NCBI GenBank assembly: GCA_016713665.1
Contig: JADJOR010000024.1
Location: 342,862 to 406,861 of the forward strand
Length of the DNA stretch: 64,000 nucleotides
Reading direction: 5' to 3'
From: Deltaproteobacteria bacterium
GTDB lineage: Bacteria > Myxococcota_A > UBA9160 > UBA4427
Part shown: in pieces, positions 1 through 64,000 of the stretch
How the letters are laid out: each line of letters starts with the position of its first letter
Numbering within the stretch: position 1 is the stretch's first letter
Notes under the pieces: model-generated
Seen by the model: the letters and a program-made list of their open reading frames with translations, nothing else
Database searches by the model: none
What the model was told of the DNA's origin: nothing
Made by a program: the position numbers and the translations under genes

Positions 1-226
1 CGAGGATTAGAAGCTTGTAGATGTACTGCTCCGCGAGGCTCTTCTCGCGCACGAGCAGCGACGCCAAGACGAGATAGAGGACATAGCAGGTGAAGGTCTG
101 CCACGCGTGGGCGAAACGGGCGAGCTCGATGGCCTGACCGATGGCGTTCGAGACGAGGCCCCAGGCCTGATAGAAGCAGACGTAGAGGAGGTATTGCCGC
201 GGCGTCGCCCGGAGTCGCTCGATCAT
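1..226 (-). CDS. hypothetical membrane protein, N-terminal ~75 codons only (gene runs off the left edge)
   Basis: Own translation of the minus strand from ATG 226..224 gives MIERLRATPRQYLLYVCFYQAWGLVSNAIGQAIELARFAHAWQTFTCYVLYLVLASLLVREKSL..., open to base 1. An ATGA start/stop overlap (223-226) joins it to the upstream flavoprotein gene. It is not in the ORF track because it is truncated. Confidence 0.45.
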   Translation of the reverse strand, partial: MIERLRATPRQYLLYVCFYQAWGLVSNAIGQAIELARFAHAWQTFTCYVLYLVLASLLVREKSLAEQYIYKLLIL

Positions 227-1710
227 GCGTTCCTTCCTTCCGGCCGCCGCGCGGCCGCAGTCCTTCCGGCGAGGCGCCCGAAGAAGGTCGCGTCCCCGAT
301 CGACGTCCCGCTGACGTAGCCCTCGGCCGAGCGCGAGATGCCGCAGCAATTGCGGCCGGCGGCGAAGAGACCCTCGACGACCTCGCCGTCCTCGGTGAGG
401 ACCTCGCCGGTCGACTTCGTCCAGAGACCGCCGAGCGAGAACGCCATGTAGGTCGCCTTGCCGAAGGAGAGGTCGAAGGCGGCGAAGGGCGGCTCGGTCA
501 GCGGTCGCAGCCAGGCCGGCTGCTTGTGGAGGATCGGATCCGTACCCGCCGCGGCATTCCGGTTGAAGAGCTCGACCGTCCGCTCGAGGGACGTCGGGGG
601 GAGCGCGAGCGTCTTCTCGAGGCCCGCGATGCTCTCCTCGACGGCGACGACCTCGAAGCCGTCGATCTCCGGGCGCCCGAAGATCGGGTCGTCGACGATG
701 AGGAAGACGGTGCCCCCGGGCTGACGGGAGGCCGTCTCGCCGATGCGGCCATGATAGGCGTCCTCGGCGATGAAGCGCTGGCCCTGGCCGTTGACCAGGA
801 TGCCGTAGGTCAGGCTCCCGGGCGGATAGTAGGGGACGGTGATGTGGTACTCGTCGAGATGGATCGCGGCGCCGCGGGCACTGAGTCCCAGCCGAAGCCC
901 CGTCCCGTCGTCGTAGGGATTGCCGATCGGGATCGCGCGACCGACGAGGCGCGAGAGATGGCGCTGGCGCAGGGTGTCGTTCATCGCGAAGCCGCCGGCG
1001 CAGAGGATGACGCCGCGGCGCGCGCGAAACGCGCGGTCCTCTCCGTCCTGGCGCGCGACGACGCCGACGACGGCGCCGCGCTCGTCGAGAACGAGCTTCA
1101 TGACCCGCGTGTCGTACTGGATGCGCGCGCCGCTCTTCAGGGCCGCTTCGTGAAGCTTCGCGAAGAGCAGGGCGCCGGCGTCGCCCGGCGCCTGGACTTT
1201 GTGGCCCCGCGGCGCGGGCTTCGCGATTTCCTTGTAGGGCCAGGACTTCTCGTTGCCCGACCAGAAGAGGCCGTCGTCGTTCGCGGGCTGGGTCGTCCGT
1301 TCCGTATGGAGCGCGTCCTTGAAGGGGACGCCCTGCTCCACGAGCCAGTCGAAATGGGCGACGCTGCCCTCGACGTAGAGCCGGAACTTCTCGGGATCGG
1401 GATCCGGGGTCGACGCGGTCAGATACCGGAGCATCGCCTCGGGCGAGTCGTCGACGCCGCAGGCCTTCTGGACCCGGGTCCCGCCGCCGAGATAGAGGAC
1501 GCCGCCCGCCATCGCCGTCGTCCCACCCCCGCCGCTCGCGCGCTCGAGGACCAACGTCGTCGCACCGGTCTGCGCGGCCTCGATGGCCGCGCAGACGCCC
1601 GCCGCGCCGTAGCCGACGACGAGGACGTCGACGGTCTCGTGCCAGCTCTTCACGTCGGCCAGCCGGATGGGGCGCGTCGGAGTCTCGGGGTCGATGCGGG
1701 ATCCGGTCAT
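223..1710 (-). CDS. FAD-dependent oxidoreductase, 3-ketosteroid-delta1-dehydrogenase / fumarate-reductase flavoprotein-like
   Basis: From ORF 223..1755. N-terminal dinucleotide-binding motif DVLVVGYGAAGVCAAIEAA...LVLERASGGGGTTAMAGGVLY and C-terminal GLFAAGRN. Start placed at ATG 1710 (MTGSRIDPET); the 15 upstream codons are a TRSDP repeat. Start is uncertain. Confidence 0.85.
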   Translation of the reverse strand: MTGSRIDPETPTRPIRLADVKSWHETVDVLVVGYGAAGVCAAIEAAQTGATTLVLERASGGGGTTAMAGGVLYLGGGTRVQKACGVDDSPEAMLRYLTASTPDPDPEKFRLYVEGSVAHFDWLVEQGVPFKDALHTERTTQPANDDGLFWSGNEKSWPYKEIAKPAPRGHKVQAPGDAGALLFAKLHEAALKSGARIQYDTRVMKLVLDERGAVVGVVARQDGEDRAFRARRGVILCAGGFAMNDTLRQRHLSRLVGRAIPIGNPYDDGTGLRLGLSARGAAIHLDEYHITVPYYPPGSLTYGILVNGQGQRFIAEDAYHGRIGETASRQPGGTVFLIVDDPIFGRPEIDGFEVVAVEESIAGLEKTLALPPTSLERTVELFNRNAAAGTDPILHKQPAWLRPLTEPPFAAFDLSFGKATYMAFSLGGLWTKSTGEVLTEDGEVVEGLFAAGRNCCGISRSAEGYVSGTSIGDATFFGRLAGRTAAARRPEGRNA

Positions 1711-1813
1711 CGGGACACTCCTCGTCGGGTCGGATCGGGTCGGATCGGTACGCACTCTGCTCGTTCGCTCGAAGCTCGGCCCTAGCCGCCGTGCGGTGAT
1801 GTAGGGAGCGCGA

Positions 1814-2686
1814 TCAAGCCCGGTCTTCCGCCCTCTGGAGCGGCTGCTCGCAGCGGGTCGAGAGCTGCTTCATGAAGCGGCGCATGCCCGCGGCGAACGC
1901 CTCCCGATGGTGCATCGTGCCGATCGCGTCGAAGACCATCAGATCGCCCGGCGACCACTCGTGCCGGTAGATGTTCTCCGGTCGGATCACGTGGTCGAAG
2001 ATCTGCTCGAAGATCTCACGGGACCACGCGTCGGAGGCGCCGACGATCTCCGTCGTTTCGACCGGGCTCACATAGAGGGCGACTCGCTTCGTCTCGGGGT
2101 GGCGAACGGCGATCGGATGGGCCGTCTGGATCGCGTTGCGCTGGGCCTGGGTGGTCGCGCTCGTCGAGTCGGCGAGATCGTATTCGGCTTTCGGGCGATG
2201 GAGCGCGAGCTTGCCGTCGATCGCCGCGCGCAGGGATGCCGGCAGGGTCTCCCAGGCCGCGTACATGTCGATGAAGGAGGTGGCCGCAGCGCCTCCTCCC
2301 GGAACCTCGACGGCCTCGAGGAAGCTCTCTTTTGCGGGGCGGGCCTGATTCGCGTAGTCCGTGTGCCAGGGCAGCTCCATCGTCCCGGTGAGGCCGATCG
2401 GCTTTCCGTTCTCCTCGAGGTTGCTGACGCGCAGGATCTCCGGAAAGCCGGGCTCCGTGCCCTCTTCGAAGAAGCGAAAGAGCTCGCCGAAACGCCGCGC
2501 GAAGCCCGTCAGCCGCTCGTTCGTACGGATGGCCCCGCGAAAGAGGAGCACCTTGTGTCGGCGAAGCGAGGCCTCGATCGACGCGAACGCGTCGGGGGTG
2601 AGATCGGCGGTCGGCTCCACGCCGAAGACCTCCGCGCCGAGCGGGCCGTCGAAGGGACGCGATTCGAGCTTTCTGGGATCCGACAT
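1814..2686 (-). CDS. TauD/TfdA-family Fe(II)/2-oxoglutarate dioxygenase
   Basis: From ORF 1814..2776, start trimmed to ATG 2686 (MSDPRKLESRPFDG). Family-typical LPWHTDYANQ (HxD) and distal TMHHRE motifs. Confidence 0.85.
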   Translation of the reverse strand: MSDPRKLESRPFDGPLGAEVFGVEPTADLTPDAFASIEASLRRHKVLLFRGAIRTNERLTGFARRFGELFRFFEEGTEPGFPEILRVSNLEENGKPIGLTGTMELPWHTDYANQARPAKESFLEAVEVPGGGAAATSFIDMYAAWETLPASLRAAIDGKLALHRPKAEYDLADSTSATTQAQRNAIQTAHPIAVRHPETKRVALYVSPVETTEIVGASDAWSREIFEQIFDHVIRPENIYRHEWSPGDLMVFDAIGTMHHREAFAAGMRRFMKQLSTRCEQPLQRAEDRA

Positions 2687-2871
2687 GGATTGCTCCTCTC
2701 GCTCGAAGACCCGATCGCGCGCTCTTCGCGGCTGCAATCGACCTCGAGCATCCCACTTCGAACCGCTCCGACGCAAGTCTCGTGTCGCGAGGCCGGAGCG
2801 TCCGCCTGACCAGCCGGGCCCGGTCCCCCTGTCCAGCCGGCGCCGTCCGCGCGAGACTCCATCGTCGAGGA

Positions 2872-4143
2872 ATGGCCGTCATGTGGAACCCCGTCGCCCC
2901 GGACATCGTCGAGCATCCGCATCCGTTCTGGGCCTGGCTTCGACGGGAATCGCCCGTCCATCCGGTGGCCGGCGCCGGCTACTTCCTGATCAGTCGCTAC
3001 GACGACGTCCTGCACGTCAGTCGCGACTCGCAGACCTACTCGTCCGAGCTTCGGGCCATCGTTCAGCGCGACGACGCGGGGCGCGCGCGATTGCTGCAGA
3101 CCCGGATCGTCGGGCAGCCCCAGGCGCGTGTGCTCGGCGTCGCCGACGGAGAGGTGCACGCGAGTCATCGACGTGTCGTCGGCCGGACGTTCTCGCCCTC
3201 GAGAATGGAGCGGATGTCCCGGCTCGCCCTCGAGATCGCAGAGCGCTGTGTCGCCCGCTTCGAAGGGACGAATCGGGTCGACGTCGTCGCGGCTCTCGCG
3301 ATCCCCCTGCCGCTCGAGCTGACGACGCGGCTGCTCGGCCTTCCGCTCGAAGACCAGCCGGCGCTCCAGATCTGGACCGACCATGCGCTCCGGATGGCCG
3401 GCGGGCTCGCGAGCGAAGAGGAGCTCGCCGAGGACCTGGCCCAGACGACGGCGTTTCATGCCTATCTCGAGCGTCGTTTCGACGAGGCGATGGCGCATCC
3501 GGGCGACGACGTGCTCGGGGACCTCGCGCGCGCCGTCCGCGATGCCGAGCGAGGCGAGGCGGGGGTCGCGCGCTGGGAGGCGGTGGCGATCCTGTTCCAG
3601 CTCGTCGTGGGCGGCATCGAGACGACGGTCGGCCTGATCTCGGCGGCGATTCATCATGCGACGCATCAGCCCGAGCTCTGGTCGAGGATGCGCGACGAGC
3701 TCGAGGTCGTCGCGTCGTTCATCGAGGAAACGATCCGGCTCGACGGTCCTGCGATCGGGAATCTGCGTCGGACGACTCGAGATACGGAGCTCGCAGGCTG
3801 CTCCCTGCCCGAAGGGAGCACGGTCGCGCTGCTCTGGGGATCCGCGAATCGCGACGAGTCCCAGTTCCCGCGAGCCGAATGCTTCGAGCTCGACCGCCCG
3901 AACATCAAGGCCCATCTCGGCTTCGGGCTGGGCAAGCACTTCTGTCTGGGGGCGGCGCTGGCCCGCATGGAAACGCGCGTGGCGCTTCAGGCGCTGCGTG
4001 CGGTCGCCGGCGGGATCGCGCTCGATTGCGATCCCGCCGAGCTCCGACACAAGCCCAGCATGGGGATCCGCCGGCTGCAATCGCTTCCGGTCTCGATCTC
4101 CCCGCAGAAATCGGCCGCGCCGTGCAGACCGCGCTCGGGCTGA
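2872..4143 (+). CDS. cytochrome P450
   Basis: From ORF 2782..4143. Heme-thiolate loop FGLGKHFCLGAALA and ExxR (IEETIRL). Start ATG 2872 (MAVMWNPVAPD) is preceded by GAGG. Confidence 0.9.
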   Translation: MAVMWNPVAPDIVEHPHPFWAWLRRESPVHPVAGAGYFLISRYDDVLHVSRDSQTYSSELRAIVQRDDAGRARLLQTRIVGQPQARVLGVADGEVHASHRRVVGRTFSPSRMERMSRLALEIAERCVARFEGTNRVDVVAALAIPLPLELTTRLLGLPLEDQPALQIWTDHALRMAGGLASEEELAEDLAQTTAFHAYLERRFDEAMAHPGDDVLGDLARAVRDAERGEAGVARWEAVAILFQLVVGGIETTVGLISAAIHHATHQPELWSRMRDELEVVASFIEETIRLDGPAIGNLRRTTRDTELAGCSLPEGSTVALLWGSANRDESQFPRAECFELDRPNIKAHLGFGLGKHFCLGAALARMETRVALQALRAVAGGIALDCDPAELRHKPSMGIRRLQSLPVSISPQKSAAPCRPRSG

Positions 4144-5009
4144 CGCTGCTCGCCGCGCCGCTGCTCGTCCTCTTCGCCGTCGAGCGTTTTGCCGGGTCGG
4201 CGGTCTTCGGCGCCGTCGCCGCGCTCTCGCTCTCCTCGACGATCCAGCTCGTCGGCGAGCGCCTCTGGCCCGCTCGCCCGCTCGCGCCCCATGCTGGCCC
4301 GCAGCTCGCCGTCGAGGCGTTTCAAGGGTTGGTCTACGGCATGCTGGTCGGGGTCGGGACGATCTTCGCCGGGGCCGCGCTCGTCTCGGCCGCGAAGCGC
4401 GCTCTCGGCTTCTCCTTCGCCCTCGAGCTGCCGCTCTGGGGCCAGGCGCTCGTCCTCGTCGTGGTCGCCGACTTCCTCGACTACTTCCGCCACCGCCACG
4501 AGCACGAGTCCGACGGCCTCTTCTGGCGCGTCCACTCCGTCCACCACTCGATCCGCGAGTTCTCGCTCCTGGCCGGGCTCGCGGTGCATCCGCTCGAGCC
4601 CGTGTTCACCTTCATCTCCTACGGCTTCGTCGCCGGCCTGCTCGGCCTGTCGACACAGGCGACGATCGCGGGCTTCACGATCGCGATGATCGCGATGGGG
4701 GCCCAGCACGCAAACACCTTCTCCCGCCTCGGCTGGCTCTCGAACGTGATCGCCCACATCGACGGCCACCGCTGGCACCACGACATGGCTCTCTCGAGCG
4801 GGCGCAACGTCAACTACGCCAACGTCTTCTCGGTGTGGGATCGGCTCTGGGGCACCTTCCAGCCCGCCGAGCCCTTCGACGGCGAATACGGCATCGAGCC
4901 CTTCCGCGACGCCTATCCGAAGGATCTGGTCGGCCAGGCCAGGATGGCGCTGCCCTCGGACTACGCGCGCCGCGTCCGCGCCCTCGTCGGCCCCCGCGAC
5001 CGGGTATGA
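4122..5009 (+). CDS. fatty-acid hydroxylase / sterol desaturase superfamily membrane oxygenase
   Basis: Last ~295 codons of the otherwise artefactual 882-aa ORF 2361..5009. Hydrophobic segments followed by three His boxes (HRHEH, HSVHH, HRWHH). There is no ATG; GTG 4122 is proposed and overlaps the P450 stop by 22 nt. Start is uncertain. Confidence 0.7.
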   Translation: MQTALGLTLLAAPLLVLFAVERFAGSAVFGAVAALSLSSTIQLVGERLWPARPLAPHAGPQLAVEAFQGLVYGMLVGVGTIFAGAALVSAAKRALGFSFALELPLWGQALVLVVVADFLDYFRHRHEHESDGLFWRVHSVHHSIREFSLLAGLAVHPLEPVFTFISYGFVAGLLGLSTQATIAGFTIAMIAMGAQHANTFSRLGWLSNVIAHIDGHRWHHDMALSSGRNVNYANVFSVWDRLWGTFQPAEPFDGEYGIEPFRDAYPKDLVGQARMALPSDYARRVRALVGPRDRV

Positions 5010-5114
5010 GGACGGGATCCGGGCGCGCGCCCGATCCCCTTGCCCGCCCCGCACTGGCGGTGATAAAGTGAACAGCGTTCAAAAATAACTCCTGCCACGG
5101 AGCTCCCCCCCACC

Positions 5115-5534
5115 ATGGCCGACGTTCGCCCCTACGGCGCCACGCGCGACGCGCTCTACGGATTCAGCAAGGTCTTCGTCCACGATCTCGACGCGATGGG
5201 TCGATTCTACGAGGAGGTCTTCGGACTCGTCCCGTTGAATCGCCATGAAGACGTGATGCTCGGCCGGAAGATCGACGAGATCTCGTATCAGGCGACCACG
5301 TCGGGCGGGAGTGAGCTGACGCTCATCCACTACCTCGATTCGAAAGCGCCGAGCGCAGGCGAGTCGGTCCAGGGCTTCACGACGACCGACGTCCAGGCTC
5401 TCGTGCGGCGGGCCGAGCGCGCCGGGGGCCGTCTCGCAGAGCCGATCCGGCGGATCGAGGAGTTCAAGATCCTCGTCGCGTTCGTGCTCGATCCCGAAGG
5501 CCACATCAACGAAGTCGTCCAGCTCGACGCCTGA
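5115..5534 (+). CDS. VOC (glyoxalase/bleomycin-resistance/dioxygenase) family protein
   Basis: 139-aa ORF. The N-terminal pattern FSKVFVHDLDAMGRFYEEVFGL is typical of VOC-fold proteins. Confidence 0.75.
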   Translation: MADVRPYGATRDALYGFSKVFVHDLDAMGRFYEEVFGLVPLNRHEDVMLGRKIDEISYQATTSGGSELTLIHYLDSKAPSAGESVQGFTTTDVQALVRRAERAGGRLAEPIRRIEEFKILVAFVLDPEGHINEVVQLDA

Positions 5535-5748
5535 GCGGGATCCGCGCACGTCCGCCGCGACGCCCGCCCGACCGAACGGCTCGTGTCCGAGATCCGCACG
5601 AAGAGAGGAATTCGTCATGCTTCCGGAGCCCGACCGAAATTTCCGCGCCGTCGCGCCGCCGCGGCTCATCGACGACGCCTTGCGTTTCCTGGTCCGCTGG
5701 GGGGCGCGCGTCTTCATGGGCTTCGACGAGCAGGCGGCCTGATCGAGC

Positions 5749-6534
5749 ATGACGAACCGAAACGATTCTCCCGCCACCCCCGAATCCGTCGTTGACCAGC
5801 GCGTCGTTGGCCCGATCCTCGTCGTCACGATCCGGCGCGAGTCGAAGCGCAACGCGATCGACGCCGCGACGACCGCCGGCATCGACGAAGCACTCAATCG
5901 CCTCGAGGACGACGAGACCCTCCGCGTCGGCATCCTGACTGGAGGCCCGTCCATGTTCTCGGCCGGCACCGATCTCGTCCGCACGGCCGGCCCGCCGACG
6001 CCGCGAGGCGGCGAGTACGGGATCATCCGGCGCAAGCGGCGCAAGCCCCTCATCGCGGCGGTCGAAGGCTTCGCGCTCGGCGGCGGCATGGAGATCGTCC
6101 TCGCCTGCGATCTCGTATGCGCCTCGCGCGGCACGCGCTTCGGGCTCCCCGAGGTCCAGAAGGCGCTCGTGCCGACCTGCGGCGGGCTCTTCCGCCCGGT
6201 CCGCGCATTGCCGCTCAACATTGCCCGAGAGCTGATCCTGACCGGCGACCCGCTCGACGCCGAGCGGGCCCACGCGCTCGGCTTCGTGAATCGACTGACC
6301 GATCCGGGCGGGGCCTTCGATGCGGCGCTCGCGCTGGCGGAGCGGATCGTGCGCAACGGGCCGGTCGCGATCGAGCAGAGCCTCGCGGTGACCCAGACGC
6401 TGACGGGGGCCGATGACGGGACGGCCTGGGCGCTGACGGATGCGGCGACGGCGACGATCATGCGCAGCGCGGACGCGCTCGAAGGGCGTAACGCCTTCGT
6501 CGAGAAGCGCGAGCCGCGTTGGAGTGGGAAGTAG
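5749..6534 (+). CDS. enoyl-CoA hydratase/isomerase (crotonase) family
   Basis: 261-aa ORF with FSAGTDL and GGGMEIVLACDL crotonase signatures. Confidence 0.9.
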   Translation: MTNRNDSPATPESVVDQRVVGPILVVTIRRESKRNAIDAATTAGIDEALNRLEDDETLRVGILTGGPSMFSAGTDLVRTAGPPTPRGGEYGIIRRKRRKPLIAAVEGFALGGGMEIVLACDLVCASRGTRFGLPEVQKALVPTCGGLFRPVRALPLNIARELILTGDPLDAERAHALGFVNRLTDPGGAFDAALALAERIVRNGPVAIEQSLAVTQTLTGADDGTAWALTDAATATIMRSADALEGRNAFVEKREPRWSGK

Positions 6535-6634
6535 GCGCGCGGGACGATCCGCGGAGAATGCCGTCGCGTGCAGGAGATTCGTTGCGCGAGCTACGCGCAC
6601 GACGCGATGCGAAAGACGGAAACGGGGGTAGAGC

Positions 6635-7405
6635 ATGGACCGCGAGAAATGGCAGAAGCTCTTCGACTTCACGGGGCGCGTCGCGATCGTCACGGGCGGA
6701 ACCCGGGGCATCGGCCGCTCGATCGCCGAGGGCTTCGTCGCGGCGGGCGCGAAGGTCGTCGTCGCGAGCCGCAAGGCCGAAGCGTGCCGGGAGACCGAGC
6801 GGCATCTCGTCGCCGCGGGCGGTGAGGCGCTCGGGGTCGCCGCGCAGATGGGCGACCTCGATGCGGTCAAGAATCTCGTCCGCGCGACGGTCGATCGCTT
6901 CGGGCGCATCGACGTCATCGTCAACAACGCGGCGACGGCGCTGACCCAGCCCCTCGGTCAGTTCACGCCCGAGGCCTGGGACAAGGTCTTCGGTGTCGAT
7001 CTGCGCGGCCCGGTCTTCCTGGTCCAGGAGGCGCTGCCCTGGCTCGAGAAGAGCCCGAACGCGGCGGTCGTCAACGTCATCTCCGCGGGGGCCTTCCTGT
7101 TCTCGACGACGACCTCGATGTATGCCGCGTCGAAGGCGGGTCTCATGTCGTTCACGCGCTCGATGGGCGCCGAGTTCGCGACCCGCGGCATCCGCGTCAA
7201 CGCGCTCGCCCCCGGCACCGTCGATACCGACATGGTCCGCAACAACACGCCCGAGATGCAGGAGCTCATGGCGAAGGCCTGCTTCATGCGCCGCGCGGCC
7301 CATGCGGACGAGATGGTCGGTCCCGCGCTCTTCCTCGCGTCGGACGCGGCGAGCTACGTCACGGGTCAAGTCCTGATCGCCGACGGCGGGCTCACGCCGC
7401 ATTGA
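6635..7405 (+). CDS. short-chain dehydrogenase/reductase (SDR)
   Basis: TGGTRGIG cofactor motif and YAASK (YxxxK) catalytic motif. Confidence 0.9.
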   Translation: MDREKWQKLFDFTGRVAIVTGGTRGIGRSIAEGFVAAGAKVVVASRKAEACRETERHLVAAGGEALGVAAQMGDLDAVKNLVRATVDRFGRIDVIVNNAATALTQPLGQFTPEAWDKVFGVDLRGPVFLVQEALPWLEKSPNAAVVNVISAGAFLFSTTTSMYAASKAGLMSFTRSMGAEFATRGIRVNALAPGTVDTDMVRNNTPEMQELMAKACFMRRAAHADEMVGPALFLASDAASYVTGQVLIADGGLTPH

Positions 7406-7484
7406 TGCATGCATGATGATCCCACCTGGACGCGGCCGAGGTCGTGTCGCGGGGTGATCATCGCGACGAAAATTTGGAGGGATC

Positions 7485-8795
7485 ATGTGGGAATTCGAGA
7501 CGGACGCCGACTATCAGAAGGATCTGGACTGGGCGGAAGCATTCGTCCGCGACGAGGTCGACCCGCTCAAGTACGTCCTGCCTCATGCCCTCGAGCGGAA
7601 ACATCCGATCTGGCAAGCGCTCGTTCCGCCGCTTCAGCGCGAGGTGCGCGCCCGAGGGCTCTGGGCCACTCATCTCGGACCCGACCTGGGCGGCCCGGGC
7701 CACGGTCAGGTCAAGCTCGCGCTCCTCAACGAGATCCTCGGTCGCACACCGATGGCCCCGATCGTCTTCGGCTGTCAGGCGCCCGATAGCGGCAACGCCG
7801 AGATCATCGCCCACTATGGGACGGCCGAGCACAAGGCGAAGTACCTCAAGCCCCTGCTCGCCGGCGAGATCTTCTCCTGCTTCTCGATGACCGAGCCCCA
7901 GGGTGGCTCCGATCCGAAGGAGTTCACCTGCTCCGCCGTCCTCGAAGGGGACGAGTGGGTCATCGAAGGCGAGAAGTGGTTCTCGTCGAACGCCCGTCAT
8001 TCGGAATTCTTCATCGTCATGGTGGTCACCGATCCGCAGAACCCGCCCTATCAACGACAGTCGATGATCATCGTTCCTGCCGACACGCCGGGAATCCGGA
8101 TCCTTCGCAACGTCGGCATCTCGTTCGGCGAAGGGACGGTCGGTCGCCCCGTCGAAGAGGGCGGCCATGCCTACATCCGCTACGAGAAGGTGCGGGTCCC
8201 GAAGTCCAACCTGCTCGGCGAGCGGGGCAAGGCCTTCGTCGTGGCGCAGACGCGTCTCGGCGGCGGACGGATCCATCACGCCATGCGGACGATCGGCATG
8301 GCGAAGCACGCGTTCGAGCTGATGCTCGAGCGGGCGGTGTCGCGCCGAACCCAGGGCGAGCTCCTCGCGAAGAAGCAGCTGGTCCAGGAGATGGTCGCCG
8401 ACTCCTGGATCGATCTCGAGCAGTTCCGGCTTCTCGTTCTGCGCACGGCCTGGCGGATCGATCGCTACAAGGACTACAAGCGGGTTCGAGGCGACATCTC
8501 TGCCGTGAAGGCCGCGATGCCGGGCGTGCTTCATCGCATCGCCTCGCGCGCGCTCCAGATCCACGGCTCGCTGGGCATCACCGACGAGATGCCGTTCATG
8601 GACATGATCTCCAACGCCTATCATCTCGGGCTGGCCGACGGCCCCACCGAGGTCCACAAGGTGACCCTCGCGAGCTCGCTCTTGCGCAACGTGAAGCCGG
8701 CCGAAGGCCTGTTCCCGAGCGGGCACGTGCCGGCAGCACGCGAGGCCGCCTTCGCAAAGTACGCAGAGGTCCTCGAGAAGGTGGGGCGTGACTGA
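7485..8795 (+). CDS. acyl-CoA dehydrogenase family protein
   Basis: 436-aa ORF with the SMTEPQGGSDP motif and ACAD-like C-terminal helical domain. GGAGGG lies upstream of ATG 7485. Confidence 0.9.
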   Translation: MWEFETDADYQKDLDWAEAFVRDEVDPLKYVLPHALERKHPIWQALVPPLQREVRARGLWATHLGPDLGGPGHGQVKLALLNEILGRTPMAPIVFGCQAPDSGNAEIIAHYGTAEHKAKYLKPLLAGEIFSCFSMTEPQGGSDPKEFTCSAVLEGDEWVIEGEKWFSSNARHSEFFIVMVVTDPQNPPYQRQSMIIVPADTPGIRILRNVGISFGEGTVGRPVEEGGHAYIRYEKVRVPKSNLLGERGKAFVVAQTRLGGGRIHHAMRTIGMAKHAFELMLERAVSRRTQGELLAKKQLVQEMVADSWIDLEQFRLLVLRTAWRIDRYKDYKRVRGDISAVKAAMPGVLHRIASRALQIHGSLGITDEMPFMDMISNAYHLGLADGPTEVHKVTLASSLLRNVKPAEGLFPSGHVPAAREAAFAKYAEVLEKVGRD

Positions 8796-9795
8796 GGATC
8801 TGATCCAGGTTCGGCCAGGCGACGAGCTCCCTTGGCCCGCGCTCGAGGCGCATCTCCGGTCCGCGCTCGACGTCCCCGCCGACGTCATGCGGGTCCGTCA
8901 GTTCCGCGGCGGGACGGCGAACCTGACCTATCTCGTCTCGTTCGGGGATACCCGCCTGGTGGTCCGTCGACCGCCTCGCGGCAAGCTCGCGCCCGGGGCC
9001 CACGACATGGCGCGCGAGCATCGGATGCTCTCGCGCCTGAGCGACGTCTACCCGCGCGCACCGCGCGCGCTCCACCTCTGCGAAGATGCCTCCGTGGTCG
9101 GAGCGACGTTCGTGGTCGTGGAGTATCGGGAAGGCGAGGTTCTTCGGGACGCGATTCCGGATTCGATGACCCACCATCCGGACGTCGAGCGACGCGTCGA
9201 CCTCGCTCTGATCGATGCCGCGGCCGATCTGCACAGTGTCGACGTCGAGGCGGCGGGTCTCGGCCGGCCCGGTCCGGGCGAAGGGTTCGGAGCCCGTCAG
9301 GTCCGAGGCTGGGGGGAGCGCTGGAAGATCGCGGCTCCCGGCGGCGGATCGGACTTGATGGACGAGGTCGCCGAGCGGCTGGCGGCGTCGCTGCCCGAGG
9401 CGCCCAGGCTGGCGATCGTCCACAACGATCTGAAGCTCGACAACTGCCAGTTCGCGCCGTCCGACCCGGATCGGGTCCGATCGGTCTTCGACTGGGACAT
9501 GGCGACCGTCGGCGACCCGCTCTTCGATCTCGGTCTGCTGTTGGTCTCGATGTCGGCGAGCCCGATCTGGGTCCTGGCGACGGAGGACGCAGCTGCGCGT
9601 TACCGCGCTCGATCCGGGATCGACGTCGACCGCATCGACTGGTATCTGGCGTTCGCGACCTGGCGGACCGCCGTCGTGCTCCAGCAGCTGTACAACCGCC
9701 ATCTCGCCGGAGACAGCGCGGACGCACGGCTCGCGCAATTCGGGGCTGCGATCCCGATGTACGCCGCTCGAGCACGCGAGCTCGTGATGCGTTGA
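8788..9795 (+). CDS. phosphotransferase (APH/choline-kinase-like kinase fold)
   Basis: GTG start overlaps the ACAD stop by 8 nt. Brenner motif HNDLKLDN plus DWDMATVGDP. Confidence 0.85.
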   Translation: MTEDLIQVRPGDELPWPALEAHLRSALDVPADVMRVRQFRGGTANLTYLVSFGDTRLVVRRPPRGKLAPGAHDMAREHRMLSRLSDVYPRAPRALHLCEDASVVGATFVVVEYREGEVLRDAIPDSMTHHPDVERRVDLALIDAAADLHSVDVEAAGLGRPGPGEGFGARQVRGWGERWKIAAPGGGSDLMDEVAERLAASLPEAPRLAIVHNDLKLDNCQFAPSDPDRVRSVFDWDMATVGDPLFDLGLLLVSMSASPIWVLATEDAAARYRARSGIDVDRIDWYLAFATWRTAVVLQQLYNRHLAGDSADARLAQFGAAIPMYAARARELVMR

Positions 9796-9886
9796 AGCAC
9801 GGCCGGCGCCTCTCGCGCCGACCCGGGAGACGACTGCATATCGCATCGACCAAGATCCGCTTCGATAGTTCGACGAAAGGACAGTC

Positions 9887-10948
9887 ATGAAATCCGATAT
9901 CGCTTCCACGTTTCTGCCGGTCGCGCCGCCGGTCATCCTCGATGGACTCTACTCGGACGATCAGCGTCGACGAATGCTCGATGTCGTCCGTCGTGAGGGG
10001 CCGTGGTCGCTGATCCTCGCGCAATATTTCTCTTCACCGGAAGAGGTCATCGCCACGACGACTGGCAGGCTGCCGGAAGGCTTCAAGCCCACATGGGACA
10101 TGTTCCTGAATCCAGTCTTCCGCGGTTACTTCGCTCGGGACGGTGTCAATTACTTCCCGGAGCTGGACGACTGCTTCTACAACCCCAAGTTCATCAATCT
10201 CGTGCGTGACTATTGGAAGACGCCCTACGTCGAGTGCGACCAGTTGATGTTCAACCTTCAGGGACCATCGAGTGCAGGCGGAGCGCCGCATGTGGATGGA
10301 ACCCATTTCCGAGGACTCTACGGCAACAACGCACCGACCTGGCTGCTGAACATCATGGCGAAGTCGGGTCTCTTCCGTCGCTGGCAGGCCAAGAAGGCGC
10401 AAGTCATCGCCTGGTACTACCAAGGCACGATCGGCGGCGGCTTCCACTATTGGCCCGACGGGCCTGACAAGAGTCCGGCGACGCTGGAAGCGCCGATGTG
10501 GGGACGTGGCGTGGTCGTCGAGAACGAGATGATGTTCCACTCCTCGCAAGGCTGCGGTCCTGTCGATCAGCGCCGACCCGCTGGCCTCACCATCAAATCG
10601 ACGATTTCCGCCGACCCGGAGACGTCGAACGGATGGCGGATCAAGACGGGTGACGAAGTCGTTGCGAAGGTGCCCGAAAAGGAGTTTCGCCTGCTCATCC
10701 ATTGGGGTGCACAGGTCTACGGTGATCTGGCAGAGCTGAAGCTGGCCCGCGACCACAGCGACGACATGACCGTCGACAGGGCGATCGACATGCTCATCAG
10801 CGACCTGCGCGCGCGTGGCGAAACTTTCGAGGTGCCGACCGATCCGGTGCGCGACCCCGACTTCATCTCTCTCCTGACGCGTGTCTACGACATCGGCCAG
10901 CTCAAGGATGTGCCTGAAGATCCGAGTGCGCCGAGGAGAGCCGCGTGA
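9887..10948 (+). CDS. hypothetical protein; possible Fe(II)/2OG-oxygenase-like fold (HxD...H), not asserted
   Basis: Clean 353-aa ORF with normal amino-acid composition. Contains APHVDGTH (HxD) and a later MMFHSSQG. I could not recognise any family. Confidence 0.7.
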   Translation: MKSDIASTFLPVAPPVILDGLYSDDQRRRMLDVVRREGPWSLILAQYFSSPEEVIATTTGRLPEGFKPTWDMFLNPVFRGYFARDGVNYFPELDDCFYNPKFINLVRDYWKTPYVECDQLMFNLQGPSSAGGAPHVDGTHFRGLYGNNAPTWLLNIMAKSGLFRRWQAKKAQVIAWYYQGTIGGGFHYWPDGPDKSPATLEAPMWGRGVVVENEMMFHSSQGCGPVDQRRPAGLTIKSTISADPETSNGWRIKTGDEVVAKVPEKEFRLLIHWGAQVYGDLAELKLARDHSDDMTVDRAIDMLISDLRARGETFEVPTDPVRDPDFISLLTRVYDIGQLKDVPEDPSAPRRAA

Positions 10949-10969
10949 CGATCGTTCCACGGGACCCGA

Positions 10970-11734
10970 TCAGGTCCCGCCGCCGTCCGCCCAGATCGTC
11001 GTGCCGTTGATGTAGGACGCGGCGTCCGAGGCGAGGAACGTGCAGATGCCGCCGATCTCGGCCGGGCGTCCCATGCGGCCGACCGGGATGCGGCTCGTCG
11101 TCGCCGTCCATTGCTCCTTGTTCTCCGGGAGCAGCAGATCCGCCATCGCCTCCGTCTCGACCCAGCCGAGGGAGACGCAGTTGACGCGGACCTTCTTGCC
11201 CCAGGCGACGGCGAGCGAGCGCGTCATGTGGTTGAGGCCGGCCTTCGCCGCGCCATAGGGCGTCAGCGATGCGCCGCCGTTGCCCGGCATCGAGGCCTGG
11301 CTCGAGATGTTGATGATGTTGCCGCCGCTCTCCTGCTCGACCATGACGCGATAGGCCTTTGCCGCGAAGATCATCGGCGCCGTCAGGTTGAGATCGATGA
11401 TGGCGCGGATGAAGCGCGGCGACGCCGTCGCGAGGTCGACCGGGGGCTGCCCCCCGGCGTTGTTGACCAGGACGTCGAGGCGCCCGAAGCGCGCGAGCGT
11501 CTCCTCGATGATGCGATCGATCTGGGCCTCGTCCCGGATGTCGGCCTGGACGTGCATCGAGCGAGCGCGCTCGTCGGCCGTCGTGGCCGCCGGGCAGCCG
11601 TCGAAGGGCTTGCGCGCACAGCTGACGACCGCGGCGCCGGTCTTGAGGAACGCCTGGCTGATGCCGAGGCCGACCCCCTGGCTCCCGCCGGTGACGATCA
11701 CGACCTTTCCAGGGAACGGGGCGCTAGGCGACAT
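10970..11734 (-). CDS. short-chain dehydrogenase/reductase (SDR)
   Basis: VTGGSQGVG and YGAAK motifs; 254 aa. Confidence 0.9.
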   Translation of the reverse strand: MSPSAPFPGKVVIVTGGSQGVGLGISQAFLKTGAAVVSCARKPFDGCPAATTADERARSMHVQADIRDEAQIDRIIEETLARFGRLDVLVNNAGGQPPVDLATASPRFIRAIIDLNLTAPMIFAAKAYRVMVEQESGGNIINISSQASMPGNGGASLTPYGAAKAGLNHMTRSLAVAWGKKVRVNCVSLGWVETEAMADLLLPENKEQWTATTSRIPVGRMGRPAEIGGICTFLASDAASYINGTTIWADGGGT

Positions 11735-12524
11735 GACTCTTCCTTCCTCGTTGATTCGATCGGGCGCGGGGCGCGCGTCGTGGGCGGGGGGCGCGATGAA
11801 GGCGGGCCTCGATGCCCGCGATGGCCTGCTCGATGGCGAAGTCGAAGAAGGCCTCGCCGTCGATGCGCTCGATCTCGCGCTCGATCGGCGCGAAGCGCTC
11901 GCGGGCCATGGGCGAGAAGGCGTGTCGCGAGGCGCGGGCGCTCGCGATCTGATCCGACAAGGGCATCACCGCCTCCTGCAGGACGAGACCGACCGTCGTC
12001 TCGAGGACCCAGAGATAGGCCGCCGCGAGCTCACGTCCGGCGAGCCCCGCGTGCCCGAGGATCTCGACGAGCGCCGACGAGGCCTCGAGCCAGGCCGGGG
12101 AGGTCCGGCCCGAGCGACCGATCATCGCGAGGATCGCGGGATGGCGGAGCAGGTGGAGCCGCAGATCCCGCATCCAGCGCTCGAGCTGGCGCGGCCACGC
12201 CGCATCGCCGTCGGGCGACGCGTGACTCGCGGCGAGGATGCCCGCCATCACGTCGTCGAGGATCTCTTCGAAGCTCGCGAAGTGGCGGTAGAGCGCGGCG
12301 GGAACCGCTTCGACCTCGCGCGCGATCATCGAGATCGTCGGCACCGTCCTCGGGTCCCGCTCGAGCAGGACGAGGACCGCTTCGACGATCCGCTGCCGCG
12401 ACAGGCGCGCGGGTCGGCCGCGCTTCGCCGGGGCCACCGAGGCCGCCGGGGCGTCGGCGTCGCGTCGTGCGGCGAGGGCGGGCGTTCGCTTCGTGGTCGG
12501 CCGCTTGCGGGTCATGCCCGGCAT
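11724..12524 (-). CDS. TetR-family transcriptional regulator
   Basis: N-terminal HTH region RQRIVEAVLVLLERDPRTVPTISMIAREVEAVPAALYRHF. Overlaps the downstream SDR start by 11 nt. Confidence 0.8.
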   Translation of the reverse strand: MPGMTRKRPTTKRTPALAARRDADAPAASVAPAKRGRPARLSRQRIVEAVLVLLERDPRTVPTISMIAREVEAVPAALYRHFASFEEILDDVMAGILAASHASPDGDAAWPRQLERWMRDLRLHLLRHPAILAMIGRSGRTSPAWLEASSALVEILGHAGLAGRELAAAYLWVLETTVGLVLQEAVMPLSDQIASARASRHAFSPMARERFAPIEREIERIDGEAFFDFAIEQAIAGIEARLHRAPRPRRAPRARSNQRGRKSHVA

Positions 12525-12550
12525 GCGCGTCGCTCCTCGGCAGGGGAATT

Positions 12551-12565
12551 GTGAAACTGTTTCAC
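12551..12565. promoter_or_regulatory. perfect 7-1-7 palindrome GTGAAAC-T-GTTTCAC, candidate TetR operator
   Basis: Read directly from the sequence. It lies 27 nt upstream of the TetR start, in the divergent intergenic region shared with the hydrolase gene at 12718. Confidence 0.45.
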
Positions 12566-12717
12566 TTTACGCAAGGGCAGCGGGCAGGGCAATGGGATCG
12601 CGCGGTCCCTGCAATCTCCGGCTTCGCGGGACTACGCTCGGACGCGCCGCCCCGTCGAGATGCCCGAGGCCCGCTCGTCGCGGCCGACTGGTCGATGCGG
12701 AGCCGACAGGAGTCCCG

Positions 12718-13749
12718 ATGCAGTTTCCGTTCGCGAGCCACTTCGTCCAGGCCGGCGACCTGAAGATCCACTTCATGAAGGAGGGGCAGGGCGAGCCGCT
12801 GATCCTGCTCCACGGCTGGCCGCAGACGAGCTACGAGTGGCGCCATCAGATCCGGCTCCTCTCGCGCCATTTCACCGTCTACGCCCCCGACAATCGCGGC
12901 TTCGGCGCGACCGAGAAGCCGCGCATCCGGATCACGCGCGATCTGCTCGCCCGGGACGTGCTCGCCTTCATGGACGCGCTCGGCCTCGAGAGCGCGTCGC
13001 TCTGCGGCCACGACTGGGGCGGCATCATCGCCTACAAAGTCGCGGTCACCGCGCCAGAGCGCATCCGCCGCCTCTGCCTGATCGACACGACGACGATGCT
13101 CTGGCCGACCTGGGCCGCCCACGCCTTCTGGGCCAATCTGCATCCCGAGCCCTACGAGTTCCTCGCGAAGTACAGCGACGAGCTGATCGCGTGGTGCATG
13201 ACCGGGAAGCGGCCGGATTACCGCGACGTCGTGGCGCCGTTTCCGCCGGACCCGCTGCCGGGAAGCGAGACGGGCTGGTGTGACGCGGCGGCGCTGCGAC
13301 ATTATTCGGAGGCGCTCGCCGATCCGGGCTCGCATTTCGCGACGGTGCAGTACTACGGGAGCGCGATGCCGATGCACCGCGTGATCCCCGACGCGAGCGG
13401 CCGAACGACCTTCGACTACATCGGCGTCCACGGCGCCCAGGCGATCTGGCGCCATCCGGGTGGGGCGCATCTGCATCCCGATCTTCATCAACCCCTCTGT
13501 TACGGCCCCGAGGACTGGAATGCGCGCTACGAGCGGCCGGCGCTCTTCGTGTACTCGCCGCTGATGGTGCCCGAGGCATTCGGCGCCGGGGGCTGGAATC
13601 CCGGCTACCGCTTCGGCGGGAGCTTCTTCGAGCAATCGTTCACGCGGCCGTTCCCGAAGCTCGAGACCCAGGGGATCGTCTGCGGCCACTTCATTCCCGA
13701 GGAAGCGCCGGACCAGCTCGCTGCAGTCCTGCAGCGATTCTTCGGCTGA
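12718..13749 (+). CDS. alpha/beta hydrolase, epoxide-hydrolase/dehalogenase-like
   Basis: From ORF 12493..13749, trimmed to ATG 12718 (MQFPFASHFVQ), with CAGGAG upstream. Motifs LLHGWPQTSYEW and the Asp-nucleophile elbow GHDWGG. Confidence 0.85.
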   Translation: MQFPFASHFVQAGDLKIHFMKEGQGEPLILLHGWPQTSYEWRHQIRLLSRHFTVYAPDNRGFGATEKPRIRITRDLLARDVLAFMDALGLESASLCGHDWGGIIAYKVAVTAPERIRRLCLIDTTTMLWPTWAAHAFWANLHPEPYEFLAKYSDELIAWCMTGKRPDYRDVVAPFPPDPLPGSETGWCDAAALRHYSEALADPGSHFATVQYYGSAMPMHRVIPDASGRTTFDYIGVHGAQAIWRHPGGAHLHPDLHQPLCYGPEDWNARYERPALFVYSPLMVPEAFGAGGWNPGYRFGGSFFEQSFTRPFPKLETQGIVCGHFIPEEAPDQLAAVLQRFFG

Positions 13750-13814
13750 AGCGACCGATTCGGCTGAAGCGTTCGACGCGAGAGGCGCGATCGAAGTAGA
13801 AGGAGTGCGAGCTC

Positions 13815-14510
13815 GTGGCCCTCGACGTGATCGGCGCCGGCTTCGGCCGGACCGGAACGCTCTCCCTGCAGGCCGCCCTCGAGCAGGTCGGCTTCGCGCC
13901 CTGCTACCACTTCACGGAGGTGATCGAGCGCCGCCCCGGCCGCAACGATGGCCATCGCCGCGCCTGGGTCGACCTCGCGAAGGGGCGCCGCGAGATGGAC
14001 TGGCGCTGGCTCTTTCGCGACTACCGGGCGACCGTCGACTTTCCGATGTGCCTCTATTATGCGGAGCTCCTCGAGGCGTTTCCGGAGGCGCGGGTCGTGC
14101 TGACGCTGCGCGACCCGGAGCGCTGGTTCGAGTCCTTCGACACCCTCGCGCAGGGTCTCCAAAAGCTGCGCTTCGGCCGGCTCTTCGCGCCCAAGCTGCG
14201 GGCGACGACCACGATCTTCGATCGGCTGCTGCGTCAGGCGCTCTTCGGCGGGCGCATCGACCGGGCGAGCTGCGTCGCGGCCTTCGAGCGCCATCGCGAT
14301 GCGGTGATCCGACGGGTGCCGGCGGAGCGACTGCTCGTCTACGAGGTCCGGGAAGGGTGGGGTCCGCTCTGCCGCTTTCTCGACGTCCCCGAGCCGACGA
14401 CCGCGTTTCCGCATCTCAACGAGGGCGAAGATCTCGACGAGCGGATGACGCGCGCGCTGCTACTGGGCGAGAATGACGTCTTCGGCAAGCCGGCGGGCGA
14501 CGGGCGCTGA
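13815..14510 (+). CDS. sulfotransferase-family protein (Sulfotransfer_4-like)
   Basis: GTG start after AGGAG. The N-terminus VIGAGFGRTGTLSLQAALEQVGFAPCYHF matches the family P-loop-like PAPS motif. Confidence 0.75.
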   Translation: MALDVIGAGFGRTGTLSLQAALEQVGFAPCYHFTEVIERRPGRNDGHRRAWVDLAKGRREMDWRWLFRDYRATVDFPMCLYYAELLEAFPEARVVLTLRDPERWFESFDTLAQGLQKLRFGRLFAPKLRATTTIFDRLLRQALFGGRIDRASCVAAFERHRDAVIRRVPAERLLVYEVREGWGPLCRFLDVPEPTTAFPHLNEGEDLDERMTRALLLGENDVFGKPAGDGR

Positions 14511-14530
14511 GCGCAGGGGAGTTTGGGCGC

Positions 14531-15040
14531 GTGGGCGATCGCGAGCGAGGGGAAGAGCGGATCGACGTCGGGGCGCTCCTCGCGAAGGAAGCGATCCGCG
14601 AGGCGCTCTACCGCGAGCTCGAGGCCTGGCGACGCCGAGACTGGACGCAGCTGCGCGCGGGCTTCGTGCCGGGGGCGCGCGTCGAGCTCGGGTTCGATGG
14701 GGCGCACGCCGTCGACGCCCAGGTCGGTCGACTCGCCGAGTCGATGCGCGGCTTCGTCGCGTCCTCGCTGCTCGCCTCGAATTGCCAGATCGAGCTGGGC
14801 CTCGGCCTTGTCGCGGCGCGCTCCACGGCGCTGATCCTCGCGGCCCATGAGCCGTCGGCCGAGAGCGGTGAGCGGACGCGGCTCGAGGCGCTCCGCTTCA
14901 GCGATCGCTGGACCCGCGACGTCGATGGCGAGTGGCGCGTCTCGGCGCGGCGCGCGGAGTCGCTCTGGTGCGCGTGGCTCGAGCCCCGCCGCGACGATCG
15001 CGCGGGCGACCACCGCAACGCGGCCGAGTGGGAGCAATGA
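14531..15040 (+). CDS. NTF2/SnoaL-like fold protein
   Basis: 169-aa ORF with a GTG start. The pattern EAIREALYRELEAWRRRDWTQLRAGF...W and its size are typical of SnoaL_4/NTF2-like proteins. Its stop overlaps the next gene (ATGA at 15037-15040). Confidence 0.65.
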   Translation: MGDRERGEERIDVGALLAKEAIREALYRELEAWRRRDWTQLRAGFVPGARVELGFDGAHAVDAQVGRLAESMRGFVASSLLASNCQIELGLGLVAARSTALILAAHEPSAESGERTRLEALRFSDRWTRDVDGEWRVSARRAESLWCAWLEPRRDDRAGDHRNAAEWEQ

Positions 15041-16713
15041 CGGCCGGCGCGGGCCGTGGGGCGAGCGGTGCAACCGATGCCGACGCGCGGCTCGGGGGCG
15101 ACGCGACCGCCGACGTCGTCGTCCTCGGCACCGGCGCCGCCGGCCTGACCGCCGCCCTCGCCGCCGTGATGCAGGGCGCGAGCGTTCTGCTCGTCGAGAA
15201 GACGGAGCAGCTCGGGGGCACGACCGCAATCTCCGGGGGCACCGTCTGGATCCCGGCGACTCCCCAGGCTGCCGCCGCAGGCGCCCCCGACTCCGCGGCC
15301 GAAGCGCTCGCCTATCTTCGCGCGGGCGGCGGCGGGACCGAGCGTCCCGACCTTCTCGAGGCCTTCGTCGCGACCGGCGCCTCCATGCTCGGTGCCGTCG
15401 AAGGGGCGAGCCCGCTCCGCTTCGTCCTCGGTCCCCAGTCCGACTATCATCCGGAGCTCCCGGGCGGCAGGCTCGCCGGCCGCTCCCTCGTCCCCGCGGC
15501 CTACGACCCGACGCCCCTCGGTCCTCTCGGCGAGCGCGTGCGTGCGTCGACGCTGCCTCTCGATCGGGCCGAGCAGTACGGCAGCCTGAGTCCCGTCGCC
15601 GTGCCGTCGCCGTCGGAGGGGCCGCGCTGGATCGGGGGCCGCGCCCTCGTCGGCGGGCTGCTGCAGGCGGCGCTCGAGCGCGGTGTGCGATTGCGGCTCG
15701 GCTGTCGCGCGCGGCGGCTCCTCGTCGGCGAGGGTGGGCGCATCGTCGGCGTCGAGGGGGTCGAGGGCGACCCGGCCTCCGGTCGTGTTCGCCTCGCGGC
15801 GCGCCGCGCCGTCGTGCTCGCGACGGGCGGCTTCGAGTGGAGCCGAGAGCTCGTCGAGCGCTTCCTGCCGGCGCCGCTCGAAGCGCCGGGGAGCCCGCCC
15901 TGCATCGAGGGCGACGGCCTGCGCATGGCGATGGCCGTCGGCGCGGGGCTCGGCGCGATGGCCGAGGCGTGGTGGTCGCCGATGTTCCGCGTGCCGGGGG
16001 AGACGCAGGAGGGCGCGCCCTTCGCGCGCATGGTCGTGAGCCAGCGGCTCTATCCCCATTCGATCGTCGTGAACCGCGCGGGGCGCCGCTTCGCAAACGA
16101 AGCGAAGAGCTATCACGACTTCGGCCGCGACCTCATGGCGATCGACTCGGCCGCGCTCCGCCCCGCGAATCGCCCGGCCTGGCTCGTCTACGACGCCGTC
16201 TACCGGCGACGTTATGGCACCGCCTGCATCGGCCCGCAGGATCCCGACCCGGCCTGGCTAAAGCCCTTCGCGACCCCCGAAGCCCTGGCCGCCGCCCACG
16301 GCATCGACGCCGCGGGCCTGCGCGAGACCCTCGCCGCCTGGAACGAAGATGTCGCCCGCGGCCGCGACCGCGCGTTCGGCCGCGGCGAGAGCGCCTACGC
16401 GCTCTCGAAGGGCGATCGCGCGCAGGAAGGGCTCGCCCGGACCCTCGGTCCGATCGACACGCCACCGTATTATGCCGTGCCCCTCCATGCCGGAACGCTC
16501 GGGACCCGCGGCGGACCGCGGACCGACGCCGATGGGAGCGTCGAGGACGCCTTCGGAGAAACCCTCGCCGGCCTCTTCGCCGCGGGCAACGTGGCGGCCT
16601 CGCCGACGGGCCTCCTCTATCCCGGCGCCGGCGCCACCCTCGGCCTCGCCATGACCTTCGGTTGGCGCGCCGGCGTAGCCGCCGCGGGCGCCGCCGCCCG
16701 GAGCGACGCATGA
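15037..16713 (+). CDS. FAD-dependent oxidoreductase, KstD / fumarate-reductase flavoprotein-like
   Basis: From ORF 14932..16713, trimmed to ATG 15037. Motifs DVVVLGTGAAGLTAALAAVMQGASVLLVEKTEQLGGTTAISGG and C-terminal GLFAAGNV. Confidence 0.85.
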   Translation: MTAGAGRGASGATDADARLGGDATADVVVLGTGAAGLTAALAAVMQGASVLLVEKTEQLGGTTAISGGTVWIPATPQAAAAGAPDSAAEALAYLRAGGGGTERPDLLEAFVATGASMLGAVEGASPLRFVLGPQSDYHPELPGGRLAGRSLVPAAYDPTPLGPLGERVRASTLPLDRAEQYGSLSPVAVPSPSEGPRWIGGRALVGGLLQAALERGVRLRLGCRARRLLVGEGGRIVGVEGVEGDPASGRVRLAARRAVVLATGGFEWSRELVERFLPAPLEAPGSPPCIEGDGLRMAMAVGAGLGAMAEAWWSPMFRVPGETQEGAPFARMVVSQRLYPHSIVVNRAGRRFANEAKSYHDFGRDLMAIDSAALRPANRPAWLVYDAVYRRRYGTACIGPQDPDPAWLKPFATPEALAAAHGIDAAGLRETLAAWNEDVARGRDRAFGRGESAYALSKGDRAQEGLARTLGPIDTPPYYAVPLHAGTLGTRGGPRTDADGSVEDAFGETLAGLFAAGNVAASPTGLLYPGAGATLGLAMTFGWRAGVAAAGAAARSDA

Positions 16714-17178
16714 GCGCCGCGGAGCGGGAGCAGGCCGCGCGCGCGTACGCGGATCGCGAAGCCATTCGCGCCGCCCTCGACGCCTACTTCGACGCCCTCG
16801 GCCGCGGCGACTGGGCAAGAGATCGCCGACGGCTTCACCGCCGATGCCTCGCTCGACTACGGCACGCCAGACATCCGCGACGTCGAAAGCAACCTGCGCC
16901 TCCTGCGCGCCGGCGTCGAGCACCTGACCGTCGTCTCGACGCTCCTCGGCATGCAGTCGCGGGTCGAGACGCGCGGAGACGAAGGAAGCTCCCAGACCCT
17001 CGCGTTCACCGCCCACCTCGCCTCGAGCGAAGCCCCGCCGCGCATGCGCGTCTCGTTCGTGCGCTACGAGGATGCCTGGCGTCGGGGCGCAGACGGCCGC
17101 TGGCGCGTGCGGACGCGGGTCGTCCATCCCGACATAAAGGGCTGGCTCGATCCGATCTCGGCTCGAGCCGAGCGCTAG
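16710..17178 (+). pseudogene. NTF2/SnoaL-like gene interrupted by one frameshift near 16815-16820
   Basis: ATG 16710 (ATGA overlap with the flavoprotein stop) gives MSAAEREQAARAYADREAIRAALDAYFDALGRGDWA. The family-like continuation EIADGFTADASLDYGTPDIRDVESNLRLLRAGVEHLTVVSTLLGMQSRVE...GRWRVRTRVVHPDIKGW is in the +1 frame (ORF 16951..17178 and upstream). Confidence 0.65.
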
Positions 17179-17642
17179 TCCGTCCGCTCGCCGAACCACT
17201 CGGGCACGTCGAGGGCCGGGTTCGGGAGCTCGGTGATCCCGCGCTCGCGCTTGATCGCTTCCCATTCGTCGAGGGCGGCGGGGACCGGGCGGCTGTCGCC
17301 GAAGTAGACCTCGATCGTCTCGGCGCCCTCGTCGCCGGCGACGATCGGGCCGAAGGTCGCGCCGAGGGGCAGCTTGACGAGGGAGCCCGCCCGGCATTCC
17401 TCGCCGTCGAAGAAGACCTTCCCGGCGATCACGAAGACGTAGTGGTCGCTCAGGTGGCCATGGCGCTGGAGGACGAGCCCCGGGTCGTATCGCGTGTGGA
17501 AGAACGCGCGATCGGGCTGAAGGTCGAGCATCTTGAGCCAGACCGAGGCGCGCCGATCGCCCTGGCGCTGCGACTTCACGTCGACGTAGGGGCGCGCGTC
17601 GTCATGGACGAACGAGACCTTCGGGGCTGCGGGATCGGACAT
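17175..17642 (-). CDS. cupin-domain protein
   Basis: From ORF 17175..17726, trimmed to ATG 17642 (MSDPAAPKVSF). Cupin core HGHLSDHYVFVIAGKVFFDGEE. Confidence 0.75.
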   Translation of the reverse strand: MSDPAAPKVSFVHDDARPYVDVKSQRQGDRRASVWLKMLDLQPDRAFFHTRYDPGLVLQRHGHLSDHYVFVIAGKVFFDGEECRAGSLVKLPLGATFGPIVAGDEGAETIEVYFGDSRPVPAALDEWEAIKRERGITELPNPALDVPEWFGERTD

Positions 17643-17737
17643 GTCGGGGCTCCTCGTCGGGCGCGGGTCGGGATTCCGGCGCGTCCCGCGATATCGTGGC
17701 GCATCGGCGCGCCGTTCGCGCGCCATCGGGAGCGCGC

Positions 17738-18973
17738 ATGACCGGAACCGTGAAGCCCCCTCTCGACTTCGCGCTCCGCGACTTCCGCGTCCGCGCCTCC
17801 GAGGCGGAGCTCGACGATCTCGCCCGCCGCCTCGCCGCGACGCGCTGGCCCACGCCCGTCAGCGACGAGCGCGAGGGGTTCGGTCTCGGCACGAGCCGCC
17901 CCTGGCTCGAGGCCCTCGTCGCCTACTGGCGCGACGGCTTCGACTGGCGAACGCAGGAGGACTGGCTCGCGGCGAAGCTCCCGAGCCAGCTCGCACGCAT
18001 TCGCGGCCTCGACGTCCATTTCAGTCGGATTCGCGCCGAGGCGCCCGGGAACGCCGCCGCGATGGCCGGTCCCCGCCCGCTCCCGCTCCTGCTGCTCCAC
18101 GGCTGGCCCAGCTCCTACGTCGAGATGCACCGCCTCGTCGAGCCCCTCACGCGCCCGGCCGCGAACGGCGCGCCGAGCGCCCCCGCCTTCGACGTCGTCG
18201 TCGCGTCGATTCCCGGTCACGGCTTTTCCGGAGCACCCCGCGATCCCCGCTTCGGCGCGGACGAGGCCGCCGACCTGTTATGCACGCTCATGGTCGACGT
18301 CCTCGGCTACGACCGCTTCGGCGTCCATGGCGGCGATCGCGGCGCCTTCGTCGCCGCGGGCCTCGGCCACCGCCATCCCGCCCACGTCGAAGGTCTCCAC
18401 CTCTCGCTCCCCCTCGGCATCCCCGCGCCGCTCGAGGCCCGACCCGCCGCCGAGACCGCGTGGCTCGAGTCGAGCGCGCGCTGGCAGGCGGAGGAGGGCG
18501 GCTACTCCGCGATTCAGTCGACCCGCCCGCGCAGTCTCGCCTACGGACTCACGGACTCGCCCGTCGGCCTCGCCGGGTGGATCCTCGAGAAGTTCTGCGC
18601 CTGGAGCGATTGCGACGGCGATCCGCTGAACGTCTTCGACCGCGACGAGCTGCTGACCAACGTGATGATCTACTGGCTCTCCGGCTCGATCGGCTCGTCG
18701 ATCCAGTACTACCACGCCCATCGGGTGGCCCCGCCGTCGGCGATGCGGCCGGTGCGCATCGAGGTTCCGACGGGCGTGCTTCTCTGCGCGAAGGAGACCT
18801 GGCGGCCTCCGCGGAGCGCCGTCGAGCGGAAGTTTCCGGTCGTGCGGTGGACCGAGGTCGATCGCGGGGGACACTTCGCGGCGCTCGAGGTGCCCGACGT
18901 CGTCGTCGAGGAGCTGCGGGCGTTCTTCGGAGGCTCGTCGCCGCCGACTCAGCCCCGACCCGTCAATGCGTAG
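17738..18973 (+). CDS. epoxide hydrolase (microsomal-type, N-terminal EHN domain)
   Basis: From ORF 17696..18973, trimmed to ATG 17738. N-terminal FRVRASEAELDDLARRLAATRWP, then LLLLHGWPSSYVEM and the Asp-nucleophile elbow VHGGDRGA. Confidence 0.85.
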   Translation: MTGTVKPPLDFALRDFRVRASEAELDDLARRLAATRWPTPVSDEREGFGLGTSRPWLEALVAYWRDGFDWRTQEDWLAAKLPSQLARIRGLDVHFSRIRAEAPGNAAAMAGPRPLPLLLLHGWPSSYVEMHRLVEPLTRPAANGAPSAPAFDVVVASIPGHGFSGAPRDPRFGADEAADLLCTLMVDVLGYDRFGVHGGDRGAFVAAGLGHRHPAHVEGLHLSLPLGIPAPLEARPAAETAWLESSARWQAEEGGYSAIQSTRPRSLAYGLTDSPVGLAGWILEKFCAWSDCDGDPLNVFDRDELLTNVMIYWLSGSIGSSIQYYHAHRVAPPSAMRPVRIEVPTGVLLCAKETWRPPRSAVERKFPVVRWTEVDRGGHFAALEVPDVVVEELRAFFGGSSPPTQPRPVNA

Positions 18974-19710
18974 ATCCCGTCCTTGCACTCATGCTGTCGC
19001 TTGGCAGTCGTAGACGGGACGATCTTCGCGAGCTCGTCGACCATGCCGGTCACGATCTCGCCGAGCGTCTCGCCGAGGCGCGCGAGGTTCGCTCCCGACT
19101 GGCCCGTGCCCGGTCCGCCGCCGAGACCGCGGGCCGCCATGTAGCGCAGCAACGGCGTATCGGTCATCGAGTCGCGGAACTCGACGACGAGGGTCGCCGA
19201 GCCGAAGGACGAGACATAGCTCGTGCTCGAGCCGGAGGCGTCGTTGCCGGCGGTGTGGAGCCGCAGATCCTTCAGGCCGACGTTGACGACGACCGTACAC
19301 GGCCCGGGAACCCGCGCGACGCCGACCGGCCCCGATGCCGTGATGCCCGCGAGCGCGCCGGCGAGGATCCGGCCGACCTCCTGCTCCTGATCGCGCTCGA
19401 GGGGCCGTTGCCCGTCTGCATAGAGGAAGCCCGCGACCTGCACGATCACGTCGTCGTAGCGCCCGAGATGATGATCCGGCTTGACCCAGAGGACCGAGCG
19501 ACTCGTCGACTTCGCGAGAAGGAGCCCGTCGCTCGTCTTCTGTGCGACCCGCCCGGATGCGCGCGGCGTCCCGTCGCCCGCGCAGGCGACCACGAGCGAA
19601 GCCGCGATCGCGATCCCGAGCGCGCCCACCCGAGACCCGATGCACCGCGCGCCCGCCGCCTTGCTGTTGGGGCGGGCGAAGGGGAGGGAGGAACGACGAC
19701 CGAGGGACAT
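18949..19710 (-). CDS. lipoprotein (DUF3313-like)
   Basis: Only the last 253 codons of ORF 18949..20187 are kept. ATG 19710 is preceded by AGGAG. Signal peptide with lipobox LVVAC. The upstream part of that ORF is Arg/Pro junk running antisense through the tRNA. Confidence 0.7.
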   Translation of the reverse strand: MSLGRRSSLPFARPNSKAAGARCIGSRVGALGIAIAASLVVACAGDGTPRASGRVAQKTSDGLLLAKSTSRSVLWVKPDHHLGRYDDVIVQVAGFLYADGQRPLERDQEQEVGRILAGALAGITASGPVGVARVPGPCTVVVNVGLKDLRLHTAGNDASGSSTSYVSSFGSATLVVEFRDSMTDTPLLRYMAARGLGGGPGTGQSGANLARLGETLGEIVTGMVDELAKIVPSTTAKRQHECKDGIYALTGRG

Positions 19711-20098
19711 ACCACGTCTCCTGAGGCTGCCGGGGGCGTGGGCGGACGTTGGCACGGGGCGTCGGGATCGGGCCAATCGACCGTCGGACTGCGGGCGGGG
19801 TCGCGTCGGGTCACAGCGGGCCGTGTCGGCCTCGCCGGGTCGCCCGGGTCGCGTTGGCCGGAAGAGGAGGGATGGCGGCAGATGGCGGATGGGCGAGGGC
19901 GGATGGCGGGCTCGGCACGGAGGGGGCCAGGGGCGGGCCGGGCGCGATTCAGGGGCTTTCGAGGGGTCGGATTGCGGCCCGGGCCGGCCGCGGGGAGGTC
20001 GGGCGGGGCGGCTATCGCCCCGGGCGGAGTCGCGGTAGGCTCCGGGCCGTCGTCGCCCGGGTCGACCCGCCCAGCGGGTCCGGCGGCAGACGGCATCC

Positions 20099-20186
20099 GG
20101 AGAGATGGCCGAGCGGTCGAAGGCGCACGCTTGGAAAGCGTGTGTAGGGCAACCTACCGTGGGTTCGAATCCCACTCTCTCCGCCA
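20099..20186 (+). tRNA. tRNA-Ser (anticodon GGA), encoded CCA
   Basis: Folded by hand. Acceptor GGAGAGA/TCTCTCC; anticodon stem CACGC/GCGTG with loop TTGGAAA; long variable arm TGTAGGGCAACCTACCG; T-arm GTGGG-TTCGAAT-CCCAC; discriminator G then CCA. Confidence 0.9.
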
Positions 20187-20194
20187 TTCAGTCT

Positions 20195-20232
20195 GCGTCT
20201 CTGGAGCATTCGGGCTCGAGACGCTTGTTGTT
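20195..20232 (+). terminator. candidate intrinsic terminator after tRNA-Ser
   Basis: GCGTCTC...GAGACGC stem (with an inner GAGC/GCTC extension) followed by TTGTTGTT. Confidence 0.5.
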
Positions 20233-20629
20233 CGGAATAATGCCGAGAATTCGCGGGGTCTTGGCGGGTCGGGTCCGTGGGATCCGAACCAGAGACCGCC
20301 AACGAGGCGCAAACTAGCGCCCATAAGCCGTCTTCGTCTCTGGCCACTCGTGCGACGGTTCGGTTTGCGGGGACGAGTGAAAGTGGGTCCACGTCACCCG
20401 CTCCGACATCGGCAACCATTCGCGCAATCGCCGACGAGTGGACGCGAATCGCGGTCGAATCTGGGGAGAATGGGTTCCGAAACTCGATCGCGATCGCGGG
20501 TTGGGCCTCGTTGCCTTCCGCCGGAGATAGTCGCCTTCGAGGGAAGAGGGAAGATGAGTCGTCCTCGTTGTGGTGTTCGACGGCCCGAACGCTCCCTCGT
20601 TCTTGCGACCCGATCACCCGTGTCAGCGA

Positions 20630-21037
20630 GACCAGTCTTCGACGACGAATCCTTGAATCGACGAAAGTCCTTCAAATTAGCGGTCTCTAGGTTCAGCTAG
20701 TTGACGTGGCCAATCGCCGCGATTTGACCATCTGCGGCTGACGGGGGGCGTCCGCTCGTCGTCAGACGCGCCCGACCCTTAGCGTGCCAGGTCGCCGCCT
20801 CCTGGTCGAAGGGAAGGATCGGCAATGCACTTCGGACGCCTACTCGAGGTAGGCCTCGATTGCTCGTCGCTTCTTCGAAGCAGTCGGTCGAGCTACTCCA
20901 TACGACAGCTCATGCCAGACGACGGAGCAGGCGATTGCGCTCGCCATCATGCTCGGAGAGGTGTTCGAGTGTCCGCTCGTTCGGGTGCGACTTGATCGCC
21001 TCGGCGAGGACGTTCGTGTCTAGCGGGTATCGGACAT
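20630..21037 (-). pseudogene. PIN-domain (VapC-type) toxin, destroyed
   Basis: The ATG at 21037 overlaps the antitoxin stop. VapC-like segments lie in three frames: (MS)RYPLDTNVLAEAIKSHPNERTLEHLSEHDGE; IACSVVWHELSYGVARPTASKKRRAIEAYLE; ALPILPFDQEAATWHAKGRARLTTSGRPPSAADGQIAAIGHVN. An in-frame TAG follows at 20699..20697, then LNLETANLKDFRRFKD. The 3' limit is approximate. Confidence 0.6.
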
Positions 21038-21318
21038 CACAGCGAGATGTCTCGCCCTGGCGATTCATCTCGCAGGTCGTCGAAGTCCTTCTCTCCGATG
21101 CCGAGATCTTCGATGTACAGGCGATTTCGGAGCTGCCTGACTGCATCGGCGAAGGAGGAGCGTTTCCCAGTTATCGCGGCGTAGTCGGAGGCCGAGAGCA
21201 GCACAGCGACAGGCTCTCCCCGACGGGTGATCTCGATGACATTGCCGTGCTGGGCGCGCTTGATAAGGCGAGAGAGGTTCTGGCGGGCTTCGGCGACGGA
21301 AACCATCGTGGGAGCCAT
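21037..21318 (-). CDS. Phd/YefM-family antitoxin
   Basis: Intact 93-aa ORF. The N-terminus VSVAEARQNLSRLIKRAQHGNVIEITRRGEPVAVLLSASDY is typical of the family. Confidence 0.85.
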   Translation of the reverse strand: MAPTMVSVAEARQNLSRLIKRAQHGNVIEITRRGEPVAVLLSASDYAAITGKRSSFADAVRQLRNRLYIEDLGIGEKDFDDLRDESPGRDISL

Positions 21319-21332
21319 TCCTGAACCCTCTG

Positions 21333-21353
21333 AATGTACATCCTAATGTACAT
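21333..21353. promoter_or_regulatory. two copies of AATGTACAT (palindromic core ATGTACAT) 12 nt apart, candidate antitoxin operator
   Basis: Copies at 21333-21341 and 21345-21353, read directly, 15-35 nt upstream of the antitoxin ATG (21318). Confidence 0.45.
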
Positions 21354-21690
21354 ACCAGTGCCGTACCCCAGGAACACGCTCGCTTTCGAGAGTGCCGTCG
21401 GGCCGTTCGCCGCGTTGCGCTCCCTCGCCATAGCGACGGCACCCTCTCGGTGCACACCGAGCTGATCCCGCTTCTTCTCGACTTCGACAACGTATTTCAG
21501 GAACACGATACCAGTGCTCGGAAATCAGCTCGAAGACAGAGGTCAAAATCCCATTCACGTCTGTTCCTGTTAAAGCTGCACGGTGACGCGTGTTGTAAGC
21601 AGCGAGTCGAAAAGTGGTCTTGCAAGTCTTAATAGATTCATTAGACATTTTTCCGAAACTCATTGACATGAAATTGCGACTGGATACCCT

Positions 21691-22149
21691 GTGCTTCCGA
21701 AAGGGATCAGCGTGCCGGTTGTCATAGCGAATCTTAAGGCCGAGTCGTTCGCGGAGATCCAGCGCAAGGTGGGCTCAGGTCTATATTCGTCGGTCTCCGA
21801 GTTCGTGGAGCTAGCGATCGCCAATCAGATCGAACTCGAGAAGCACCGAGACGACGCTCCATGGGCGCCCATTCCGTCAAGGCCCGCGACCGAGCGACAG
21901 CGCGTACCGAAGACCACTGTGCCCCAACGACGCATGTTGGCCCGGCAGTCGCCGCCGGCGTCGATCATCACAGGTCCGTACGCCGCGGACGTGCTGACCC
22001 GGCTGAGGAAGGCCGTTGCCACCGAAGCCCCGACCAACCTGTCGCTGAAGCCGCCGCCGAAAGCGAACGATGAGGCGACGGTGTGGGGCCAGGTCAATCG
22101 ATTGCTCCCGCTAAGCTGGCACTTAGGTGGATTGCGGCGCATTCGCTAG
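21691..22149 (+). CDS. hypothetical DNA-binding protein (ribbon-helix-helix-like N-terminus); may be the 5' part of the next ORF
   Basis: 152-aa ORF. N-terminus ISVPVVIANLKAESFAEIQRKVGSGLYSSVSEFVELAIANQIELEK looks RHH/CopG-like. Its 3' end overlaps ORF 22083.. by 67 nt, which indicates either a -1 frameshift near 22108-22112 or a separate GTG start at 22083. Confidence 0.5.
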   Translation: MLPKGISVPVVIANLKAESFAEIQRKVGSGLYSSVSEFVELAIANQIELEKHRDDAPWAPIPSRPATERQRVPKTTVPQRRMLARQSPPASIITGPYAADVLTRLRKAVATEAPTNLSLKPPPKANDEATVWGQVNRLLPLSWHLGGLRRIR

Positions 22150-22821
22150 AGAAGTTGGATTGGCCGGGAATCGATGAGGCGCTCGAGCCATTGGCGTCCG
22201 ACGCGGCGACGATTGGCTCCGCGCTAGAGCAGGCCGACATCGCCGCCGGCCGAATGAGAGACGATCTTCTCGCGACGGCTTTACCCAAGCGCGGGAACGC
22301 GCTCTCCTCCGACCGCTTCATCAGTCAGTACGTCGCGCGTACAACGCGAAAAGGACTTGTCCATCCCGGCGCAGCCGTCCACTACGGACTACTGCTGCTG
22401 GATTCGGATAGGCTGGCGCTGACGACGACTGGATTCGAGTTTGCGGTAATGAAGAATCCAGTCCTCGACAGCGACATAGCCAACGCCAAAGACACGCTGA
22501 CCGACGAAGAGCGACGGTACTTCGTGTCGCATGCTATACTTCACCTGCCTAGCGAGTTGTATGATTTCCGATTCACTTTGGAAATCGTGGGGTCGGGCCG
22601 CGACACCCCGGCCGACCAAATTGCGCAAGCTCGCGACCACCTCCCGAGTGAGTGGTCCGACGATGATCAGGACCCATGTAACGGGGGTCGTCGCTCGGAT
22701 GATCGATCTCGGCCTCCTCCGCCGCCGGTGGCAGGGACGCCATGTCAGATACGAGATAACGGATCTGGCCGCCGGGTTTGCGGCCCCTCACGCCAAGCAC
22801 GGAGAGCCCCATGCAGGATAG
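22083..22821 (+). pseudogene. hypothetical protein with C-terminal winged-helix-like domain; needs a frame switch near 22655-22665
   Basis: Frame-0 ORF 22083..22832 turns into Pro/Arg junk after ...DHLPSEWSDD. The wHTH-like continuation (M)IRTHVTGVVARMIDLGLLRRRWQGRHVRYEITDLAAGF is in frame 1 (ORF 22531..22821). That stop overlaps the next gene start by 11 nt. Confidence 0.5.
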
Positions 22822-25110
22822 CGATCTTCTGAATGACCTCCTAAACGCGGACAGCGAGGATGGCGCGATTGCCGCCCTCGATAGCCGCGGTCTCTTGGGC
22901 GACATGAGCCGTTGGAGGTATCTTGGCAACACACCTAATAACCAGTCGGTGGTGAACAACCAGCAGAGCACGGCGATGGCGGCTCTGGTAGAGAAGTACA
23001 CCAACGGCGTCGACGCCCTTCTACTGCGCCACTGCAAGGCTGCAGGAGTTGATCCGCGCGGCCACTCCGCGCCCGATTGTATGGACGAGGCGGTAAGCCG
23101 ATTTTTTGGCGATCTCGCGAGTCTCAGCGACGCGGACCGCCGCGCGTTCTCCGAGGACAACCTCCTTCTCTACGCGACGGGCTCTAAGGCGCGTCCATGT
23201 ATCTCGATGTACGACAACGGCGAGGGTCAGCTTCCCGAAAACTTCCCGAAGACGTTCTGTTCCCTCATCTCGGGATCCGACGAGGTTCTTACAAGGGGGC
23301 GATTAATTTTGTTCAGGGTCGCTTTAACATGGGTGGGACGGGCGTTCTTCCGTTCTGTGGCGAGAAGCGCAAGATTCAGCTCATCGTTAGCCGCGCTCCC
23401 GACGACGTCGTCGGAACGAAGGGTCACGAGTGGGCTTACACGATCATCTGTTTCTTCCCGTCGGCCAAAGATCCGTCCTGGCGCTACATGGTCGGACCGG
23501 ACGGGCAGGTGCTCACCGCCGGCTCTGGCCCCCTGAAGCTCGTGCCTCTCAAGGCGGTCAAATCAGGTGTCATCTGCAAGCCTCTCGAGCGCGCGGTTCC
23601 GAGCGGCACGCTTGTAAAGATGTACGACTTCAAGGCACCCCGTAGCAATGTGTGCGGCGAGCTGTACAAAAAGCTCGGCGAGTATCTGATCCAGCCGGCG
23701 ATTCCGTTGCGCATCATCGAATGCCGCAAGGACTATCAGGCCAATGTCATGGGAGTGACACTATGGGATCGGCTTGGCGCGTTGCTCAAGAACAATGAAC
23801 TAGAAGACGAGTGCAGAGACGGGATCGGCGTGACGGTCGAGCTGTCGACCGGTGAACAGGTTCCCGCTGAGGTAAGGGTATTCAGGCTTTCGACGAAGAA
23901 GAAGGGCGAGGACGTCGACGAGTTTCGCGTCGGACTCCGTGCTCTCATCAACGGACAGAGTCACGCTAAACGCGGCCCTGAGTTCGTGCGAGCCAAGGGG
24001 GTAGGGCTTGAGCACATCGCGGGCAGTATGCTGGTAACGCTCGACTGCACCCGATTGTGTCAGCAGTCGCGAAACGATCTTTTTATGGCGAACCGAGAGA
24101 CATTTCGCAGTGAATCGGCGCTCTGTGAAGAGCTCTTCAAGGAGTTGAAGGAGCAGCTGAGGGGCCACGATGCGCTGAAGTACCTGAATCACAAGCGGTA
24201 CGAGGAGAAGGTTAAGACCGCCGTGGATGACGAAGACGGTATCAAAGCGATGGAGGACCTTCTCGCAGAGGATCCCGAGCTCGCCGAGCTGTTTGGCGGT
24301 AAGGAATCGGGCGCGACGTCCTCCCACGCACCGACCGCGGGAGGCAGCCTGCCCGCGAAGCCGGAGCAGTTCAAAGGGGCTCAATTCCCCTCGTTCTTCC
24401 GTCGAGCTGACGGATCGACGTCGGTGGAGATGGAAGTGCCTCGTGGCGGTATTGCGCGAGTCGCATTCCACACTGACGTCCGCAACAACTATTTCACACG
24501 AAAGACCAATAGAGGCACCTGCAAGTTCAAGGGAGACTTCGCGCCGTCGCATCATCTCTATAACGGCCGACTAACGTTAGCTTGTCGTCCGCCGGCCACG
24601 GCCGTGGTAGGCACGCAGCTCGCGACCGAGGCGACGATTACGGACCCCAAGGGCTCGGGGCCGTTCACACTGATGCTAGCGGCGTCGGTCGTCGCACCTA
24701 AGCACAAAAAGCAGCCGGATCCGCGCGAGAAGAAAGAGAAGAAGTCGAAGCGGGGGCCTAGCCGTCCGCGGATCCGCGAGCGCGACGGGGATCCGACTGA
24801 GCCGCCGATCGAGATCAATCGTGAGCCCAAAACGAACCTCCTCGAAATCATTATTAACAGGAAGGCAGCGGCGCTGGAACACGCGAAGGCGAAGCGCCCT
24901 TCTGCGGAGGAGGCCGCGGTCGAGTTTGTGTTCAAGTATGGCCTCGCACTGCTCGCTATGTCGATGATCGATCGTGCGCGCGAGACTGAAAAGTGGGATG
25001 AAGACGAGCCGGATTGCCGAAAGGAAATCGGACAGACCGTGTCCGACCTTTCGCGAGTGATCGTGCCGCTTTGCCTCAATCTGCCCCAAAAGCTTCCTAA
25101 GGCGGGCTAG
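22811..25110 (+). pseudogene. GHKL (Bergerat-fold, MORC/HATPase_c_3-like) ATPase, ~766 aa if one frameshift at ~23282-23286 is repaired
   Basis: ATG 22811 follows GGAGAG. The N-box EKYTNGVDA and G1 box YDNGEG lie in frame 2 (ORF 22778..23536). The G2 box GRFNMGGTG and the remaining 600+ codons lie in frame 1 (ORF 23197..25110). One extra G in GACGAG|GTTCT would give ...SGSDEGSYKGAINFVQGRFNMGGTG.... This could be a sequencing error rather than a true pseudogene. Confidence 0.7.
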
Positions 25111-26309
25111 CGGAGGCGGTGAATCAGGAGGTACTCGGTGGCTGCGTCGACGTCGCCCTGTAGCTTCGCGTACCACTTGCGATTTGCGACGCGCCGCTCG
25201 ATGCGATCGTCGTGCAGGTCAGAACTTCGCACCTCATAGAAGCCCGCCTGTTCCATGGCTGTTAGGTACAGGGGTAGCTGTTCAGCGACTCTTGAGAACC
25301 CAACGATCTGGACCACGGTGCCATCGCGGTGCAATACGCGCGCAACGGAACTGAATGCGCTCACGATCATTTCAAAATAATTGCGGATGCCGGTGGGCGT
25401 GCGGCTTCCTCCACAATAGTAGGATAAGCCCGCACCGTCGGTCCTATTCGCGATCCAGTAGGGCGCGGGTGTCTCGCGTCGTCCCCGATATTGCCACCGA
25501 TGGTAAAGGACGTGGACGCCAGGGTAGGGAGGCGATGTGAATACGAGGCGAGGTTTGCTTCGCAGCGATCTGATCCGGCTATCACGATCGATGCCAGCCG
25601 CCGAGCGGTGCAAGAGCATCCGGTGTCCGGTGATCGCATTCTTTGAAATCCCGGACTCCCTGCAACTAGCGACGAACTCGCGCAGGCCGAGAATCATGTC
25701 GTCGACGTACGCTGGTAGCCGCTCGGCGAGGCGAGACCGTCGCGGCGCTGAGAAGTCCCGGCAGTCGAGCGCCCACTGGCCGAGCCGGAGAAGCGCTGCC
25801 CTGGCGAAGGCGCGTCGCCTTGGGAGCATGTCTGCTGCTAGCTGCAACGCACCGGCCATGAACAGCTCGGTTGCTCTCGGCAGATTTCGAATTCCGGCTA
25901 GCTCGACCCAAGAAAGATCTGGGTCCACAAGCCGAACGGCTGCTCGATCTGCCCAGCGGCGGACGCTGTCCTCGTCGGCGGGCGATAGCGGTTGCGTACG
26001 GACATCGCTGACGAAGTGCGCGAGGGAGTTGATGTCAATACCAACCATCCGGCGCCCGAGCGTCAACCCTTCGACGATGCTCGTGCCCCCGCCCATGAAT
26101 GGATCGAGCACCCAACTCCCTCGTCGGGAGAACGCTGAGATCACGTCTCGCGCAACCTCGGGGTGAAATCGAGCGGGATAGCTGTAGAAGCTATGGGTTC
26201 CACCGGCCGAGTTCGTGTAGGCCGTCGTCGACAGCGACTCTGAGAGAACGCGGATCGTATCTCCACTGAGTCGAGACTCGGCGTGGGCGTCTGTGGTTAT
26301 CCACGGCAT
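25107..26309 (-). CDS. DNA methyltransferase (N6-adenine/N4-cytosine type; motif I before motif IV)
   Basis: Intact 400-aa ORF. AdoMet motif VLDPFMGGGTS near residue 70 and catalytic LVFTSPPYPG near residue 258. Convergent with the GHKL gene, overlapping it at the stop codons. Confidence 0.85.
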   Translation of the reverse strand: MPWITTDAHAESRLSGDTIRVLSESLSTTAYTNSAGGTHSFYSYPARFHPEVARDVISAFSRRGSWVLDPFMGGGTSIVEGLTLGRRMVGIDINSLAHFVSDVRTQPLSPADEDSVRRWADRAAVRLVDPDLSWVELAGIRNLPRATELFMAGALQLAADMLPRRRAFARAALLRLGQWALDCRDFSAPRRSRLAERLPAYVDDMILGLREFVASCRESGISKNAITGHRMLLHRSAAGIDRDSRIRSLRSKPRLVFTSPPYPGVHVLYHRWQYRGRRETPAPYWIANRTDGAGLSYYCGGSRTPTGIRNYFEMIVSAFSSVARVLHRDGTVVQIVGFSRVAEQLPLYLTAMEQAGFYEVRSSDLHDDRIERRVANRKWYAKLQGDVDAATEYLLIHRLR

Positions 26310-26712
26310 TCCAATTTCATCCTAGAGTGGTGGTAGAAAACATGCAACTTCGAGAGGTTAGAATGACAGTTGCGGATAATCGCAGGTACCGTAGCCCATT
26401 TCATTTCGCTTTGGCTTTGCTGCGCACGGCGCGCGGTAGCGCATGGCGCCCACGCGAGCCTCAAAGCGGTCTGAACCGCTAACGGTTGGGAGCGGCGCCG
26501 GGCTTTTGCTGATTCCACTGGCCGGAGGTCACCCGGCTCGCCAGCTGCATTTGACGCAGCGCCTCGACGACGTTTCTTCGCGTCGGTGGGCTCTGGGGTT
26601 CTAGTGCTTCTCCGGGACATCCTGTGCGCAGTTCGTGAGACCAATCGCGCGTGAAGTGCTGCCTCTGTCGTGGCGTTCAACGACATCCTCCAAAGGAGAA
26701 CTATGTGTATTC

Positions 26713-28371
26713 TCAACCAACGTTGACCTTGATTAGGCTGCGATGATCAATCCAGTTAAGTGGTAGGCGGGGCGCTCGTCTCAGCATTTCGGTGGTGAGA
26801 TTGCTTGGCTGCGAGCCAGCAACGATCTGAGCAACGACCTCGGGAGCCAGGAACGCGAGCGGCATCAGTTGCCCTATGTACCGGTCGCTGATCGCTTCAG
26901 CTTTGGCGATCTCGAGGAGCGAGCTGGATCGACCAGACGAGAGGTCGTCGAACCAGACTCGAGCTCGAGAAATTGCCTTGATGAGCACGGAGTCCACTGG
27001 CAAATCGCTGACCCAAGATCCGTCCTCCGCGATCACCAGTCGAACCTCATTCCCCCGCTTCCTCATCTCGAACGGAATCGCGTGCCGAAGCGAGGCGTCG
27101 AGGTCCTTCATCAACTCGGAGAGCCCCACCTCGATTATGAGCTGGCCCTTGTCGAGATCCACCCGCCTGATGGATCGAAGCAGATCGCGATCGCACCGTT
27201 GCGCGCGGCTGAGTAGCTCCGGAAGAAGGTTCTCTTTGACTTTGGCCGCGCGTGCTAGCCGAGCGAGGTGTAAGGAATTCGCGAAGAGAGACCGAACCGA
27301 CTTCTCGACCGTCTTCTCGATCTCATGCGCCGAAAGTCGCCACCGCGGACCGCTGCGTTCGCCCTCGTTGTCTCCGGCCGTCTGAAGATCCCGAGAGACG
27401 TAGTACCGATACCGCTTTCCGCCCTTGATCGTGGAGGTCGGCACCAGCGGAACCCCCTTCTCGTCAAAGAGTCTCCCCATGAGCGGATGTTGCATCGTTG
27501 TTCGGGTTGATGTCCGCCGTGCCGGCGCCTGGCTCGCCATCTGCTTCTGGACCGCGTCCCAGGTCTCCAGGTCAATGATCGCCGGATGCTGCCCCTCATA
27601 GCTCTCCGCCTTGTGCGGAATCCGCCCGATGTAGACCGGATTGCTAAGCAGGTGATAGAGCGCCCCCCGACTGAAGGACCGCCCACCCGCGATTCGGTTG
27701 TGCTTCCCCGGTCTCGCCTTCGACCGAATCCTTCTCCGATCCGCCGCCTCTTTGAGCGCGCGCACGCTGCCCAGCTCGAGATACATCCGAAAGATCTCCC
27801 GAACCGTATTCGCCTCCGACTCGACGATCTTCAGCGTCCGCCCCTCCGCCTCGTACCCCAGCGGCACGAGCCCACCCATCCAGAGTCCCTTCCGCTTCGA
27901 GGCCGCGATCTTGTCCCGGATCCGCTCCCCCGTGACCTCCCGCTCGAACTGAGCAAACGAGAGCAGCATGTTGAGCGTGAGCCGCCCCATCGAGGTCGTC
28001 GTGTTGAACTGCTGGGTGACCGAGACGAACGAGACCTGCTGCGCATCGAGGACGTCGACGATCTTCGCGAAGTCGGAGAGCGAACGCGTCAGCCGATCGA
28101 CCTTGTAGACGACGACCGTTTGGACGCGCCCTTGCTCGATGTCATCGAGGAGCCGCTTCAGGGCAGGTCTCTCCATCGTGCCCCCGGAGTACCCGCCGTC
28201 GTTGTAGCCGGTCTCGACGAGCTTCCAGCCCTCGCTCTTCTGGCTCCGGATGTAGGCCTCGCACGCCTCCCGCTGCGCGTCGAGCGAGTTGAAATCCTGC
28301 TCGAGTCCCTCCTCGGAGGACTTCCTCGTGTAGATCGCGCAGCGCCGCGTTCGCGTCTCAGGCTTGGCCAC
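26713..28371 (-). CDS. large serine recombinase
   Basis: 552 aa. Resolvase catalytic N-terminus CAIYTRKSSEEGLEQDFNSLDAQ...VVVYKVDRLTRS, followed by a recombinase domain. Confidence 0.9.
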   Translation of the reverse strand: MAKPETRTRRCAIYTRKSSEEGLEQDFNSLDAQREACEAYIRSQKSEGWKLVETGYNDGGYSGGTMERPALKRLLDDIEQGRVQTVVVYKVDRLTRSLSDFAKIVDVLDAQQVSFVSVTQQFNTTTSMGRLTLNMLLSFAQFEREVTGERIRDKIAASKRKGLWMGGLVPLGYEAEGRTLKIVESEANTVREIFRMYLELGSVRALKEAADRRRIRSKARPGKHNRIAGGRSFSRGALYHLLSNPVYIGRIPHKAESYEGQHPAIIDLETWDAVQKQMASQAPARRTSTRTTMQHPLMGRLFDEKGVPLVPTSTIKGGKRYRYYVSRDLQTAGDNEGERSGPRWRLSAHEIEKTVEKSVRSLFANSLHLARLARAAKVKENLLPELLSRAQRCDRDLLRSIRRVDLDKGQLIIEVGLSELMKDLDASLRHAIPFEMRKRGNEVRLVIAEDGSWVSDLPVDSVLIKAISRARVWFDDLSSGRSSSLLEIAKAEAISDRYIGQLMPLAFLAPEVVAQIVAGSQPSNLTTEMLRRAPRLPLNWIDHRSLIKVNVG

Positions 28372-28912
28372 GGCGTCTCTCCTTCAGGCCGAAGAAGCGA
28401 GGTCCGGACCAGTGGGCGCCGGTGATCTCCTGGGCGACGGCAGAGAGGGAGGGCCAGTCGCGGTCTCGGTATCGGACGCCCTTCTCGAGGACGATCACCT
28501 CGTGGGTCGTGCCTTGCCATTCGCGCAGGAGTCGGGTCCCGGGCTTGATCTTGACGCGAGGCGGAGAAGGAGAGCGGCCTGCCTTCAGAGCGGCGGCAAC
28601 CTGATCGAGGCGGCGACGCGTCGCGCGATCGAGGCCGCCGAGGACCTTCTCCTGGATGCGGTAGGCGACGGCGTAGAGGAGGAGCTTTCGGCTGATAAAG
28701 GGCGGGCAGGGCGTCTCGTAGTGATCGGTCCAGCGCTCTCGAAGCGCTTGTCGAGAGAGCGTCTTCAGCGCTTCGAGCTTGTCGTGAAGCGCATCGGGAT
28801 GGGTCTTCGGTCGTCGTCCCACAGAACCTCCGGATTCGGGTTCCGGGGCCGGGCTCGAGGTCCGACGTTCGTCGCGGAGCGGGGGTCCCGGAGACCCCTG
28901 GTTGGCGTGCAT
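28358..28912 (-). CDS. DUF2924-family protein (recombinase-associated)
   Basis: C-terminal LREWQGTTHEVIVLEKGVRYRDRDWPSLSAVAQEITGAHWSGPRFFGL is typical of DUF2924. Overlaps the recombinase start by 14 nt. Confidence 0.75.
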   Translation of the reverse strand: MHANQGSPGPPLRDERRTSSPAPEPESGGSVGRRPKTHPDALHDKLEALKTLSRQALRERWTDHYETPCPPFISRKLLLYAVAYRIQEKVLGGLDRATRRRLDQVAAALKAGRSPSPPRVKIKPGTRLLREWQGTTHEVIVLEKGVRYRDRDWPSLSAVAQEITGAHWSGPRFFGLKERRRGQA

Positions 28913-29083
28913 GGGCGGGTGGGCCGCCTATCGCATGGACGCTCTCGATGGGCGGACAGTCAAGCGAAGGACGCCTTTGGGACGAATGCTCAGGGCCCAT
29001 TCGCCCGGCATTCGCGAGGAACGCGAGGCGGTCAGGCGGTCCATTCGACCGAGGGCCTGCGCGGGATGTTGCCAGCCCGCCCC

Positions 29084-30604
29084 TCACGTTCTCAGTTTCC
29101 GGTCGCACCGGTGTCGCTCGACCCGTGGATCGCCCGTTCGCTCGGCGGTGCGGCATCGAATCGAGATCGCCTCGCAGCAATCGACTCTGCCCCCGCTCAG
29201 CCGACGCGGATCGTCGGCTCTGCGGCCCCAGACCAGAAACTGCGAAAGGCTGTCGATCTGATCGTCGAATCGCCCGTCCGGGAACGCGAGGATCTCGGCG
29301 ATGAAATCCTTCCTGCCAAGCTGGCGGACTCGGGAAGCAACACGCACCCCTTCGATCAGGTCGGTCTGCCCCTCGAGCCGCACCATCTTCTCCCGTTCCG
29401 GCCGGATCGCCACCGGACGGATTATCCCCGCTGCGATTGAGGTCCTGGATCAGCGGGTCCCTGTCCCCGCGTCCTCGATCAAGACTTTCCTGGGCCGAAA
29501 GTGATTCGAGTGCGCCAGGACCCTTCGCCGGAGGTCCGGGTACTCGAGTCGGGCGCGCAGGACGTCGAGCAGGTAGATTCGTTCCGCGCACTGAGCCACG
29601 TCGTGCAAACCGAATAATCGTTGTTCGCGATCGGTCTTCGAGGCGATGTCCCAGCTCTGAACGATTTGATCCCCGCTCTCACTCGCCGGCGGCCGCGAGA
29701 ACGCCCGAAACCATTCTCCCTGGATGACCGCGCCCCCCGGGGGGACAGGCGGCTGCTGGTACTGGGCCGAGAAGGTCAGACTCGACTCCTGGAGGCCTTC
29801 ACCTGGTCGAGCGCGCCCTCGGCTCGCGCGCCGGGTGCAGGACCTCCCCGATCGCGCGGCGATAGACAGCCCATGGCCCAGGTCGATCGCCTGCGGGCTC
29901 TTCCGCGATCGCCGGGAGGTTCAAGATCCGCCAAGACGGGTCCCGTTCGAGGACATGGCCGACGAGGTCGTCGCAGTGGAGGCGCTGCATCACGATCACG
30001 ATCGAGTCCTCGGTCTTCTGGTCGAGACGCGAGGAGAGGGTCGAGTCGTACCAGCCATTGACCGCCGATCGCCTCGTCTCCGACATGGCATCGTCGGGCT
30101 TCAGTGGGATCATCGATGATGATGAAATCGCCGCCCCGGCCTGTCAGCGTACCGCCCACCGAGGTTCCCAGGCGATAGCCGCGGGCTGTCGTTTCAAACT
30201 CGACCTCGGTGTTCTTACGCTTAGCTGAGCCGTGTTCTTGGGAAGAGCCTCCTTGATACCAGGGGCTCTCCATCACGAGACGGCAGTCCCGCGCGTGCTT
30301 TGGAAGTCAGATCTTGCGAATAGCTGACGGCGATGAGTCGCGCGCAGGGGTTGTGGCCGAGAACGAAGGCCGGGAAGGCGACCGACGCGCAGATCGATTT
30401 GAGGCTCCGAGGCGGGAGCGTGATGATGAGGCGCCGGATCTCGCCCCGCACCACCTGGTCGAGCCGGTAGGCGATGGCTTCGAGGTGCCAGTTCGGCAGG
30501 AACGACGGACCGGGCGAGACGGTGTGGAAGCATCGCTCGACGAAGGCTACGAAATCATGCCGGAGAATCGCCCGGACAACGGCGCGCTCGTCCTCCCGCT
30601 TCAC
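29084..30604 (-). pseudogene. phage terminase large subunit, multiply frameshifted
   Basis: Terminase-like segments lie in different frames. They are: FLPNWHLEAIAYRLDQVVRGEIRRLIITLPPRSLKS (30221..30604); KHARDCRLVMESPWYQ / RRLFPRTRLS / AKRKNTEVEFETTARGYRLGTSVGGTLTGRGGDFIIIDDP; LKPDDAMSETRRSAVNGWYDSTLSSRLDQKTEDSIVIVMQRLHCDDLVGH (29799..30113); NDYSVCTTW; and the C-terminal FIAEILAFPDGRFDDQIDSLSQFLVW (29084..29413). Confidence 0.75.
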
Positions 30605-31053
30605 TACGTCGGCTCCTTCTCATCTCCCGGCTGGACCTCCGACACACGATTCGCTTGGCGACGCTGCATCCGCTCGACGTAATGGTTCAGGATCGCCTGC
30701 TCATCGGGGCCGAGAACATCCTCGAGCTCGGACGCGCCCTCGCCGGTTTCGAGTAGGCGCAGGGTCAGCGAGGCGAGAAGCGACGATGCTCGAGCGTCGC
30801 CTTTGATGGCGCGGTTCGTCAGGGCTTTCACCATCGCGCGCTGCTTGCTGATCCGCCGGGATCGGTCTCCCTCGCGAATGTCGATCGTCTCGGCAAGCTC
30901 CTCGCGCAGGTCGGTCTTGAGGTTCTTCGTTCCCTTGGGTCTGCCCTTCGGGTTCCCCGATCGGCCCGGCTTGAACTGGGTGTGCTTGGGTGGCTTGCCG
31001 TAGCCGACCTCGAAATCCTCGCCGGGTCGCTGCTTCGATTTCGCATCCGACAT
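30604..31053 (-). CDS. DUF5681-like protein (often found upstream of terminase)
   Basis: 149 aa. N-terminus GYGKPPKHTQFKPGRSGNPKGRPKGTKN is typical of the family. Its stop overlaps the terminase GTG (TAGTG). Confidence 0.7.
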   Translation of the reverse strand: MSDAKSKQRPGEDFEVGYGKPPKHTQFKPGRSGNPKGRPKGTKNLKTDLREELAETIDIREGDRSRRISKQRAMVKALTNRAIKGDARASSLLASLTLRLLETGEGASELEDVLGPDEQAILNHYVERMQRRQANRVSEVQPGDEKEPT

Positions 31054-31161
31054 GATCAGCCCTCCTCGGCGGCGTTCGCCTTCGATTCCTGTCGGGAACG
31101 GCAGGACCTGGCGCGGCGCGCGCCTCCTCGAGAGGGGAGTCGCGGGCTCGTCATCCGCTGG

Positions 31162-32481
31162 TCATTGAAGGGTTGCCCCGTCTCGACGTGAGTCGCCTTC
31201 GAGGCCTGCGTGCTCGGCCATCCGGCGGATCGCGGCGTCGACGTAGCGAGGCTCGAGCTCGAGCCCGTACCCGATGCGACCGGTCCGCTCCGCGGCGAGC
31301 AGCGTCGTCCCCGAGCCGGCAAACCCGTCGAGGACGACGTCTCCTCGCCGGGAGCAGTCGAGGATCGCGTCGGCGACGAGCCGAACGGGTTTCACCGTCG
31401 GGTGCATGGCCAGCGCCTTGTCGCGATCGGTGCCGAACGTGTTCACGCCGGCGTAGCGCCAGACATTGCTGCGATACCGCCCGTGGCGACCCAGCTCGAC
31501 ATTGTTCACGTGCGGGGCCGTTCCGACCTTGAAGACGTAGACGAGCTCGTGTTGCGAGCGGTAAAGAGAGCCCATCCCGGCGTTCGTCTTGACCCAGACG
31601 CAGAGGTTCTTGCACTCGCTGTAGACCGAGCTGCTCGCTGCGAGCAGCTCCCGCGAGTGCCGCCAGTCCATGCAGACGAAGTGGAGGGCGCCGTCCCGGC
31701 TGTGGGCGGCATGGTGCCCAAGAGCCTTTTCCAGGAAGGCCGTGAACTCCGCCTCGCTCATCTCGCCGCTCGCCATCACGAACTCGGCGTGCCGGGCACG
31801 ACCCAGGCCGGACACGTGCCCGGCGATCCGCACGTTATAGGGAGGGTCGACGAAGACGAATGCCGCCTGCTTGCCCTCGAGCAGCTGGGCATACGCATCG
31901 CCGTCGAGGGCATCCCCGCAGAGAAGCCGGTGCGGACCGATCTTCCAAAGATCGCCCGGCCGTGAGACCACCGGAGCGTTCGGATCGAACCCGGTCGAGG
32001 CGTCGGCGGGGTCCGACTCGACGCCCTCCGCGCCGCCGCCGATCCAGAGATCGATCTCGGCGGTCTCGAAGCCGATCACCTCCAGGTCGAAGTCGAGGTC
32101 CATCTCGGTCAGGCCCTGCAGCTCGATCGCGAGCAGATCCTTGTCCCAGCCGGCAAGCTCGGCGAGGCGGTTGTCGGCGATCACGAGGGCGCGGACCTGG
32201 GCCTCGGAAAGGTGCTCGAGCTGGAGGGTCGGGACCGTCTCCATCCCGAGCTGCTTCGCGGCGCGAACTCGGCCGTGGCCGGCGATGATCGTGCCGCCTG
32301 CGTCGATCAGGATCGGGTTCGTGAACCCGAAGGTCTCGATCGACTTAGCAATCTGGCGGATCTGCTTTTCGCTGTGCGTTCGTGGGTTGCCGCGGCGCAG
32401 AGCGAGCGAAGAGATCAGCCGTTGCTGGATCTGAAGGTTCTGGAGTCCTGAGAGACGCGTAGACGGGTCATGTTTTTCCAT
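31162..32481 (-). CDS. ParB-like nuclease domain fused to N6/N4 DNA methyltransferase (beta-class order)
   Basis: 439 aa. N-terminal ParB-like region NPRTHSEKQIRQIAKSIETFGFTNPILID...GHGRVRAA, then DPPYN (motif IV) before DGFAGSGTT (motif I). Confidence 0.9.
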   Translation of the reverse strand: MEKHDPSTRLSGLQNLQIQQRLISSLALRRGNPRTHSEKQIRQIAKSIETFGFTNPILIDAGGTIIAGHGRVRAAKQLGMETVPTLQLEHLSEAQVRALVIADNRLAELAGWDKDLLAIELQGLTEMDLDFDLEVIGFETAEIDLWIGGGAEGVESDPADASTGFDPNAPVVSRPGDLWKIGPHRLLCGDALDGDAYAQLLEGKQAAFVFVDPPYNVRIAGHVSGLGRARHAEFVMASGEMSEAEFTAFLEKALGHHAAHSRDGALHFVCMDWRHSRELLAASSSVYSECKNLCVWVKTNAGMGSLYRSQHELVYVFKVGTAPHVNNVELGRHGRYRSNVWRYAGVNTFGTDRDKALAMHPTVKPVRLVADAILDCSRRGDVVLDGFAGSGTTLLAAERTGRIGYGLELEPRYVDAAIRRMAEHAGLEGDSRRDGATLQ

Positions 32482-32553
32482 GACCTCGATTTCATCGTAT
32501 GAAGCCGATTTCAGAGAGTGGCGAGAATCATGCAGGGACGAGGCGCCAATGGA

Positions 32554-33264
32554 CTACGGCCCCGCCGCTCCCTCTTCCCGGCTTCCTTCATGGATCAGCC
32601 GGGCTGCGTAGTGGCCGTTGAACTCCGGATCGATCAGCTTGCCCGCCGCGTCGACGAAATCCCCGAAGGGGTCTCGCTCGCGTCCCAAAGCATTCTGCCT
32701 GGATGTGCCTCGACCCGTGAACTCGGTCCAGATCTGGAAGAGGCTAAAGGCGAATCGGCGAGCGGGAACATCCGCCGGGGCTCCGCGCCCGTCCTCTGCA
32801 CGGATCTCCTCGCGGAGAGCCGCGATGGCCGCCAAAACCGTCTGCGCAATGCCCTCGAGCGGCTCGGACTCTCGCTCAATGGCGGTGATGAGATCATGAA
32901 TTCGGCGAGGCCGAAGCTGCCACTGCAAGCGACGGCGAAGCACGGGATTCGACGTTTGAAGGGACTCGAGGGCATCGAGCGCCCGATGATGGTCCGCCTC
33001 GATCTCCTTCGACCGGAAGACCGTCTCCAGGTTCTTTAAATCTTGCAGGTCGCTGCGGATGGGCTTCGCCTTGGCTGTTCTCGAGCGCGCCGTCTTGAGG
33101 TCTTCGAGCCGATTGTAGATTTGATCGCGGGCTGCACTGGCTCTTTCCGGATCGGTGATCTCCAGCATCGCGACGACAGTGGTGAGTTCGGCTTCGTCGA
33201 CCTCAATCCCCTCGACGTAGCCGCCCAGAGATACGGTATCGAGACTTCTCGGCATGGCGGTCAC
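32554..33264 (-). CDS. hypothetical protein
   Basis: 236-aa ORF with protein-like composition, co-oriented with the prophage-like module. No motif recognised. Confidence 0.55.
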   Translation of the reverse strand: MTAMPRSLDTVSLGGYVEGIEVDEAELTTVVAMLEITDPERASAARDQIYNRLEDLKTARSRTAKAKPIRSDLQDLKNLETVFRSKEIEADHHRALDALESLQTSNPVLRRRLQWQLRPRRIHDLITAIERESEPLEGIAQTVLAAIAALREEIRAEDGRGAPADVPARRFAFSLFQIWTEFTGRGTSRQNALGRERDPFGDFVDAAGKLIDPEFNGHYAARLIHEGSREEGAAGP

Positions 33265-33349
33265 TCCATTGAAATCGCCTCTGAGTCCAAGAGGATACGT
33301 CGCCGCGAGCGATCGGAGGGTTTCACTGCCGCCGCCGCCGCGACCGCCT

Positions 33350-33530
33350 ACGCGCTACCCAATGATGGCGAACAAGGGCTCCCCGTTCCGATCACTCGCC
33401 CAGTTCAAGAATTACGAGACGCTGTCGACCTGATCATCGAAGCGCCCATTCGGCAACGCAAGTATCTCGAGAAGGAGGTCCTCGAGCCACGCCGGGAGCC
33501 ACACCCGCCGACCTTTCAAGTGCGCCGTGG
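33350..33530 (-). pseudogene. second terminase large-subunit C-terminal fragment
   Basis: The minus strand reads HLKGRRVWLPAWLEDLLLEILALPNGRFDDQVDSVS-stop(TAA 33412-33414)-FLNWASDRNGEPLF. This parallels FIAEILAFPDGRFDDQIDSLSQFLVW at 29.2-29.3 kb. Confidence 0.55.
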
Positions 33531-33785
33531 CGGCCCCCATCCGACTCGCTCGCGAGATTGCCGCCCCCGGATCCGTGCCGTTTCCGGCTGGCGACGAGAT
33601 CGAGTATCGCCCCCGTGTACCCTCGGTACCCCGTGCCGGCCGTTCCGACTGAGTCGCCGACGCAGCGACCGGGCGGGCGCCCCCCCGACCCGGCGATCGC
33701 ACAGCTACTCGCTTCCCAGGCTGAATCGGCTCGAACCGGCCCGTCCGGTTCCATTGGGTGGCAAATTGTCCCTGACATCCCGTTT

Positions 33786-33795
33786 CGGGATATCC
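33786..33795. promoter_or_regulatory. CGGGATATCC motif, copy 1 (candidate operator for the XRE repressor)
   Basis: The exact 10-mer recurs at 34072-34081, with a 9/10 copy at 34087-34095. The core GGATATCC is palindromic. It lies 44 nt upstream of ATG 33839. Confidence 0.4.
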
Positions 33796-33838
33796 AGAAT
33801 TGGGTTTCATGCTCGGGGCTCCTTTCGGGGAGCCGGGA

Positions 33839-34063
33839 ATGCGAGGGGCCCTTCACACACAGCGCTACCGGCGCTTTCTCGATCGGCTGAAAAATGCCCG
33901 GGTCGAGGCGGGGCTTACGCAGGCTGAGGCCGCCGCCAAGCTCAAGAAGCCCCAGTCCTTCGTCTCGAAATGCGAGGCCGGCGAGCGACGGGTCGACGTC
34001 ATCGAGCTCGAAGACTTCGCGAAAGCCTACGGGCGGCCCATTCTCTTCTTCTTTCGCTCCTGA
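33839..34063 (+). CDS. XRE-family helix-turn-helix regulator (phage-repressor-like)
   Basis: Core LKNARVEAGLTQAEAAAKLKKPQSFVSKCEAGERRVDVIELEDFAKAY. The alternative upstream start at 33800 cannot be excluded. Confidence 0.75.
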   Translation: MRGALHTQRYRRFLDRLKNARVEAGLTQAEAAAKLKKPQSFVSKCEAGERRVDVIELEDFAKAYGRPILFFFRS

Positions 34064-34071
34064 TTCTATTC

Positions 34072-34095
34072 CGGGATATCCCATAACGGGATATG
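34072..34095. promoter_or_regulatory. CGGGATATCC(C) and CGGGATATG motif copies 2 and 3
   Basis: Read directly. They lie immediately downstream of the XRE gene stop. Confidence 0.35.
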
Positions 34096-34288
34096 TGTGT
34101 AGCCGACCGCCGATCTTCGCGGAGGCTACCGGTGCAGCGTCATTTTCATCGGCTGATCCCACCCCACCCAATCTGCTGCTGCCCGCCCTTCGCGGCACTC
34201 GGTCCTTGCCGAGTCCCTGCGAGATCGCTGGCCGGCCTTGCCAGCATGACCGCCCGATCGCTCCCCGCGCCATCGGAGCGCGTGCGCG

Positions 34289-35026
34289 GTGGATGAGTAC
34301 GGGATTCACCCGTCGCTCGAGCTGCGACGGCTTTTCGCGAGTCAAGCCATTCCGAGCCAGGGTCAATCCATTGGGTGCGCCCGCGTCGTCTTCGTCGGGC
34401 TCGACGCGAATTACTCGGCCCAACTGCTCGACTACCCCGAATTCTTCGAACGGATACTGGAGTACCACCAGGACGGCGTCGCGTTCTGGAAAAGGCACGC
34501 GGTTCATCATCCGTTTCTGCTCGCGGAATATCCGCTCTCCCGAGATCGAGGTGGCGTCCCCTACCATCGCCGGTTCAGCCAGATGGGTCTGTCGCCGGAG
34601 TTCGCCGAGCAAGTCTCTTTCGTCGAGCTATTGAATGTCCCGACTACGGGAAGAACGATGGAGTCCGTGTTCTGGGATCTATTCGATCCAGGCTACGCGC
34701 AGCGACTCGTAGACCTGCTGACGGACGGATCCAGGCGGCTGGTCGTCCTGTCCGGCAGTGTTCATCGAACGCTCAGCGCGGCAGCCCGGCGCACCGCGCT
34801 GCGAGTTCCGCGGCTGGATCTGCCTCGCGTTGGCAGCGAGCAGCGAATCGGGGAAAGTCGAATCGTCCAGTGGAGGCATTTTTCGAGCGCGATCAGTCAA
34901 CGAGAGCTGGTCGGCATGGGCGATGAGATTCGGGCGTTCGGCGATGCGGTTTCGGAAGATCCCGCAGTCTTGAGTTCGACAGCGTCATCCAGCGGCTCGA
35001 GTCAGCCCGACTCGCCGCTTCCGTAA
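34289..35026 (+). CDS. hypothetical protein
   Basis: 245-aa ORF with reasonable composition. No family recognised. Confidence 0.5.
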   Translation: MDEYGIHPSLELRRLFASQAIPSQGQSIGCARVVFVGLDANYSAQLLDYPEFFERILEYHQDGVAFWKRHAVHHPFLLAEYPLSRDRGGVPYHRRFSQMGLSPEFAEQVSFVELLNVPTTGRTMESVFWDLFDPGYAQRLVDLLTDGSRRLVVLSGSVHRTLSAAARRTALRVPRLDLPRVGSEQRIGESRIVQWRHFSSAISQRELVGMGDEIRAFGDAVSEDPAVLSSTASSSGSSQPDSPLP

Positions 35027-35059
35027 TCCGGAAAGACTTCTCGTGGTCGACGAGGTCAG

Positions 35060-35253
35060 CATCTACCCGACGACGCGCCAGGAGGCGATCCTGTTCTTTC
35101 GGATTGCTGCGTACCGCTACGGACGGGGCTCGATCCAAATCACGACGAGAAAGGGGTTTCGAGTGGCCGGCAGTGCTGGCCGGCCGCGAAGTGTTGGCGA
35201 CGGCGATTCTCGACCCGCTGCTCAACCAAAGCCAGACCCTTGGCGCGGCCTAA
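35060..35253 (+). pseudogene. IS21-type IstB helper ATPase, C-terminal fragment with frameshift
   Basis: EAILFFRIAAYRYGRGSIQITTRKGF, then in another frame EWPAVLAGREVLATAILDPLLNQSQTL, then stop TAA at 35251-35253. Compare the IstB consensus ...RYERGSIILTSN..F.EW...F.D...A.AILDRLLHH. Confidence 0.5.
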
Positions 35254-35507
35254 TGCGATATCTGGCGCTCTTCGCGATCGACCTGACGACGCGGCGAATC
35301 GTCATTGCAGGAATGTCGCCTTCGCCCGACGGCCACTGTGTGGATCAGCTCGCTCGAAACCTCACCGATGGCGACCAAGGCTTCCTCGCGGGTAGTCGGT
35401 ATTTGATTCACGATCGCGATCCGTTGTTCACGAATTCGTTCGAAGTGATTCCTCGAGAGTGCAGGCGTCGAGCCAGTTCGCCTCGCCATTATTCGATACC
35501 AAGTTGA
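35253..35507 (+). pseudogene. rve (DDE integrase-core) transposase internal fragment
   Basis: MRYLALFAIDLTTRRIVIAGMSPSPDGHCVDQLARNLTDGDQGFLAGSRYLIHDRDPLFTNSF resembles the catalytic core of the rve family. It is truncated at both ends. Confidence 0.5.
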
Positions 35508-35554
35508 TTTTGCTGAGTTTTCCTGCGCATTCGGGCTGAGGCTATTGTCGCCGG

Positions 35555-36599
35555 ATGCCCTTCAATCTCTCCGCAGTTCTCTCCATTGCCGCTGCTGTTC
35601 TCAGGGACCGTGCCGATCTCGTCGCCGAGAATGGGGCATTGCGCCACCAACTTTCATGCTTAATACATCGAGGGCGTAGACCCAGGCTCCGTCCCGTCGA
35701 TCGCTTCTTCTGGGTTCTGTTGTCTCGCTTCTGGAGTGGCTGGAGGGAAAGTCTGGCGATGGTGAAGCCAGCCACCGTCTTGGCCTGGCATCGCAAGGGC
35801 TTCAAACTCTATCAGGCGGTGGAAGAGTCGGAAGCGCGGTCTCGGGCGACCTCGAATCCCCGTAGAAGTTCGAAAGCTGATCATCCAGATGGCAGGAATG
35901 AATGTTGGTTGGGGCGCTCCACGAGTTCACGGCGAGTTGCTCAGGCTGGGCATTGAAATATCGGAGATCTCCGTTTCACGCTATATGCCCAAGCGCCCCG
36001 CGCCAGCGGGCTCCCGACAGCGATGGGTAACGTTTTTGCAAAATCACTTGCACGAGATTCTTGCAGTCGATCTCGCCATCGTGCCTACGGCGACGTTTGG
36101 CATTCCCTACGTGTTCTTCGTCCTGAGCCTCGACCGGCGGCGAGTCCTTCATTTCAACGTGACCCCACACCCAACTGCGGATTGGACGGCCCAACAAGTA
36201 GTAGAAGCCTGCGCGTTCGATTCGCCCGGTCGTTTTCGGATTCGCGACAATGACAAGATTTACGGGATGAAATTTCGCAGTCGGGTCGATGGGCTCGGAC
36301 TCAAGCAGATACGCACAGCTTTTCGGTCTCCATGGCAGAACGGTTTTGCCGAAAGATGGATTGGCAGCCTACGAAGAGATTGCCTGGACCATGTAATCGC
36401 GATCAATGAGCGCCAGCTTCGGCGTGTGATCCGGTCGTACGTTGACTACTACCACGCGGATCGAACCCACCTCGGACTAGAAAAGGACGCTCCTGAAAAG
36501 CGACCGATCGAACCCCGAAAAATCGGAGCGGTCGTCGCATATTCACGGGTCGGCGGGCTTCATCATCGCTATACGCGCGAACTTCGGAGAGCTGCCTAG
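35555..36599 (+). mobile_element. rve-domain (DDE) transposase gene with one frameshift (~35810-35816)
   Basis: ORF 35555..35956 (…DRADLVAENGALRHQLSCL...VKPATVLAWHRKGFKLY) continues in the next frame as RRWKSRKRGLGRPRIPVEVRKLIIQMAGMNVGWGAPRVHGELLRLGIEISE..., which is ORF 35889..36599 (…RIRDNDKIYG...SPWQNGFAERWIGSLRRDCLDHV). One extra G sits in TATCAGGCGGTGG. Confidence 0.75.
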
Positions 36600-36672
36600 G
36601 GCGAGTATGGATTAATGACGATGGACAGGATCGCCGACTCCTCATCGAATAGCTCGACCCTCGTACGTGACG

Positions 36673-37113
36673 TCATTCGTCCGGCTTCCCCTCTCCGATC
36701 CGGAACGCGATGACAACGAAGTCACCCGGTGGCAGGTCGACGAGTTCGGCCCGTACCCGCGCTCCGACCTCGACATGCTGCGGATCGACGTCGAGGAGCC
36801 GGCCCACGAGACGGAGGCCGGGCTGCTCGTCCAGCTCGACCATTCCCACAATATAGGGGACCGCGTCCAGATAGCCGGGGACGGCCGCGTGGCGCACGAC
36901 GATGAAGCTGCGCAGGCTCCCTGTCCCCGCGATGGGATCGAAGCGGGTTTCGGCCGCGCAGGCACGGCAGCGCTCGAGGGGTGGGTGGTGCCACAGGCCA
37001 CAGTCGCTGCACCGGCACAACTTGATGCGTCCGGACGCCGTCGCGCTCCAGAAGCCCTCGCTGTCGGGGTCCGGCCGAGGCTGAGGCGGGAGCTGGGCCG
37101 CGTCGACGCTCAT
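36673..37113 (-). CDS. DUF35 OB-fold/zinc-ribbon protein (thiolase partner)
   Basis: Zn-ribbon CSDCGLWHHPPLERCRAC. ATGA overlap with the upstream thiolase-like gene. Confidence 0.85.
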   Translation of the reverse strand: MSVDAAQLPPQPRPDPDSEGFWSATASGRIKLCRCSDCGLWHHPPLERCRACAAETRFDPIAGTGSLRSFIVVRHAAVPGYLDAVPYIVGMVELDEQPGLRLVGRLLDVDPQHVEVGARVRAELVDLPPGDFVVIAFRIGEGKPDE

Positions 37114-38255
37114 TCGGCAACCCCCAGCAGCATCGCACCGCCGTATGGCCCTGCACCGGCAGTCACGAGGGCGACCTCGGCCCCTTCGACCTGCCGCTCG
37201 CCGGCGTCACCACGGAGCTGGAGAACTGCCTCGAAGGTGTGATTGAGTCCGTGGATGTAACCCTCCGAAAGGAGGCCGCCGTGTGGATTGACTACAACGT
37301 CGCCGCCGTACGTACCCCGACCGCTGCGGAGGAAGTCGCCGACCTCACCCCGTTCGCAGAAGCCGAACTCCTCGAGCGTGACCATGACGGTGTAGGTGAA
37401 GCAGTCGTACATGCACGCCACGTCGACATCCGCGGGCCGCAAGCCGCTCCGGTCCCAGAGCGCCGGCGCGACCTCTTTCGAGTACATCGTCGTCAGGTCA
37501 GGCCATCGCTCCCAGGAGCCGCCCGCCCCCGTGAACTCCGCGTGTGCGTGAAGGCCGACCGGCGGTCGGCGCAGATCCGCGGCCCGCTCCGCGGTCGCGA
37601 GGACGAGCGCGACGGCGCCGTCGATCTCGAGCGCGCAGTCGTAGAGCCTGAGCGGCTCGTTGATCCATCGGGCCGCGAGGTAGTCGTCGATCGTAATCGG
37701 GTCGCGCTGAACGGCGTGTTCATTCGCCACAGCGTGCCGCCGTTGGGTGACCGCGATCGCACCGAGATCCTCGCAGGTGCTCCCGTAGACCTGTTGGTGC
37801 TCCCGCGCCCACATCGCCATCCATTGCGGCGGCGTCATGTAGCCCTGGGGCGCGGTGAACTGAAGCGCCCCACCGACCTCGTGCACGCCGTCCGCGCGAC
37901 CGAAGCGACGACCACTTCGTCCATTGAGCGAGCGGTAGACGATTGCCGTGTCGCACAGTCCGCACTCGATCGCCATCGCAGCGTTTGTAACGACACTCGA
38001 GGCGTAGTTGCCACCGCCCATCAGGTCAATGTTCCAACGCAGCCCGGGCGACCCGATCGCGTCGGCGACCGCCATGGGACTCGCCGAGTCCGCCGCCTGA
38101 TAGGTAGCGGCGCCGTCGACCTGAGTGGCATCGAGTCCGGCGTCCGCGAGCGCCTCACGTGCCGCTTCGGCGGCCATCGCAAGAGTCGTGCGACCCGACC
38201 GCCGGCCGTAAGCGGTTCGACCGATGCCGACAATGACAGGCGTTCGTTGCTTCAT
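37110..38255 (-). CDS. thiolase-fold protein, SCP-x / lipid-transfer (Ltp) type
   Basis: 381 aa. N-terminal VIVGIGRTAYGRR and C-terminal NPHGGLLSEGYIHGLNH. Paired with DUF35. Confidence 0.9.
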   Translation of the reverse strand: MKQRTPVIVGIGRTAYGRRSGRTTLAMAAEAAREALADAGLDATQVDGAATYQAADSASPMAVADAIGSPGLRWNIDLMGGGNYASSVVTNAAMAIECGLCDTAIVYRSLNGRSGRRFGRADGVHEVGGALQFTAPQGYMTPPQWMAMWAREHQQVYGSTCEDLGAIAVTQRRHAVANEHAVQRDPITIDDYLAARWINEPLRLYDCALEIDGAVALVLATAERAADLRRPPVGLHAHAEFTGAGGSWERWPDLTTMYSKEVAPALWDRSGLRPADVDVACMYDCFTYTVMVTLEEFGFCERGEVGDFLRSGRGTYGGDVVVNPHGGLLSEGYIHGLNHTFEAVLQLRGDAGERQVEGAEVALVTAGAGPYGGAMLLGVAE

Positions 38256-38306
38256 CCCTGAGCCCTCCTCACCTCACTCGCGCTCCGGCAGAAGACCGGA
38301 GTGGAT

Positions 38307-39104
38307 CTAGCGCGCTCCATCGAAGTCACCTGCCAGTGCCCTCGTGGCGTAGGCCGAAGCGTCCAAGACGACATTGGCTACTCCCTTTGTTGCCTCGAGG
38401 ATCCGGCTCCGAGCGTCCTCGTTCTCGCCGTCGACGGTGACATCCGCACCGATCGGGCGGGCGCCAGCTCCTCGGCGTCCGCCTCGAGATCCGTCACGAC
38501 GACCATACCGACCACACCGAACGACATGCGATCACACTCGCGAGCCCACGCTGACCCGGACCGCGAATCACGACAATCTGACCGAGTCGAGTCTCGGGAA
38601 TCCCGACCGCCCAACGGAAGCCGGCCCCGAGCGGATTGAACATGACTGCGCCTTCGGGTGGAATCGTCGGGTCGATACGGTGCACGACGGACGTCGGCGC
38701 CAAGTACATCATGTCCGAATACACCTCCCAAAGCCCCGGCGGTTCATCCAGCGCAACGTAGGAATAGATTCGCCTGCTCCGGCACAGGTGGTAGTCGCCT
38801 CGCAGGCAAGGGTGCGCAGAATCGGCACGCGAACATCGTCTCGACGGCCACTCGATCTTGGAGTTCGACGCCCCAGCGCTCGGCAGCGCGATCCCCGATG
38901 CGTTCGATCGAGCGGCTCATGGCCGGGGACTACGGGGAATGGAAGCGGGAGGCCGCCCTGGCACTGCTCGAAATCGCTTCGGCAGATGCCGCACGCCTCC
39001 ACGCGAAGCAATGCGTCGTCGGCGCCGATCTCCGCGACCCGAAGGTCCGGCTGCTCGAGCCTGCAGGGCCCGGTCTGGTCGATCGCTCGCGTCTTCTCTC
39101 TCAC
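38307..39104 (-). pseudogene. zinc-dependent (MDR) alcohol dehydrogenase, multiply frameshifted and shortened
   Basis: Segments in at least four frames: (V)REKTRAIDQTGPCRLEQPDLRVAEIGADDALLRVEACGICRSDFEQCQGGLPLPFPVVPGHEPL; SIERIGDRAAERWGVELQDRVAVETMFACRFCA; PCLRGDYHLCRSRRIYSYVALDEPPGLW..YSDMMYLAPTSVVHRIDPTIPPEGAVMFNPLGAGFRWAV...VIRGPGQRGL; IGADVTVDGENEDARSRILEATKGVANVVLDASA. Confidence 0.65.
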
Positions 39105-39227
39105 CGAAGCTCTCCCGCCAGTCGGGAGCCGCCAGTGCCTGGGCACGCATCGACCGGGTGGACAACGTTTCCCATCCGATTTATCGTATCGAATCGTAGC
39201 CAGCGGCGACCAGCGTCGGGAGACCTC

Positions 39228-40193
39228 ATGAACCCAACGAACCGGGATGGGATCTTCGATGGGCTCTGCGTGATGGACGTAGATACACACATCTCCGAAC
39301 CGCACGATCTCTGGACGGAGAACGCGCCGGTCTCCGTTCGTGATCGACTCCCTCGGGTCAAGGAGATCGATAGAGCGAAGCACTGGATAGTCGACGGAGA
39401 CATCAATCTCGGTACCGCGACACCCGTAAGTGTGGTCCATCATGACGGAAACAAGTCGAACGGCATCGAGTTCTTCAACTGGTCCATGGAGGAGGTCCAT
39501 GCCGCCTCGTATGACATGGAGGCTCGCGTCCGGCTGATGGACGACCTGGGTCTGCGCGGGATCGTGATGTTCAGCGATCCCCACTCGGTCGGTCTGCCGG
39601 ATCTTTGCGATCCCGCGTGGCACTCGTTCTCGGACGTGTGCGGTTAACTCGAGATGCCCATGAACTTCCACATCGGCGAGAGCCAGACATCGTTCAACAT
39701 GTTCGGTCGAGCCGCCTGGCAATCGACGGACCTCGCTGAAAAGCTGGGGCTCGGCTCGGCCGCGCTGTTTTTCGAGAATGCACGCGTCCTCGGAAACCTT
39801 CTCGACAGCGAGGTGCTCGAACTTTTCTCGAAGGTAAAGTCGTCTCGGTCGAGAGCAGCATCGGATGGATTCCCTTCCTGCTCGAGTCGCTCGACTATGA
39901 GATCCATGAGACAGGACAATGCCAACGGCAAGCTCAAGATGCTTCCGTCCACGCACTTTCTGCGCCAAGTCTATGGCTGTTTCCGGTTCGAGAAGACCGC
40001 TCCGAGCAAGCTGCTCGAGGACATCGGCGTGAAGAACGTGCTGTTCGAGACCGATCTTTCCCATCCGACGTGTCTCTATCCCGACCGTCGAGAACACGTC
40101 GAGAAAGTCATGGAATATCTTTCGCCGCATGTTCGCAGGTCCGTTCTCCAGGACAACGCAGCGAAGCTGTATAGAATCTTCACCTCCGGCTGA
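39228..40193 (+). pseudogene. amidohydrolase (PF04909-like), decayed paralogue of 52329..53540
   Basis: Aligned by eye to the intact copy. It has the same DVDTHISEPHDLW start. About 70 residues are missing between LMDDLGL and RGIVMFSDP. There is an in-frame TAA at 39645-39647 where the paralogue has Glu (VCG*LEMP vs VCGELEMP). A compensated out-of-frame stretch follows: FPKVKVVSVESSIGWIPFLLESLDYE is only readable in another frame. Confidence 0.75.
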
Positions 40194-40237
40194 AGAATTC
40201 GGCGGTACCACCGTCGCGTTCACCACGGGAACGAGTC

Positions 40238-40849
40238 ATGGAGCAAGACGTCGCATTCGTCGGAAAACGCGTCCGCCAGTGGCGCGAAGAGATGGGACTG
40301 TCGCTCCAGGAGCTCGCGGCGCGCTGCGACGTAGCGGCAAGCACGATCCAGAAGGTCGAGACTGGCCAGATGGTCCCGTCGATCGCGATCGCGCTCAAGA
40401 TCGCACGTGGACTCGACCGCCGTCCCGCCGAGCTTCTGAGTTCGGAGCCTGAGGAAGCCGAAGTCGTACTCATGCGTGCGAAGGAGCACGTTGTCATCGA
40501 CTCCCACAAGAAGCTGCGCGTCGAACGACTGTCGGGCGACCTCTTCGACCCAGCGATCGAAATGTGGCGCGTCACCGTTCACCCCAGCTTCTCGAGCGGC
40601 AGTCGTGTCCATGAATACGATGGTGAAGAAGTCATCGTTTTAGAGGCCGGTGAGCTGCACTTCGAGGTCGGGGGCGAGGAGTATGTGCTCGGTGAGGGGG
40701 ACACGTTGCACTTCAAAGCGGGAATTCCACACCGCTGGTGGAATTCCAGCCGACGGATCGCCCGCTTCTTGATTGCAGGGAACTTCCCGCGCGGACTCCG
40801 GCGGAAGCTTCATATGCAGGTTCAGAAGGATCGAGGCGGGGCGAGCTGA
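40238..40849 (+). CDS. XRE-family HTH + C-terminal cupin transcriptional regulator
   Basis: HTH segment MGLSLQELAARCDVAASTIQKVETGQMVPSIAIALKIARGL and cupin segment GEEVIVLEAGELHFEVGGEEYVLGEGDTLHFKAGIPHRW. Confidence 0.85.
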   Translation: MEQDVAFVGKRVRQWREEMGLSLQELAARCDVAASTIQKVETGQMVPSIAIALKIARGLDRRPAELLSSEPEEAEVVLMRAKEHVVIDSHKKLRVERLSGDLFDPAIEMWRVTVHPSFSSGSRVHEYDGEEVIVLEAGELHFEVGGEEYVLGEGDTLHFKAGIPHRWWNSSRRIARFLIAGNFPRGLRRKLHMQVQKDRGGAS

Positions 40850-40880
40850 TTTGCTCCTGCGTTAACTTCGAGGGAATGGC

Positions 40881-41327
40881 ATGAGTGGGACCAAGCAGCT
40901 GCAATCGAGCTTCGACCGGGCGGTTGCGGACGGATTCGTGGACGCGAGCCGGAAGCTCGAAGGCCTACCCGGCTATTTGGGGGTCGTGTTCGTCGACTTC
41001 CAACCGGGACGGCTTCGCGCAGAGATGGAGGTTCGCCCGGAACTCCTGACGCCCTTCGGAAACATGCACGGTGGCGTACTCGCAGCACTCTGCGATCACG
41101 TACTCGGTTGCGTCTGCTATCCGCACATGACCCGGGGCCAGTGGGCCGCCACGACCGAATTCAAGCTGAACTATCTGGCACCAGTCAGCAAAGGCCAGGT
41201 CGTCGTGGAGGCCGAGATCATCGCGATGACGCGTGCCACAGCGGTCGTGCGGATCGAAGCCCGAAACGGCGACCGCCTCGCGTGCATTGCGCAGGGCACC
41301 GTGCTGATCCGGGACCCGAAGGAGTAG
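40881..41327 (+). CDS. PaaI/hotdog-fold thioesterase
   Basis: GNMHGGVLAALCDHVLG motif; 148 aa. Confidence 0.85.
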   Translation: MSGTKQLQSSFDRAVADGFVDASRKLEGLPGYLGVVFVDFQPGRLRAEMEVRPELLTPFGNMHGGVLAALCDHVLGCVCYPHMTRGQWAATTEFKLNYLAPVSKGQVVVEAEIIAMTRATAVVRIEARNGDRLACIAQGTVLIRDPKE

Positions 41328-41333
41328 GAGAAG

Positions 41334-42596
41334 ATGAGCACTGCCCAATCCCTGGACCAGGTCGAGCTGATCGACGCGGTGCACTACGCGGAGCACGGCT
41401 ATCCGCACGAGGCGTTCCGACTGCTCCGACGAGAAGCCCCGGTCTACTACTTCGATCGGTTGTCGCTTCGCCCCTTCTGGGCGATCACGCGCCACAGCGA
41501 CATCGTCGAGATCTCGCGACGCCCGGACCTGTACCTGAACGCGCCGCGCCTGGTCGTCGGCGCGGATGCGCTCACTGGCGAGTCAGGTGCGCTGCCGGTC
41601 CGGATGCTGCTCAACATCGATCCGCCTGATCACAGCGCGTATCGAGCGCTGGTGAACAAGCGATTCACCCCTCGCGCACTCCGGGACATCGCGCGCCGGA
41701 TCGACGCAATCGCGTCCCGCGCGCTCGACGACATGCTCGCATGCGGCGAGGAATCCGAGGTCGACTTCGTCCGCGAGTTCTCTGCGAAGATCCCGATTTG
41801 GGTGATCGCGGAGATGCTTGGGGTTCCGGAGCAGGACTGGGAGCTGCTCTTCGACTGGACCAATCGCGTCCTCGGGGCGGCGGATCCCGAATACCGGGAA
41901 GAAGGCAAGTCGCCGCAAGAGACATTGCAGACCGCCCGACTGGCCCTCTTCTCCTACTTTCAGGACCTGACCGAGGAGCGGCGAAGTCGCCCCAAGGACG
42001 ATCTGGTCAGCGTCTTGACGCACTCGCAGATCCGCGGGGAGGCACTGCCCGTCTTCGAGTTGATGTCGTACTATTTTCTGATCGTCGTCGCGGGAAACGA
42101 GACGACGCGAAACGCCGCGAGCGGCGGCCTACTGGCCCTGATCGAGAACCCGGACCAGCTCGAGCTCGCGCGGAGAAGACCCGATCTCAACCGATCGCTC
42201 GTCGAGGAGGTTCTTCGCTGGACGTCGCCCGTGATCCATTTCTGCCGAACGCCGGTTCGAGACGTCACGATTCACGGGCAGACGATTCGAGCAGGAGAGA
42301 CGCTGACTCTCTTCTACCCCTCGGCCAATCGCGACGAGTTCGTCTTCGATGACGCCGACCGATTCAAGATCGACCGGCAACCGAATCGGCACATCGCGTT
42401 CGGAATCGGAGAGCACGTCTGCCTGGGCGCCCACGTGGCGCGCTTCGAGTTGCAGGTCATCTTTCGACACCTGCTCGCTCGGCTCGTCGACGTGGAGCTC
42501 GCGGGGCCGGTCGAGCGGCTTCGCTCGAGCATCGTCGGCGGAATCAAGCACATGCCGATACGATACCGCCTGCTCCCTTCCGCGGATGCAGCCTGA
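41334..42596 (+). CDS. cytochrome P450
   Basis: FGIGEHVCLGAHVA heme loop, ExxR (VEEVLRW) and AGNETT I-helix. Confidence 0.9.
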   Translation: MSTAQSLDQVELIDAVHYAEHGYPHEAFRLLRREAPVYYFDRLSLRPFWAITRHSDIVEISRRPDLYLNAPRLVVGADALTGESGALPVRMLLNIDPPDHSAYRALVNKRFTPRALRDIARRIDAIASRALDDMLACGEESEVDFVREFSAKIPIWVIAEMLGVPEQDWELLFDWTNRVLGAADPEYREEGKSPQETLQTARLALFSYFQDLTEERRSRPKDDLVSVLTHSQIRGEALPVFELMSYYFLIVVAGNETTRNAASGGLLALIENPDQLELARRRPDLNRSLVEEVLRWTSPVIHFCRTPVRDVTIHGQTIRAGETLTLFYPSANRDEFVFDDADRFKIDRQPNRHIAFGIGEHVCLGAHVARFELQVIFRHLLARLVDVELAGPVERLRSSIVGGIKHMPIRYRLLPSADAA

Positions 42597-42614
42597 GGGA
42601 GCTTCACGAGAACG

Positions 42615-43370
42615 ATGGCGGCAAGAGAGAGACACGAGATCGATCGACAGATCCTCGAACGAATCGAGCGGTTTCGTCGATCCGACGACGACGTCCCGGA
42701 TTCGTGGCGGGCCAGGCGCGAGGTCGCGAGCGCCGTTCGCGCCCTCCTCGACGTCCTGTCGACGACCGATGCAGCGGCTGACGTCATGCGGAGCAGCGCA
42801 AAGTCGATTCGCGCCCTCGCCGAGCACTTCGCCGCACACCCCGCGGTGATCGAACCGCGGGGCATCGCAGAGATGGCCTTCGCCGGGATGGAGGACTTCC
42901 ACGACCGGAGCCCGCTCGTCGGTCGCTCCAACCCCCTCGCCCCACCGCTGGCCCTCTTTCCCGATCCCGACAAGGGCATCATCGAAGGAACGACCATCTT
43001 CGGGAATGCATACGAGGGCGCTCCCGGGTGCGTACACGGCGGATTCATTGCGGCTGCGTTCGACGAGCTTCTCGGCATGGCGTGCATCTTCTCGGGCTCG
43101 CCAGGAATGACCGGCACCCTTGAGGTAACCTATCGGACTCCGACCCCGACCCGAACGCCACTCCGATTCGAGGGACGTTTCGAAGGGCGTGAGGGGAGAC
43201 GGATCCAGACTCGTGGAGAGATGTGGGCCGGCGAGCGGCTGTGCGCCGAGGCATCCGGGCTCTTCATCTCCATCGATCGCTCGAAATTCGAACAGCTGTC
43301 GAGAATCCGCCGGGAGCGCTCCGGTGCGGACGCGACGGACACGCCTCACAAGAATGATGCCGATGGGTGA
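42615..43370 (+). CDS. hotdog-fold (PaaI-like) thioesterase domain protein
   Basis: 251 aa; GCVHGGFIAAAFDELLGMA in the C-terminal half. Confidence 0.7.
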   Translation: MAARERHEIDRQILERIERFRRSDDDVPDSWRARREVASAVRALLDVLSTTDAAADVMRSSAKSIRALAEHFAAHPAVIEPRGIAEMAFAGMEDFHDRSPLVGRSNPLAPPLALFPDPDKGIIEGTTIFGNAYEGAPGCVHGGFIAAAFDELLGMACIFSGSPGMTGTLEVTYRTPTPTRTPLRFEGRFEGREGRRIQTRGEMWAGERLCAEASGLFISIDRSKFEQLSRIRRERSGADATDTPHKNDADG

Positions 43371-43467
43371 CGGAAGTGACATGGACGCGATGACGGGCGC
43401 GGCTGACGGTTCTCAATATTCGTCTGCCCGACCATCATGGCGATCGGTCGAACAAGAAACGAGTCGA

Positions 43468-44512
43468 TCACGCAGCCTCGCTCCATGCGTATCGATGATG
43501 AAGCCCTGGTATTCGCGGCGATCGGATGACCTTTGCCGTGGGCGAGGCCCGATTTTCGGCGGCCCGAGGCCGCGGCGCGTCCCGAAGCCGAGTATCGATA
43601 CGATCCTCGTTGTAGTACGCAGCGTATTCTCGGAGCAGGCGACGCAAATGGAGTTCGTCGAATACAACGACATGATCGAGCAATTCGCGCCGAACAGAGC
43701 CCACCCAGCGTTCAGCGAGCCCGTTCTGCCATAGGCTGCCCAGGGAAGTCGGCTCGGGCTCGATCCCGAGAGCTTCAATCATCTCGAGGACTTTGCCCGA
43801 CAAGATCGCGTCATAGTCATCAATCAAGATCTCGATGGGCGTCTCACCAGGGAACGCCTCGCGAAGCTGCTGGATCACCCACGGCACCGTCGGATGCTCG
43901 GTGAAGTTGAAATGCAAAATCTCGCGTCCGTCGTGGGTGATCACGAACTAGACGAAGAGCATCTTGAAGCGGATCGTAGGAACGACCAAGAAGTCCATGG
44001 CCGAGATGACGTCGAGATGGTTTCGAAGGAAGGTGGTCCATCGCTGCCGCTGGTCATCGCTTCCATTTCTTCTGGGGAGGTAGCGGGACACGGTCGCGAG
44101 GCTGACGGTGAATCCCAGCTTCTCGAGTTCTGCCTGGATTCGCCGCGCACGCCACGGGTTCTCGCTCGCGAGGCAATGAATAAGATCCAGAAGCTCTGGC
44201 GAAATGGGAGGCCGCCAGGGCCCTCTCTTCGAGATCGACCACCAGTAGCATCGAAAGCCCTCTCGATGCCATCGGACCACGGTCTCAGGTCGGACAATGA
44301 CGAGAGAAGATCTCCACCGGGGCCAGACTCGGAGAAGAGCAATCCAGAAGGTGCGATCCATCGGGGAAAGGTGAGGGCGCGGATGCTTGTGGGCGTAGAC
44401 TGCGAGCTGTTGACGAAGCGCAAGCTCGACGATTGCTTGCTCGCGCCGACTGCGGAACAGGGCTGGAAGTGGCGACGAGGATCGCCAAATAGCGGAAGAA
44501 CGCTTGAATCAC
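43468..44512 (-). mobile_element. rve-domain transposase pseudogene (one frameshift and one in-frame TAG)
   Basis: GTG 44512 gives (M)IQAFFRYLAILVAT. After a frameshift near 44460 it reads ALFRSRREQAIVELALRQQLAVYAHKHPRPHLSPMDRTFWIALLRVWPRWRSSLVIVRPETVVRWHREGFRCYWW.... A TAG follows at 43948-43950, then FVITHDGREILHFNFTEHPT...WQNGLAERWVGSVRRELLDHV. Same family as 35555..36599 but clearly divergent, and in inverted orientation. Confidence 0.75.
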
Positions 44513-44671
44513 GTCGCGATTCTGCGTGAACGCGCTCGTGTCGTCCAGACTGAATCTCGCGAAGCATTCGCGGTAGCATGATCGCTCGGGTTCGCGGCTC
44601 AGCGCTTACGACTCAGCGAGGATCTCGGCTGCGGACGGATTTTGAGAACCGACAGCCGGTGTGATGATGAG

Positions 44672-45115
44672 TTATGCGGTGTTCTTGGATACGCGTCGCC
44701 ACTGGGGGAGGAGGTAGACATCCTTTGAGGGTTCATTACGGACCTCCGACCAGACGGCTTCTACGGAGAGGCCGATACGGACTTCGTCGGGTGAGATGTC
44801 GATGAGGTTCCCGAGGATGCGAACATCCGGCGCATCAGTCAGGCTGACGAGCGCGACGAGATAGGGGACGGCCGCTTTGAGATTCGGATGGATCGGATAG
44901 ACGATCTCCGTGAAACTATAGATCGTACCCGTGCCTTGATGCTCGGTAAAATTGAACTCGGTGAACTGGCATGCGAAACAGACGTCCTCCGGAGGATGCT
45001 GTGTTTGGCCGCATCGTCCGCAAATCTGCAACATGATGCATCCGGAGGTAAAGAACGGACGAGTCTTCTCGTTCAACTCAGGCAAGGGCCAGGATTCGGG
45101 CATAACTCGGGACAT
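44672..45115 (-). CDS. DUF35 OB-fold/zinc-ribbon protein
   Basis: From ORF 44672..45346, trimmed to ATG 45115 (MSRVMPESW) after GAGGAGG. Zn-ribbon CGRCGQTQHPPEDVCFAC. Confidence 0.85.
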   Translation of the reverse strand: MSRVMPESWPLPELNEKTRPFFTSGCIMLQICGRCGQTQHPPEDVCFACQFTEFNFTEHQGTGTIYSFTEIVYPIHPNLKAAVPYLVALVSLTDAPDVRILGNLIDISPDEVRIGLSVEAVWSEVRNEPSKDVYLLPQWRRVSKNTA

Positions 45116-45144
45116 TGTGGGTGCCTCCTCTATTTCTATCCATT

Positions 45145-46308
45145 TCAATCGCGGCAAAAGAGGACGGCGCTTCCAGGAGCGTACCCCGGACCGCCGACGG
45201 CTAGACTGAGCTCGACGTCGGCCACCTGGCAAGTCGATTCGCCGCGCACCTGTCGCACAGCCTCGTTGATGAGTTCGAAGCCGTGGATGTAAGCCTCGCC
45301 CAGGTTGCCACCGCTCGTGTTGATCGGAAGTGCGCCGTCGGGCCAACGCAGGTTTCCCGCCCGAACGAAGGCATCGATCGCATCCGGCTCACAGAATCCC
45401 ATCTCGCAGATCGCCATCAGAACGGGACCGGTGAAGTTCTCGTAGAACTGCGCGACATGGACATCCTTCGGCCCCACTCCGGCGCGCTCCCACAATCGAG
45501 ATGCAAGCGCGCGATGATGCGAGGTCGGAAAACCCGGTTCGTTGAAGGCGCCGGTTCCGTCCCTAGGACTCAGGCCCTGGGCGGCTGCGAGGATCGGGAC
45601 GGGCGGCTTTCGCAAGTCTCGCGCGCGCTCAGTGCTTGTGAGGACTACGGCCGCGGCTCCGTCGTTCTCTGGACAGCAGTCGTAGAGATGGAAGGGTTTC
45701 GCGATCCAGCGGGACGCATGATAACTCTCCCGTGTGAGCGGCTTGCCGTAGCGCAGGGCGCGAGGATGTCTTTGCGCGTGGGCGTAAGAAGTCAGCACGA
45801 TCTCCGCGAGGGCGTCCTGCGAGACCCCGTGCTCATACATGAACCGGGTGGTCTGAATTGCGTTGATATGCGCCGGAGTCATCAGGCCAAACGGCACCTC
45901 GAATGCACGGGACCCAGCTGGGGCGCCCGCACCGCCATACTGGCCCTGTCCAAAGCGTCCGAATTGCCCCTGGGCCAGAGCGCGAAAGACGACGACGTGC
46001 TTTGCGTAGCCAGCCGAGACGGCGGCATCGGCGATTGCAACGGCTGATGCGACGCCGTTTCCGCCATTCCCCCAGGTCTGCGCCGTAAAATCCAGTGCGT
46101 TGATCCCGAGGGCGACGCTCAGTCGAACGGGATCGTTGCGCATGTCCATGTAGGAAACGAATCCGTCTACGTCAGCCAACTCGAGACCCGCGTCATCGAC
46201 CGCGTTTCGAATCGCAATGCAGGCGAGCTGGAACTCGGTTTCGACGGCCTCGCCTCGTTTGTAGTACCGGGACTCCCCAACTCCGGCCACACAAGCCTGC
46301 CTCTTCAT
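45145..46308 (-). CDS. thiolase-fold protein, SCP-x / Ltp type
   Basis: From ORF 45145..46377, trimmed to ATG 46308 (MKRQACVAGVGESRYYKRG). C-terminal NTSGGNLGEAYIHGFE. Confidence 0.9.
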   Translation of the reverse strand: MKRQACVAGVGESRYYKRGEAVETEFQLACIAIRNAVDDAGLELADVDGFVSYMDMRNDPVRLSVALGINALDFTAQTWGNGGNGVASAVAIADAAVSAGYAKHVVVFRALAQGQFGRFGQGQYGGAGAPAGSRAFEVPFGLMTPAHINAIQTTRFMYEHGVSQDALAEIVLTSYAHAQRHPRALRYGKPLTRESYHASRWIAKPFHLYDCCPENDGAAAVVLTSTERARDLRKPPVPILAAAQGLSPRDGTGAFNEPGFPTSHHRALASRLWERAGVGPKDVHVAQFYENFTGPVLMAICEMGFCEPDAIDAFVRAGNLRWPDGALPINTSGGNLGEAYIHGFELINEAVRQVRGESTCQVADVELSLAVGGPGYAPGSAVLFCRD

Positions 46309-46576
46309 GGACGAATCCCCCGCCTGTACGGTCCCGGTCGTTTCGACCTCACCGCCATTCGAATTGTGCGCGGGCACCTCGAGGAGATCGCGCCGGCCTG
46401 ATTATCCTATTTGGATTGGCCTCTTGACTAAAATCATAGAGGATATACGATCCGAAACAACTAGGTACGAACCGCAACGGCCGCCGCCTCCGGACTTCCG
46501 ATGGTCTGAAGCTTAATTCTGGGGCGTTGCATGCATTGACCGCTCGGCCCGGTCGAAAACTCGGCGGACGCCATTG

Positions 46577-47740
46577 ATGACGAGCCAGCTTTACGATCCC
46601 TATGACCACAACATCCACACGGATCCCTTTCCGATCTATCGAGAGCTGAGAGATCGCTACCCGCTTTATCACAATGAGGACAAAAAGTTTTGGGCGCTAA
46701 CGCGCTTCGACGACGTGCTCAATGCGGCGAACGATTTTGAGACGTTCTCCTCGGAGGGGGGCATCACAATCGAGGGCGGAGGAAACCAGTTTCCGATGAT
46801 GATCCTGATGGATCCACCGCGCCACGACCGCCTTCGCAGCATCGTCAGTCGGGCCTTCACTTCTCGGCGCGTGGCAGAGCTTGAGCCGAGAATCAGGAAG
46901 TTAGCGGACGGGCTGCTGGACGAGTTCATCTCTAATGGGGGGGGCGACTTGGTCGACGCGCTGGCGTCGCCGATTCCTTCGCTCGTGATCGCAGACATGC
47001 TGGGCGTTCCCGGGGAGGATAGGGCCAAGTTCCGCGAGTGGTCGGATGCCGCAATTCGACAGGATCCGAACGTCCCGGACACTCAGAGAGCGGGGATGGT
47101 GGCCGCACGTGCACTTTACGAATACTTCGGCCATGTGGTCGAAGAGCGACGAAAAAGGCCGGCCGACGATCTTGTTACGGCCTTGATCCACGCCGAAGTC
47201 GACGGTGAGAAGCTGTCGCAGCAGGAGCTGCTCGGTTTCTGCTTCCTGCTCCTCGTTGCGGGCAATGAAACAACCACGAATCTCATTTCAAACGGTGCGA
47301 TCGCCTTCGCCGAGAATCCCGATCAGCGGAGGGCTGTTCGAGAGGACCTTTCGCTGCTGCCCAAGGCGGTCGAAGAAGTGCTGCGATTCGATGGTCCGGT
47401 TCAGGGATTGGCCCGGACGCTGACCCGCGAGGTGGAATTCTACGGACAGAAGGTCGCAGTTGGTGAGAAGATTCTACTGCTTTACGGCGCTGCGAATCGG
47501 GATGAGCGGCGATTCGATGAGCCGGACAAATTTGACATCAGACGGAAACAACGGAGCCATCTCGCGTTTGGACAGGGTCGTCACTTTTGTCTGGGCGCCG
47601 CATTGGCTCGACTCGAAGGGCAATTGGCTTTCGAGGCGCTCTTGACGCGAATCCCGGACTACGAGCTGGTGTCCGGGGGCCGTGAGTACCTCCACTCTGG
47701 TCCGATACGCGGGTTGGACAAGCTCTTGATCGAATTCTAG
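46577..47740 (+). CDS. cytochrome P450
   Basis: FGQGRHFCLGAALA, VEEVLRF and AGNETT motifs. ATG 46577 is used; the track's start at 46574 is TTG. Confidence 0.9.
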   Translation: MTSQLYDPYDHNIHTDPFPIYRELRDRYPLYHNEDKKFWALTRFDDVLNAANDFETFSSEGGITIEGGGNQFPMMILMDPPRHDRLRSIVSRAFTSRRVAELEPRIRKLADGLLDEFISNGGGDLVDALASPIPSLVIADMLGVPGEDRAKFREWSDAAIRQDPNVPDTQRAGMVAARALYEYFGHVVEERRKRPADDLVTALIHAEVDGEKLSQQELLGFCFLLLVAGNETTTNLISNGAIAFAENPDQRRAVREDLSLLPKAVEEVLRFDGPVQGLARTLTREVEFYGQKVAVGEKILLLYGAANRDERRFDEPDKFDIRRKQRSHLAFGQGRHFCLGAALARLEGQLAFEALLTRIPDYELVSGGREYLHSGPIRGLDKLLIEF

Positions 47741-47865
47741 GGATCTAATCCACGGGGACCGCGATTCTCGTCCCCCAGGCCAACCACCGACCCTACTCGC
47801 GCCGCGGCAACCGGTCCCCCTAAACACCTGCCGCACCCCACGGCGCATTTCCCTGCAGCGGTCCG

Positions 47866-48369
47866 CAATCCGCGGGCGCCGGGACCGGACGTTGGATCGC
47901 GATCGCGTGCACGACCACAGTGGAATAGGAGGCGTTATGCACAGAAGCTGGCAATACGGCGTGCGCCCATAATGCGCGTTTTGCCACATTTGCCGCCCGC
48001 TGTAAGCACCAAGAGCCCTCGAGGAGAATCTCTCGAATTGGACCCGAGCCTTCGACGCCTACGTGCAAATGAACCGGCTGCAACGCGCCGGCATCCCGGC
48101 AGGCGTCTGTCAGACGGCAGAGGAGCGCGCTGAGCGGGACCCGCAACTCAAGCATCTCGATTGGCTCACCGTCCTGCGCCACAGCGAAATCGGCGAATGG
48201 CGAGTCAAGGACTTCCCCGTTCGCCTGTCGGAGGCCGCCCACGTGCCGGGGAGGACCGATCGAACGCGCCTCCCGCTGCTACGGCTAGGACAACCGCTTC
48301 GCTTTCAGGACTTTTCTCGGAATGAGCAACCAGGAGATCGTCACCCTGGAGAAGCGACACGTCTTCTGA
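47866..48369 (+). pseudogene. family III CoA-transferase (CaiB/BaiF-like), 5'-truncated C-terminal relic
   Basis: Reads GRWIAIACTTTVE-TAG(47926-47928)-EALCTEAGN..ARFATFAARCKHQEP. After a frame switch near 48010-48018 it reads LEENLSNWTRAFDAYVQMNRLQRAGIPAGVCQTAEERAERDPQLKHLDWLTVLRHSEIGEWRVKDFPVRLSEAA. After another shift it reads RCYG-TAG(48286-48288)-DNRFAFRTFLGMSNQEIVTLEKRHVF. Confidence 0.55.
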
Positions 48370-48497
48370 ACGGGCGGAGTTGATTTCCGATCGAATTCAA
48401 GCGAATATGATCGGATACGAATTGGTCTCGCCACCGTGCCTCGCCAGAATTACAACAGCTCGGCATGGGAGCAGAGGCCTAAACGGGAGCCCTAACC

Positions 48498-49649
48498 ATG
48501 AATGCCGATCTCGCGAAACGACCGATCATCGACATCGACACCCATTGGACTGAGCCCCGGGATCTATGGAGCAAACGGGCTCCGGCAAGACTCAAAGACC
48601 GAGTGCCCAAGATCGCGATCGGCCCAGGGGGCAACGAACACTGGTTCGTTGAGGGTGACCTCGCACTGGGTGCTCCGGGCTATTCCGTCATCAAGCGAGA
48701 TGGCTCCAAGGTGCGCGGAACCTTCTCCCTCCCCCGCTTCGAGGATCAACACGAAGCCGGCTACACCGCCGAGGCCCGCCTGAAGATCATGGACGCCACA
48801 GGGGTCTACGCCGAGATCTGTTACCCGAATACGCTTGGCTTCGCAGGCGGCGGGGTCATGGCGGTGAAAGACGAAGAACTTCGGAATTTCTGCATCAGCG
48901 CGTACAACGATGGCTGCGGCGAAGTACAGGAGCAAGGAAAGGGGCGCCTCTTTCCCCAGGCCATTCTTCCGTTCTGGAACCTCGATGCCACGCTCAAGGA
49001 GCTCAAGCGCTGTCGCGAAGAACTCGGACTGATCGGGTTCACGATGACTGACAGCCCCCAGGAATGGAATCTCCCTCCCCTGCAGAACCCCTACTGGGAC
49101 CCGTTGTGGAATATGGCCCAGGACTATGGAATGCCGATCAACTTCCACATCGGCTCGGGCGCGACGGGGCCGTTGGCCTGGCCCGAACTCGAGCCAGGGC
49201 GGATGCTCGCGGTCTCTTCAACCTGCATTTTCTTGAATAACATCCGTACTATGGTCAATCTCATTTTCAGCGGACTGCTCGACCGTTTCCCGAATCTCAA
49301 CTTCGTCTCCGTCGAGAGCGGATTGGGCTGGATCCCGATCGTGCTCGAGTCCTGCAACTACCAGATGCGCGAGAACATGGCGAAACCCATGAAGCTCACC
49401 CCGAGCGAGTATTTTCAGCGCCAGATCTATTCGTCCTACTGGTTCGAAAAGGACGATATCTGCAAGTCGATCCACTTGATCGGCGAGGATCATGTCATGT
49501 TCGAGACCGACTTCCCTCATCCGACCTGTATCTACCCGAACGTGCAAGAGACGATTGAAGACAGCATCGGATCGATGGGCGAAAGCGTCCAGCGAAAGGT
49601 TCTTTGGGAGAACGCGTCGCGGGTCTACGGAATCCCGCTGCCAAGCTGA
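48498..49649 (+). CDS. amidohydrolase (PF04909 / ACMSD-LigW-like metal-dependent hydrolase/decarboxylase family)
   Basis: 383 aa. IDIDTHWTEP N-terminal metal motif, INFHIGSG, and FETDFPHPTC near the C-terminus. Confidence 0.9.
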   Translation: MNADLAKRPIIDIDTHWTEPRDLWSKRAPARLKDRVPKIAIGPGGNEHWFVEGDLALGAPGYSVIKRDGSKVRGTFSLPRFEDQHEAGYTAEARLKIMDATGVYAEICYPNTLGFAGGGVMAVKDEELRNFCISAYNDGCGEVQEQGKGRLFPQAILPFWNLDATLKELKRCREELGLIGFTMTDSPQEWNLPPLQNPYWDPLWNMAQDYGMPINFHIGSGATGPLAWPELEPGRMLAVSSTCIFLNNIRTMVNLIFSGLLDRFPNLNFVSVESGLGWIPIVLESCNYQMRENMAKPMKLTPSEYFQRQIYSSYWFEKDDICKSIHLIGEDHVMFETDFPHPTCIYPNVQETIEDSIGSMGESVQRKVLWENASRVYGIPLPS

Positions 49650-49838
49650 CGAGAATCGCGGCTTGCGTCGAGCTGGAATCGGATGGTTCGCACGCCGTGT
49701 AGTGCCACAATCGTCAAGCGGAACCTTCCGTCTAGGCAAACTGGCAGTATCGCTCGAATCAGCTCAGGGGCTAGACAAGTGATCTGACCAGCAGCATGCG
49801 GGATAGTGTGTGGGAAGGGATTGGCTGAGAGGTGCTGG

Positions 49839-51224
49839 ATGACGGCCCATGAAAAAATATTGGCACCGGTGGGCGGGGTCGCAGGTGCTCGTTGCCCCGG
49901 CGAGTCTGTTCAGGACGTTTATCGACGCGATCGCGGAGAACTGCCGCAGTTTCTAACGGAAACAGCGTCAGCGCCTATCGAGGCACGCCCGCTCACGACG
50001 GACGTCTACACCTCCCGAGATTTTCACGCACTTGAACTCGAACGGATGTGGCCGCGCGTCTGGCAGATGGCAGGTCGTGAGGAGGACATCCCGGAGGTCG
50101 GAGACCACTTCGTCTACGAGATCGGCGCGACCTCACTCATCATCGTCCGATCCGGAGCGGCCGAGATTCGCGCCCTTTACAACTCCTGCCTGCACCGTGG
50201 CACCGCATTGCGCGAATGCGGCGGGAACGTGAGCCAGTTCCGTTGTCCCTTCCACGCCTTTACATGGGATCTGCACGGCGAGATCAAACGAATTCCGAGC
50301 GAGTGGGACTTTCAGGATATTCGGGGTCGTGTCGCCAAGTTGCCGGAAGCCCGTCTGGACACATGGGGGGGCTTCATCTTCGTAAATCTGGACGAGGAAG
50401 CCGAATCCCTCGAAAGCTACCTTGAGTCCGTACCCAAGGACTTCGAGCGCTGGCCCCTTGATCAACGATTCACCGCGTCACATGTAGCCAAGGAACTCGA
50501 CTGCAACTGGAAGGTCGCACAAGAGGCCTTTATCGAAGTCTTCCACGTAATTGGGATCCATCCGCAGTCCCTTCCCATGTTCGGTGATGCCAACGCGCAA
50601 TACGACGTCTGGCCGGAGCGTCGACATACGAGCCGCATGATCAATCTCTCGGCCGTCGCAAGTCCCCATCTCAGAGGGTATAGCGAGCAGAGAATTCTGG
50701 ATGCCTCAGCCGAATTTGGCCTCTGCGACAGGGGCGCGACCGTGCCGGCGGGTAAGAGGGCACGAGATGTCGTCGTCGAGGGAATGCGGGAGCGTTTCAG
50801 GCGCGACCTTGGGGTCGATACGAGCGGTCTATGCGATACGGAAGTGCTGGATGTCATCCAGTACAACGTTTTTCCCAATCTGATGCTCTTCGGGGGGCTC
50901 GGCTCGCCGCTCGTCTACCGAGTTCGGCCCCAGGGAGACGATCCTGGTCGATGCCTCTTCGAAGTCTGGCTGCTTCTGCCCTTCCCGAAAGATGCACCGA
51001 GACCGCCGGCAGCCCCCCTTCGCATTCTGACTGCGGAGGATCGTTGGTCCAGCGTAGAGGAACTCAGCTATTTCGGAGCCATTCTCGACCAGGACTTCGA
51101 CATGATGCCGCAAGTACAGCGCGGCCTACGTGCATCGAAAACGCGGCAGGTCTTGTTGTCGACGTACCAAGAAAGCCGAATCCGACACATGAGGCAGACG
51201 CTCGACGAATACGTTAGGCGCTGA
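49839..51224 (+). CDS. Rieske [2Fe-2S] non-heme-iron oxygenase, alpha subunit
   Basis: From ORF 49806..51224, trimmed to ATG 49839. Rieske motif CLHRG-x16-CPFH and mononuclear-iron motif EAFIEVFHVIGIH (Hx4H). No beta subunit or reductase is adjacent. Confidence 0.85.
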   Translation: MTAHEKILAPVGGVAGARCPGESVQDVYRRDRGELPQFLTETASAPIEARPLTTDVYTSRDFHALELERMWPRVWQMAGREEDIPEVGDHFVYEIGATSLIIVRSGAAEIRALYNSCLHRGTALRECGGNVSQFRCPFHAFTWDLHGEIKRIPSEWDFQDIRGRVAKLPEARLDTWGGFIFVNLDEEAESLESYLESVPKDFERWPLDQRFTASHVAKELDCNWKVAQEAFIEVFHVIGIHPQSLPMFGDANAQYDVWPERRHTSRMINLSAVASPHLRGYSEQRILDASAEFGLCDRGATVPAGKRARDVVVEGMRERFRRDLGVDTSGLCDTEVLDVIQYNVFPNLMLFGGLGSPLVYRVRPQGDDPGRCLFEVWLLLPFPKDAPRPPAAPLRILTAEDRWSSVEELSYFGAILDQDFDMMPQVQRGLRASKTRQVLLSTYQESRIRHMRQTLDEYVRR

Positions 51225-51271
51225 TCTCAGCCCGGCCGAGCGGCCTCCTTCTGCGTTGAGTGCGATAGCAT

Positions 51272-52030
51272 TCAATCGCCCTCACCGCCCGGGAGCCCTG
51301 CCAGAAGTCCGCCGTCCGCTATGAACTCGGACCCTGTCGAGTAGGAACTGTCGTCGGAGGCCAGGAAGAGAGCCAGCTTCGCGATCTCTTCGGGTTGAGC
51401 GATCCGCCGCAAGGGGACCCGGCGAAAAATGTCGAGCGCCCCTGGATCGATGTCATCCGCCTTCACCATGGGCGTATCGACGCCACCGGGATGGATCGAG
51501 TTGACGCGGACGCCGTAGGGTCCGAACTCGATCGCCGCCGTCTTTGTGAGTCCCCGGACCGCGAACTTGCTCGAGACGTATCCCGACCCACCGGCCATTC
51601 CGACGAGTCCATCGACCGAGGAGATGTTCACAATCGACCCATTCCCCCGGTTGATCATTTCCCGGCCGACCTCCCGGAGCCCTAGGAAAACACCGACTTG
51701 ATTCACCGAGATGACCCGTTGGTAGTCGTCAAGGGTCGTCTCCGTGAGCCGCGAGAACCGCACGATGCCTGCGTTGTTGACCAGGACATCGATCTTCCCG
51801 TGTTGCCCGACCGTCTCTGAAACGACACGGCGCCAGTCGTCCTCCGAGGTGACGTCGAGATGTCGATACGAAGCCGTGTCTCCGATCTGATCAGCGACCT
51901 TACATCCGGTCTCGTCGAGCACGTCGCAGAGAACGACCTGTGCGCCCTCTGCCGCAAAGAGACGGGCCTCCGCCTCCCCCTGCCCGCGCGCCGCCCCTGT
52001 GATCAGAGCGACCCGACCTTTTAGTCTCAT
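51272..52030 (-). CDS. short-chain dehydrogenase/reductase (SDR)
   Basis: From ORF 51272..52054, trimmed to ATG 52030 after AGGAGG. ITGAARGQG and YVSSK motifs. Confidence 0.9.
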   Translation of the reverse strand: MRLKGRVALITGAARGQGEAEARLFAAEGAQVVLCDVLDETGCKVADQIGDTASYRHLDVTSEDDWRRVVSETVGQHGKIDVLVNNAGIVRFSRLTETTLDDYQRVISVNQVGVFLGLREVGREMINRGNGSIVNISSVDGLVGMAGGSGYVSSKFAVRGLTKTAAIEFGPYGVRVNSIHPGGVDTPMVKADDIDPGALDIFRRVPLRRIAQPEEIAKLALFLASDDSSYSTGSEFIADGGLLAGLPGGEGD

Positions 52031-52328
52031 TCGAATTCCTCCTGCGCTGCGCACGCGATGCTTGCGTTTCCGACTTGATACATAATAATATAATCGTACT
52101 CAGCCCGGACCGGCGACTGGAACCGAACGGCCTGCGCCGGCTTCTGTCGATTTCTTCCCATGCAGCGTTGGCTGAGAGATGGGCGCCCATGGACCTTCTC
52201 TCCATGGTCCGACGAGATTTGTCGAAATTTTCTCGGCGAGCGCTGGCTGGGAATGCTGCGTTCGTATTGACGAGGCCGTATTCATCGGACGGAGTCCCGC
52301 TGGCACGGAAATGAAAAAGGAGATGACC

Positions 52329-53540
52329 ATGCACGCCAAGAACACAACTGAAAGCGGCAACGGGGGGCGGAACATCCTCAACGGCCTACACGTCATCGAT
52401 TCCGATACGCATCTCTCAGAGCCTCACGATCTTTGGACGAGAAACGCATCAAGTGCGCTTCGCGATCGCGTTCCACAGGTCAAGCAGATCGATGGGGTCA
52501 ACCACTGGATCGTGGACGGTGACGTCGACATGGGACCCGCAACCCCCGTGAGCGTAGTAAGGCGCGACGGAAAGAAGTCCGATGGCCTCGAGTTCTTCGG
52601 CTGGAAGCTGGAGGACGTACACGAAGCCTCCTATGACATGAAGGCGCGCGTTCGCTTAATGGATGAGCTCGGTATTCATGCGCAGATCATCTATCCCAAT
52701 GCCGCCGGTTTTGGAAACCAGAACTTCCTCAAAGTGAAGGACGAAAAGCTGCGCCTTGCGTGCGCCCAGATCTACAACGACTCCGTTGCGGAGCTCCAAG
52801 AGCAGTCGGATAATCGTCTCTTCCCAATGGCGCTCGTGCCCTGGTGGCATATCGATTCCTGTGCAAAGGAAATCGAGCGGGCACATGCGCTCGGACTCCG
52901 GGGCGTGGTGATGTGCAGCGATCCCGATAGTGGCGGGCTCCCCGATCTCGGCGATCCCGCCTGGGACCCTTTCTGGGATGTCTGCGGAGAACTGGAGATG
53001 CCCGTCAACTTCCATATTGGCGCGAGTCAGACGTCATTCAACATGTTCGGGACCGCTTCGTGGAACAGCATGGACATGAGTGAGCGGCTCGCACTCGGGT
53101 CCGCGACCTTGTTTTTCGACAATGCACGGGTGCTCGGCAACCTCCTTTATAGCGGCATCCTCGAACGCTTCCCGAAGGTCAAGGTCGTCTCCGTCGAGAG
53201 CGGTATTGGCTGGATACCCTTTCTCCTCGAAACACTTGACTACGAGGCGCAGGAGACCGGCTCATACAAGAACGGGAAGCTCAAGATGCTGCCCTCGGAA
53301 TACTTCCGCCGCCAGGTCTATGGTTGTTTTTGGTTCGAGACGAACGCGCCCCAGAAGTTGATCCAGGATGTTGGCGTAAACAACGTCCTCTTCGAGACGG
53401 ATTTTCCGCATCCCACCTGCCTGTATCCGAACAACCGGAATCATCTACAGAAGGCCATGGGGCATCTGGACGAAAACATCTGCCGCCGGGTCCTTCAGGA
53501 CAACGCGGCAGAACTCTATCGTATTCCACTCCCCGGCTGA
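52329..53540 (+). CDS. amidohydrolase (PF04909-like), intact paralogue of 39228..40193
   Basis: From ORF 52179..53540. AAGGAG at 52317-52322 favours ATG 52329 (MHAKNTT); ATG 52311 or 52323 are possible. Motifs VIDSDTHLSEPHDLW, VNFHIGAS and FETDFPHPTC. Confidence 0.9.
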   Translation: MHAKNTTESGNGGRNILNGLHVIDSDTHLSEPHDLWTRNASSALRDRVPQVKQIDGVNHWIVDGDVDMGPATPVSVVRRDGKKSDGLEFFGWKLEDVHEASYDMKARVRLMDELGIHAQIIYPNAAGFGNQNFLKVKDEKLRLACAQIYNDSVAELQEQSDNRLFPMALVPWWHIDSCAKEIERAHALGLRGVVMCSDPDSGGLPDLGDPAWDPFWDVCGELEMPVNFHIGASQTSFNMFGTASWNSMDMSERLALGSATLFFDNARVLGNLLYSGILERFPKVKVVSVESGIGWIPFLLETLDYEAQETGSYKNGKLKMLPSEYFRRQVYGCFWFETNAPQKLIQDVGVNNVLFETDFPHPTCLYPNNRNHLQKAMGHLDENICRRVLQDNAAELYRIPLPG

Positions 53541-53575
53541 GTCATTCGATTACAGGAGCCTACGAATGGACACGG

Positions 53576-53775
53576 ATCTTATGTTGTCGGCAATCGAATC
53601 GCGGCTCGTGTGATGAGATTGGCCGGTCTCTCCAGGGGATTGCGCCGCGTGCCGACGTCGCACCCAGCACGATCCAGAGAGTCCTAACAGAACAGCTCTG
53701 GCCTGCTCTAGAAATCCGACCACACTCAGACCGTGAGAATTCGGCCGAGTTCAATTCAGATCAGAGAGAATTGCC
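53576..53775 (+). pseudogene. decayed tandem duplicate of the 5' end (RBS + HTH region) of the regulator gene at 53968
   Basis: Nucleotide alignment by eye: CAGGAG..ATGGAC..GATCT..A(A/T)TCGCGG...GACGTC(G/T)CACC(C/G)AGCACGATCCAGA(G/A)(A/G)GTC..AACAGAACAG is shared with 53957-54110. The reading frame is broken after 15 codons (TGATGA). Confidence 0.55.
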
Positions 53776-53967
53776 ATCGAGAGCTCAAAATTTCGGGAGT
53801 GGAAGTTAGCCTTTGCATTGCATCCGGTGGAGACCAGCACCCAGGTCACAGACGTCGTTGGGAACTTGACAAACACAGTCTTCGCCGACTACTACACGTC
53901 AGGACAACGCCGCGGAAAACAATAAGCTCCCAATTAAAGAGTGATCCACGGAATCGCAGGAGTCAAC

Positions 53968-54579
53968 ATGGACGAAGATCTCAAGCTCATTGCGCGAAGG
54001 ATTCGCGGTTGGCGCGAGGAGCTCGGGCTATCCCTCCACGAGCTGGCTCGACGTGCTGACGTCTCACCGAGCACGATCCAGAAGGTCGAAACAGAACAGA
54101 TGGTCCCCTCGATTTCGATCGTCATGAAGATCGCGAGAGGACTCGATCGGCGTCCAACCGAACTCATCAGCGATGAGCCCGAACATCTCGATGTCGTTCT
54201 TATTCGCGCCAAGGAACACGCAACGAGCGGCTCAATCGCGAAAATGAAAGCCGAGCGATTATCGGGAGACCTCTTCGATCCGTCGATCGAAATGTGGCGA
54301 GTCTTTGTAAGTCCCGGATTCTCGAGCGGCTCAGACCCTCACGCTTACGAGGGAGAGGAGCTCATTCTGTGTGAGGAAGGCTGTGTGACCTTCGCATTCG
54401 AGGAATGCGAGTATCAAATGCAAGCCGGCGATTCACTTCACTTCAAGGCCGATCTGCCTCATCGATGGTGGAACGACGGTGACACGGTGGCCCGAATCAT
54501 CATCGCCGGCACGTTCCCGAAAGCCCTGCGACGCAAGCTTCACGAGCAAATGCAGAACCCACGCAAACCACGACGCTAG
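53968..54579 (+). CDS. XRE-family HTH + cupin transcriptional regulator (paralogue of 40238..40849)
   Basis: From ORF 53941..54579, trimmed to ATG 53968 after GCAGGAG. Motifs LGLSLHELARRADVSPSTIQKVETEQMVPSISIVMKIARGL and SLHFKADLPHRWWN. Confidence 0.85.
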   Translation: MDEDLKLIARRIRGWREELGLSLHELARRADVSPSTIQKVETEQMVPSISIVMKIARGLDRRPTELISDEPEHLDVVLIRAKEHATSGSIAKMKAERLSGDLFDPSIEMWRVFVSPGFSSGSDPHAYEGEELILCEEGCVTFAFEECEYQMQAGDSLHFKADLPHRWWNDGDTVARIIIAGTFPKALRRKLHEQMQNPRKPRR

Positions 54580-54887
54580 GGTGTTCCTGCACCGCATAGG
54601 TCAAGACCGTTTATCGCTTCTCAGCGTTGACTACCCATAGCATCGATACCAAATTCGGAACCGTCGATCCAGCTGAGACAACGCTCGATTTGTCATCTCA
54701 CGCGTCACGCGAAGCAGATCATCCGAAGAAATCCGCTCCTTCGGCGACGAATGCCGGGACTTCGGAGATTGATACTGCTCGCTTTCAAGTATCTCCAACC
54801 CCGATGACCAACCGTGTTCCACCTTCCCGCCACGCGTCCACGGGGTCTGCCCGGAACCTGCTAGACGAATCCGTCGCAATCTGCAGG

Positions 54888-55418
<531 letters not shown>

Positions 55419-56055
55419 GTAAGGCTTGCCAGGCTCACGGGTCTTTAGAGGTAAGCAGTCGTCGAGCGACGTCTTGCGCCGCTCCGGATTTCAGCTCGCG
55501 AGCGTGGATGAAGGGAGCGCCTGCCCCGTGAACGTCTCCTCCTTCCAGAGACACGGCGTGAGATCGGCGAAGTCGCGCTGCGGATGGGTCGCACGCGCTG
55601 AAGTACGTCGACCAGGTACCTGTACGGATCGACGCCGTGCAGCACGCACGTCGTGACCAAGCTCTGGATGATCCCTGACCTTCTCCGCCTCGACCTCGGT
55701 CGAGCAGAACCGCCAGGCCTTCCCGCCCACCGGGATCGGCCGTAGGCCTCGCTCCAGATGGTTCGTGTCGATCGGGACGTCGGGATCGGACCGGAACGCC
55801 TCGAGGCTGGCACGCAGCTTGAGCGCGTGCCGCGTCGCCTCCGTGAAAGGGTTCGGCCGCGGCTTGCGGGTTGCCTGAACCCCGCCGGAAGGCAACGTCC
55901 CCCGCCAGGCGTGCCCGCCACATCCGAAAGCTCACGGAGAATTCCACCCTGTGGCAGGAGGCGGCCTCCGAGAGGTTCCTCGACTCGAACCTTCCCACGA
56001 TCTGTCGCCACTCCGACGGCGTGCGGCGAATCCGGCCATCCGACAGCGATTGCAT
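55419..56055 (-). mobile_element. IS66-family remnant: TnpA-like N-terminus fused to frameshifted TnpC C-terminal pieces, with a terminal GTAAG end at 55419
   Basis: Minus-strand ORFs carry three pieces. One is MQSLSDGRIRRTPSEWRQIVGRFESRNLSEAASCHRVEFSVSFRMWRARL (accessory-protein-like). The other two are SLEAFRSDPDVPIDTNHLERGLRPIPVGGKAWRFCSTEVEAE and TTCVLHGVDPYRYLVDVLQRV / ATHPQRDFADLTPCLWKE, which resemble the IS66 TnpC C-terminus and lie in different frames. The sequence at 55419 begins GTAAGGCTTGCC, resembling IS66-type terminal repeats that start GTAAG. Confidence 0.6.
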
Positions 56056-56306
56056 CGCTTCCCTCCTCGATGAAGCAGGGAGACCAACGAGATCAGGAGA
56101 TTGAACGGAAGAGCGTCGTTCGGCGACCGGTTACGTCAAAGATCGTAATTTTTGTACACGATCAATCGAACGACGGGCCGGGGCGAGAAGCCTTTATCAA
56201 TCCGCGTGTTACCTCTGATGACGCGCACCAAGCCCGGTCAGGATTCCAGCCTCTTGAAAAAAGAACCAATATTATCTAGCCTGTATCCGCAATTTGGTAG
56301 GAACAA

Positions 56307-56945
56307 ATGGCTATTCCCAAAAAATCGATTCGCGACGAACGTCGAGAGCGTGAAGTCGCCTTTCGTCGACAGGACGTCCTTGAGGCCGCAGCTGCTGTGT
56401 TCGCGGAAAAAGGATTCCAAGGCGCACAGGTCGCTGAGATAGCGAACGCGGCTGAGGTCTCACTGAATTCGGTCTACGGCCTATTCAAAGGAAAAGAAGA
56501 GCTCTACGAGGCCGTTATCCATGCCGCTGTCGCAACGATTCGCGACCGCGTGCGAGATGTCGTCGACCCCATTCCCGAACCCGGCGAGAAACTGCTTCGA
56601 CTGATCGACGCGCTCTTCGCGTGCTTCGACGAGCACAAAGGCCTACTTCAAATCTATGGCCGCACGACGCACGGGCTTCCGTGGCGTGTCCGACAAGCAC
56701 TCGGCGACGAGTCCCTCGAGGTCTTCCAGGCTTTTCGCGCATGGCTCATCGAAATCGCGACGGATGCCAAGAAAGCCGGAAGACTCGGAGAGTTCGACCC
56801 GGAGACTTTTGCGCTCGCGCTCGTCGGTACAGTCACCAGCACAGCAGCGCACTGGGTTGAAGAGTCTGGTGGTAAATCGCTCAACGATTACGCCCCGCGC
56901 GTACGCGCCCTGTTTGCGGCGCTCCTCACCGAGCCGCGAAAGTGA
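56307..56945 (+). CDS. TetR-family transcriptional regulator
   Basis: HTH segment FQGAQVAEIANAAEVSLNSVYGLFKGKEELY; 212 aa. Confidence 0.85.
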   Translation: MAIPKKSIRDERREREVAFRRQDVLEAAAAVFAEKGFQGAQVAEIANAAEVSLNSVYGLFKGKEELYEAVIHAAVATIRDRVRDVVDPIPEPGEKLLRLIDALFACFDEHKGLLQIYGRTTHGLPWRVRQALGDESLEVFQAFRAWLIEIATDAKKAGRLGEFDPETFALALVGTVTSTAAHWVEESGGKSLNDYAPRVRALFAALLTEPRK

Positions 56946-58042
56946 AGACTCACTCACGGAGCTTCTTGACCCTATCCCTCATGCTGCTTGTCGGCTGCGA
57001 AGGGGGAGAAGCGACCGAGTTGGCAGAATCCGCTGCCCCCGCGGTCGATGTCTGGGTGGTGCCAGTGCGAGCAGAAACGATCGTTGAGCCTATTATCGGA
57101 ACGGGTTCCATCGCTGCCCACAAGACGAGCAATATCGGACCTCGTGTCGACGGCATCATCGAAGAGATTTACGTGCGCGTCGGAGACCGCGTTGAAGCCG
57201 GCGCCCCCCTTTTTCGTACGCGCGACATCGACCATCGCATTCGCGTCGATGAGGCTAAACACGCCTTTCGCCTCGCGCGGGCCGAGGCCGAGAAGGCCTC
57301 GCGAGACTGGAAACGTGTCGAAAAGCTTGCGACTGAGGGAGTTGCCTCGAGCGAGCAGCTCGACGGCGTTCGCACGAATGATGAAATTGCCGCCGCCCGT
57401 CTCGGCGCAGCGCAGAACGCACTCGACAGCGCCAAGCAGAACCTCGCCGACACGCTTGTTGTTGCCCCGTATGCAGGGGTAGTCACCGCACGTCTTGTCG
57501 ACGAGGGCGTGATGATGCGGACGATGCTGAGCAGCAATTCACACGTCGTTCAGCTCATGAAAATCGACGTCGTCGCCGCCATCGTCCAGGTTCCAGCTCT
57601 ACACCTTGCCAGCATCAAGCTCGGAACTCGCGCCACGCTCCACATCGACGGCCTCCCAAAGCCTTACGAAGGCGAGGTTCTCATCCTGAACGACCGGATA
57701 GACCTGGCGAGCCGTGCATTCGAAGTCCGCATCCCCATCAAGAACGATGACCTGGCGGTGAAGCCAGGGCTCTTCGTCCGCGCGGAGCTCCGTCCTGAAG
57801 GGCGCCAAGCGCTCGTCATTGAGCGGCGCGCTGTTCTAGGAAGCAATGGTGGCCGTTATGTGTTCAAGTCTGAAAATGCGACGGCGACGAAACGGCCTGT
57901 CGAAGTCCGGGACCTCGACGCAGGTCGCTTCGAGGTTCTTTCCGGCCTCGCTGCTGGAGACCAGGTTCTAACTGGACCGTCCCTGCCTCGTCTGGTTGAA
58001 GGAACGCCCATCGCAGTACGGACTACCCATGTGGATTTCTGA
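56942..58042 (+). CDS. RND efflux periplasmic adaptor (membrane fusion protein), lipoprotein
   Basis: GTGA overlap with the TetR stop. Lipobox LLVGC. HlyD-like barrel-sandwich and coiled-coil pattern (IGPRVDGIIEEIYVRVGDRVEAGAPLF...VVAPYAGVVT). Confidence 0.85.
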   Translation: MKTHSRSFLTLSLMLLVGCEGGEATELAESAAPAVDVWVVPVRAETIVEPIIGTGSIAAHKTSNIGPRVDGIIEEIYVRVGDRVEAGAPLFRTRDIDHRIRVDEAKHAFRLARAEAEKASRDWKRVEKLATEGVASSEQLDGVRTNDEIAAARLGAAQNALDSAKQNLADTLVVAPYAGVVTARLVDEGVMMRTMLSSNSHVVQLMKIDVVAAIVQVPALHLASIKLGTRATLHIDGLPKPYEGEVLILNDRIDLASRAFEVRIPIKNDDLAVKPGLFVRAELRPEGRQALVIERRAVLGSNGGRYVFKSENATATKRPVEVRDLDAGRFEVLSGLAAGDQVLTGPSLPRLVEGTPIAVRTTHVDF

Positions 58043-61000
58043 CGTCTCAGTCCGACGGCCAGTTTTAGCCATCATGGCCTCCGCTGCGCTTGTCGCAGTA
58101 GGCTGGATATCGCTGGGCCGAATCGGCGTCGACTTTTTTCCCCAGGTCGAAATGCCCATCATAACGGTGTCGACCGTCCTCGAAGGGGCGACGCCCGGCA
58201 CGATAGAGACCGAAGTCACCGAAGTGCTCGAGGAGGAAATCAGCAACCTCGGCTCACTCGAACAGCTGAGCTCGACGAGCTCCGAAGGCCTTTCACTGAT
58301 CGTCGCTCGATTTGCGCTCGAGATGAACGCAGAAGCCGCTGTTCAAAAGGTGCGTGCCAAAGTCGAGCTGGCGCGGCGGCATCTTCCGCCAGACACCGAG
58401 CCTTCCATCGTGGAGATGGTGGATCCGGATTCGCAGCCCATTCTCGCCATCATGATTGCGGGCGACATCCCCATCCGCGATCTCACCCGATTTGCCAAGG
58501 ACGAGGTCAAGGAAAGACTCCAGCGTTTACGTGGTGTCGGTTCCGTCACTTTGGTCGGCGGTCGTGAGCGCGAGATTCGCATTTGGCTCGACGCGAGCCG
58601 GATGCGTGCCTACGAGGTCACCGCGGATGACGTCATCCAGGCCATTCGCAGAGAGCATGCAGAGATTCCAGGCGGCCGCCTCGAGACCGGTGGCCGTACA
58701 TCCGAATTCTCGTTCAAGACGAAGGGCGAGGTGGAATCGGTCGACGAGTTTTCGGACCTCGTCATTGCCTTTCGGGAAGGAGCACCGACTCTCGTTGGGG
58801 ACGTTGCTCGCGTGGAAGATGGACTGCAGGACGAACGCACCTACGCTGAACTCGACGGCGTTCCCGGTGTTTCACTCGAGCTCCGCCGGCAATCAGGGGA
58901 GAACACTGTTGCTGTCGCGACGCGCGTCAAGGCCGAACTCGCTCGGCTTGCGGCCGAGGCCCCGCCTGGCGTCCAGATTCTTGCCGCACGCGACTCCTCC
59001 CGCTTCATCGAATCCTCGGTTCACGAGACGTTTATGGACATGTGGGTTGGCGGGTTTCTCGCTGTCGCCGTCACTTTGCTTTTCTTGCGCAACTTTCGAA
59101 CGACACTCCTCGTTGCGATGGCGATTCCGACCTCCATCGTCGCAACCTTCTTTTTCTTCTCCCTTGCCGGATTCACCCTCAACATCATCAGTCTGATTGG
59201 CATATCCATCTCGATTGGCCTCTTGATAGACGACGCCATCGTCGTCGTCGAAGTGATTCAGCGACGCATTGAAGAAGGGGAGTCGCCACTCGAAGCAGCC
59301 GCACACGGAACCGCCGAAGTCGGGCCAGCCATATTCGCAGCGACGGCAGCCATCGCTTCGGTCTTCGTTCCGATCGCCTTCATGGAGGGAATGATCGGTC
59401 GCATGTTCCTCGAATACGGCCTCACCGTCGTGTTCGCGGTCACGGTGTCCCTTTTCATCGCAGTCACACTCACGCCGGCCCTCGCCGGTCGCCTCATGAG
59501 TCGTGAATCCACCCATGGTCGACTCTACGTCGTGCTCGAGCGGGCGTATACGCTTCTCGAGACCCGCTACGAACGCCTTCTCGCTGCCGCCCTACGCCAC
59601 CGCGGACTAATTCTTGGGATCGCATTCGTCGCGGTGATTGCCGCGGGATTCATCTCTCGCACAATTCCTCTTGAATTCTCACCAAGAGCAGACCGATCGG
59701 AATTCGAGACCCACATCGAACTTCCGCTTGGAACCGGCATTGAGACAACGAAACTCACCGCGAAGCGAGCGCGGGACGCACTCGCCTCCATCGACGAGGT
59801 CGCAGCCGTCTTTTCTACGATTGGTTCTGGGAGCCAGGGACGCGTCAACGAGATTGTCCTCTACGTGGCGTTGACACCCAAGGCCGAGCGCGAGCGACCC
59901 ATGCTCGAGGTCATGGACATTGCGCGCAACGTCGTCCCGTCGGCCGTGCCGGAGGCGAAATCCGTCATCGTCAGCGAAGTCTCGGTGATTTCAGGGGGTA
60001 GTTTCACGGGTTTCGGTATGCAGTATGCGCTCGAGGGTCCCGACTTGGAGCAACTCGCTCAGGTTTCCACCACCCTCGTCGCCCGCATGAGAGCGAGCCC
60101 CTCGTTTGCCGACGTGACATCCAGCTATGAGGATGGGCGCCCCGAAATACAAGCGATCGTCGACCGCCAGGCCGCGGCCGACCAGGGCGTCTTCCTTAGC
60201 GCGATTGCCAATACTCTTCGAGCCACTGTCGGCGGTGTCGATGCGGCGACGTATGAGGAAGACGGGGAGCGATACGACGTTCGCGTTCGCCTCGAAGAAG
60301 CGCAGCGTGACGACCTTGCCGAATTGAGCGTTCTCCAGGTGCGTTCCGCAGATGGGTCACTCGCGAACCTGGCAAGCATTGCATCTCTCGAGGTCGGCTC
60401 CGGGCCCGTCCAAATAGACCGCGAGAATCGTACCCGGAAGATTGACATCTTCGCGAACAATCCGAACGGCGTTGCTTTGGGAACGGCCGTCGCTGAAGTC
60501 GACCGATTCGTTTCGGAAATCGGTCTCCCGCCAGAAGTCATCGGCCGCCACCGCGGCTGGGGCGAGAAGATGCAAGAGACGGCTCAAGCAATCGTATTCG
60601 CCTTCGCCCTTGCAGTGCTCGCCCTCTACATGGTTTTGGGGAGCCAGTTCAACGACTTCTTTCAGCCCGTATCGATCATGGCAACCGCGCCACTTGCGTT
60701 TGTGGGGGCATTTTCCACGCTCGCACTCTCCGGACAGAATTTGAGCATCTTCGGGCAGATTGCACTTCTCGCACTCGTGGGCCTCGTGATGAAGAACGGA
60801 ATTCTGATCGTCGATCACGCCAACCAAGCGCGTGAGCGTGGACTGGATGCACGTGAGGCCATGCTCGAAGCTGGGCCGATTCGCCTTCGGCCCGTCCTGA
60901 TGACGACGCTGTCGACCGTCTTCGGGATGATCCCGCTCGCATTCTCCGAGGCGGATGCGTCGGAGTATCGAGCCCCTATGGGCGTACTCGCGATCGGCGG

Positions 61001-61157
61001 AATGATTTCATTGACAGCGCTTACGTTGGTCGTCGTTCCGGTTGTCTATTCGTTGATCGACGAAGGCATCCAATCCCTGACGCATTTCCTTACGTCTCTT
61101 CGTCGCCGAAGACCGAATTTGCGTGAGGTCTCAGCAACGACTCTTTCACAAGATTAG
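58029..61157 (+). CDS. RND efflux transporter permease (AcrB/HAE-type)
   Basis: From ORF 57996..61157, trimmed to ATG 58029 (MWISDVSVRRPVLAIM), overlapping the MFP stop by 14 nt. ~1042 aa with two large periplasmic loops and 12-TM-like hydrophobic blocks. Confidence 0.9.
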   Translation: MWISDVSVRRPVLAIMASAALVAVGWISLGRIGVDFFPQVEMPIITVSTVLEGATPGTIETEVTEVLEEEISNLGSLEQLSSTSSEGLSLIVARFALEMNAEAAVQKVRAKVELARRHLPPDTEPSIVEMVDPDSQPILAIMIAGDIPIRDLTRFAKDEVKERLQRLRGVGSVTLVGGREREIRIWLDASRMRAYEVTADDVIQAIRREHAEIPGGRLETGGRTSEFSFKTKGEVESVDEFSDLVIAFREGAPTLVGDVARVEDGLQDERTYAELDGVPGVSLELRRQSGENTVAVATRVKAELARLAAEAPPGVQILAARDSSRFIESSVHETFMDMWVGGFLAVAVTLLFLRNFRTTLLVAMAIPTSIVATFFFFSLAGFTLNIISLIGISISIGLLIDDAIVVVEVIQRRIEEGESPLEAAAHGTAEVGPAIFAATAAIASVFVPIAFMEGMIGRMFLEYGLTVVFAVTVSLFIAVTLTPALAGRLMSRESTHGRLYVVLERAYTLLETRYERLLAAALRHRGLILGIAFVAVIAAGFISRTIPLEFSPRADRSEFETHIELPLGTGIETTKLTAKRARDALASIDEVAAVFSTIGSGSQGRVNEIVLYVALTPKAERERPMLEVMDIARNVVPSAVPEAKSVIVSEVSVISGGSFTGFGMQYALEGPDLEQLAQVSTTLVARMRASPSFADVTSSYEDGRPEIQAIVDRQAAADQGVFLSAIANTLRATVGGVDAATYEEDGERYDVRVRLEEAQRDDLAELSVLQVRSADGSLANLASIASLEVGSGPVQIDRENRTRKIDIFANNPNGVALGTAVAEVDRFVSEIGLPPEVIGRHRGWGEKMQETAQAIVFAFALAVLALYMVLGSQFNDFFQPVSIMATAPLAFVGAFSTLALSGQNLSIFGQIALLALVGLVMKNGILIVDHANQARERGLDAREAMLEAGPIRLRPVLMTTLSTVFGMIPLAFSEADASEYRAPMGVLAIGGMISLTALTLVVVPVVYSLIDEGIQSLTHFLTSLRRRRPNLREVSATTLSQD

Positions 61158-61223
61158 CGACGGATATCCCGTTCGTCTCGCCACGGTATCTCGCCACAGG
61201 CACAAGACAAAGGGACTGAATTC

Positions 61224-62435
61224 ATGGACTACAACCCGCTCGCCCCCGAGTCACGCGCGAACCCGTACCCCGGCTACGCACTTCTACGAAAGGAGGCGCC
61301 GGTATATGAAATTCAACCATTCGGCGTGTTCGCGGTCAGTCGGTACCGCGAGGTGCTCCACATCTTGAAGACGCCCGAGGTCTACTCCTCGCAAGGCATG
61401 AAAGCAATGATGACCGGTCAGACCGGCATGACGAACGGTTCGGTTGCAGGCCGTACGAGCGTTCTCACCGAATCCGACAATCTCATCGCTTCGGACCCCC
61501 CGATTCACGACCGGCTGCGAGCTGTCGTGAATCGCGGCTTCACGCCGCGGCGCATTGGAGCGCTTGAGCCGCGCATACGAAAGATTGCGGTCGAATGCCT
61601 CTCAGCGGTCGCCAAGAATGGCGAGATGGATTTGGTCGCCGACCTATCGATGCCGCTCCCGGTGAGAGTGATTGCAGAGCTTCTCGGAGTCCCCGCCGAG
61701 CGCCTCCATGACTTCAAGCGGTGGTCAGACGCCATCATCACGAGCGTAACGGGGGTGAATCAACCAACAGACCGCGAGCACGCCGTTCGGGTCCGGGAGG
61801 AGTTCGTCGATTTCTTTGCCGGAGCGATTGCCGAGCGTCGCAAGAGGCCGACCGATGACCTGATTTCTACTTTGATTCGCGCTGAACAGGGAGAAGGCAC
61901 GCTTACAGAGGGCGAAGTGCTTGCATTCTCGGTTCTTCTGCTCGTAGCTGGAAACGAGACGACGACCAATCTTCTGGGAAACGCGCTCCTCGCGCTGACC
62001 GAGCATCCCGCCGAGCTCTCGAAGGTTGTGAAACGGCCGGAGCTCATCGAAGGGCTAGTGGAGGAGGTGGTGCGTTACGACTCTCCCGTGCAAGCCCTGT
62101 TTCGACAAACCCTCGAGGACACTGAGTTGGCGGGGGTCACGATTCCGAAGGGCAAGATGGTGATGGTGCTTCTCGGGTCGGCGAACCGAGACGAGGAATG
62201 GCTTCCCGACGCTTCAAGCTTCGACGTAACAAGAAATCCGAAGGGCCACGTCGGCTTTGGCTTCGGGATTCATTTCTGCCTCGGGGCTTCTCTTGCCCGC
62301 CTCGAAGCGCGCGTCGCGCTCGAGGAGCTATTCCGCCGTTGCCGCAACCTCGAGAGGACCAGTGCCAACGTTGAATGGATTGACTCGCTCATTCTTAGGG
62401 GCCCCAAGACCCTTCCCCTACGGTTTGAGGCCTAG
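61224..62435 (+). CDS. cytochrome P450
   Basis: FGFGIHFCLGASLA, VEEVVRY and AGNETT motifs. Confidence 0.9.
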   Translation: MDYNPLAPESRANPYPGYALLRKEAPVYEIQPFGVFAVSRYREVLHILKTPEVYSSQGMKAMMTGQTGMTNGSVAGRTSVLTESDNLIASDPPIHDRLRAVVNRGFTPRRIGALEPRIRKIAVECLSAVAKNGEMDLVADLSMPLPVRVIAELLGVPAERLHDFKRWSDAIITSVTGVNQPTDREHAVRVREEFVDFFAGAIAERRKRPTDDLISTLIRAEQGEGTLTEGEVLAFSVLLLVAGNETTTNLLGNALLALTEHPAELSKVVKRPELIEGLVEEVVRYDSPVQALFRQTLEDTELAGVTIPKGKMVMVLLGSANRDEEWLPDASSFDVTRNPKGHVGFGFGIHFCLGASLARLEARVALEELFRRCRNLERTSANVEWIDSLILRGPKTLPLRFEA

Positions 62436-62439
62436 AACC

Positions 62440-63381
62440 ATGAGCCTGTCTCGACTCTCGCCGAATCAAGGAAGCCTTGGGTCCGCGGGCGGTGGCGTCT
62501 CGACGATTCGACTTCGAGGGGCCGGAGTCGAGCTGGCCGCTGATGTGCGAGGGCCGGAGAGCGGCCCTCCCGTGCTTCTATTGCACGGCGGCGGACAGAC
62601 CCGCCACGCCTGGGCACACACGGCAACAGCGCTTGCGAACGAGGGCTGGCGGGCCATTGCGCTCGACCTCAGAGGGCATGGCGACAGCGACTGGCCAGAG
62701 AACGGCGATTACGGCCCCGATCATTTCGCGGCTGACCTCCACGCGGTCGTCGGCCAATTGGGAGAGCGCCCTGCAGTCGTAGGGGCCTCTCTCGGGGGGA
62801 TGATGGCCTTGGCGTCGCTGCGACTGTCGGTGACGCAACCGTATTCCGAGGTGGTGCTCGTCGATATCGCACCCAGAATGGAGCCGGTTGGCGTCGAGCG
62901 CATCATCAAATTCATGCTCGGCTACCCCGACGGATTTGCCACATTGACCGACGCAGCCGACGCAATCGCGGCCTACCGCCCCAACAAGCCGCGTCCGTCT
63001 GATTTGAGTGGTCTCGAACGCACCCTTCGCCGCACGCCCGACGGCCGGTGGCATTGGCGTTGGGACGTTCGCTTCCTGACCTCGAAATTTCAGGCGGGTG
63101 GTAATGGCATTGAGCGTCTCGGGCCCTCGAGACAAGCCATGGAGGAGGGCTTGCTCGCCGGCGCTCGCCGAATCAAGGTGCCCACCCTATTGGTGCGAGG
63201 GGCGGAGAGCGATGTGGTGAGTCGCGAAGGTGCCGACGCCCTTCTCGAGGCAGTCCCTCACGCTCAGTGCATCGATATTGACGATGCCGGGCACATGGTT
63301 TCAGGCGACCAGAACGATGCGTTTACAAGAGCTGTGGTCGAGTTTCTTGCAAGGTCGTTGCAGCAGAGGATGAGGCAGTGA
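62440..63381 (+). CDS. alpha/beta hydrolase (Ser nucleophile)
   Basis: From ORF 62257..63381, trimmed to ATG 62440 (MSLSRLSPNQ), 4 nt after the P450 stop. Motifs LLLHGGGQTRHAW and GASLGG. Confidence 0.85.
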   Translation: MSLSRLSPNQGSLGSAGGGVSTIRLRGAGVELAADVRGPESGPPVLLLHGGGQTRHAWAHTATALANEGWRAIALDLRGHGDSDWPENGDYGPDHFAADLHAVVGQLGERPAVVGASLGGMMALASLRLSVTQPYSEVVLVDIAPRMEPVGVERIIKFMLGYPDGFATLTDAADAIAAYRPNKPRPSDLSGLERTLRRTPDGRWHWRWDVRFLTSKFQAGGNGIERLGPSRQAMEEGLLAGARRIKVPTLLVRGAESDVVSREGADALLEAVPHAQCIDIDDAGHMVSGDQNDAFTRAVVEFLARSLQQRMRQ

Positions 63382-64000
63382 GCGCTGTACACGAGCAGTT
63401 TGATTTCAGTGCACTTCCCGACGCCAGCCGTCGCGCGTGGTGGCTCATTGGCGCGCGCTGGGATTTCGTTCTTTTCCTGGGATCGCCGTTGATTCTGCTT
63501 CTCGCGGCAGAACTTGCCACCCGTCATGGCGCTGAAATGGTCATCGTCGTGGCCGGTACCGTAGGCGCCGTCGCGCACCACTTTCCAGGCTTCCTCCGAG
63601 CCTATGGCGATAGAGAGTTGTTTCTCCGACAGTGGCCACGATTAGTGTTTGCACCGCTTGCCTTCGCGATTCTCTGCTCGACGTTCGTGTTTGGCAACCT
63701 CGACGGCCTCTCCTTCATCGTTCTGATGTGGGGAGTTTGGCACGCGAGCGCACAGGTGTACGGAATGGGCCGCGTCTATGACGCGAAGGCAGGACACCTG
63801 TTGCCTCGAACCGCGCTGCTCGACAAGATGGTGTGCGCCAGTTGGTTTGCGCTTGTTCTGCTGCTCTCTCCGGGACGCCTCTCTGTCGCCCTGAAAGAGC
63901 TCTACAAGTGTGGTCTTCCGACGGCGAGTCCCGATCTCATCTTCGCACTGCAGCTTTGCTCGATAGTTGTGACTTCCGCCGTCACTGGCGCCTGGATTCT
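63378..64000 (+). CDS. hypothetical integral membrane protein, 5' part only (runs off the right edge)
   Basis: Own translation from GTG 63378 (GTGA overlap with the hydrolase stop): VSAVHEQFDFSALPDASRRAWWLIGARWDFVLFLGSPLILLLAAELATRHGAEMVIVVAGTVGAVAHHFPGFLRAYGDRELF...FIVLMWGVWHASAQVYGMGRVYD.... Open to base 64000, with several hydrophobic segments. Not in the ORF track. Confidence 0.55.
   Translation, partial: MSAVHEQFDFSALPDASRRAWWLIGARWDFVLFLGSPLILLLAAELATRHGAEMVIVVAGTVGAVAHHFPGFLRAYGDRELFLRQWPRLVFAPLAFAILCSTFVFGNLDGLSFIVLMWGVWHASAQVYGMGRVYDAKAGHLLPRTALLDKMVCASWFALVLLLSPGRLSVALKELYKCGLPTASPDLIFALQLCSIVVTSAVTGAWI

Follow-up and report, generated by a model that had tools for sequence, protein, structure and literature searches.

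The low-GC block that fills the right part of the window (the whole 64,000-nt stretch of MAG sequence analysed) is probably one composite integrative element of ~46.9 kb, located at tRNA-Ser(GGA) and belonging to a family of elements that have as integrase a large serine recombinase paired with a DUF2924 protein. The data support a horizontally acquired, composite island in an uncultured myxobacterium, whose left boundary is the tRNA 3' end, as the preliminary description had suggested. The insertion would be at the very 3' terminus of tRNA-Ser(GGA), and the element would span 20187 to ~67,077 (window-equivalent). From left to right, it would comprise attL (tRNA, 22-nt core, and leader); accessory genes (a decayed VapC/Phd pair, a 637-aa protein, and an orphan methylase); a reverse-strand integration and phage-like module (large serine recombinase, DUF2924 protein, TerL pseudogene, DUF5681 protein, ParB-methylase, 236-aa protein, and HTH regulator); ~32 kb of catabolic and efflux cargo interspersed with many IS copies; a P arm with TTCCCTG/CAGGGAA repeats and the pseudo-tRNA half-site GAGACGGGTTCGCGACGGACTCCCCCCACCGCCA; and attR, where the 22-nt core would be followed by a displaced flank (leader, intact VapC/Phd, and an 853-aa repeat protein) and then by the GC-rich chromosome.

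The tRNA gene is native to the GC-rich flank and forms attL of the island. The features at this boundary are:

20099..20186, forward strand: tRNA-Ser(GGA), called by ARAGORN (Rfam tRNA, 61 bits).
20181..20202, forward strand: 22-nt core CCGCCATTCAGTCTGCGTCTCT, the final 6 nt of the tRNA plus a 16-nt spacer.
20195..20224, forward strand: hairpin directly 3' of the tRNA (RNAalifold consensus).
20187..20648, forward strand: leader, which forms the arm of the element on the attL side and has a conserved motif order.

The maximum-likelihood single GC change point lies at 20130, within the tRNA gene (LLR 203), and splits the GC content from 0.696 to 0.615 (500-nt windows left versus right, Mann-Whitney p 6e-16). 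In 1-kb windows GC ranges from 0.61 to 0.77 (mean 0.696) upstream of the tRNA versus 0.55 to 0.68 downstream, and the GC3 averages of genes are 0.88 to the left and 0.72 to the right. The compositional switch that the preliminary description had placed at the tRNA from spot counts of 47, 37, and 27 G+C in 60 nt, all exact, is borne out by these values. Its island end at 36.6 kb has to be abandoned, as 36599 is an internal module border; low GC persists from there to 64000 and beyond, and the element extends to ~67.08 kb. An independent contig that is ~95% identical to the GC-rich core side (L217) enters tRNA-Ser by 30 nt and then ends. The 22-nt core is also found 3' of genuine tRNA-Ser(GGA) genes in related organisms (L097, L100) and at other element ends (L098, L099, L101, L103). 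The hairpin, which is followed by TTGTTGTT in this copy, retains its RNAalifold consensus in nine att copies with compensatory changes at two pairs; it was not called by a simple terminator scan, and possibly represents the terminator of the tRNA or a part of the att site. The leader contains, in this order, the motifs AGTCTGC, AATTCGCGGGG, CCGAACCAGAGAC, GTCTCTGG, and GGTTCGGTTT, and 20187..20648 matches no Rfam family.

Both boundaries and the core that they share are directly observed, and so is the precise position, the distal core, where strains diverge. The distal junction is known from other assemblies that are 99.9% identical to the window, the MAG's own sequence having been viewed to 64 kb. 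The preliminary description had reported no direct repeat of the tRNA end. This is correct within the 64-kb window, where no copy was found even at 14 mismatches per 50 nt, but not beyond it: in contigs L001 and L004, which are 99.9% identical to 55.4-64 kb, a pseudo-tRNA 3' end lies ~3.08 kb beyond the point where the window stops, followed in L001 by an exact 22-nt copy of 20181-20202 and in L004 by a diverged core. The exact core lies 555 nt past the second P450 gene in L001 and L002 (L005 matches at 21 of 22 nt), and the MAG records MBK7952351-54 match the genes past the window end to 555 nt short of the junction. Six contigs from separate samples are identical through CCGCCA and divergent right after, with the assembly of L006 stopping there. 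Downstream of the junction, L001 and L004 contain a 75%-identical copy of window positions 20181-21353, in which the leader likewise has 75% identity. In L218, GC returns to 0.68-0.72 ~5 kb past the junction. As L218 and L220 have at the same junction another low-GC island, whose end sequence is related, the site is a hot spot with alternative occupants. For this element, neither an empty tRNA-Ser site nor an attP junction in circular form was found.

The candidate integration enzyme is encoded in a phage-like module:

26713..28371, reverse strand: large serine recombinase, 552 aa (Pfam Resolvase, E 1e-39; Recombinase, E 3e-16).
28358..28822, reverse strand: DUF2924 protein (PF11149, E 3e-44).
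29234..30616, reverse strand: TerL pseudogene in four frame-shifted pieces, from alignment to an ORF of L111.
30604..31053, reverse strand: phage-associated DUF5681 protein (PF18932, E 8e-24; phrog_26239).
31162..32481, reverse strand: ParB-N domain fused to an N6/N4 DNA methyltransferase (PF02195 and PF01555; PADLOC MTase_II, E 7e-89).
32554..33264, reverse strand: conserved 236-aa cassette protein of unknown function, with a homologue in L111.
33800..34063, forward strand: HTH_3 (Cro/CI-type) regulator (PF01381, E 3e-9).

The 552-aa serine recombinase, which probably inserted the island, matches the PHROG integrase family phrog_95 (E 6e-96), and the TP901-1 and SPbeta integrases are its nearest solved structures. 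Its gene is convergent with tRNA-Ser at a distance of 6.5 kb, with no sign of an att remnant next to it. Its start codon is overlapped by 14 nt by the gene of the DUF2924 protein. Of 89 related loci, 87 have the latter as a neighbour of the recombinase, in most cases immediately upstream, and it is the constant partner of this large serine recombinase family; a search for a solved structural relative gave none. An intact 503-aa ORF of L111 (Terminase_6C), identified as the PHROG terminase large subunit (E 6e-108), aligns to 29234..30616 as four pieces in different frames (E 3e-116), and these frameshifts may be sequencing errors. DUF5681 lies upstream of TerL in the relatives, a position conserved in 32 related loci. 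The ParB-methylase shares 76% identity with its homologues in L111 and L191, where the cassette order is alike, and the 236-aa protein, which has no family match in Pfam, PADLOC, or PHROGs, shares 49% identity with the ORF that comes first in L111, at the equivalent position.

The preliminary description had regarded a serine recombinase as the wrong type of enzyme for a tRNA site, a view at odds with the relatives of this protein, which recurrently lie beside tRNA 3' ends, mostly of tRNA-Ser, together with sequences of the island ends. Among 51 full-length relatives in viral contigs, a census in which the far ends of the loci were outside view, nine abut a tRNA 3' end in convergent orientation at 230-433 nt, and six of these nine tRNAs are tRNA-Ser or Ser-like. 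Eight of the 51 have a convergent tRNA past the stop codon (Ser-GGA twice, Ser-CGA twice, Ser-TGA, Arg, and Val twice), versus 0.19 expected by chance (Poisson p 3e-11). L131 stops within the 3' end of a Ser-like tRNA, 319 nt past its recombinase, and L194 has a convergent tRNA-Ser(GCT) at 2.7 kb. Leader, repeats, and half-site are common to island ends and recombinase loci. L112, L119, and L113 show the leader motifs in the same order in the spacer that separates tRNA-Ser from the stop codon of the recombinase. TTCCCTG/CAGGGAA repeats with ~21 nt spacing cluster between recombinase and tRNA in L119, L135, L161, and L113 and also just before the distal pseudo-tRNA in L001, L002, L004, and L218; their density in the window is 0.08 per kb. 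In L113 the repeats, the half-site GAGACGGGTTCGCACCAGACTGCGTCCTCCGCCA, and the leader are directly beside the recombinase, and a similar arrangement is seen in L124 and L202. Only two viral loci matched a strict half-site pattern, compared with a chance expectation of 0.85.

A comparable situation has been described for the ssrA islands of Dehalococcoides, which are tandem, low in GC, catabolic, and flanked by 20-bp repeats, and whose reverse strand beside attL holds genes for a serine recombinase of ~540 aa, ParB, and DNA modification (PMC3146451). There, the tmRNA gene is the site at which recombinases related to the present one insert islands. The recombinase of phage AcaML1 is 48% identical to the 552-aa protein over 366 aa; the attB of the phage, with 10-nt repeats, is listed as 'srrA', which we read as the tmRNA gene. 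The arm-type repeats of the island speak against a serine recombinase, since the large serine integrases that have been characterised act on simple ~50-bp att sites that lack arm repeats. Such repeats are typical of tyrosine-integrase attP sites, and a tRNA 3' end with a displaced tRNA fragment, as also seen here, is the textbook signature of these enzymes. The island could instead have been inserted by a tyrosine integrase that was later lost, leaving it cis-mobilizable or decayed, with the serine recombinase/terminase cassette as an unrelated nested phage remnant. The distance of 6.5 kb between the serine recombinase and attL would fit this scenario, as would a Phage_integrase (tyrosine integrase) gene directly beside cargo segments in L212. 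However, neither the core nor a tRNA end was found near the L212 integrase, and searches of the window and of the junction loci L001, L002, L004, L218, and L219 revealed no gene or gene remnant of a tyrosine integrase. Moreover, the leader, the CAGGGAA repeats, and the half-site of the island ends recur directly beside related serine recombinases, and these abut tRNA 3' ends far above chance. We therefore regard a lost tyrosine integrase as unlikely.

The distance of the serine recombinase from the tRNA, versus 0.2-0.4 kb in most relatives, also speaks against its having inserted the island. The 6.3 kb between leader and recombinase may be a later accessory insertion. This segment contains:

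20649..21068, reverse strand: VapC/PIN toxin pseudogene, located by tblastn with the intact PIN protein (139 aa) of L001.
21037..21318, reverse strand: intact Phd/YefM antitoxin (PF02604, E 6e-14).
23197..25110, forward strand: 637-aa protein of unknown function with a strong coding signal.
25107..26309, reverse strand: orphan, type II-like N6/N4 DNA methyltransferase (PF01555, E 6e-14; PADLOC MTase_II).

The toxin pseudogene is 60% identical to the L001 PIN over 129 aa and has two in-frame stop codons; the antitoxin is identical to NCBI record MBK7952313.1, its second-best relative being 84% identical. The gene of the 637-aa protein is convergent with the methylase gene (4-nt overlap). This protein has no match in Pfam, PADLOC, or PHROGs and no exact copy in public assemblies, and the 'defence-like cassette' of the preliminary description finds no support as such; the TA module, two methylases, serine recombinase, terminase, regulator, and IS fragment in its gene list were all recovered.

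To the right of this module, the window contains:

34750..35050: internal border between lineage-specific backbone (left) and recently shared cargo (right), from mismatches to population contigs.
35889..36599, forward strand: IS fragment with an rve_3 integrase-core domain (PF13683, E 7e-11).
36673..54886: catabolic cargo, part 1 (Pfam).
54887..55431, forward strand: near-pure poly-C tract of 545 nt (GC 0.79, GC skew -0.5).
55432..64000, forward strand: cargo, part 2 (Pfam), 99.9% identical to L001-L006.

Mismatches to the population contigs number 5-55 per 250 nt left of the border and ~1-3 per kb right of it. The IS fragment at the left edge of the cargo is the same ORF in seven public contigs. 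Part 1 encodes two DUF35/thiolase-like pairs, two P450s, two thioesterases, a Rieske oxygenase, an SDR, two XRE-cupin regulators, amidohydrolases (one broken, at 38898-40193), and an IS fragment (43468-44280), and is collinear and 99.2-99.9% identical in 10 contigs from other samples. The poly-C tract is missing from L001, L005, and L006, and L003 and L004 have an IS3-family element at its site; it probably is an assembly artefact at an IS-polymorphic position. Part 2 encodes an IS66 fragment, a TetR regulator, an RND efflux pair (MFP and AcrB), a P450, and an alpha/beta hydrolase and ends in the window with the start of a 368-aa gene. Past the window follow a TPR protein, the second P450, CAGGGAA repeats, and the pseudo-tRNA half-site at ~67.08 kb.

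The ~100% identity of the cargo versus the diverged backbone requires homologous recombination somewhere. Homologous recombination might even account for the whole island, as an array of leader and TA modules in which general recombination at the leaders exchanges cassettes once DNA has been taken up, a dedicated site-specific recombinase playing no part. The leaders are indeed 60-80% similar over at least 300 nt in all variants, and in L212 cargo segments of part 1 (module-B) are reshuffled at IS66 copies. However, all six strains break at one nucleotide, after CCGCCA or the 22-nt core, and not at scattered points in the leader, and the junction has, on its element side, a conserved half-site and repeats of the kind found next to serine recombinases as well. 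We give little credence to cassette exchange as the only process.

Even less credible is an assembly chimera, in which a GC-rich and a 60%-GC organism were joined at the tRNA or in a multi-copy recombinase/terminase cassette: the leader/TA pair is merely 75% identical to its distal copy and the shared core has just 22 nt, leaving no long identical repeat to mis-join; identity drops gradually from cargo to backbone (100, 98, and 92-96%) without an abrupt change to unrelated sequence; and the MAG protein accessions are continuous over the junction. Points in its favour are the MAG origin of the window with a local assembly error (the poly-C tract), core-side and tRNA-proximal proteins that occur in this MAG only versus cargo proteins in 46-78 collection blocks, right-flank proteins of the cargo-bearing population that have no relative of at least 90% identity in the MAG, and near-identical tRNA-Ser genes in related organisms (L097). 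The core side through at least the recombinase gene (~28.4 kb) is known from this MAG alone, and continuity over 28.4-31.3 kb is that of its assembly. Yet the cargo-bearing population has its own pseudo-tRNA-Ser end with GC-rich DNA past it, and an island at a tRNA-Ser-type site is therefore real in whichever genome.

The preliminary description had called the island probably old or composite. Composite it is, but 'old' does not apply to the cargo: the backbone (20.2-35 kb) is diverged, whereas many independent metagenomes contain 35.0 to ~67 kb at ~99.9-100% identity, and at least this stretch must therefore have been shared in recent times. This cargo is a pollutant- or sterol-type degradation gene set, nearly identical across many environmental samples, and it appears to have been exchanged recently between lineages, by transfer and subsequent recombination within the conserved element backbone.

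The preliminary description had placed an abrupt change of composition at the tRNA-Ser(GGA) gene, and sliding GC analysis confirms this break. The mean GC content of 1-kb windows drops from 0.696 before the tRNA to 0.615 after it, the single maximum-likelihood change point lies at position 20130 within the tRNA gene (LLR 203), the GC contents of 500-nt windows left and right of the tRNA differ with p = 6e-16, and the mean GC3 of called genes decreases from 0.88 to 0.72. As the three earlier 60-nt G+C spot counts also proved exact on recount, the compositional switch at tRNA-Ser is real and sharp. The end of the island had been set at 36.6 kb, and this limit was abandoned because the low GC content persists up to the end of the window. 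On the GC-rich side, contig L216 is syntenic with 11.4-18.9 kb at 80-85% nucleotide identity (GC 0.69-0.76), and contig L217, ~95% identical to the left flank, reaches 30 nt into the same tRNA-Ser and then ends. Thus, the tRNA is part of the GC-rich chromosome, and assembly breaks occur within it. Since both contigs stop before or inside the tRNA, neither provides downstream context. Scans of the codon-model gene calls against Pfam, PADLOC and PHROGs show the earlier gene list to be essentially right.

Features of the window and of the sequence past its end
Left 20 kb: KstD-like flavoproteins, P450, acyl-CoA dehydrogenases, TauD, epoxide hydrolase
20099-20186, plus strand: tRNA-Ser(GGA), Rfam tRNA match of 61 bits
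20181-20202: 22-nt core
20187-20648: leader, the element arm right after the tRNA
Right of the tRNA: VapC/PIN pseudogene (two in-frame stops) and intact Phd antitoxin
From 23197: 637-aa protein, no match in Pfam, PADLOC or PHROGs
26713-28371, minus strand: large serine recombinase (LSR), 552 aa; its gene overlaps the DUF2924 gene
Within the island: terminase (TerL) pseudogene, to which the intact 503-aa TerL of contig L111 aligns in four frame-shifted pieces
Further island genes: DUF5681, ParB-methylase fusion, conserved 236-aa protein, HTH_3 regulator, rve_3 IS fragment
From 36.7 kb, cargo enzymes: DUF35/thiolase-like pairs, three P450s, amidohydrolases, Rieske oxygenase, SDR, thioesterases
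From 36.7 kb, other cargo: XRE-cupin regulators, TetR regulator, RND pump; interrupted by IS fragments
Past the window end, in order: hydrolase, 368-aa protein, TPR protein, second P450

The distal end of the island lies outside the window. That no direct repeat of the tRNA 3' end exists, as had been stated before, holds within the window, where exact and approximate searches found none; a repeat is present ~3.08 kb past its end. In contigs that are 99.9% identical to the window, a displaced tRNA 3' fragment occurs there in the same orientation and consists of GGGTTCG...CCACCGCCA followed by the 22-nt core, the exact tRNA-proper part being 6 nt only. In contigs reaching past the window, GAGACGGGTTCGCGACGGACTCCCCCCACCGCCA is situated 555 nt beyond the second P450. 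In L001 and L002 it is followed by TTCAGTCTGCGTCTCT, which together with the preceding CCGCCA is an exact 22-nt copy of window positions 20181-20202. The core, composed of the final 6 nt of the tRNA and 16 nt of spacer, reads CCGCCATTCAGTCTGCGTCTC at both the tRNA end and the distal junction. This junction at ~67,077 (window-equivalent) gives the island a size of ~46.9 kb. Records of the MAG itself (MBK7952351-54) match the genes as far as the second P450; the junction and the GC-rich right flank are known from other assemblies, not from the MAG's own sequence. The leader has no Rfam match other than the tRNA itself. A hairpin downstream of the tRNA, which is not called by a simple terminator scan, is kept in nine att copies, with two compensatory base pairs.

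Six contigs from different samples are the same up to CCGCCA and diverge directly after CCGCCA or the core, and one of these assemblies terminates exactly at the junction. In L001 and L004, the junction is followed by a 75%-identical copy of window 20181-21353, comprising the leader and an intact VapC/Phd toxin-antitoxin (TA) pair. L218 continues past the junction with a TA pair and an 853-aa pentapeptide/BNR protein (GC 0.62-0.66) and further on with FMO, FadL, NUDIX, TIR and GMC genes (GC 0.68-0.72), so that the low-GC block is flanked on both sides by GC-rich DNA. L218 and L220 contain a different low-GC island at the same junction, coding for HAF/pentapeptide and FG-GAP proteins and with a related but distinct end, and the right-hand module of L002 (11900-16863) carries a Phd antitoxin, type I restriction-modification genes (HsdM, HsdS) and an AAA_15/DUF4276 pair. 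These alternative occupants identify the site as an integration hot spot, which, according to the L002 module, also gathers defence-type genes. The TA/853-aa islet and the other occupants are without any recombinase. L004 has an additional degenerate core copy beyond its TA pair, where a second partial tRNA-Ser 3' half (14090-14145) lies beside IS fragments; in L102 (~1476-1570, reverse strand), a near-complete tRNA-Ser look-alike that lacks the 5' acceptor strand precedes core and leader. Such degenerate copies are signs of repeated integration events. Outside the window, a 39,178-bp MAG contig encodes a VapC/Phd pair (MBK7951173, MBK7951174) at least 90% identical to the distal pair of the L001 type. 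That MAG is probably the same genome as the window's, since the accessions lie close, and the pair may mark the displaced flank or another tRNA-Ser locus, or stem from a second strain in the bin.

No empty tRNA-Ser site was recovered, and the species-representative genomes are too distant: a scan with the flanking epoxide hydrolase retrieved as its nearest matches Myxococcota MAGs at 61-69% amino acid identity, with neither synteny nor the tRNA, which makes an empty-site comparison impossible. A metagenome scan for the 21-nt core returned seven short contigs only, which are informative on att variants, not on context, and scans of viral contigs for the core and for the half-site, the degenerate tRNA-Ser 3' end at the distal junction, had zero matches each.

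Adjacent to the tRNA, the type II TA pair of the window is not intact, as the antitoxin is whole and the PIN toxin has two in-frame stop codons. The 637-aa ORF (23197-26309 region) has a strong coding signal and converges with a 4-nt overlap on an orphan N6/N4 methylase, of which its product could be an uncharacterised restriction partner. The reading of this protein as a 'defence-like cassette' was dropped for want of any match in PADLOC, Pfam or PHROGs. Prophage structural families (capsid, portal, tail, lysis) were not found among the island ORFs, and the phage-like content is confined to the broken TerL, DUF5681 and the ParB-methylase. The epoxide hydrolase, Phd and the LSR are identical to NCBI MBK7952311, MBK7952313 and MBK7952317, respectively; an exact look-up in public assemblies of the epoxide hydrolase, the KstD-like protein, Phd, the 637-aa protein and the LSR gave no match.

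The proposed integrase of the island is the LSR. Its resolvase-type domain PF00239 (E 1e-39), for which the TP901-1 and SPbeta integrases are the closest solved structures to the catalytic part, is followed by PF07508 (E 3e-16). The C-terminus has no Pfam zinc-ribbon match at E < 0.01, and residues 427-547 match a PHROG 'recombinase' family. In the window the gene is 6.5 kb from the tRNA and not adjacent to the attachment site, and a search for an att remnant beside it (26.3-26.7 kb) gave weak alignments only; in 9 relatives the LSR gene is next to the attachment site. With the serine-recombinase islands of Dehalococcoides as a precedent, relatives of the LSR in viral contigs were examined. 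A convergent tRNA lies 230-433 nt past the LSR stop in 8 of 51 full-length loci, with tRNA and LSR gene pointing towards each other, as they do in the window. These tRNAs are Ser-GGA (L112, L161), Ser-CGA (L119, L141), Ser-TGA (L129), Arg (L135) and Val (L152, L153). From the tRNA density of the same loci 0.19 cases are expected (p = 3e-11), and many of the other LSR contigs end 250-540 nt past the LSR, too early for any tRNA. L131 stops inside a Ser-like tRNA 3' end 319 nt past the LSR, and L194 has a convergent tRNA-Ser(GCT) at a distance of 2.7 kb. The eight tRNA-abutting relatives showed no second copy of the tRNA end, their contigs being too short.

DUF2924 adjoins the LSR in 87 of 89 loci, in most of them directly upstream, and the trio of ParB-methylase, DUF5681 and TerL accompanies the LSR-DUF2924 pair in ~40% of loci in several permutations. 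These five genes also make up a compact ~6-kb cassette (L111, L115, L191, L193-L197 and ~35 others), which is found in several circularly permuted orders and in which TerL and the recombinase are not separated by capsid, portal or tail genes. This cassette could be a capsid-less, helper-dependent element. Terminal overlaps indicative of circularity were not found in the viral contigs. A literature search, of incomplete coverage, returned no report on DUF2924-LSR elements at tRNA genes, including tRNA-Ser.

The ends of the island share sequence motifs with LSR loci. In L112 and L119, the spacer between tRNA-Ser and LSR has the same motif order as the leader after the window tRNA. TTCCCTG/CAGGGAA repeats, often ~21 nt apart, form clusters in the interval from the LSR stop to the tRNA in L119, L135, L161 and L113, and also occur in clusters just before the distal pseudo-tRNA in L001, L002, L004 and L218; the background frequency of these heptamers in the window is 0.08 per kb. 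Clusters are located at 3942-4249 in L119, 6019-6202 in L135, 6197-6372 in L161, 12483-12645 in L001 and 13933-14075 in L218. The spacing of ~21 nt equals two helical turns, and the clusters flank att sites of serine-recombinase elements. Characterised large serine integrases are not known to need arm repeats; DUF2924 and the ParB-methylase are candidate binders of these heptamers. L113, whose LSR is 55% identical to that of the window, has the complete arrangement beside this gene: first the repeats, then the half-site GAGACGGGTTCGCACCAGACTGCGTCCTCCGCCA, a spacer GCCAGTCT and the leader, and last the LSR stop. L124 and L202 are organised similarly. A strict half-site pattern had 2 matches in the viral loci versus 0.85 expected, which is not significant.

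Alternatively, a tyrosine integrase may once have been present and since been lost. This is unlikely, as searches gave no trace of such an enzyme and it is serine recombinases with which the end motifs occur together. Island proteins have no Phage_integrase match, tblastn with the tyrosine integrase of another cargo-bearing contig (L212) retrieved nothing from the window or the junction loci, and no integrase was found beside the other element ends (L098, L218).

Comparison with public assemblies divides the island into a backbone (20.2-35.0 kb) and a cargo (35.0 to ~67 kb). Sequence-identical cargo proteins occur in 46-78 blocks of a public assembly collection, and window 31.3-64 kb has collinear counterparts of 99.2-99.9% identity in 16 contigs. 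JGI 3300056599, 3300056624, 3300056625 and 3300014198 are among the metagenomes that carry the cargo. Population contigs match the window at ~99.9-100% over 35.0 to 64 kb, with a sharp change at ~35.0 kb, and at 98.2% over 34-35 kb, 92% over 33-34 kb and 96-98.6% over 31.3-33 kb. Further to the left, the best non-self relatives are at 80% (LSR) and 84% (Phd) amino acid identity. The left flank up to at least the LSR gene (~28.4 kb) is known from the MAG alone, and 28.4-31.3 kb is without independent support. The epoxide hydrolase of this flank has a single public relative at 90% or above (Logan contig L217), whose source is none of the samples where the cargo was found, and the right-flank proteins of the cargo-bearing population have no MAG relative at or above 90%. 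L212, a 131.6-kb contig of a different sample, has cargo segments with 98-99% identity to the window that are reshuffled about IS66 copies (11600-20300) and adjoin a tyrosine integrase and an AAA-ATPase/S8-protease pair, which may resemble a known anti-phage pair. On the basis of these identities, we infer a lineage-specific backbone and a recent sharing of the cargo among lineages.

Within the cargo, a unit of amidohydrolase and XRE-cupin regulator is duplicated (38898-40193 versus 52311-53540 and 40238-40849 versus 53941-54579); at ~71-73% nucleotide identity, the duplication is old. The first amidohydrolase copy is broken into two ORFs, and the same split in the independent assemblies L087-L095 shows that it is not a sequencing error. 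One public source calls the 420-aa P450 (41334-42596) a 'cholest-4-en-3-one 26-monooxygenase', the thiolase-like/DUF35 pairs (36673-38255) resemble enzymes of steroid side-chain degradation, and the GC-rich flank likewise bears KstD-like and acyl-CoA dehydrogenase genes. Thus, the island may add to a sterol or lipid degradation already present in the host. At 54887-55431, ~545 nt of near-pure poly-C (GC 0.79, skew -0.5) appear on the minus strand as a poly-glycine ORF. This tract is missing from the otherwise 99.9% identical L001, L005 and L006, and L003 and L004 have an IS3-family element there; the tract probably arose during assembly, at a site polymorphic for IS elements.

Homologous cassette exchange alone, with no dedicated site-specific recombinase, would leave the break at the same nucleotide in all strains unexplained and is quite improbable. 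An assembly chimera, for which at least one local defect (the poly-C tract) could be cited, is very improbable, because the two leaders are only 75% identical, the fall in identity towards the backbone is gradual, and a pseudo-tRNA-Ser end is also present in the cargo-bearing population itself.

The boundaries, the core, the use of the site as a hot spot, the link of the recombinase family to tRNAs and the common end motifs are observed; catalysis by this LSR, the sequence of events and the route of transfer are inferred. The following course is proposed. The attP of a DUF2924-LSR element, composed of the repeats, the tRNA-like half-site, the ~21-nt core and the leader, would have recombined with the 3' end of tRNA-Ser(GGA). 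We propose that the tRNA was not disrupted, since its last 6 nt and the downstream hairpin are also provided by the element. The insertion would have pushed the original flank ~47 kb away, and the 6.3 kb between leader and LSR would be accessory DNA, like the 2.7 kb in L194. The terminase, broken in this copy, may speculatively hint at packaging by a helper phage. More generally, and tentatively, DUF2924-LSR may be a widespread integrase family for tRNA 3' ends, chiefly tRNA-Ser, with complex att sites and a ~6-kb capsid-less minimal unit that helper phages could package and that would move catabolic cargo between species; we regard this as possible rather than probable. The att site would then combine a tRNA-mimicking half-site, a ~21-nt core over the tRNA end and hairpin, and CAGGGAA arms ~21 nt apart, and the minimal unit (ParB-methylase, DUF5681, TerL, DUF2924 and recombinase) would carry tens of kb of cargo.

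A close architectural parallel is found in Dehalococcoides, whose tandem, low-GC, catabolic islands at ssrA are bounded by 20-bp repeats of the tmRNA 3' end. A module on the reverse strand next to attL encodes a ~540-aa serine recombinase, a ParB-domain protein and a Mom homologue; fifteen islands lack it and were proposed to be cis-mobilizable (McMurdie et al., 2011, PMC3146451). Compared by architecture, both systems have catabolic islands of low GC, arrayed in tandem or as alternatives downstream from a tRNA-like gene, a bounding direct repeat of ~20 bp of the RNA-gene 3' end (here the 22-nt core, at both ends), a reverse-strand module of a ~540-550-aa serine recombinase, a ParB-domain protein and a DNA-modification enzyme, and islands of the array without this module. 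However, the target here is tRNA-Ser(GGA) instead of tmRNA, the host phylum is different, and the partner is DUF2924, not the small second serine recombinase DsiA. The six-gene Dehalococcoides module next to attL (DsiB, DsiA, RecF-like, ParB, Mom and others) is absent, and the analogous module of the window has TerL and DUF5681 in addition to the LSR, DUF2924 and the ParB-methylase, with the LSR 6.5 kb from attL and not adjacent to it.

The recombinase of the Acidithiobacillus phage AcaML1 (JX507079) is 48% identical to the LSR over 366 aa (catalytic and recombinase domains) and likewise has a small ORF directly upstream. In contrast to the island, AcaML1 is a complete temperate phage of 59 kb that has structural genes and lacks catabolic cargo, and the annotation splits its recombinase into a large and a small subunit. 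The attB given for this phage is 'srrA', which we take to be the tmRNA gene, with direct repeats of 10 nt. Wolbachia phage WO recombinases are 35-36% identical to the LSR. SCCmec (CcrAB) elements, too, are neither phages nor conjugative; these cargo-rich islands are inserted by large serine recombinases at a single conserved gene, at its 3' end, with ~15-20 bp direct repeats and tandem composites (in part from PMC3146451), but their target is rlmH (orfX), CcrA and CcrB are both needed, and a terminase or ParB-methylase module is absent. Like tyrosine-integrase tDNA islands (Islander/Williams), the element is bordered by an intact tRNA on one side and a displaced 3' fragment on the other, and it shares with them the break in composition, the cargo genes, the TA module and the arrangement in tandem arrays. 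In contrast to those islands, it has no tyrosine integrase on board, the displaced fragment is degenerate with 6 nt of exact tRNA, and most of the identity segment falls beyond the tRNA, on its downstream side. Att-bounded islands in tandem at one hot spot are also characteristic of CIMEs and accretion (ICEberg 2.0, PMC6323972; Guedon et al., 2017, PMC5704250), whereas the present island carries a full-length recombinase of the family matching its ends.

A tRNA-linked island is in itself commonplace; its moderate interest comes from assigning the recombinase and from the near identity of the catabolic cargo. If true, the existence of a widespread tRNA-specific DUF2924-LSR family would run counter to the commonly held view that tRNA genes are specified by tyrosine integrases only, to which exceptions are already known at tmRNA in the Dehalococcoides islands and, if 'srrA' is the tmRNA gene, in AcaML1. 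Islander-type tools demand a tyrosine integrase by design and would thus miss or mis-delimit such islands, which would be under-counted if a common serine-recombinase family targets tRNA-Ser genes. An att repeat that appears to be missing may just sit beyond the window studied. Large serine integrases are favoured genome-engineering tools, and a family with a conserved universal target, the tRNA 3' end, and a constant small partner would be worth testing for this purpose. Finally, the 32-kb cargo with its P450s, thiolase/DUF35 pairs, Rieske oxygenase, amidohydrolases and RND pump is ~99.9-100% identical across many metagenomes in which backbone and host flanks differ, and would represent a concrete case of the recent spread of a degradation pathway among uncultured Myxococcota.

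Follow-up and report, generated by a model that had tools for sequence, protein, structure and literature searches.

A GHKL-type ATPase gene convergent with a permuted SPPY methyltransferase gene: a candidate restriction-modification-like module on a mobile island

The window, i.e., the whole stretch of 64,000 nucleotides that was analyzed, holds at positions 21691–26309 an upstream DNA-binding gene, a gene for a 766-aa protein and an intact, convergent SPPY methyltransferase gene. On balance, this cassette is probably an unnamed, widespread restriction-modification (R-M)-like module residing on a mobile island. The arrangement of the genes is not due to chance, since the same genes recur jointly in many unrelated genomes. 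An earlier note on this DNA had described the cassette, and all its features were found where it had placed them. The features are the following (strand in brackets):

20099–20186 (+), tRNA-Ser(GGA), left boundary of the island
21691–22821 (+), upstream accessory gene, ~377 aa if repaired, frames 1, 0, 1
21712–21771 (+), RHH-like N-terminal segment VPVVIANLKAESFAEIQRKV of the upstream protein
22108–22112, ~22110 (+), break 1 of the upstream gene, one A lost from a run (AAA to AA)
22656–22666, ~22661 (+), break 2 of the upstream gene, +1 or −2 nt in gacgatGatcagg
22678–22764 (+), C-terminal winged-helix unit of the upstream protein
22811–25110 (+), GHKL-type ATPase, 766 aa repaired, assigned from homologues, the AF2 model of a homologue, Foldseek and motifs
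22991–23017 (+), N-box EKYTNGVDA of the ATPase
23210–23227 (+), G1 box YDNGEG of the ATPase
23276–23288, at 23284–23286 (+), frame break of the ATPase gene, one G lost from a run (GAGGGT to GAGGT)
23317–23343 (+), G2 box GRFNMGGTG of the ATPase
~24420–24695 (+), all-beta domain of the ATPase, putatively Ig-like
24700–24771 (+), Lys/Arg-rich basic disordered linker of the ATPase
25107–26309 (−), amino-methyltransferase, 400 aa, intact, Pfam N6_N4_Mtase
25524–25538 (−), catalytic motif TSPPY of the methyltransferase, last in order
26079–26099 (−), AdoMet motif I FMGGGTS of the methyltransferase, N-terminal
26713–28371 (−), large serine recombinase, Pfam Resolvase (4e-40) and Recombinase (2e-16)

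The methyltransferase, which had been called intact and convergent, was confirmed as such by Pfam N6_N4_Mtase (56.8 bits, cut-off 26.7, E 4e-15), and it also matches the MTase_II models of PADLOC. Its order is permuted, with motif I followed by a variable middle region and then the catalytic motif. The stops of the methyltransferase and ATPase genes overlap by 4 nt. Throughout 44 partner methyltransferases the segment TSPPYPGVHV is essentially invariant, and the middle region shows a mean pairwise identity of merely 27%. This region is presumed to be the target-recognition domain, and the product is predicted to be N4-methylcytosine.

Once repaired, the 766-aa ATPase has hundreds of intact counterparts of ~767 aa, to which it aligns end-to-end (100% coverage, 55–67% identity). 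It has no match among the models of Pfam, PADLOC or NCBIfam, and HATPase_c_3 of Pfam touches only 3 of 60 distant relatives (~30% identity). Formally, the absence of a match to a GHKL-family model refutes the GHKL call of the earlier note, yet it is overridden by the fold evidence. Here, the AF2 model of a homologue (P0003, 67% identical, pLDDT 77) folds as a GHKL ATPase plus transducer, with Foldseek matches in the PDB to Hsp90, GyrB and Topo VI-B (E 4e-9 to 1e-7). Furthermore, E61xxxN65xxD68, D135xGxG and G171..G176..G179 are invariant in the family, which holds across 60 sequences at ~30% identity, and of 160 residues otherwise invariant, the ATPase of the window keeps 159. Only structure and motifs bear out the GHKL call. 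The narrower label "MORC-like" gained no specific support, the three proteins mentioned being the nearest solved folds.

The GHKL and transducer domains take up approximately residues 1–470 and are followed by a helical region, the all-beta domain, the linker and a small C-terminal domain. The latter is alpha/beta-plus-helical, and its acidic and polar residues are conserved (invariant Asp/Asn/Glu). The domain boundaries within the C-terminal half derive from a single AF2 model with low-confidence linkers. Neither Foldseek against the PDB and, additionally, BFVD nor profile searches recognized a nuclease fold in the ATPase, which agrees with the earlier description of a gene combination lacking a recognizable nuclease. 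Likewise, Pfam, PADLOC, NCBIfam and Foldseek pointed to no nuclease, no helicase and no other effector domain in any of the three proteins.

The ATPase family comprises >500 intact full-length homologues and 1955 clusters at 50% identity (E ≤ 1e-3), and species-representative genomes from many phyla contain at least 590 loci. A methyltransferase of the family seen in the window (hmmsearch E 1e-92 to 1e-206) is the immediate neighbor of the ATPase gene at 44 non-redundant loci. Nearly all of these pairs are tail-to-tail, separated by −137 to +109 nt; at a few loci the methyltransferase is relocated upstream of the ATPase and still adjacent. It is a neighbor in 18/18 evaluable genome loci of the close family and in 26 of ~57 evaluable distant ones (~30% identity). 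The three-gene linkage proposed previously is supported across genomes, with the upstream gene as its variable part. Many distant members have no adjacent methyltransferase, so that the ATPase is neither obligatorily paired nor obviously lethal alone. The divergence of both proteins correlates weakly (Spearman ~0.3–0.4), and the ATPase is more conserved than its partner genes. The surroundings of the family loci are mobile or defence-related (serine recombinase, integrase, ArdC, type I R-M, DUF262, SIR2). In three distant relatives the place of the methylase beside the ATPase is taken by genes of the phosphorothioation type (PAPS reductase, DUF4007, cysteine-desulfurase-like), which fits an effector paired with interchangeable DNA-marking modules.

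It would be possible, if unlikely, that the GHKL protein assists modification or regulation, either using ATP to load or activate the methyltransferase or forming part of an epigenetic switch together with the upstream protein. ATP-dependent loading has a precedent in MANTIS, where the AAA+ proteins MtsA/MtsB load or activate the methyltransferase MtsC (bioRxiv 10.64898/2026.09.23.753747), and the missing nuclease, the conservation of the ATPase above its partners and the viability of methylase-free ATPase genes would suit such a role. However, the two genes are convergent and transcribed separately, as is typical of R and M genes, the methyltransferase is complete and stand-alone with its own variable recognition region, and it is the gene that stays intact in the window. 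Moreover, family members without any methyltransferase suggest an independent role for the ATPase.

A methyl-directed, MutL-like module for DNA repair or recombination, in which the GHKL protein couples the mark to strand discrimination or lesion processing, appears very unlikely. Such a module would share the GHKL-plus-transducer architecture with MutL, some distant members (a Nitrospirota group) lie among apparently housekeeping-type ORFs, and such proteins have been noted to be recruited now and then outside R-M systems (Iyer et al., 2008; PMC2292703). Against this, no MutL C-terminal endonuclease/dimerisation domain and no MutS/MutH/UvrD partner was found, the occurrence across phyla is patchy and tied to islands, and defence genes are neighbors of family members.

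Upstream of the ATPase, where the earlier note had considered one or possibly two genes, tblastn with intact homologues of 365–370 aa revealed a single gene with two frame breaks, running from frame 1 to 0 and back to 1. The encoded protein consists of the RHH-like segment, a disordered linker, a helical core carrying the motif WGQVNRLLP(L)KLALRW and two winged-helix units. None of its 54 family members has a name, apart from a pair of generic regulator labels from JGI (ArsR family; Arc/MetJ ribbon-helix-helix). The previously suggested RHH and winged-helix parts are hinted at by RHH_8 in 2 of 55 family members, by a MarR-like hint and by Foldseek matches, local only, of a homologue model (P0121, pLDDT 89) to the winged helices of ArsR/SmtB, MecI and MarR. 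In other loci this position holds other small DNA-binding or toxin-antitoxin genes, with a MazE-PIN pair in 15 loci. It is a variable slot and not a constant partner of the ATPase.

The copy in the window has three frame breaks, two in the upstream gene and one in the ATPase gene, and an intact methylase. All three indel sites had been predicted correctly, as seen by tblastn with intact homologues and by the family consensus. At break 1, one A is missing from ccgctaAAgctgg and its addition restores WGQVNRLLPLKLALRW. At the ATPase break, gacgaGGttc is one G short; adding it restores SDEGSYKG, corresponding to the family consensus GSxDGSYKG. Break 2 of the upstream gene lies directly 3' of TCCGACGA, and the ATPase break directly 3' of the second TCCGACGA. 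In L024, an independent MAG from long reads, one nucleotide is deleted 7 nt from the ATPase break, within the same motif. The evidence points both ways: either the copy lost its function recently, with the methylase left as an orphan, or the breaks are errors of assembly or sequencing.

The tRNA-Ser island was recovered as proposed, the GC content falling from ~0.72 to ~0.60 past tRNA-Ser(GGA); a second copy of the tRNA 3' end is absent from the window. The serine recombinase belongs to the mobile-element context outside the cassette proper, and the cassette adjoins both it and a toxin-antitoxin pair (VapC, Phd/YefM). This neighborhood would also suit a selfish addiction module, in which the ATPase and the upstream protein act as toxin and methylation as the antidote stabilizing the island, with no primary anti-phage role. 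The probability of this is small. In the window the presumed toxic partners (VapC, ATPase operon) are broken and the presumed antidotes (Phd/YefM, methylase) intact, and the MazE-PIN pairs point in the same direction; ATPase genes without a methylase, however, exist. Since type II R-M systems behave as addiction modules, this explanation is not truly exclusive of an R-M-like one.

From the observed gene identities, fold, motif conservation and linkage, we infer how the favored R-M-like module might act in defence. Its core would be the two convergent genes, the permuted SPPY methyltransferase marking host DNA as self and the ~767-aa GHKL protein serving as effector against unmarked incoming DNA. 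In MutL, MORC, Hsp90 and GyrB, GHKL plus transducer forms a dimeric clamp gated by ATP. The N-terminal half of the ATPase may form such a clamp, and the C-terminal half would supply the DNA contact, with either a catalytic site that escaped recognition or a block that does not cut DNA. The upstream RHH and double winged-helix protein, the stop of which overlaps the ATPase ATG by 11 nt, is translationally coupled to the ATPase and most likely is a controller or adaptor, akin to the C-proteins of R-M systems. Family size, methyltransferase linkage, fold and motifs, the defence and mobile context, the phosphorothioation-type neighbors, the variable methyltransferase middle with its invariant SPPY and the published precedents for GHKL proteins in R-M systems (PMC2292703) and as nuclease controllers (VcSduA, PMC12137116) count for this reading; the lack of an effector domain, members without methyltransferase, the weak divergence correlation and the uncertain C-terminal boundaries count against it.

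No PADLOC system (2023; the sole defence library) matches the cassette, in line with the earlier view that it has no name. The general idea of GHKL/MORC ATPases in R-M systems was already predicted in 2008 (Iyer, Abhiman & Aravind; PMC2292703). These prokaryotic MORC/paraMORC GHKL+S5 ATPases likewise combine GHKL and a transducer-type domain beside a DNA methylase on mobile islands, and were likewise proposed to be ATP-driven, DNA-manipulating partners of R-M systems. They share HATPase_c_3 with the 3 of 60 distant relatives, whereas the ATPase of the window is invisible to this and all other models. SF2 helicases and HNH/RE/Vsr nucleases are consistent themes of their operons (PMC2292703), whereas the cassette has neither. 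The C-terminal half also differs (all-beta domain assigned as Ig-like, basic linker, small acidic domain), and among solved structures Hsp90, GyrB and Topo VI-B, not MORC or MutL, come nearest in fold. An ATPase family of this helicase-less, nuclease-less make-up was not found in the family libraries and literature searched.

Classical type II/III R-M systems likewise place a methyltransferase tail-to-tail with its partner on islands, and there, too, the methylase survives when partner genes are broken; their C (controller) protein is resembled by the optional small upstream gene. In contrast, the partner in the cassette has no recognizable nuclease fold and its motor is a GHKL domain, whereas Res of type III is an SF2 helicase and type II has no motor.

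In Shedu type I-D, VcSduA is a paraMORC3 protein with GHKL and a DUF4263 PD-(D/E)xK nuclease, the latter controlled by the GHKL domain (PMC12137116). An N-terminal GHKL ATPase equipped with a clamp-like middle domain and proposed to govern a C-terminal effector is the common feature. However, neither DUF4263 nor PD-(D/E)xK was detected in the ATPase family, and Shedu has no methyltransferase partner.

BREX, MANTIS/Gao_RL and Ambrosia also combine self-marking by a methyltransferase with ATPases; BREX is likewise without a known nuclease, and Ambrosia, composed of MTase, HATPase, REC and HNH (bioRxiv 10.1101/2025.09.30.679545), joins an N6 methylase to a HATPase protein. The cassette differs in having no PglZ/BrxC/BrxL, AAA+ or helicase-nuclease, receiver domain or HNH, and no PADLOC system matches it. 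The HATPase of Ambrosia is a sensor of the histidine-kinase type, in contrast to the GHKL-plus-transducer ATPase here.

Finally, the CapK-CapS regulators, an HTH-STAS-GHKL kinase and a STAS-wHTH repressor (PMC13373217), likewise place a GHKL protein and a winged-helix DNA-binding protein beside immune genes. Whereas CapK is a small kinase of the SpoIIAB type that partners with STAS proteins, the cassette contains no STAS domain, and its GHKL domain is joined to a transducer and finds its matches among ATPases like Hsp90 and GyrB.

The cassette at 21691-26309 is most economically read as an R-M-like module, in which an upstream gene and a GHKL ATPase gene converge on a methyltransferase gene. 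It lies in an island past a tRNA-Ser(GGA), where the GC content of the window falls from ~0.72 to ~0.60.

Features of the cassette and its surroundings
20099-20186, tRNA-Ser(GGA), left of the cassette island
21037-21318, minus strand, Phd/YefM antitoxin gene (Pfam 1.6e-15)
21691-22821, plus strand, upstream gene, a single gene of ~370 codons as seen by three-frame translation and tblastn with intact homologues
22811-25110, plus strand, ATPase gene, 766 codons, one frame change near 23286
25107-26309, minus strand, methyltransferase gene, convergent and intact, with a 4-nt overlap with the ATPase stop
26713-28371, minus strand, large serine recombinase gene, beyond the cassette in the low-GC region

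Three-frame translation, tblastn and the repaired consensus revealed that the coordinates, motif strings and indel sites of the earlier note were all right. However, that note had described two ORFs upstream of the ATPase, whereas tblastn with intact homologues shows only one gene, whose reading frame goes from 1 to 0 and back to 1. The first break of this gene is one missing A in ctaAAgctgg and the second is located in gacgatGatcagg; the third break lies in the ATPase gene and is one missing G in gacgaGGttc. Repair of the first and the third break gives back WGQVNRLLPLKLALRW and SDEGSYKG, which represent the family consensus. To delimit the island, a repeat of the tRNA 3' end was sought, but none occurs in the window, and scans for promoters, terminators and operators around the cassette gave nothing exceeding chance.

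For the repaired ATPase, more than 500 intact homologues of ~767 aa are found at 55-67% identity and 100% coverage. When 50%-identity clusters are searched, 1955 representatives fall into the family at E<=1e-3, and 658 have E-values below 1e-30. Collections with one genome per species contain at least 590 loci of the family, which come from many phyla of bacteria and from some archaea. In phage records the ATPase has no homologue; six plasmid records carry one, every time annotated as 'hypothetical protein'. The three Bergerat boxes, EKYTNGVD (in 22991-23017), YDNGEG and GRFNMGGTG, are all present in the window as described before. In the ExxxNxxD motif, the Glu is the catalytic residue and the Asn binds Mg. 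Here, N65 and D68 are invariant in 48 close as well as in 60 ~30%-identity sequences, and E61 is invariant in the former, while its conservation in the latter reaches 90% or more. D135, G137 and G139 of the DxGxG motif as well as G171, G176 and G179 of the ATP lid are invariant or nearly so (G179 being at least 90% conserved in the 60 distant sequences), and K163, K271, Q382 and R428 are invariant also at ~30% identity (60 sequences).

An AlphaFold2 model of the 67%-identical intact homologue P0003 (pLDDT 77) was used as input for the fold search. Foldseek matched this model to Hsp90, GRP94, TRAP1, the 43-kDa fragment of GyrB and Topo VI-B (E 4e-9 to 6e-7, probability 1.0, ~400-480 aligned columns), and viral Hsp90 and topoisomerase models match likewise. 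By this fold and these motifs, the ~767-aa protein is, as modelled, a GHKL ATPase whose Bergerat fold is followed by a transducer (ribosomal S5 domain 2-like), and ATP binding and hydrolysis are predicted from its GHKL motifs. The GHKL call of the earlier note is thereby upheld by fold and motifs, not by any family model. In direct HMM searches, the ATPase fragments and the repaired protein matched nothing in Pfam, PADLOC, NCBIfam and PHROGs, the GHKL models HATPase_c and HATPase_c_3 included; no PDB sequence matched a profile of 48 homologues, and a weak transitive link to the MORC and paraMORC1-3 clades is given by HATPase_c_3, which was reached by only 3 of 60 distant relatives (best 4e-5). 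Therefore, any annotation resting on Pfam, NCBIfam and PADLOC would miss this ATPase. The label 'MORC-like' found no specific support, the top solved folds being Hsp90, GyrB and Topo VI-B and not MORC or MutL.

The transducer is followed by helices, an all-beta domain of seven strands (~residues 538-628), a disordered linker rich in Lys/Arg (window 24700-24771) and finally three strands plus helices. A viral structure library yielded many 105-130-residue matches to Ig-like, PKD and lectin-type domains (probability ~1, TM ~0.45-0.54). These would belong to the all-beta domain, which we infer only, because the search output gives no query ranges. T555, D556, N559, R564, D612, N683, D685 and N686 are nearly invariant across 60 divergent sequences, and judged by this conservation of polar and acidic residues the C-terminal region is strongly constrained. 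A nuclease family or fold was recognized in the ATPase neither by Pfam, PADLOC, NCBIfam and the PDB profile nor by Foldseek on the whole-protein model.

The identity of the methyltransferase, also proposed earlier, is confirmed by Pfam N6_N4_Mtase (PF01555), which is passed with 56.8 bits vs a gathering score of 26.7; PADLOC returned generic MTase_II models only. FMGGGTS (AdoMet motif I) lies near the N-terminus and TSPPY (motif IV) ~190 residues further on, a permuted motif order, and TSPPYPGVHV is essentially invariant in 44 partner methyltransferases. The SPPY signature correlates with N4-cytosine methylation and, taken by itself, suggests m4C rather than m6A as the product. The middle segment is poorly conserved (27% mean pairwise identity) and would fit a target-recognition domain. 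In a mirror-tree test for a specificity domain, the correlations between ATPase and methylase segments were weak and uninformative. Elsewhere in the island, a second TSPPY peptide (37297-37311, plus strand) is present inside an ORF at 37239-38261, which may encode another amino-methyltransferase.

This methyltransferase family adjoins the ATPase gene in 44 non-redundant metagenomic and genomic loci. Here, the gene linkage expected by the earlier note holds for ATPase and methyltransferase, but not for the upstream gene as a constant partner, since its slot is variable. In nearly all pairs the two genes converge tail-to-tail, and the distance between them ranges from -137 to +109 nt. In the loci L003 and L006, the methylase lies upstream of the ATPase and divergent, and in L010-L012 and L064 upstream on the same strand; the genes are still adjacent, so that the adjacency outlasts rearrangement. 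An adjacent methyltransferase is present in 18 of 18 evaluable close-family genome loci and in ~26 of ~57 evaluable distant ones, and neighbor clustering of 88 loci revealed no conserved helicase or nuclease beside the ATPase. Distant relatives without a methylase often adjoin other defence genes; in Virgibacillus the relative lies beside a type I R-M system and in Halanaerobium beside DUF262 and a BREX-like ATPase. Furthermore, Ssp-like phosphorothioation genes, coding for a PAPS-reductase-family protein, DUF4007 and a class-V aminotransferase, replace the methyltransferase beside ~30%-identity relatives in L043, in L089 (Devosia neptuniae plasmid NZ_CP104964.1) and in L090 (Hymenobacter plasmid NZ_CP110137.1), the last of which also has SIR2 and DUF262 genes adjoining the ATPase relative. 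In L043, a second GHKL-like gene is found directly upstream. Within a Nitrospirota group, the relatives lie among ORFs of housekeeping-like sequence, as judged by sequence and not by a library scan.

Detectable relatives of the upstream protein number only 54, and they diverge far more than those of the ATPase. An AF2 model of its homologue P0121 (pLDDT 89) starts with an RHH-like segment, which a disordered linker connects to a helical body that includes two winged helices; for this model, Foldseek gave local winged-helix matches only (ArsR/SmtB, MecI, MarR, TubR). RHH_8 is weakly seen for the family, the PDB profile search gave a marginal MarR-type hint only, and direct HMM searches against Pfam, PADLOC, NCBIfam and PHROGs gave no match. 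Sequence profiles and Foldseek on the AF2 model revealed no nuclease fold. The gene directly upstream of the ATPase occupies a variable slot.

Occupants of the slot directly upstream of the ATPase gene
RHH-winged-helix protein, ~17 loci
MazE-type antitoxin and PIN pair, 15 loci
Helical protein of 75-110 aa, 14 loci
Unknown proteins of 201-222 aa, 5 loci
HTH_17 protein, 3 loci
PC4-like protein, 1 locus

Because of this variability, the core of the system is the ATPase together with the methylase, and the gene upstream behaves as a controller or adaptor that can be exchanged. The MazE/AbrB-type antitoxin and PIN toxin genes, which replace the RHH-winged-helix gene on the same strand as the ATPase (L025, L030-L033, L037, L039, L046-L048, L054, L060, L073, L082, L086), may either contribute to the function of the system or form a toxin-antitoxin pair that hitch-hikes with it. 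The 75-110-aa helical protein (L015, L017, L027, L071 and 10 others) contains the motif REKFVxLAExRTxxAxxxIRxIGNLSN…YEY and has no Pfam or PHROG match.

For the window copy itself, genuine decay and an assembly artefact are about equally probable explanations of the frame breaks. Each of the three breaks is an indel of the 1-nt type, with two located in short homopolymers, and the repaired ATPase retains 159 of the 160 residues invariant in the other 48 sequences, on par with intact members, which have 0-5 private changes; both observations point to an artefact. In line with this, the other frame-broken ATPase copies among the genome loci (L024, L026, L061, L083) all stem from long-read assemblies, which corresponds to ~4/24 long-read vs 0/~56 short-read assemblies (hypergeometric p ~0.007), the two classes being our own sorting by assembly record titles. 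In L024, an independent long-read MAG, the break lies 7 nt from that of the window ATPase in the same TCCGACGAGGG context. Two of the three window breaks are situated just 3' (2-8 nt) of the octamer TCCGACGA, at the sites 22656-22663 and 23276-23283, and L024 has a 1-nt deletion inside TCCGACGA at the homologous position of its ATPase gene (~8095-8110). The octamer is present in 9 copies in the 64-kb window, which is the chance expectation. Breaks linked to it could result from a context-specific base-calling error, perhaps at a modified motif, or from a mutational hotspot. However, its other assignable copies sit in intact-looking ORFs, e.g., the P450 gene at 41334-42596, which is a point for decay. 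The artefact is again favored by a 531-nt poly-C tract at 54888-55418 (94% pure; GC 0.79 and GC skew -0.52 for that kilobase), which almost certainly arose in assembly or sequencing and warns on the quality of the contig.

Genuine decay is favored by the clustering of the breaks in the two non-methylase genes, while the neighboring methylase and recombinase are intact. Likewise, a VapC-type toxin gene (~20697-21040) with two frameshifts and an in-frame stop lies beside the intact Phd/YefM gene, which matches the pattern of the cassette: the toxic partner is broken and the antidote is kept. The stop of this VapC/PIN-type pseudogene, located downstream of the antitoxin gene, falls in …IAAIGHVN*LNLETANLKDF…. 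The palindrome ATGTACAT occurs twice at 21334-21353, just ahead of the antitoxin gene, and may be the operator of this gene. The cytochrome P450-like gene is intact, lies on the plus strand in the low-GC island and contains …FGIGEHVCLGAHVA….

In an R-M-like module, the methylase would mark self DNA, and the GHKL protein would act on unmarked DNA as an ATP-gated dimeric clamp, like its relatives. This DNA might be neutralized by a cryptic catalytic site, located in the conserved acidic region at the C-terminus, or by a non-nucleolytic block. A more far-reaching proposal, which we consider rather improbable, is that the ~767-aa protein represents a new class of restriction effector without a conventional nuclease, a modular clamp that senses unmarked DNA. 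Its unseen catalytic center would then be the T555/D556/N559/R564/D612/N683/D685/N686 cluster, or alternatively unmarked DNA would be trapped and compacted in a MORC-like manner. The partner of such an effector would be N4-cytosine methylation at most loci and Ssp-type phosphorothioation at others.

If the cassette is a working defence, it would be among the more abundant unnamed methylation-based systems, occurring in hundreds of species of Acidobacteriota, Proteobacteria, Chloroflexota, Planctomycetota, Firmicutes and archaea. It would then provide a tractable two- or three-gene model for bacterial GHKL/MORC-type ATPases in self/non-self discrimination, and it would reveal whether restriction works without a classical nuclease. 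What these ATPases do in such discrimination has been a standing question since the 2008 prediction, with implications for how eukaryotic MORC silencing originated. A family model for the ATPase would also allow a better annotation of orphan-looking SPPY methylases. An intact homologue merits experiment; the window copy itself is of limited value.

In line with the earlier note, the cassette matched no named defence system of PADLOC-DB 2.0 (BREX, DISARM, Hma, Mza, Shedu and others), which gave zero matches for the ATPase and the upstream protein, and one marginal match (PDC-S35 at 0.0056) for 60 ATPase relatives. CapK/CapS, VcSduA/Shedu I-D, Ambrosia and MANTIS were rejected on domain content, and BREX, Hma and Mza were ruled out on the basis of domain content or the PADLOC models. 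Type II R-M systems have a separate endonuclease with a known nuclease fold, whereas sequence profiles and Foldseek on the whole-protein models found none in the cassette ATPase or the upstream protein. Shedu type I-D contains a C-terminal DUF4263 nuclease domain; in contrast, this PD-(D/E)xK domain has no Pfam match in the ATPase or its 60 relatives. According to the prediction of Iyer et al. (2008; PMC2292703), MORC/paraMORC GHKL+S5 ATPases are encoded together with DNA methylases in operons. These operons contain an SF2 helicase and/or a nuclease (HNH, RE-fold, Vsr, HKD), whereas the cassette has no recognized partner of either kind; furthermore, the C-terminal half of its ATPase is different and HATPase models are blind to it. 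Both have in common a GHKL+S5 module beside a DNA methylase, and the R-M-like reading agrees with what Iyer et al. predicted in general terms. The cassette is real, conserved and uncharacterized, and it represents a new family and architecture inside a class, the GHKL-associated modification systems, that had been predicted before.

Follow-up and report, generated by a model that had tools for sequence, protein, structure and literature searches.

Adjacent catabolic gene sets of a Deltaproteobacteria bacterium as probable patchworks of cassettes with one shared oxygenase-regulator pair

RESULTS AND DISCUSSION

Two catabolic gene sets, M1 (positions 36673–43370) and M2 (44672–54579), lie side by side in the window, the whole 64-kb stretch of DNA analysed here. 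We think it fairly probable that both were put together from cassettes through shuffling by IS elements and lie in a variable region of lower GC that starts at a tRNA-Ser gene. Judged by sequence, the sole closely related pair between them is a cassette of an oxygenase gene and an XRE/cupin regulator gene, whose copies are truly related. The cassettes would be part of a modular family of gene clusters for acyl-CoA oxidation, and the neighbourhood would be a patchwork in which M1 and M2 both erode. The oxygenase subfamily is the part worth a look; the remainder is ordinary genome turnover.

Setting of the two modules

The proteins of the window match NCBI entries (accessions between MBK7952302 and MBK7952348) of a metagenome-assembled genome (MAG) named ‘Deltaproteobacteria bacterium’, on a 412,509-bp contig. 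The tRNA-Ser (GGA) gene (20099–20186, plus strand) forms the left border of a lower-GC, mobile-element-rich region containing M1 and M2. At this gene the GC content of the window steps from 0.66–0.74 to ∼0.60; genes for DNA methylases, a large serine recombinase and a ParB-methylase lie downstream. Neither a second copy of the tRNA-Ser 3′ end (or att repeat) nor the far end of the island was found within the 64-kb window. As the earlier note had stated, M1 is higher in GC than M2 (0.639 versus 0.588); both values are below the 0.696 measured for the leftmost 20 kb, the part of the window that serves as sole reference for ‘core GC’. The M1 DUF35 and thiolase genes (0.67–0.69) come near the left-flank value, and the homologous oxygenase genes of the two modules, psi-amido in M1 and amidoB in M2, are equal in GC (0.572 and 0.571).

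Truncated transposase genes with an rve_3 domain (Pfam) lie to the left of M1 (35889–36599, plus strand) and between M1 and M2 (43468–43944, minus strand). Since these remnants are merely 43% identical, they are not copies of one IS, and M1 differs in this from a composite transposon. A poly-C tract of ∼530 nt (54887–55417, no strand) is almost certainly an assembly artefact replacing an IS3-family insertion; at the same site the junction is uninterrupted in L007, and L009 has a 1.2-kb IS.

Gene content

Pfam searches confirmed the gene content and strands of both modules as first described. M1 begins on the minus strand with genes for a stand-alone DUF35 protein with zinc ribbon and OB fold (36673–37113; Pfam zf-ChsH2 and OB_ChsH2_C) and an Ltp2-like thiolase-fold protein (37110–38255; best NCBIfam match PRK07855), 67 and 74% identical to their respective L023 homologues; the dN/dS of the DUF35 gene against sister strain L098 is 0.34. 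A Zn-dependent alcohol dehydrogenase (ADH) pseudogene (38310–39098, minus strand), located by tblastn with the intact L016 ADH, is followed on the plus strand by psi-amido (39228–40193), a pseudogene of an ARO-like, amidohydrolase-related oxygenase, and by an intact XRE-HTH/cupin regulator gene (40238–40849; Pfam; dN/dS 0.31), whose product is 82% identical to the L016 XRE protein (tblastn). The same strand encodes a hotdog-fold (4HBT/PaaI-like) thioesterase (40881–41327; Pfam, NCBIfam TIGR00369), a CYP125-like cytochrome P450 (41334–42596; Pfam) and a 4HBT-like hotdog protein (42615–43370; Pfam). The latter is the final M1 gene in the source strain; in L098 it is followed by a gene of 103 aa and then by an acyl-CoA dehydrogenase gene.

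M2 also begins on the minus strand, with a stand-alone DUF35 gene (44672–45112; Pfam OB_ChsH2_C, CxxC...CxxC in the translation) and a gene for an Ltp2-like thiolase-fold protein with motif YENF (45145–46308; PRK07855), the products being 51 and 71% identical to their L027 homologues. On the plus strand are a P450 gene (46574–47740; Pfam), a family III CoA-transferase remnant (47740–48366; weak Pfam CoA_transf_3 match), the ARO-like gene amidoA (48498–49649; Pfam Amidohydro_2; motifs DTH, FHIG, VESG and DFPHPT) and a gene for a Rieske oxygenase alpha subunit (49839–51224; Pfam Rieske and Ring_hydroxyl_A). AmidoA is 44% identical to amidoB and 82% to its L102 orthologue, and the Rieske gene adjoins the amidoA orthologue in L102 and L103 too. 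PDB and NCBIfam matches of the Rieske protein were weak and unspecific; no gene for a beta subunit, a ferredoxin (small Rieske ferredoxin included) or a reductase was found near it. A short-chain dehydrogenase/reductase (SDR) gene (51272–52030, minus strand; Pfam, NCBIfam) precedes amidoB (52329–53540, plus strand; Pfam Amidohydro_2, PDB and fold matches), the intact ARO-like counterpart of psi-amido. The module ends with an intact XRE-HTH/cupin gene (53968–54579, plus strand; Pfam), whose product is 71–74% identical to its nearest relatives.

M2 had been called intact, and this holds only in part. The CoA-transferase remnant comprises the last ∼209 of 841 aa (tblastn with the L102 protein matched aa 633–841 only, at 44% identity); in L102 itself the complete 841-aa gene precedes the same oxygenase-Rieske pair. 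An older XRE gene is left as a dead 5′ end (53566–53716, plus strand; tblastn match 53612–53716, direct-repeat family D6), which is collinear with the XRE gene located directly after amidoB in L102, and L102 homology extends beyond the amidoB stop codon up to 53678. Having lost most of the CoA-transferase and holding the stump of a replaced regulator, M2 is eroding as M1 is.

Relatedness of M1 and M2

At the DNA level, M1 and M2 resemble each other only over ∼1.9 kb of the oxygenase-XRE cassette (39337–40120 versus 52459–53467 and 40270–40579 versus 54000–54309), at 70–73% identity. The earlier estimate that the amidohydrolase and regulator pairs are about two-thirds identical proved accurate: 67.9% for the M1 amidohydrolase versus amidoB with frames rejoined (58–60% for raw fragments), and 60–61% for the XRE proteins. 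The thiolase and DUF35 pairs are, as also claimed, far more distant (35 and 36%), and the P450 pair is at 37%. Each thiolase-fold protein scores higher against Ltp2 of Thermomonospora curvata (TcLtp2) than against the copy of the other module.

In a bootstrapped neighbour-joining tree of 43 oxygenase sequences (one alignment), amidoB, L102, P0002, P0003 and the M1 sequence formed a clade with 100% bootstrap. This clade divided into {M1, P0002, P0003} and {amidoB, L102}, each also at 100%; direct sisterhood of M1 and M2 had 0%. In the XRE tree, built in the same way, the M1 clade had 100% and the joint M1/M2 clade 88%. Locus L016 has an intact M1-type block of ADH, amidohydrolase and XRE genes with the same 45-bp spacer, and L102 an M2-type block with the full CoA-transferase. 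Of what the modules share, the oxygenase-XRE cassette is a truly related pair; the thiolase, DUF35 and P450 pairs, no closer to each other than to random family members, are by sequence comparison no more than family-mates.

Lesions in M1 and the origin of the modules

The M1 amidohydrolase and Zn-ADH genes had been taken for pseudogenes, and the mapped lesions, with frames broken in both, agree. Relative to amidoB, psi-amido has lost ∼69 codons through a 221-bp deletion at 39549/39550; it carries a TAA stop at 39645–39647, is out of frame at about 39836–39925 and has its metal motif mutated to DLSHPT. The ADH matched the L016 query in pieces lying in different frames (39098–38784, 38811–38509 and 38453–38310), with no main-frame match for ∼20 aa (204–223) and with ∼70 aa lost from the C terminus; the piece pattern is identical in L003 and L098. 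The claim that the higher-GC copy is decaying is correct for these two genes, but they are just two of the eight in M1, and M2 is scarred too. In the six intact M1 genes we counted 18 synonymous and 11 nonsynonymous differences from L098; they look constrained, with a pooled dN/dS of ∼0.2 based on these 29 substitutions.

The poly-C tract in the same assembly could raise the suspicion that the lesions of M1 are errors made in sequencing or assembling the MAG. This is hardly credible. Six independent short-read contigs from different samples and assemblers (L001–L006), 99.3–99.7% identical to the window in 38256–40240, have no indel difference from it. The stop codon and one frameshift of psi-amido also occur in the diverged, 97.7%-identical lineage L098/L099, which retains the 221 bp and carries a frameshift of its own. 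The lesions are therefore real; the M1 oxygenase gene and the divergent Zn-ADH gene would have been inactivated before the split of the two sublineages, with decay ongoing since.

The earlier note proposed that M2, acquired laterally and lower in GC, functionally replaced the higher-GC copy M1; in this model M1 would be resident and decay through redundancy, and M2 would be the later arrival and the more complete copy. The GC values of the modules, the near-flank GC of the M1 DUF35 and thiolase genes, and the fact that the sole dead M1 gene with an M2 counterpart has an intact one (amidoB, 68% identical) are in its favour. As stated, however, it does not hold, and we consider replacement unlikely: both modules lie in the IS-rich, ∼60% GC stretch past the tRNA-Ser gene, below the left-flank GC, and their homologous oxygenase genes are equal in GC. 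Furthermore, M2 is without a full CoA-transferase and with an XRE stump, the dead M1 ADH has no M2 counterpart, and six M1 genes are intact. In a 98–99% identical sister strain M1 has the same old lesions, though a distance of at least 40 kb separates it from amidoB-XRE and the M2 thiolase pair is elsewhere; the order in which M1 and M2 were acquired is not readable from the data. Replacement would be plausible for the one oxygenase gene only. Tandem duplication in situ of one ancestral cluster, with divergence and loss in one copy, would account for the adjacency of M1 and M2 and for their layout (a minus-strand DUF35-thiolase pair, then plus-strand genes including P450 and oxygenase-XRE), yet it is very improbable given the 35–37% identities of three pairs, the trees, and the relatives at 71–88% identity that each gene has elsewhere. 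The cassette copies belong to sister lineages, either copy having nearer relatives in other organisms, and were thus joined by acquisition or rearrangement. The modules are not adjacent in the sister strain: homology of the window to L098 stops at 43402, and the M2 thiolase pair sits there on the opposite side of M1. The side-by-side order is strain-specific and the modules are not coherent units.

The amidohydrolase-fold proteins

The ‘decarboxylase/hydratase’ label given to the amidohydrolases is probably wrong. In a PDB sequence search with amidoB the top matches were PtmU3 (7.7e-35) and DitZ (1.7e-32), against ∼1e-9 to 1e-10 for characterised decarboxylases; a fold search with its predicted model ranked DitZ (TM 0.79) and PtmU3 (TM 0.74) first, at 23–26% identity. 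The N-terminal D-x-H is present, and the His of FHIG and Glu of VESG align with both proteins. The published ARO motif is D-x-P-H-x-D/E (PMC13154177); here the final position is Thr, a residue shared by 118 of the 120 nearest homologues. These proteins carry a variant motif and, by sequence and predicted fold, are similar to DitZ and PtmU3, which are dinuclear oxygenases; with Thr at this position, dinuclear-metal oxygenase chemistry is not assured.

Among 80 loci with this oxygenase clade, 38 have an enoyl-CoA hydratase gene within 10 kb and 26 a CoA-transferase gene. Linkage to DUF35/thiolase is a minority pattern (7–9 of 80); the pair directly adjoins the oxygenase gene in L027, L045, L046 and L084.

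Thiolase-fold proteins, P450s and proposed biochemistry

The best solved structure for both thiolase-fold proteins is TcLtp2 (PDB 6ok1; 7e-74 for M1, 2e-71 for M2), at 38–40% identity. Alignment with TcLtp2 showed that the nucleophile-loop Cys is absent from both and that the equivalents of Tyr294 and Tyr344, the catalytic tyrosines of Ltp2 (PMC12329534), are conserved; the motif at Y294DHF is YDCF in M1 and YENF in M2. The M1 protein is Ltp2-like and probably an aldolase. The P450s resemble CYP125: the best solved structure is CYP125MRCA for M1 (4e-111; then P450terp, CYP125 and CYP124) and M2 (2e-91), followed in both modules by CYP124/CYP142 or P450terp.

The P450s may turn a terpenoid- or steroid-like substrate into an acid by oxidizing a terminal methyl group. 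Handling of this acid as a CoA thioester is suggested by the CoA-transferase, since lost from M2, and the M1 hotdog thioesterases. The amidohydrolase-fold proteins would be monooxygenases with a dinuclear metal centre, as DitZ and PtmU3 are; the Ltp2-like proteins with stand-alone DUF35 would cleave a C–C bond by retro-aldol reaction, not thiolysis; the Rieske oxygenase and SDR could modify rings, and the XRE/cupin proteins may sense a pathway metabolite. The substrate of both sets is probably a hydrophobic acid, terpenoid- or steroid-like. The proposal that the genes process the side chain and rings of a hydrophobic substrate fits the DitZ/PtmU3, Ltp2 and CYP125 likenesses.

Comparison with known systems

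With the AROs DitZ (PDB 8uyr, a diterpenoid hydroxylase) and PtmU3 (PDB 6omp, platensimycin/platencin) the amidoA/amidoB family shares the PF04909 TIM barrel, D-x-H, D-x-P-H and the aligned His and Glu; it differs in the clade-wide Thr replacing Asp/Glu at the motif end, and in its surroundings: a gene for a small Rieske ferredoxin is not adjacent, and amidoA adjoins a full Rieske alpha subunit gene instead. The dit cluster for abietane diterpenoids (resin acids) of Pseudomonas abietaniphila and Paraburkholderia xenovorans comprises Rieske alpha, SDRs, P450s, a sterol-carrier-like/thiolase protein, CoA activation and the ARO DitZ (PMC12628601, PMC10710418, PMC13154177). The overlap is in family content alone; an extradiol dioxygenase (DitC), a Rieske beta subunit and a ferredoxin were not seen here, the Rieske protein lacks a specific match, and the regulator is XRE/cupin, not IclR/TetR.

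The steroid side-chain aldolase Ltp2-ChsH2(DUF35) and CtSal-CtShy(DUF35) likewise combine a thiolase-fold protein with a DUF35 partner beside it. Here, in contrast, DUF35 stands alone rather than forming the C-terminal domain of a MaoC hydratase, and genes for such a hydratase are absent nearby. The YDCF of M1 is as in TbSLP and close to YDCY of CtSal; YENF of M2 departs from these. Actinobacterial cholesterol side-chain genes (CYP125/CYP142 with Ltp2) also place CYP125-type P450s beside an Ltp2-like protein, but the window has no KstR/KstD/KshA/Hsa genes, ChsE-type dehydrogenases or MaoC hydratases, and the genes here come from a ‘Deltaproteobacteria bacterium’ MAG.

IS-rich catabolic islands beside tRNA genes differ in the att repeat, found nowhere in the window, and the far end of the region here lies outside view. 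The region has in common with them the tRNA-Ser border, the step in GC, genes for recombinase and methylases, IS remnants wherever two blocks meet, and a strain-variable gene order.

Gene content of the two modules

A Pfam scan returned the gene families, coordinates and strands that the earlier note had listed. Module 1 (36673–43370) begins with minus-strand genes for a DUF35 protein (36673–37113) and a thiolase-fold protein (37110–38255), followed by a broken Zn-ADH gene (about 38310–39098, minus strand), a broken Amidohydro_2 gene (39228–40193) and genes for an XRE/cupin regulator (40238–40849), a hotdog thioesterase (40881–41327), a P450 (41334–42596) and a second hotdog-like protein (42615–43370). 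Module 2 (44672–54579) also starts with minus-strand genes for DUF35 (44672–45112) and a thiolase-fold protein (45145–46308). These are followed by genes for a P450 (46574–47740), the Amidohydro_2 protein amidoA (48498–49649), a Rieske oxygenase alpha subunit (49839–51224), an SDR (51272–52030, minus strand), a second Amidohydro_2 protein, amidoB (52329–53540), and an XRE/cupin regulator (53968–54579).

Related strains carry yet another cluster of this kind (contig L098 of a sister lineage, 1–4341; contig L103, 14502–18344), with genes for an Amidohydro_2 protein (394 aa), a P450 (403 aa) and an acyl-CoA dehydrogenase (396 aa); the lineage thus has more than two such cassettes.

Inactivated genes in module 1

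The module 1 amidohydrolase gene carries several lesions. About 69 amidoB codons have no match in it, owing to a 221-bp deletion at 39549/39550 relative to L098; a TAA stop codon occupies 39645–39647, the segment from ∼39836 to 39925 lies in a different frame, and the metal motif is changed to DLSHPT. The Zn-ADH gene is left as pieces in three frames, with the final ∼70 codons gone.

Since the same record holds a ∼530-nt poly-C artefact, assembly error had to be excluded as the source of these lesions. Six contigs from other samples and assemblers are 99.3–99.7% identical to the window over 38256–40240 with no indel difference, and the two genes are indeed pseudogenes, as had been proposed. 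Two sister-lineage contigs (L098 and L099), 97.7% identical across this stretch, have the same stop codon and the same frameshift after ‘FSKVK’; they retain the 221 bp and a further 2 bp missing from the window lineage, and have an extra frameshift of their own near codon 137. Given both common and private lesions, inactivation predates the split of the lineages and decay is ongoing in both. The description of module 1 as decaying therefore holds for two of its eight genes; it does not extend to the six intact ones, for which 18 synonymous and 11 nonsynonymous changes between the lineages give a pooled dN/dS of about 0.2.

Damage and probable regulator exchange in module 2

Module 2 had been described as intact; we found in it a CoA-transferase stump and the decayed 5′ end of an XRE gene. 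The 757-bp gap between the P450 gene and amidoA encodes just the C-terminal ∼209 residues of a family III CoA-transferase (47740–48366), which in a related module 2-type locus (L102) is an 841-aa protein encoded upstream of the equivalent amidoA–Rieske pair. The stump starts at 47740, the final base of the P450 gene, so this position marks the junction of a left block (DUF35, thiolase-fold gene, P450) with a right block. The amidoA-type gene and the gene for a full-length Rieske oxygenase alpha subunit form a conserved adjacent pair (48498–51224 in the window, 4509–7113 in L102, 7075–9721 in L103); its window and L102 versions are 82–88% identical. No genes for a beta subunit, ferredoxin or reductase were found near this pair.

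A 427-bp spacer separates amidoB from its regulator gene, and within it lies the degraded 5′ end of an older XRE gene (about 53566–53716), collinear with the XRE gene that immediately follows amidoB in L102. AmidoB and its L102 counterpart share 88% identity, the present regulator and the L102 XRE just 71%, and from this difference the regulator gene of module 2 appears to have been swapped for another XRE gene.

Relationship between the shared cassettes

Only one cassette is closely similar in the two modules. By BLASTP, the XRE regulators are 61% identical, and the amidohydrolases 58–60% when the module 1 protein is compared with amidoB as fragments; with its frames rejoined the value is 67.9%, and the earlier estimate of two-thirds identity was a fair one. 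The thiolase (35%), DUF35 (36%) and P450 (37%) pairs are far apart, as had been noted for the first two. At the DNA level, similarity is found in two stretches only, both of 70–73% identity (39337–40120 versus 52459–53467 and 40270–40579 versus 54000–54309), so that close sharing is restricted to the amidohydrolase–regulator cassette of about 1.9 kb.

A recent duplication in situ would account for two similar cassettes lying side by side and would make them each other's closest relatives. Among the 120 closest amidoB homologues, amidoB, two further proteins (P0002 and P0003) and the reconstructed module 1 protein form one distinct clade. An NJ tree of the oxygenases with 200 bootstrap replicates groups both window copies, the L102 protein, P0002 and P0003 together with 100% support; inside this clade the module 1 protein joins P0002 and P0003 (100%), amidoB joins the L102 protein (100%) and direct sisterhood of the two window copies receives 0%. 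The XRE tree is concordant (module 1 clade 100%, joint clade 88%, direct sisterhood 0%). P0003 is encoded on a short contig (L016) with an intact module 1-type ADH/amidohydrolase/XRE block, in which the amidohydrolase–XRE spacer is 45 bp, as in module 1, and the XRE protein is 82% identical (tblastn) to that of module 1. With the copies not being mutual closest relatives, and with the other pairs at 35–37%, recent in situ paralogy was rejected; the trees and the outside relatives indicate that the two cassettes are sister-lineage relatives brought into one genome, with no local duplication.

Nor are the thiolase genes close paralogues. For this pair the outcome is the one that the earlier note had itself named as refuting its claim: the two proteins score 246 and 238 bits against Ltp2 of T. 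curvata, higher than against each other (174 bits), and each has a 71–74% identical relative in some other genome. Of the idea of two related modules, what stands is one truly related cassette, with its module 1 copy dead; the thiolase, DUF35 and P450 pairs do not share in that relationship.

Probable genomic island and mobile elements

Both modules lie within a region of altered composition. GC content is 66–74% over the window's initial 20 kb, and from a tRNA-Ser gene (20099–20186), exactly where the step falls, it stays at about 60% to the window end. Right after the tRNA gene come genes for DNA methylases, a large serine recombinase (26713–28371, minus strand) and a ParB-methylase; at 90% identity, the recombinase's cluster in the protein collection has the sequence of this MAG as its only member. 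A tRNA border, a composition shift and a recombinase, as in a tRNA-associated genomic island, are thus all present. No second copy (att-like repeat) of the tRNA-Ser 3′ end was found within the window, up to whose end the low-GC region extends. Just past the tRNA gene, a small ORF (21037–21318, minus strand) has an N-terminus resembling, by eye, a Phd/YefM-type antitoxin, with a possible toxin fragment adjoining.

It had been suggested that a native high-GC copy was being ousted by a foreign low-GC one. Overall GC does differ (0.639 in module 1 versus 0.588 in module 2). Still, both modules sit in the lower-GC, mobile-element-rich region and their homologous genes are equal in GC (0.572 for the module 1 pseudogene, 0.571 for amidoB), so composition gives this idea no support.

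Truncated transposase genes are located at the left edge of module 1 (35889–36599) and between the modules (43468–43944). A composite transposon around module 1 was considered and rejected, as these flanking remnants are only 43% identical and both truncated. Directly upstream of the second remnant lies an ORF of 212 aa (43941–44579, minus strand), annotated in metagenome contigs and with no Pfam match, which may be the frame-shifted N-terminal part of that transposase.

The right edge of module 2 is a polymorphic IS insertion site: in contig L007 the flanks are joined directly, and in L009 they enclose a 1.2-kb IS3-family element. In the window a ∼530-nt poly-C tract (54887–55417; GC 0.78, GC skew −0.7) is found here, and the end of the L009 element matches the bases just past it. 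The tract most likely arose in assembly or polishing, as an artefact that takes the place of an IS copy; poly-Pro and poly-Gly ORFs called across it are spurious, and a glycine- or proline-rich protein gene as the explanation of the 0.78-GC region at 54.5–56 kb was rejected. Farther on, 55435–56134 contains an ORF of 206 aa that has no match in Pfam; this stretch shares 75% identity with the DNA just upstream of the TnpB_IS66 gene in L098, and contig L101 has IS66 and IS21 fragments at the equivalent position. It is probably another IS remnant, between module 2 and the TetR/RND efflux genes.

In a 131.6-kb contig obtained from a different sample, the blocks in common are 98–99% identical to the window but stand in another order. 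One side of this contig carries a phage-type integrase gene, the module 2-type DUF35–thiolase pair, an IS66 element and module 1; past the last module 1 gene there are genes for a 103-aa protein and an acyl-CoA dehydrogenase, neither of them present in the window. The start of the contig, at least 40 kb off, carries the amidoB–XRE cassette together with an IS and genes for TetR and for RND efflux. Each block is thus mobile on its own, and the adjacency of the two modules is strain-specific. Modules 1 and 2 are eroded, IS-built mosaics within a variable low-GC region. The earlier note was largely correct in what it observed, the lesions being real; its interpretation was right in part only, as both modules are mosaics and both are eroded.

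Oxygenase-like proteins with amidohydrolase fold

AmidoA and amidoB have the PF04909 TIM-barrel fold (Pfam Amidohydro_2 at 2e-27 to 6e-29). Among solved structures, PtmU3 (7.7e-35) and DitZ (1.7e-32) come closest to amidoB and are also the top fold matches of its predicted model (pLDDT 82.7); both are amidohydrolase-related dinuclear oxygenases (AROs) that hydroxylate diterpenoids (PMC13154177, PMC10811679). AROs have an N-terminal D-x-H motif on the first beta strand, absent from characterised hydrolases and decarboxylases, and a C-terminal motif D-x-P-H-x-D/E (PMC13154177). The first is present as DTH at residue 14 of amidoA and residue 26 of amidoB, aligned with PtmU3 and DitZ, and occurs in 117 of the 120 closest amidoB homologues. 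At the C-terminal site both proteins read DFPHPT, with D, P and H kept and Thr as the last residue; D-[FY]-P-H-x-T occurs in 118 of the same 120, and the clade exceeds 6000 proteins at E ≤ 1e-20. Because of this Thr we call the proteins ARO-like and treat them as candidate members of the family. Decarboxylases and hydrolases of the same fold match far more weakly (about 1e-9 to 1e-10) than DitZ and PtmU3 do (1e-32 to 1e-35); this, with the D-x-H motif, speaks against the decarboxylase/hydratase label given previously, a group that includes the ACMSD, LigW and LigJ types.

Within 10 kb of clade members at 80 genome loci, genes for enoyl-CoA hydratase (38/80), family III CoA-transferase (26/80) and SDR (26/80) were found, which fits possible substrates borne as CoA esters. 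The closest matches in this contig scan come mostly from MAGs of uncultured Myxococcota and Acidimicrobiia, several of them ‘Candidatus Poriferisocius’; in a species-representative genome set the best-matching locus is just 65% identical. The neighbourhood of one homologue (P0009, contig L013), amid unrelated defence genes, was uninformative. A candidate shared operator motif, TTTCCNATCSGA, picked by eye in the sequence upstream of the oxygenase genes, was dropped as not enriched: it occurs four times where 2.9 occurrences are expected, and four were reached in 33 of 100 shuffles.

Thiolase-fold proteins and P450s

Both thiolase-fold proteins have the steroid side-chain aldolase Ltp2 as their best match. 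In Ltp2 the catalytic residues are the Tyr of the Y294DHF motif and Tyr344, the acid (PMC12329534). Both tyrosines align in the window proteins (YDCF and GYIHG in module 1, YENF and AYIHG in module 2); the remaining motif positions differ. The loop aligned with the thiolase nucleophile has no Cys in either protein, and the motif is YDCF or YENF, not HDCF (PMC12329534). Lacking both features, the proteins do not bear out the SCP-x/SCP2-type thiolase label and are most likely aldolases. The DUF35 gene is immediately downstream of the thiolase-fold gene in both modules, and in several unrelated genomes such a pair directly adjoins a gene of the oxygenase-like clade. The MaoC-type hydratase (ChsH1/ChsH2 or Shy) that provides Ltp2-type aldolases with the beta-hydroxyacyl-CoA has no counterpart here, no MaoC domain being found in either module by Pfam. 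The best match of both P450s is a reconstructed CYP125 ancestor, followed by P450terp, CYP124 and CYP142. Taken together, these comparisons suggest that a terpenoid- or steroid-like acid is broken down oxidatively, in steps each of which we infer from them.

A possible route and its relation to known systems

As genome dynamics, a catabolic neighbourhood rebuilt by insertion sequences is well documented here yet ordinary; it does make a stepwise, dated gene decay traceable across strains in metagenomes. The more interesting by-product is the variant-motif oxygenase-like clade and its occasional pairing with Ltp2-like aldolases. A tentative and, in our judgement, rather doubtful proposal is that the D-x-P-H-x-T clade is an unrecognised branch of dinuclear-metal oxygenases acting on acyl-CoA which, where paired with an Ltp2-like aldolase and a DUF35 protein that stands alone, could make up a two-step C–C-cutting route under XRE/cupin control in wastewater Myxococcota-like bacteria. 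The oxygenase would hydroxylate and its aldolase partner would then carry out the retro-aldol step, cutting C–C bonds next to carbons that block ordinary beta-oxidation, as in terpenoid and steroid skeletons; the XRE/cupin regulators would control this sequence.

If the clade does consist of oxygenases on CoA esters, the clusters would indicate an uncharacterised route for degradation of branched or alicyclic lipids. A literature search for the DUF35, amidohydrolase, thiolase and P450 combination found none, and a wider one returned nothing specific. Automatic labels are misleading here, with ‘amidohydrolase’ and ‘thiolase’ most likely standing for oxygenase and aldolase, and the published ARO motif filter (D-x-P-H-x-D/E) would overlook the whole D-x-P-H-x-T clade. 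The published AROs were found via small Rieske ferredoxins, whereas amidoA is paired with a full Rieske oxygenase alpha subunit. Likewise, in contrast to the Ltp2 system, the DUF35 protein here is stand-alone and not fused to a MaoC hydratase, and its complex with the aldolase partner is a predicted one.
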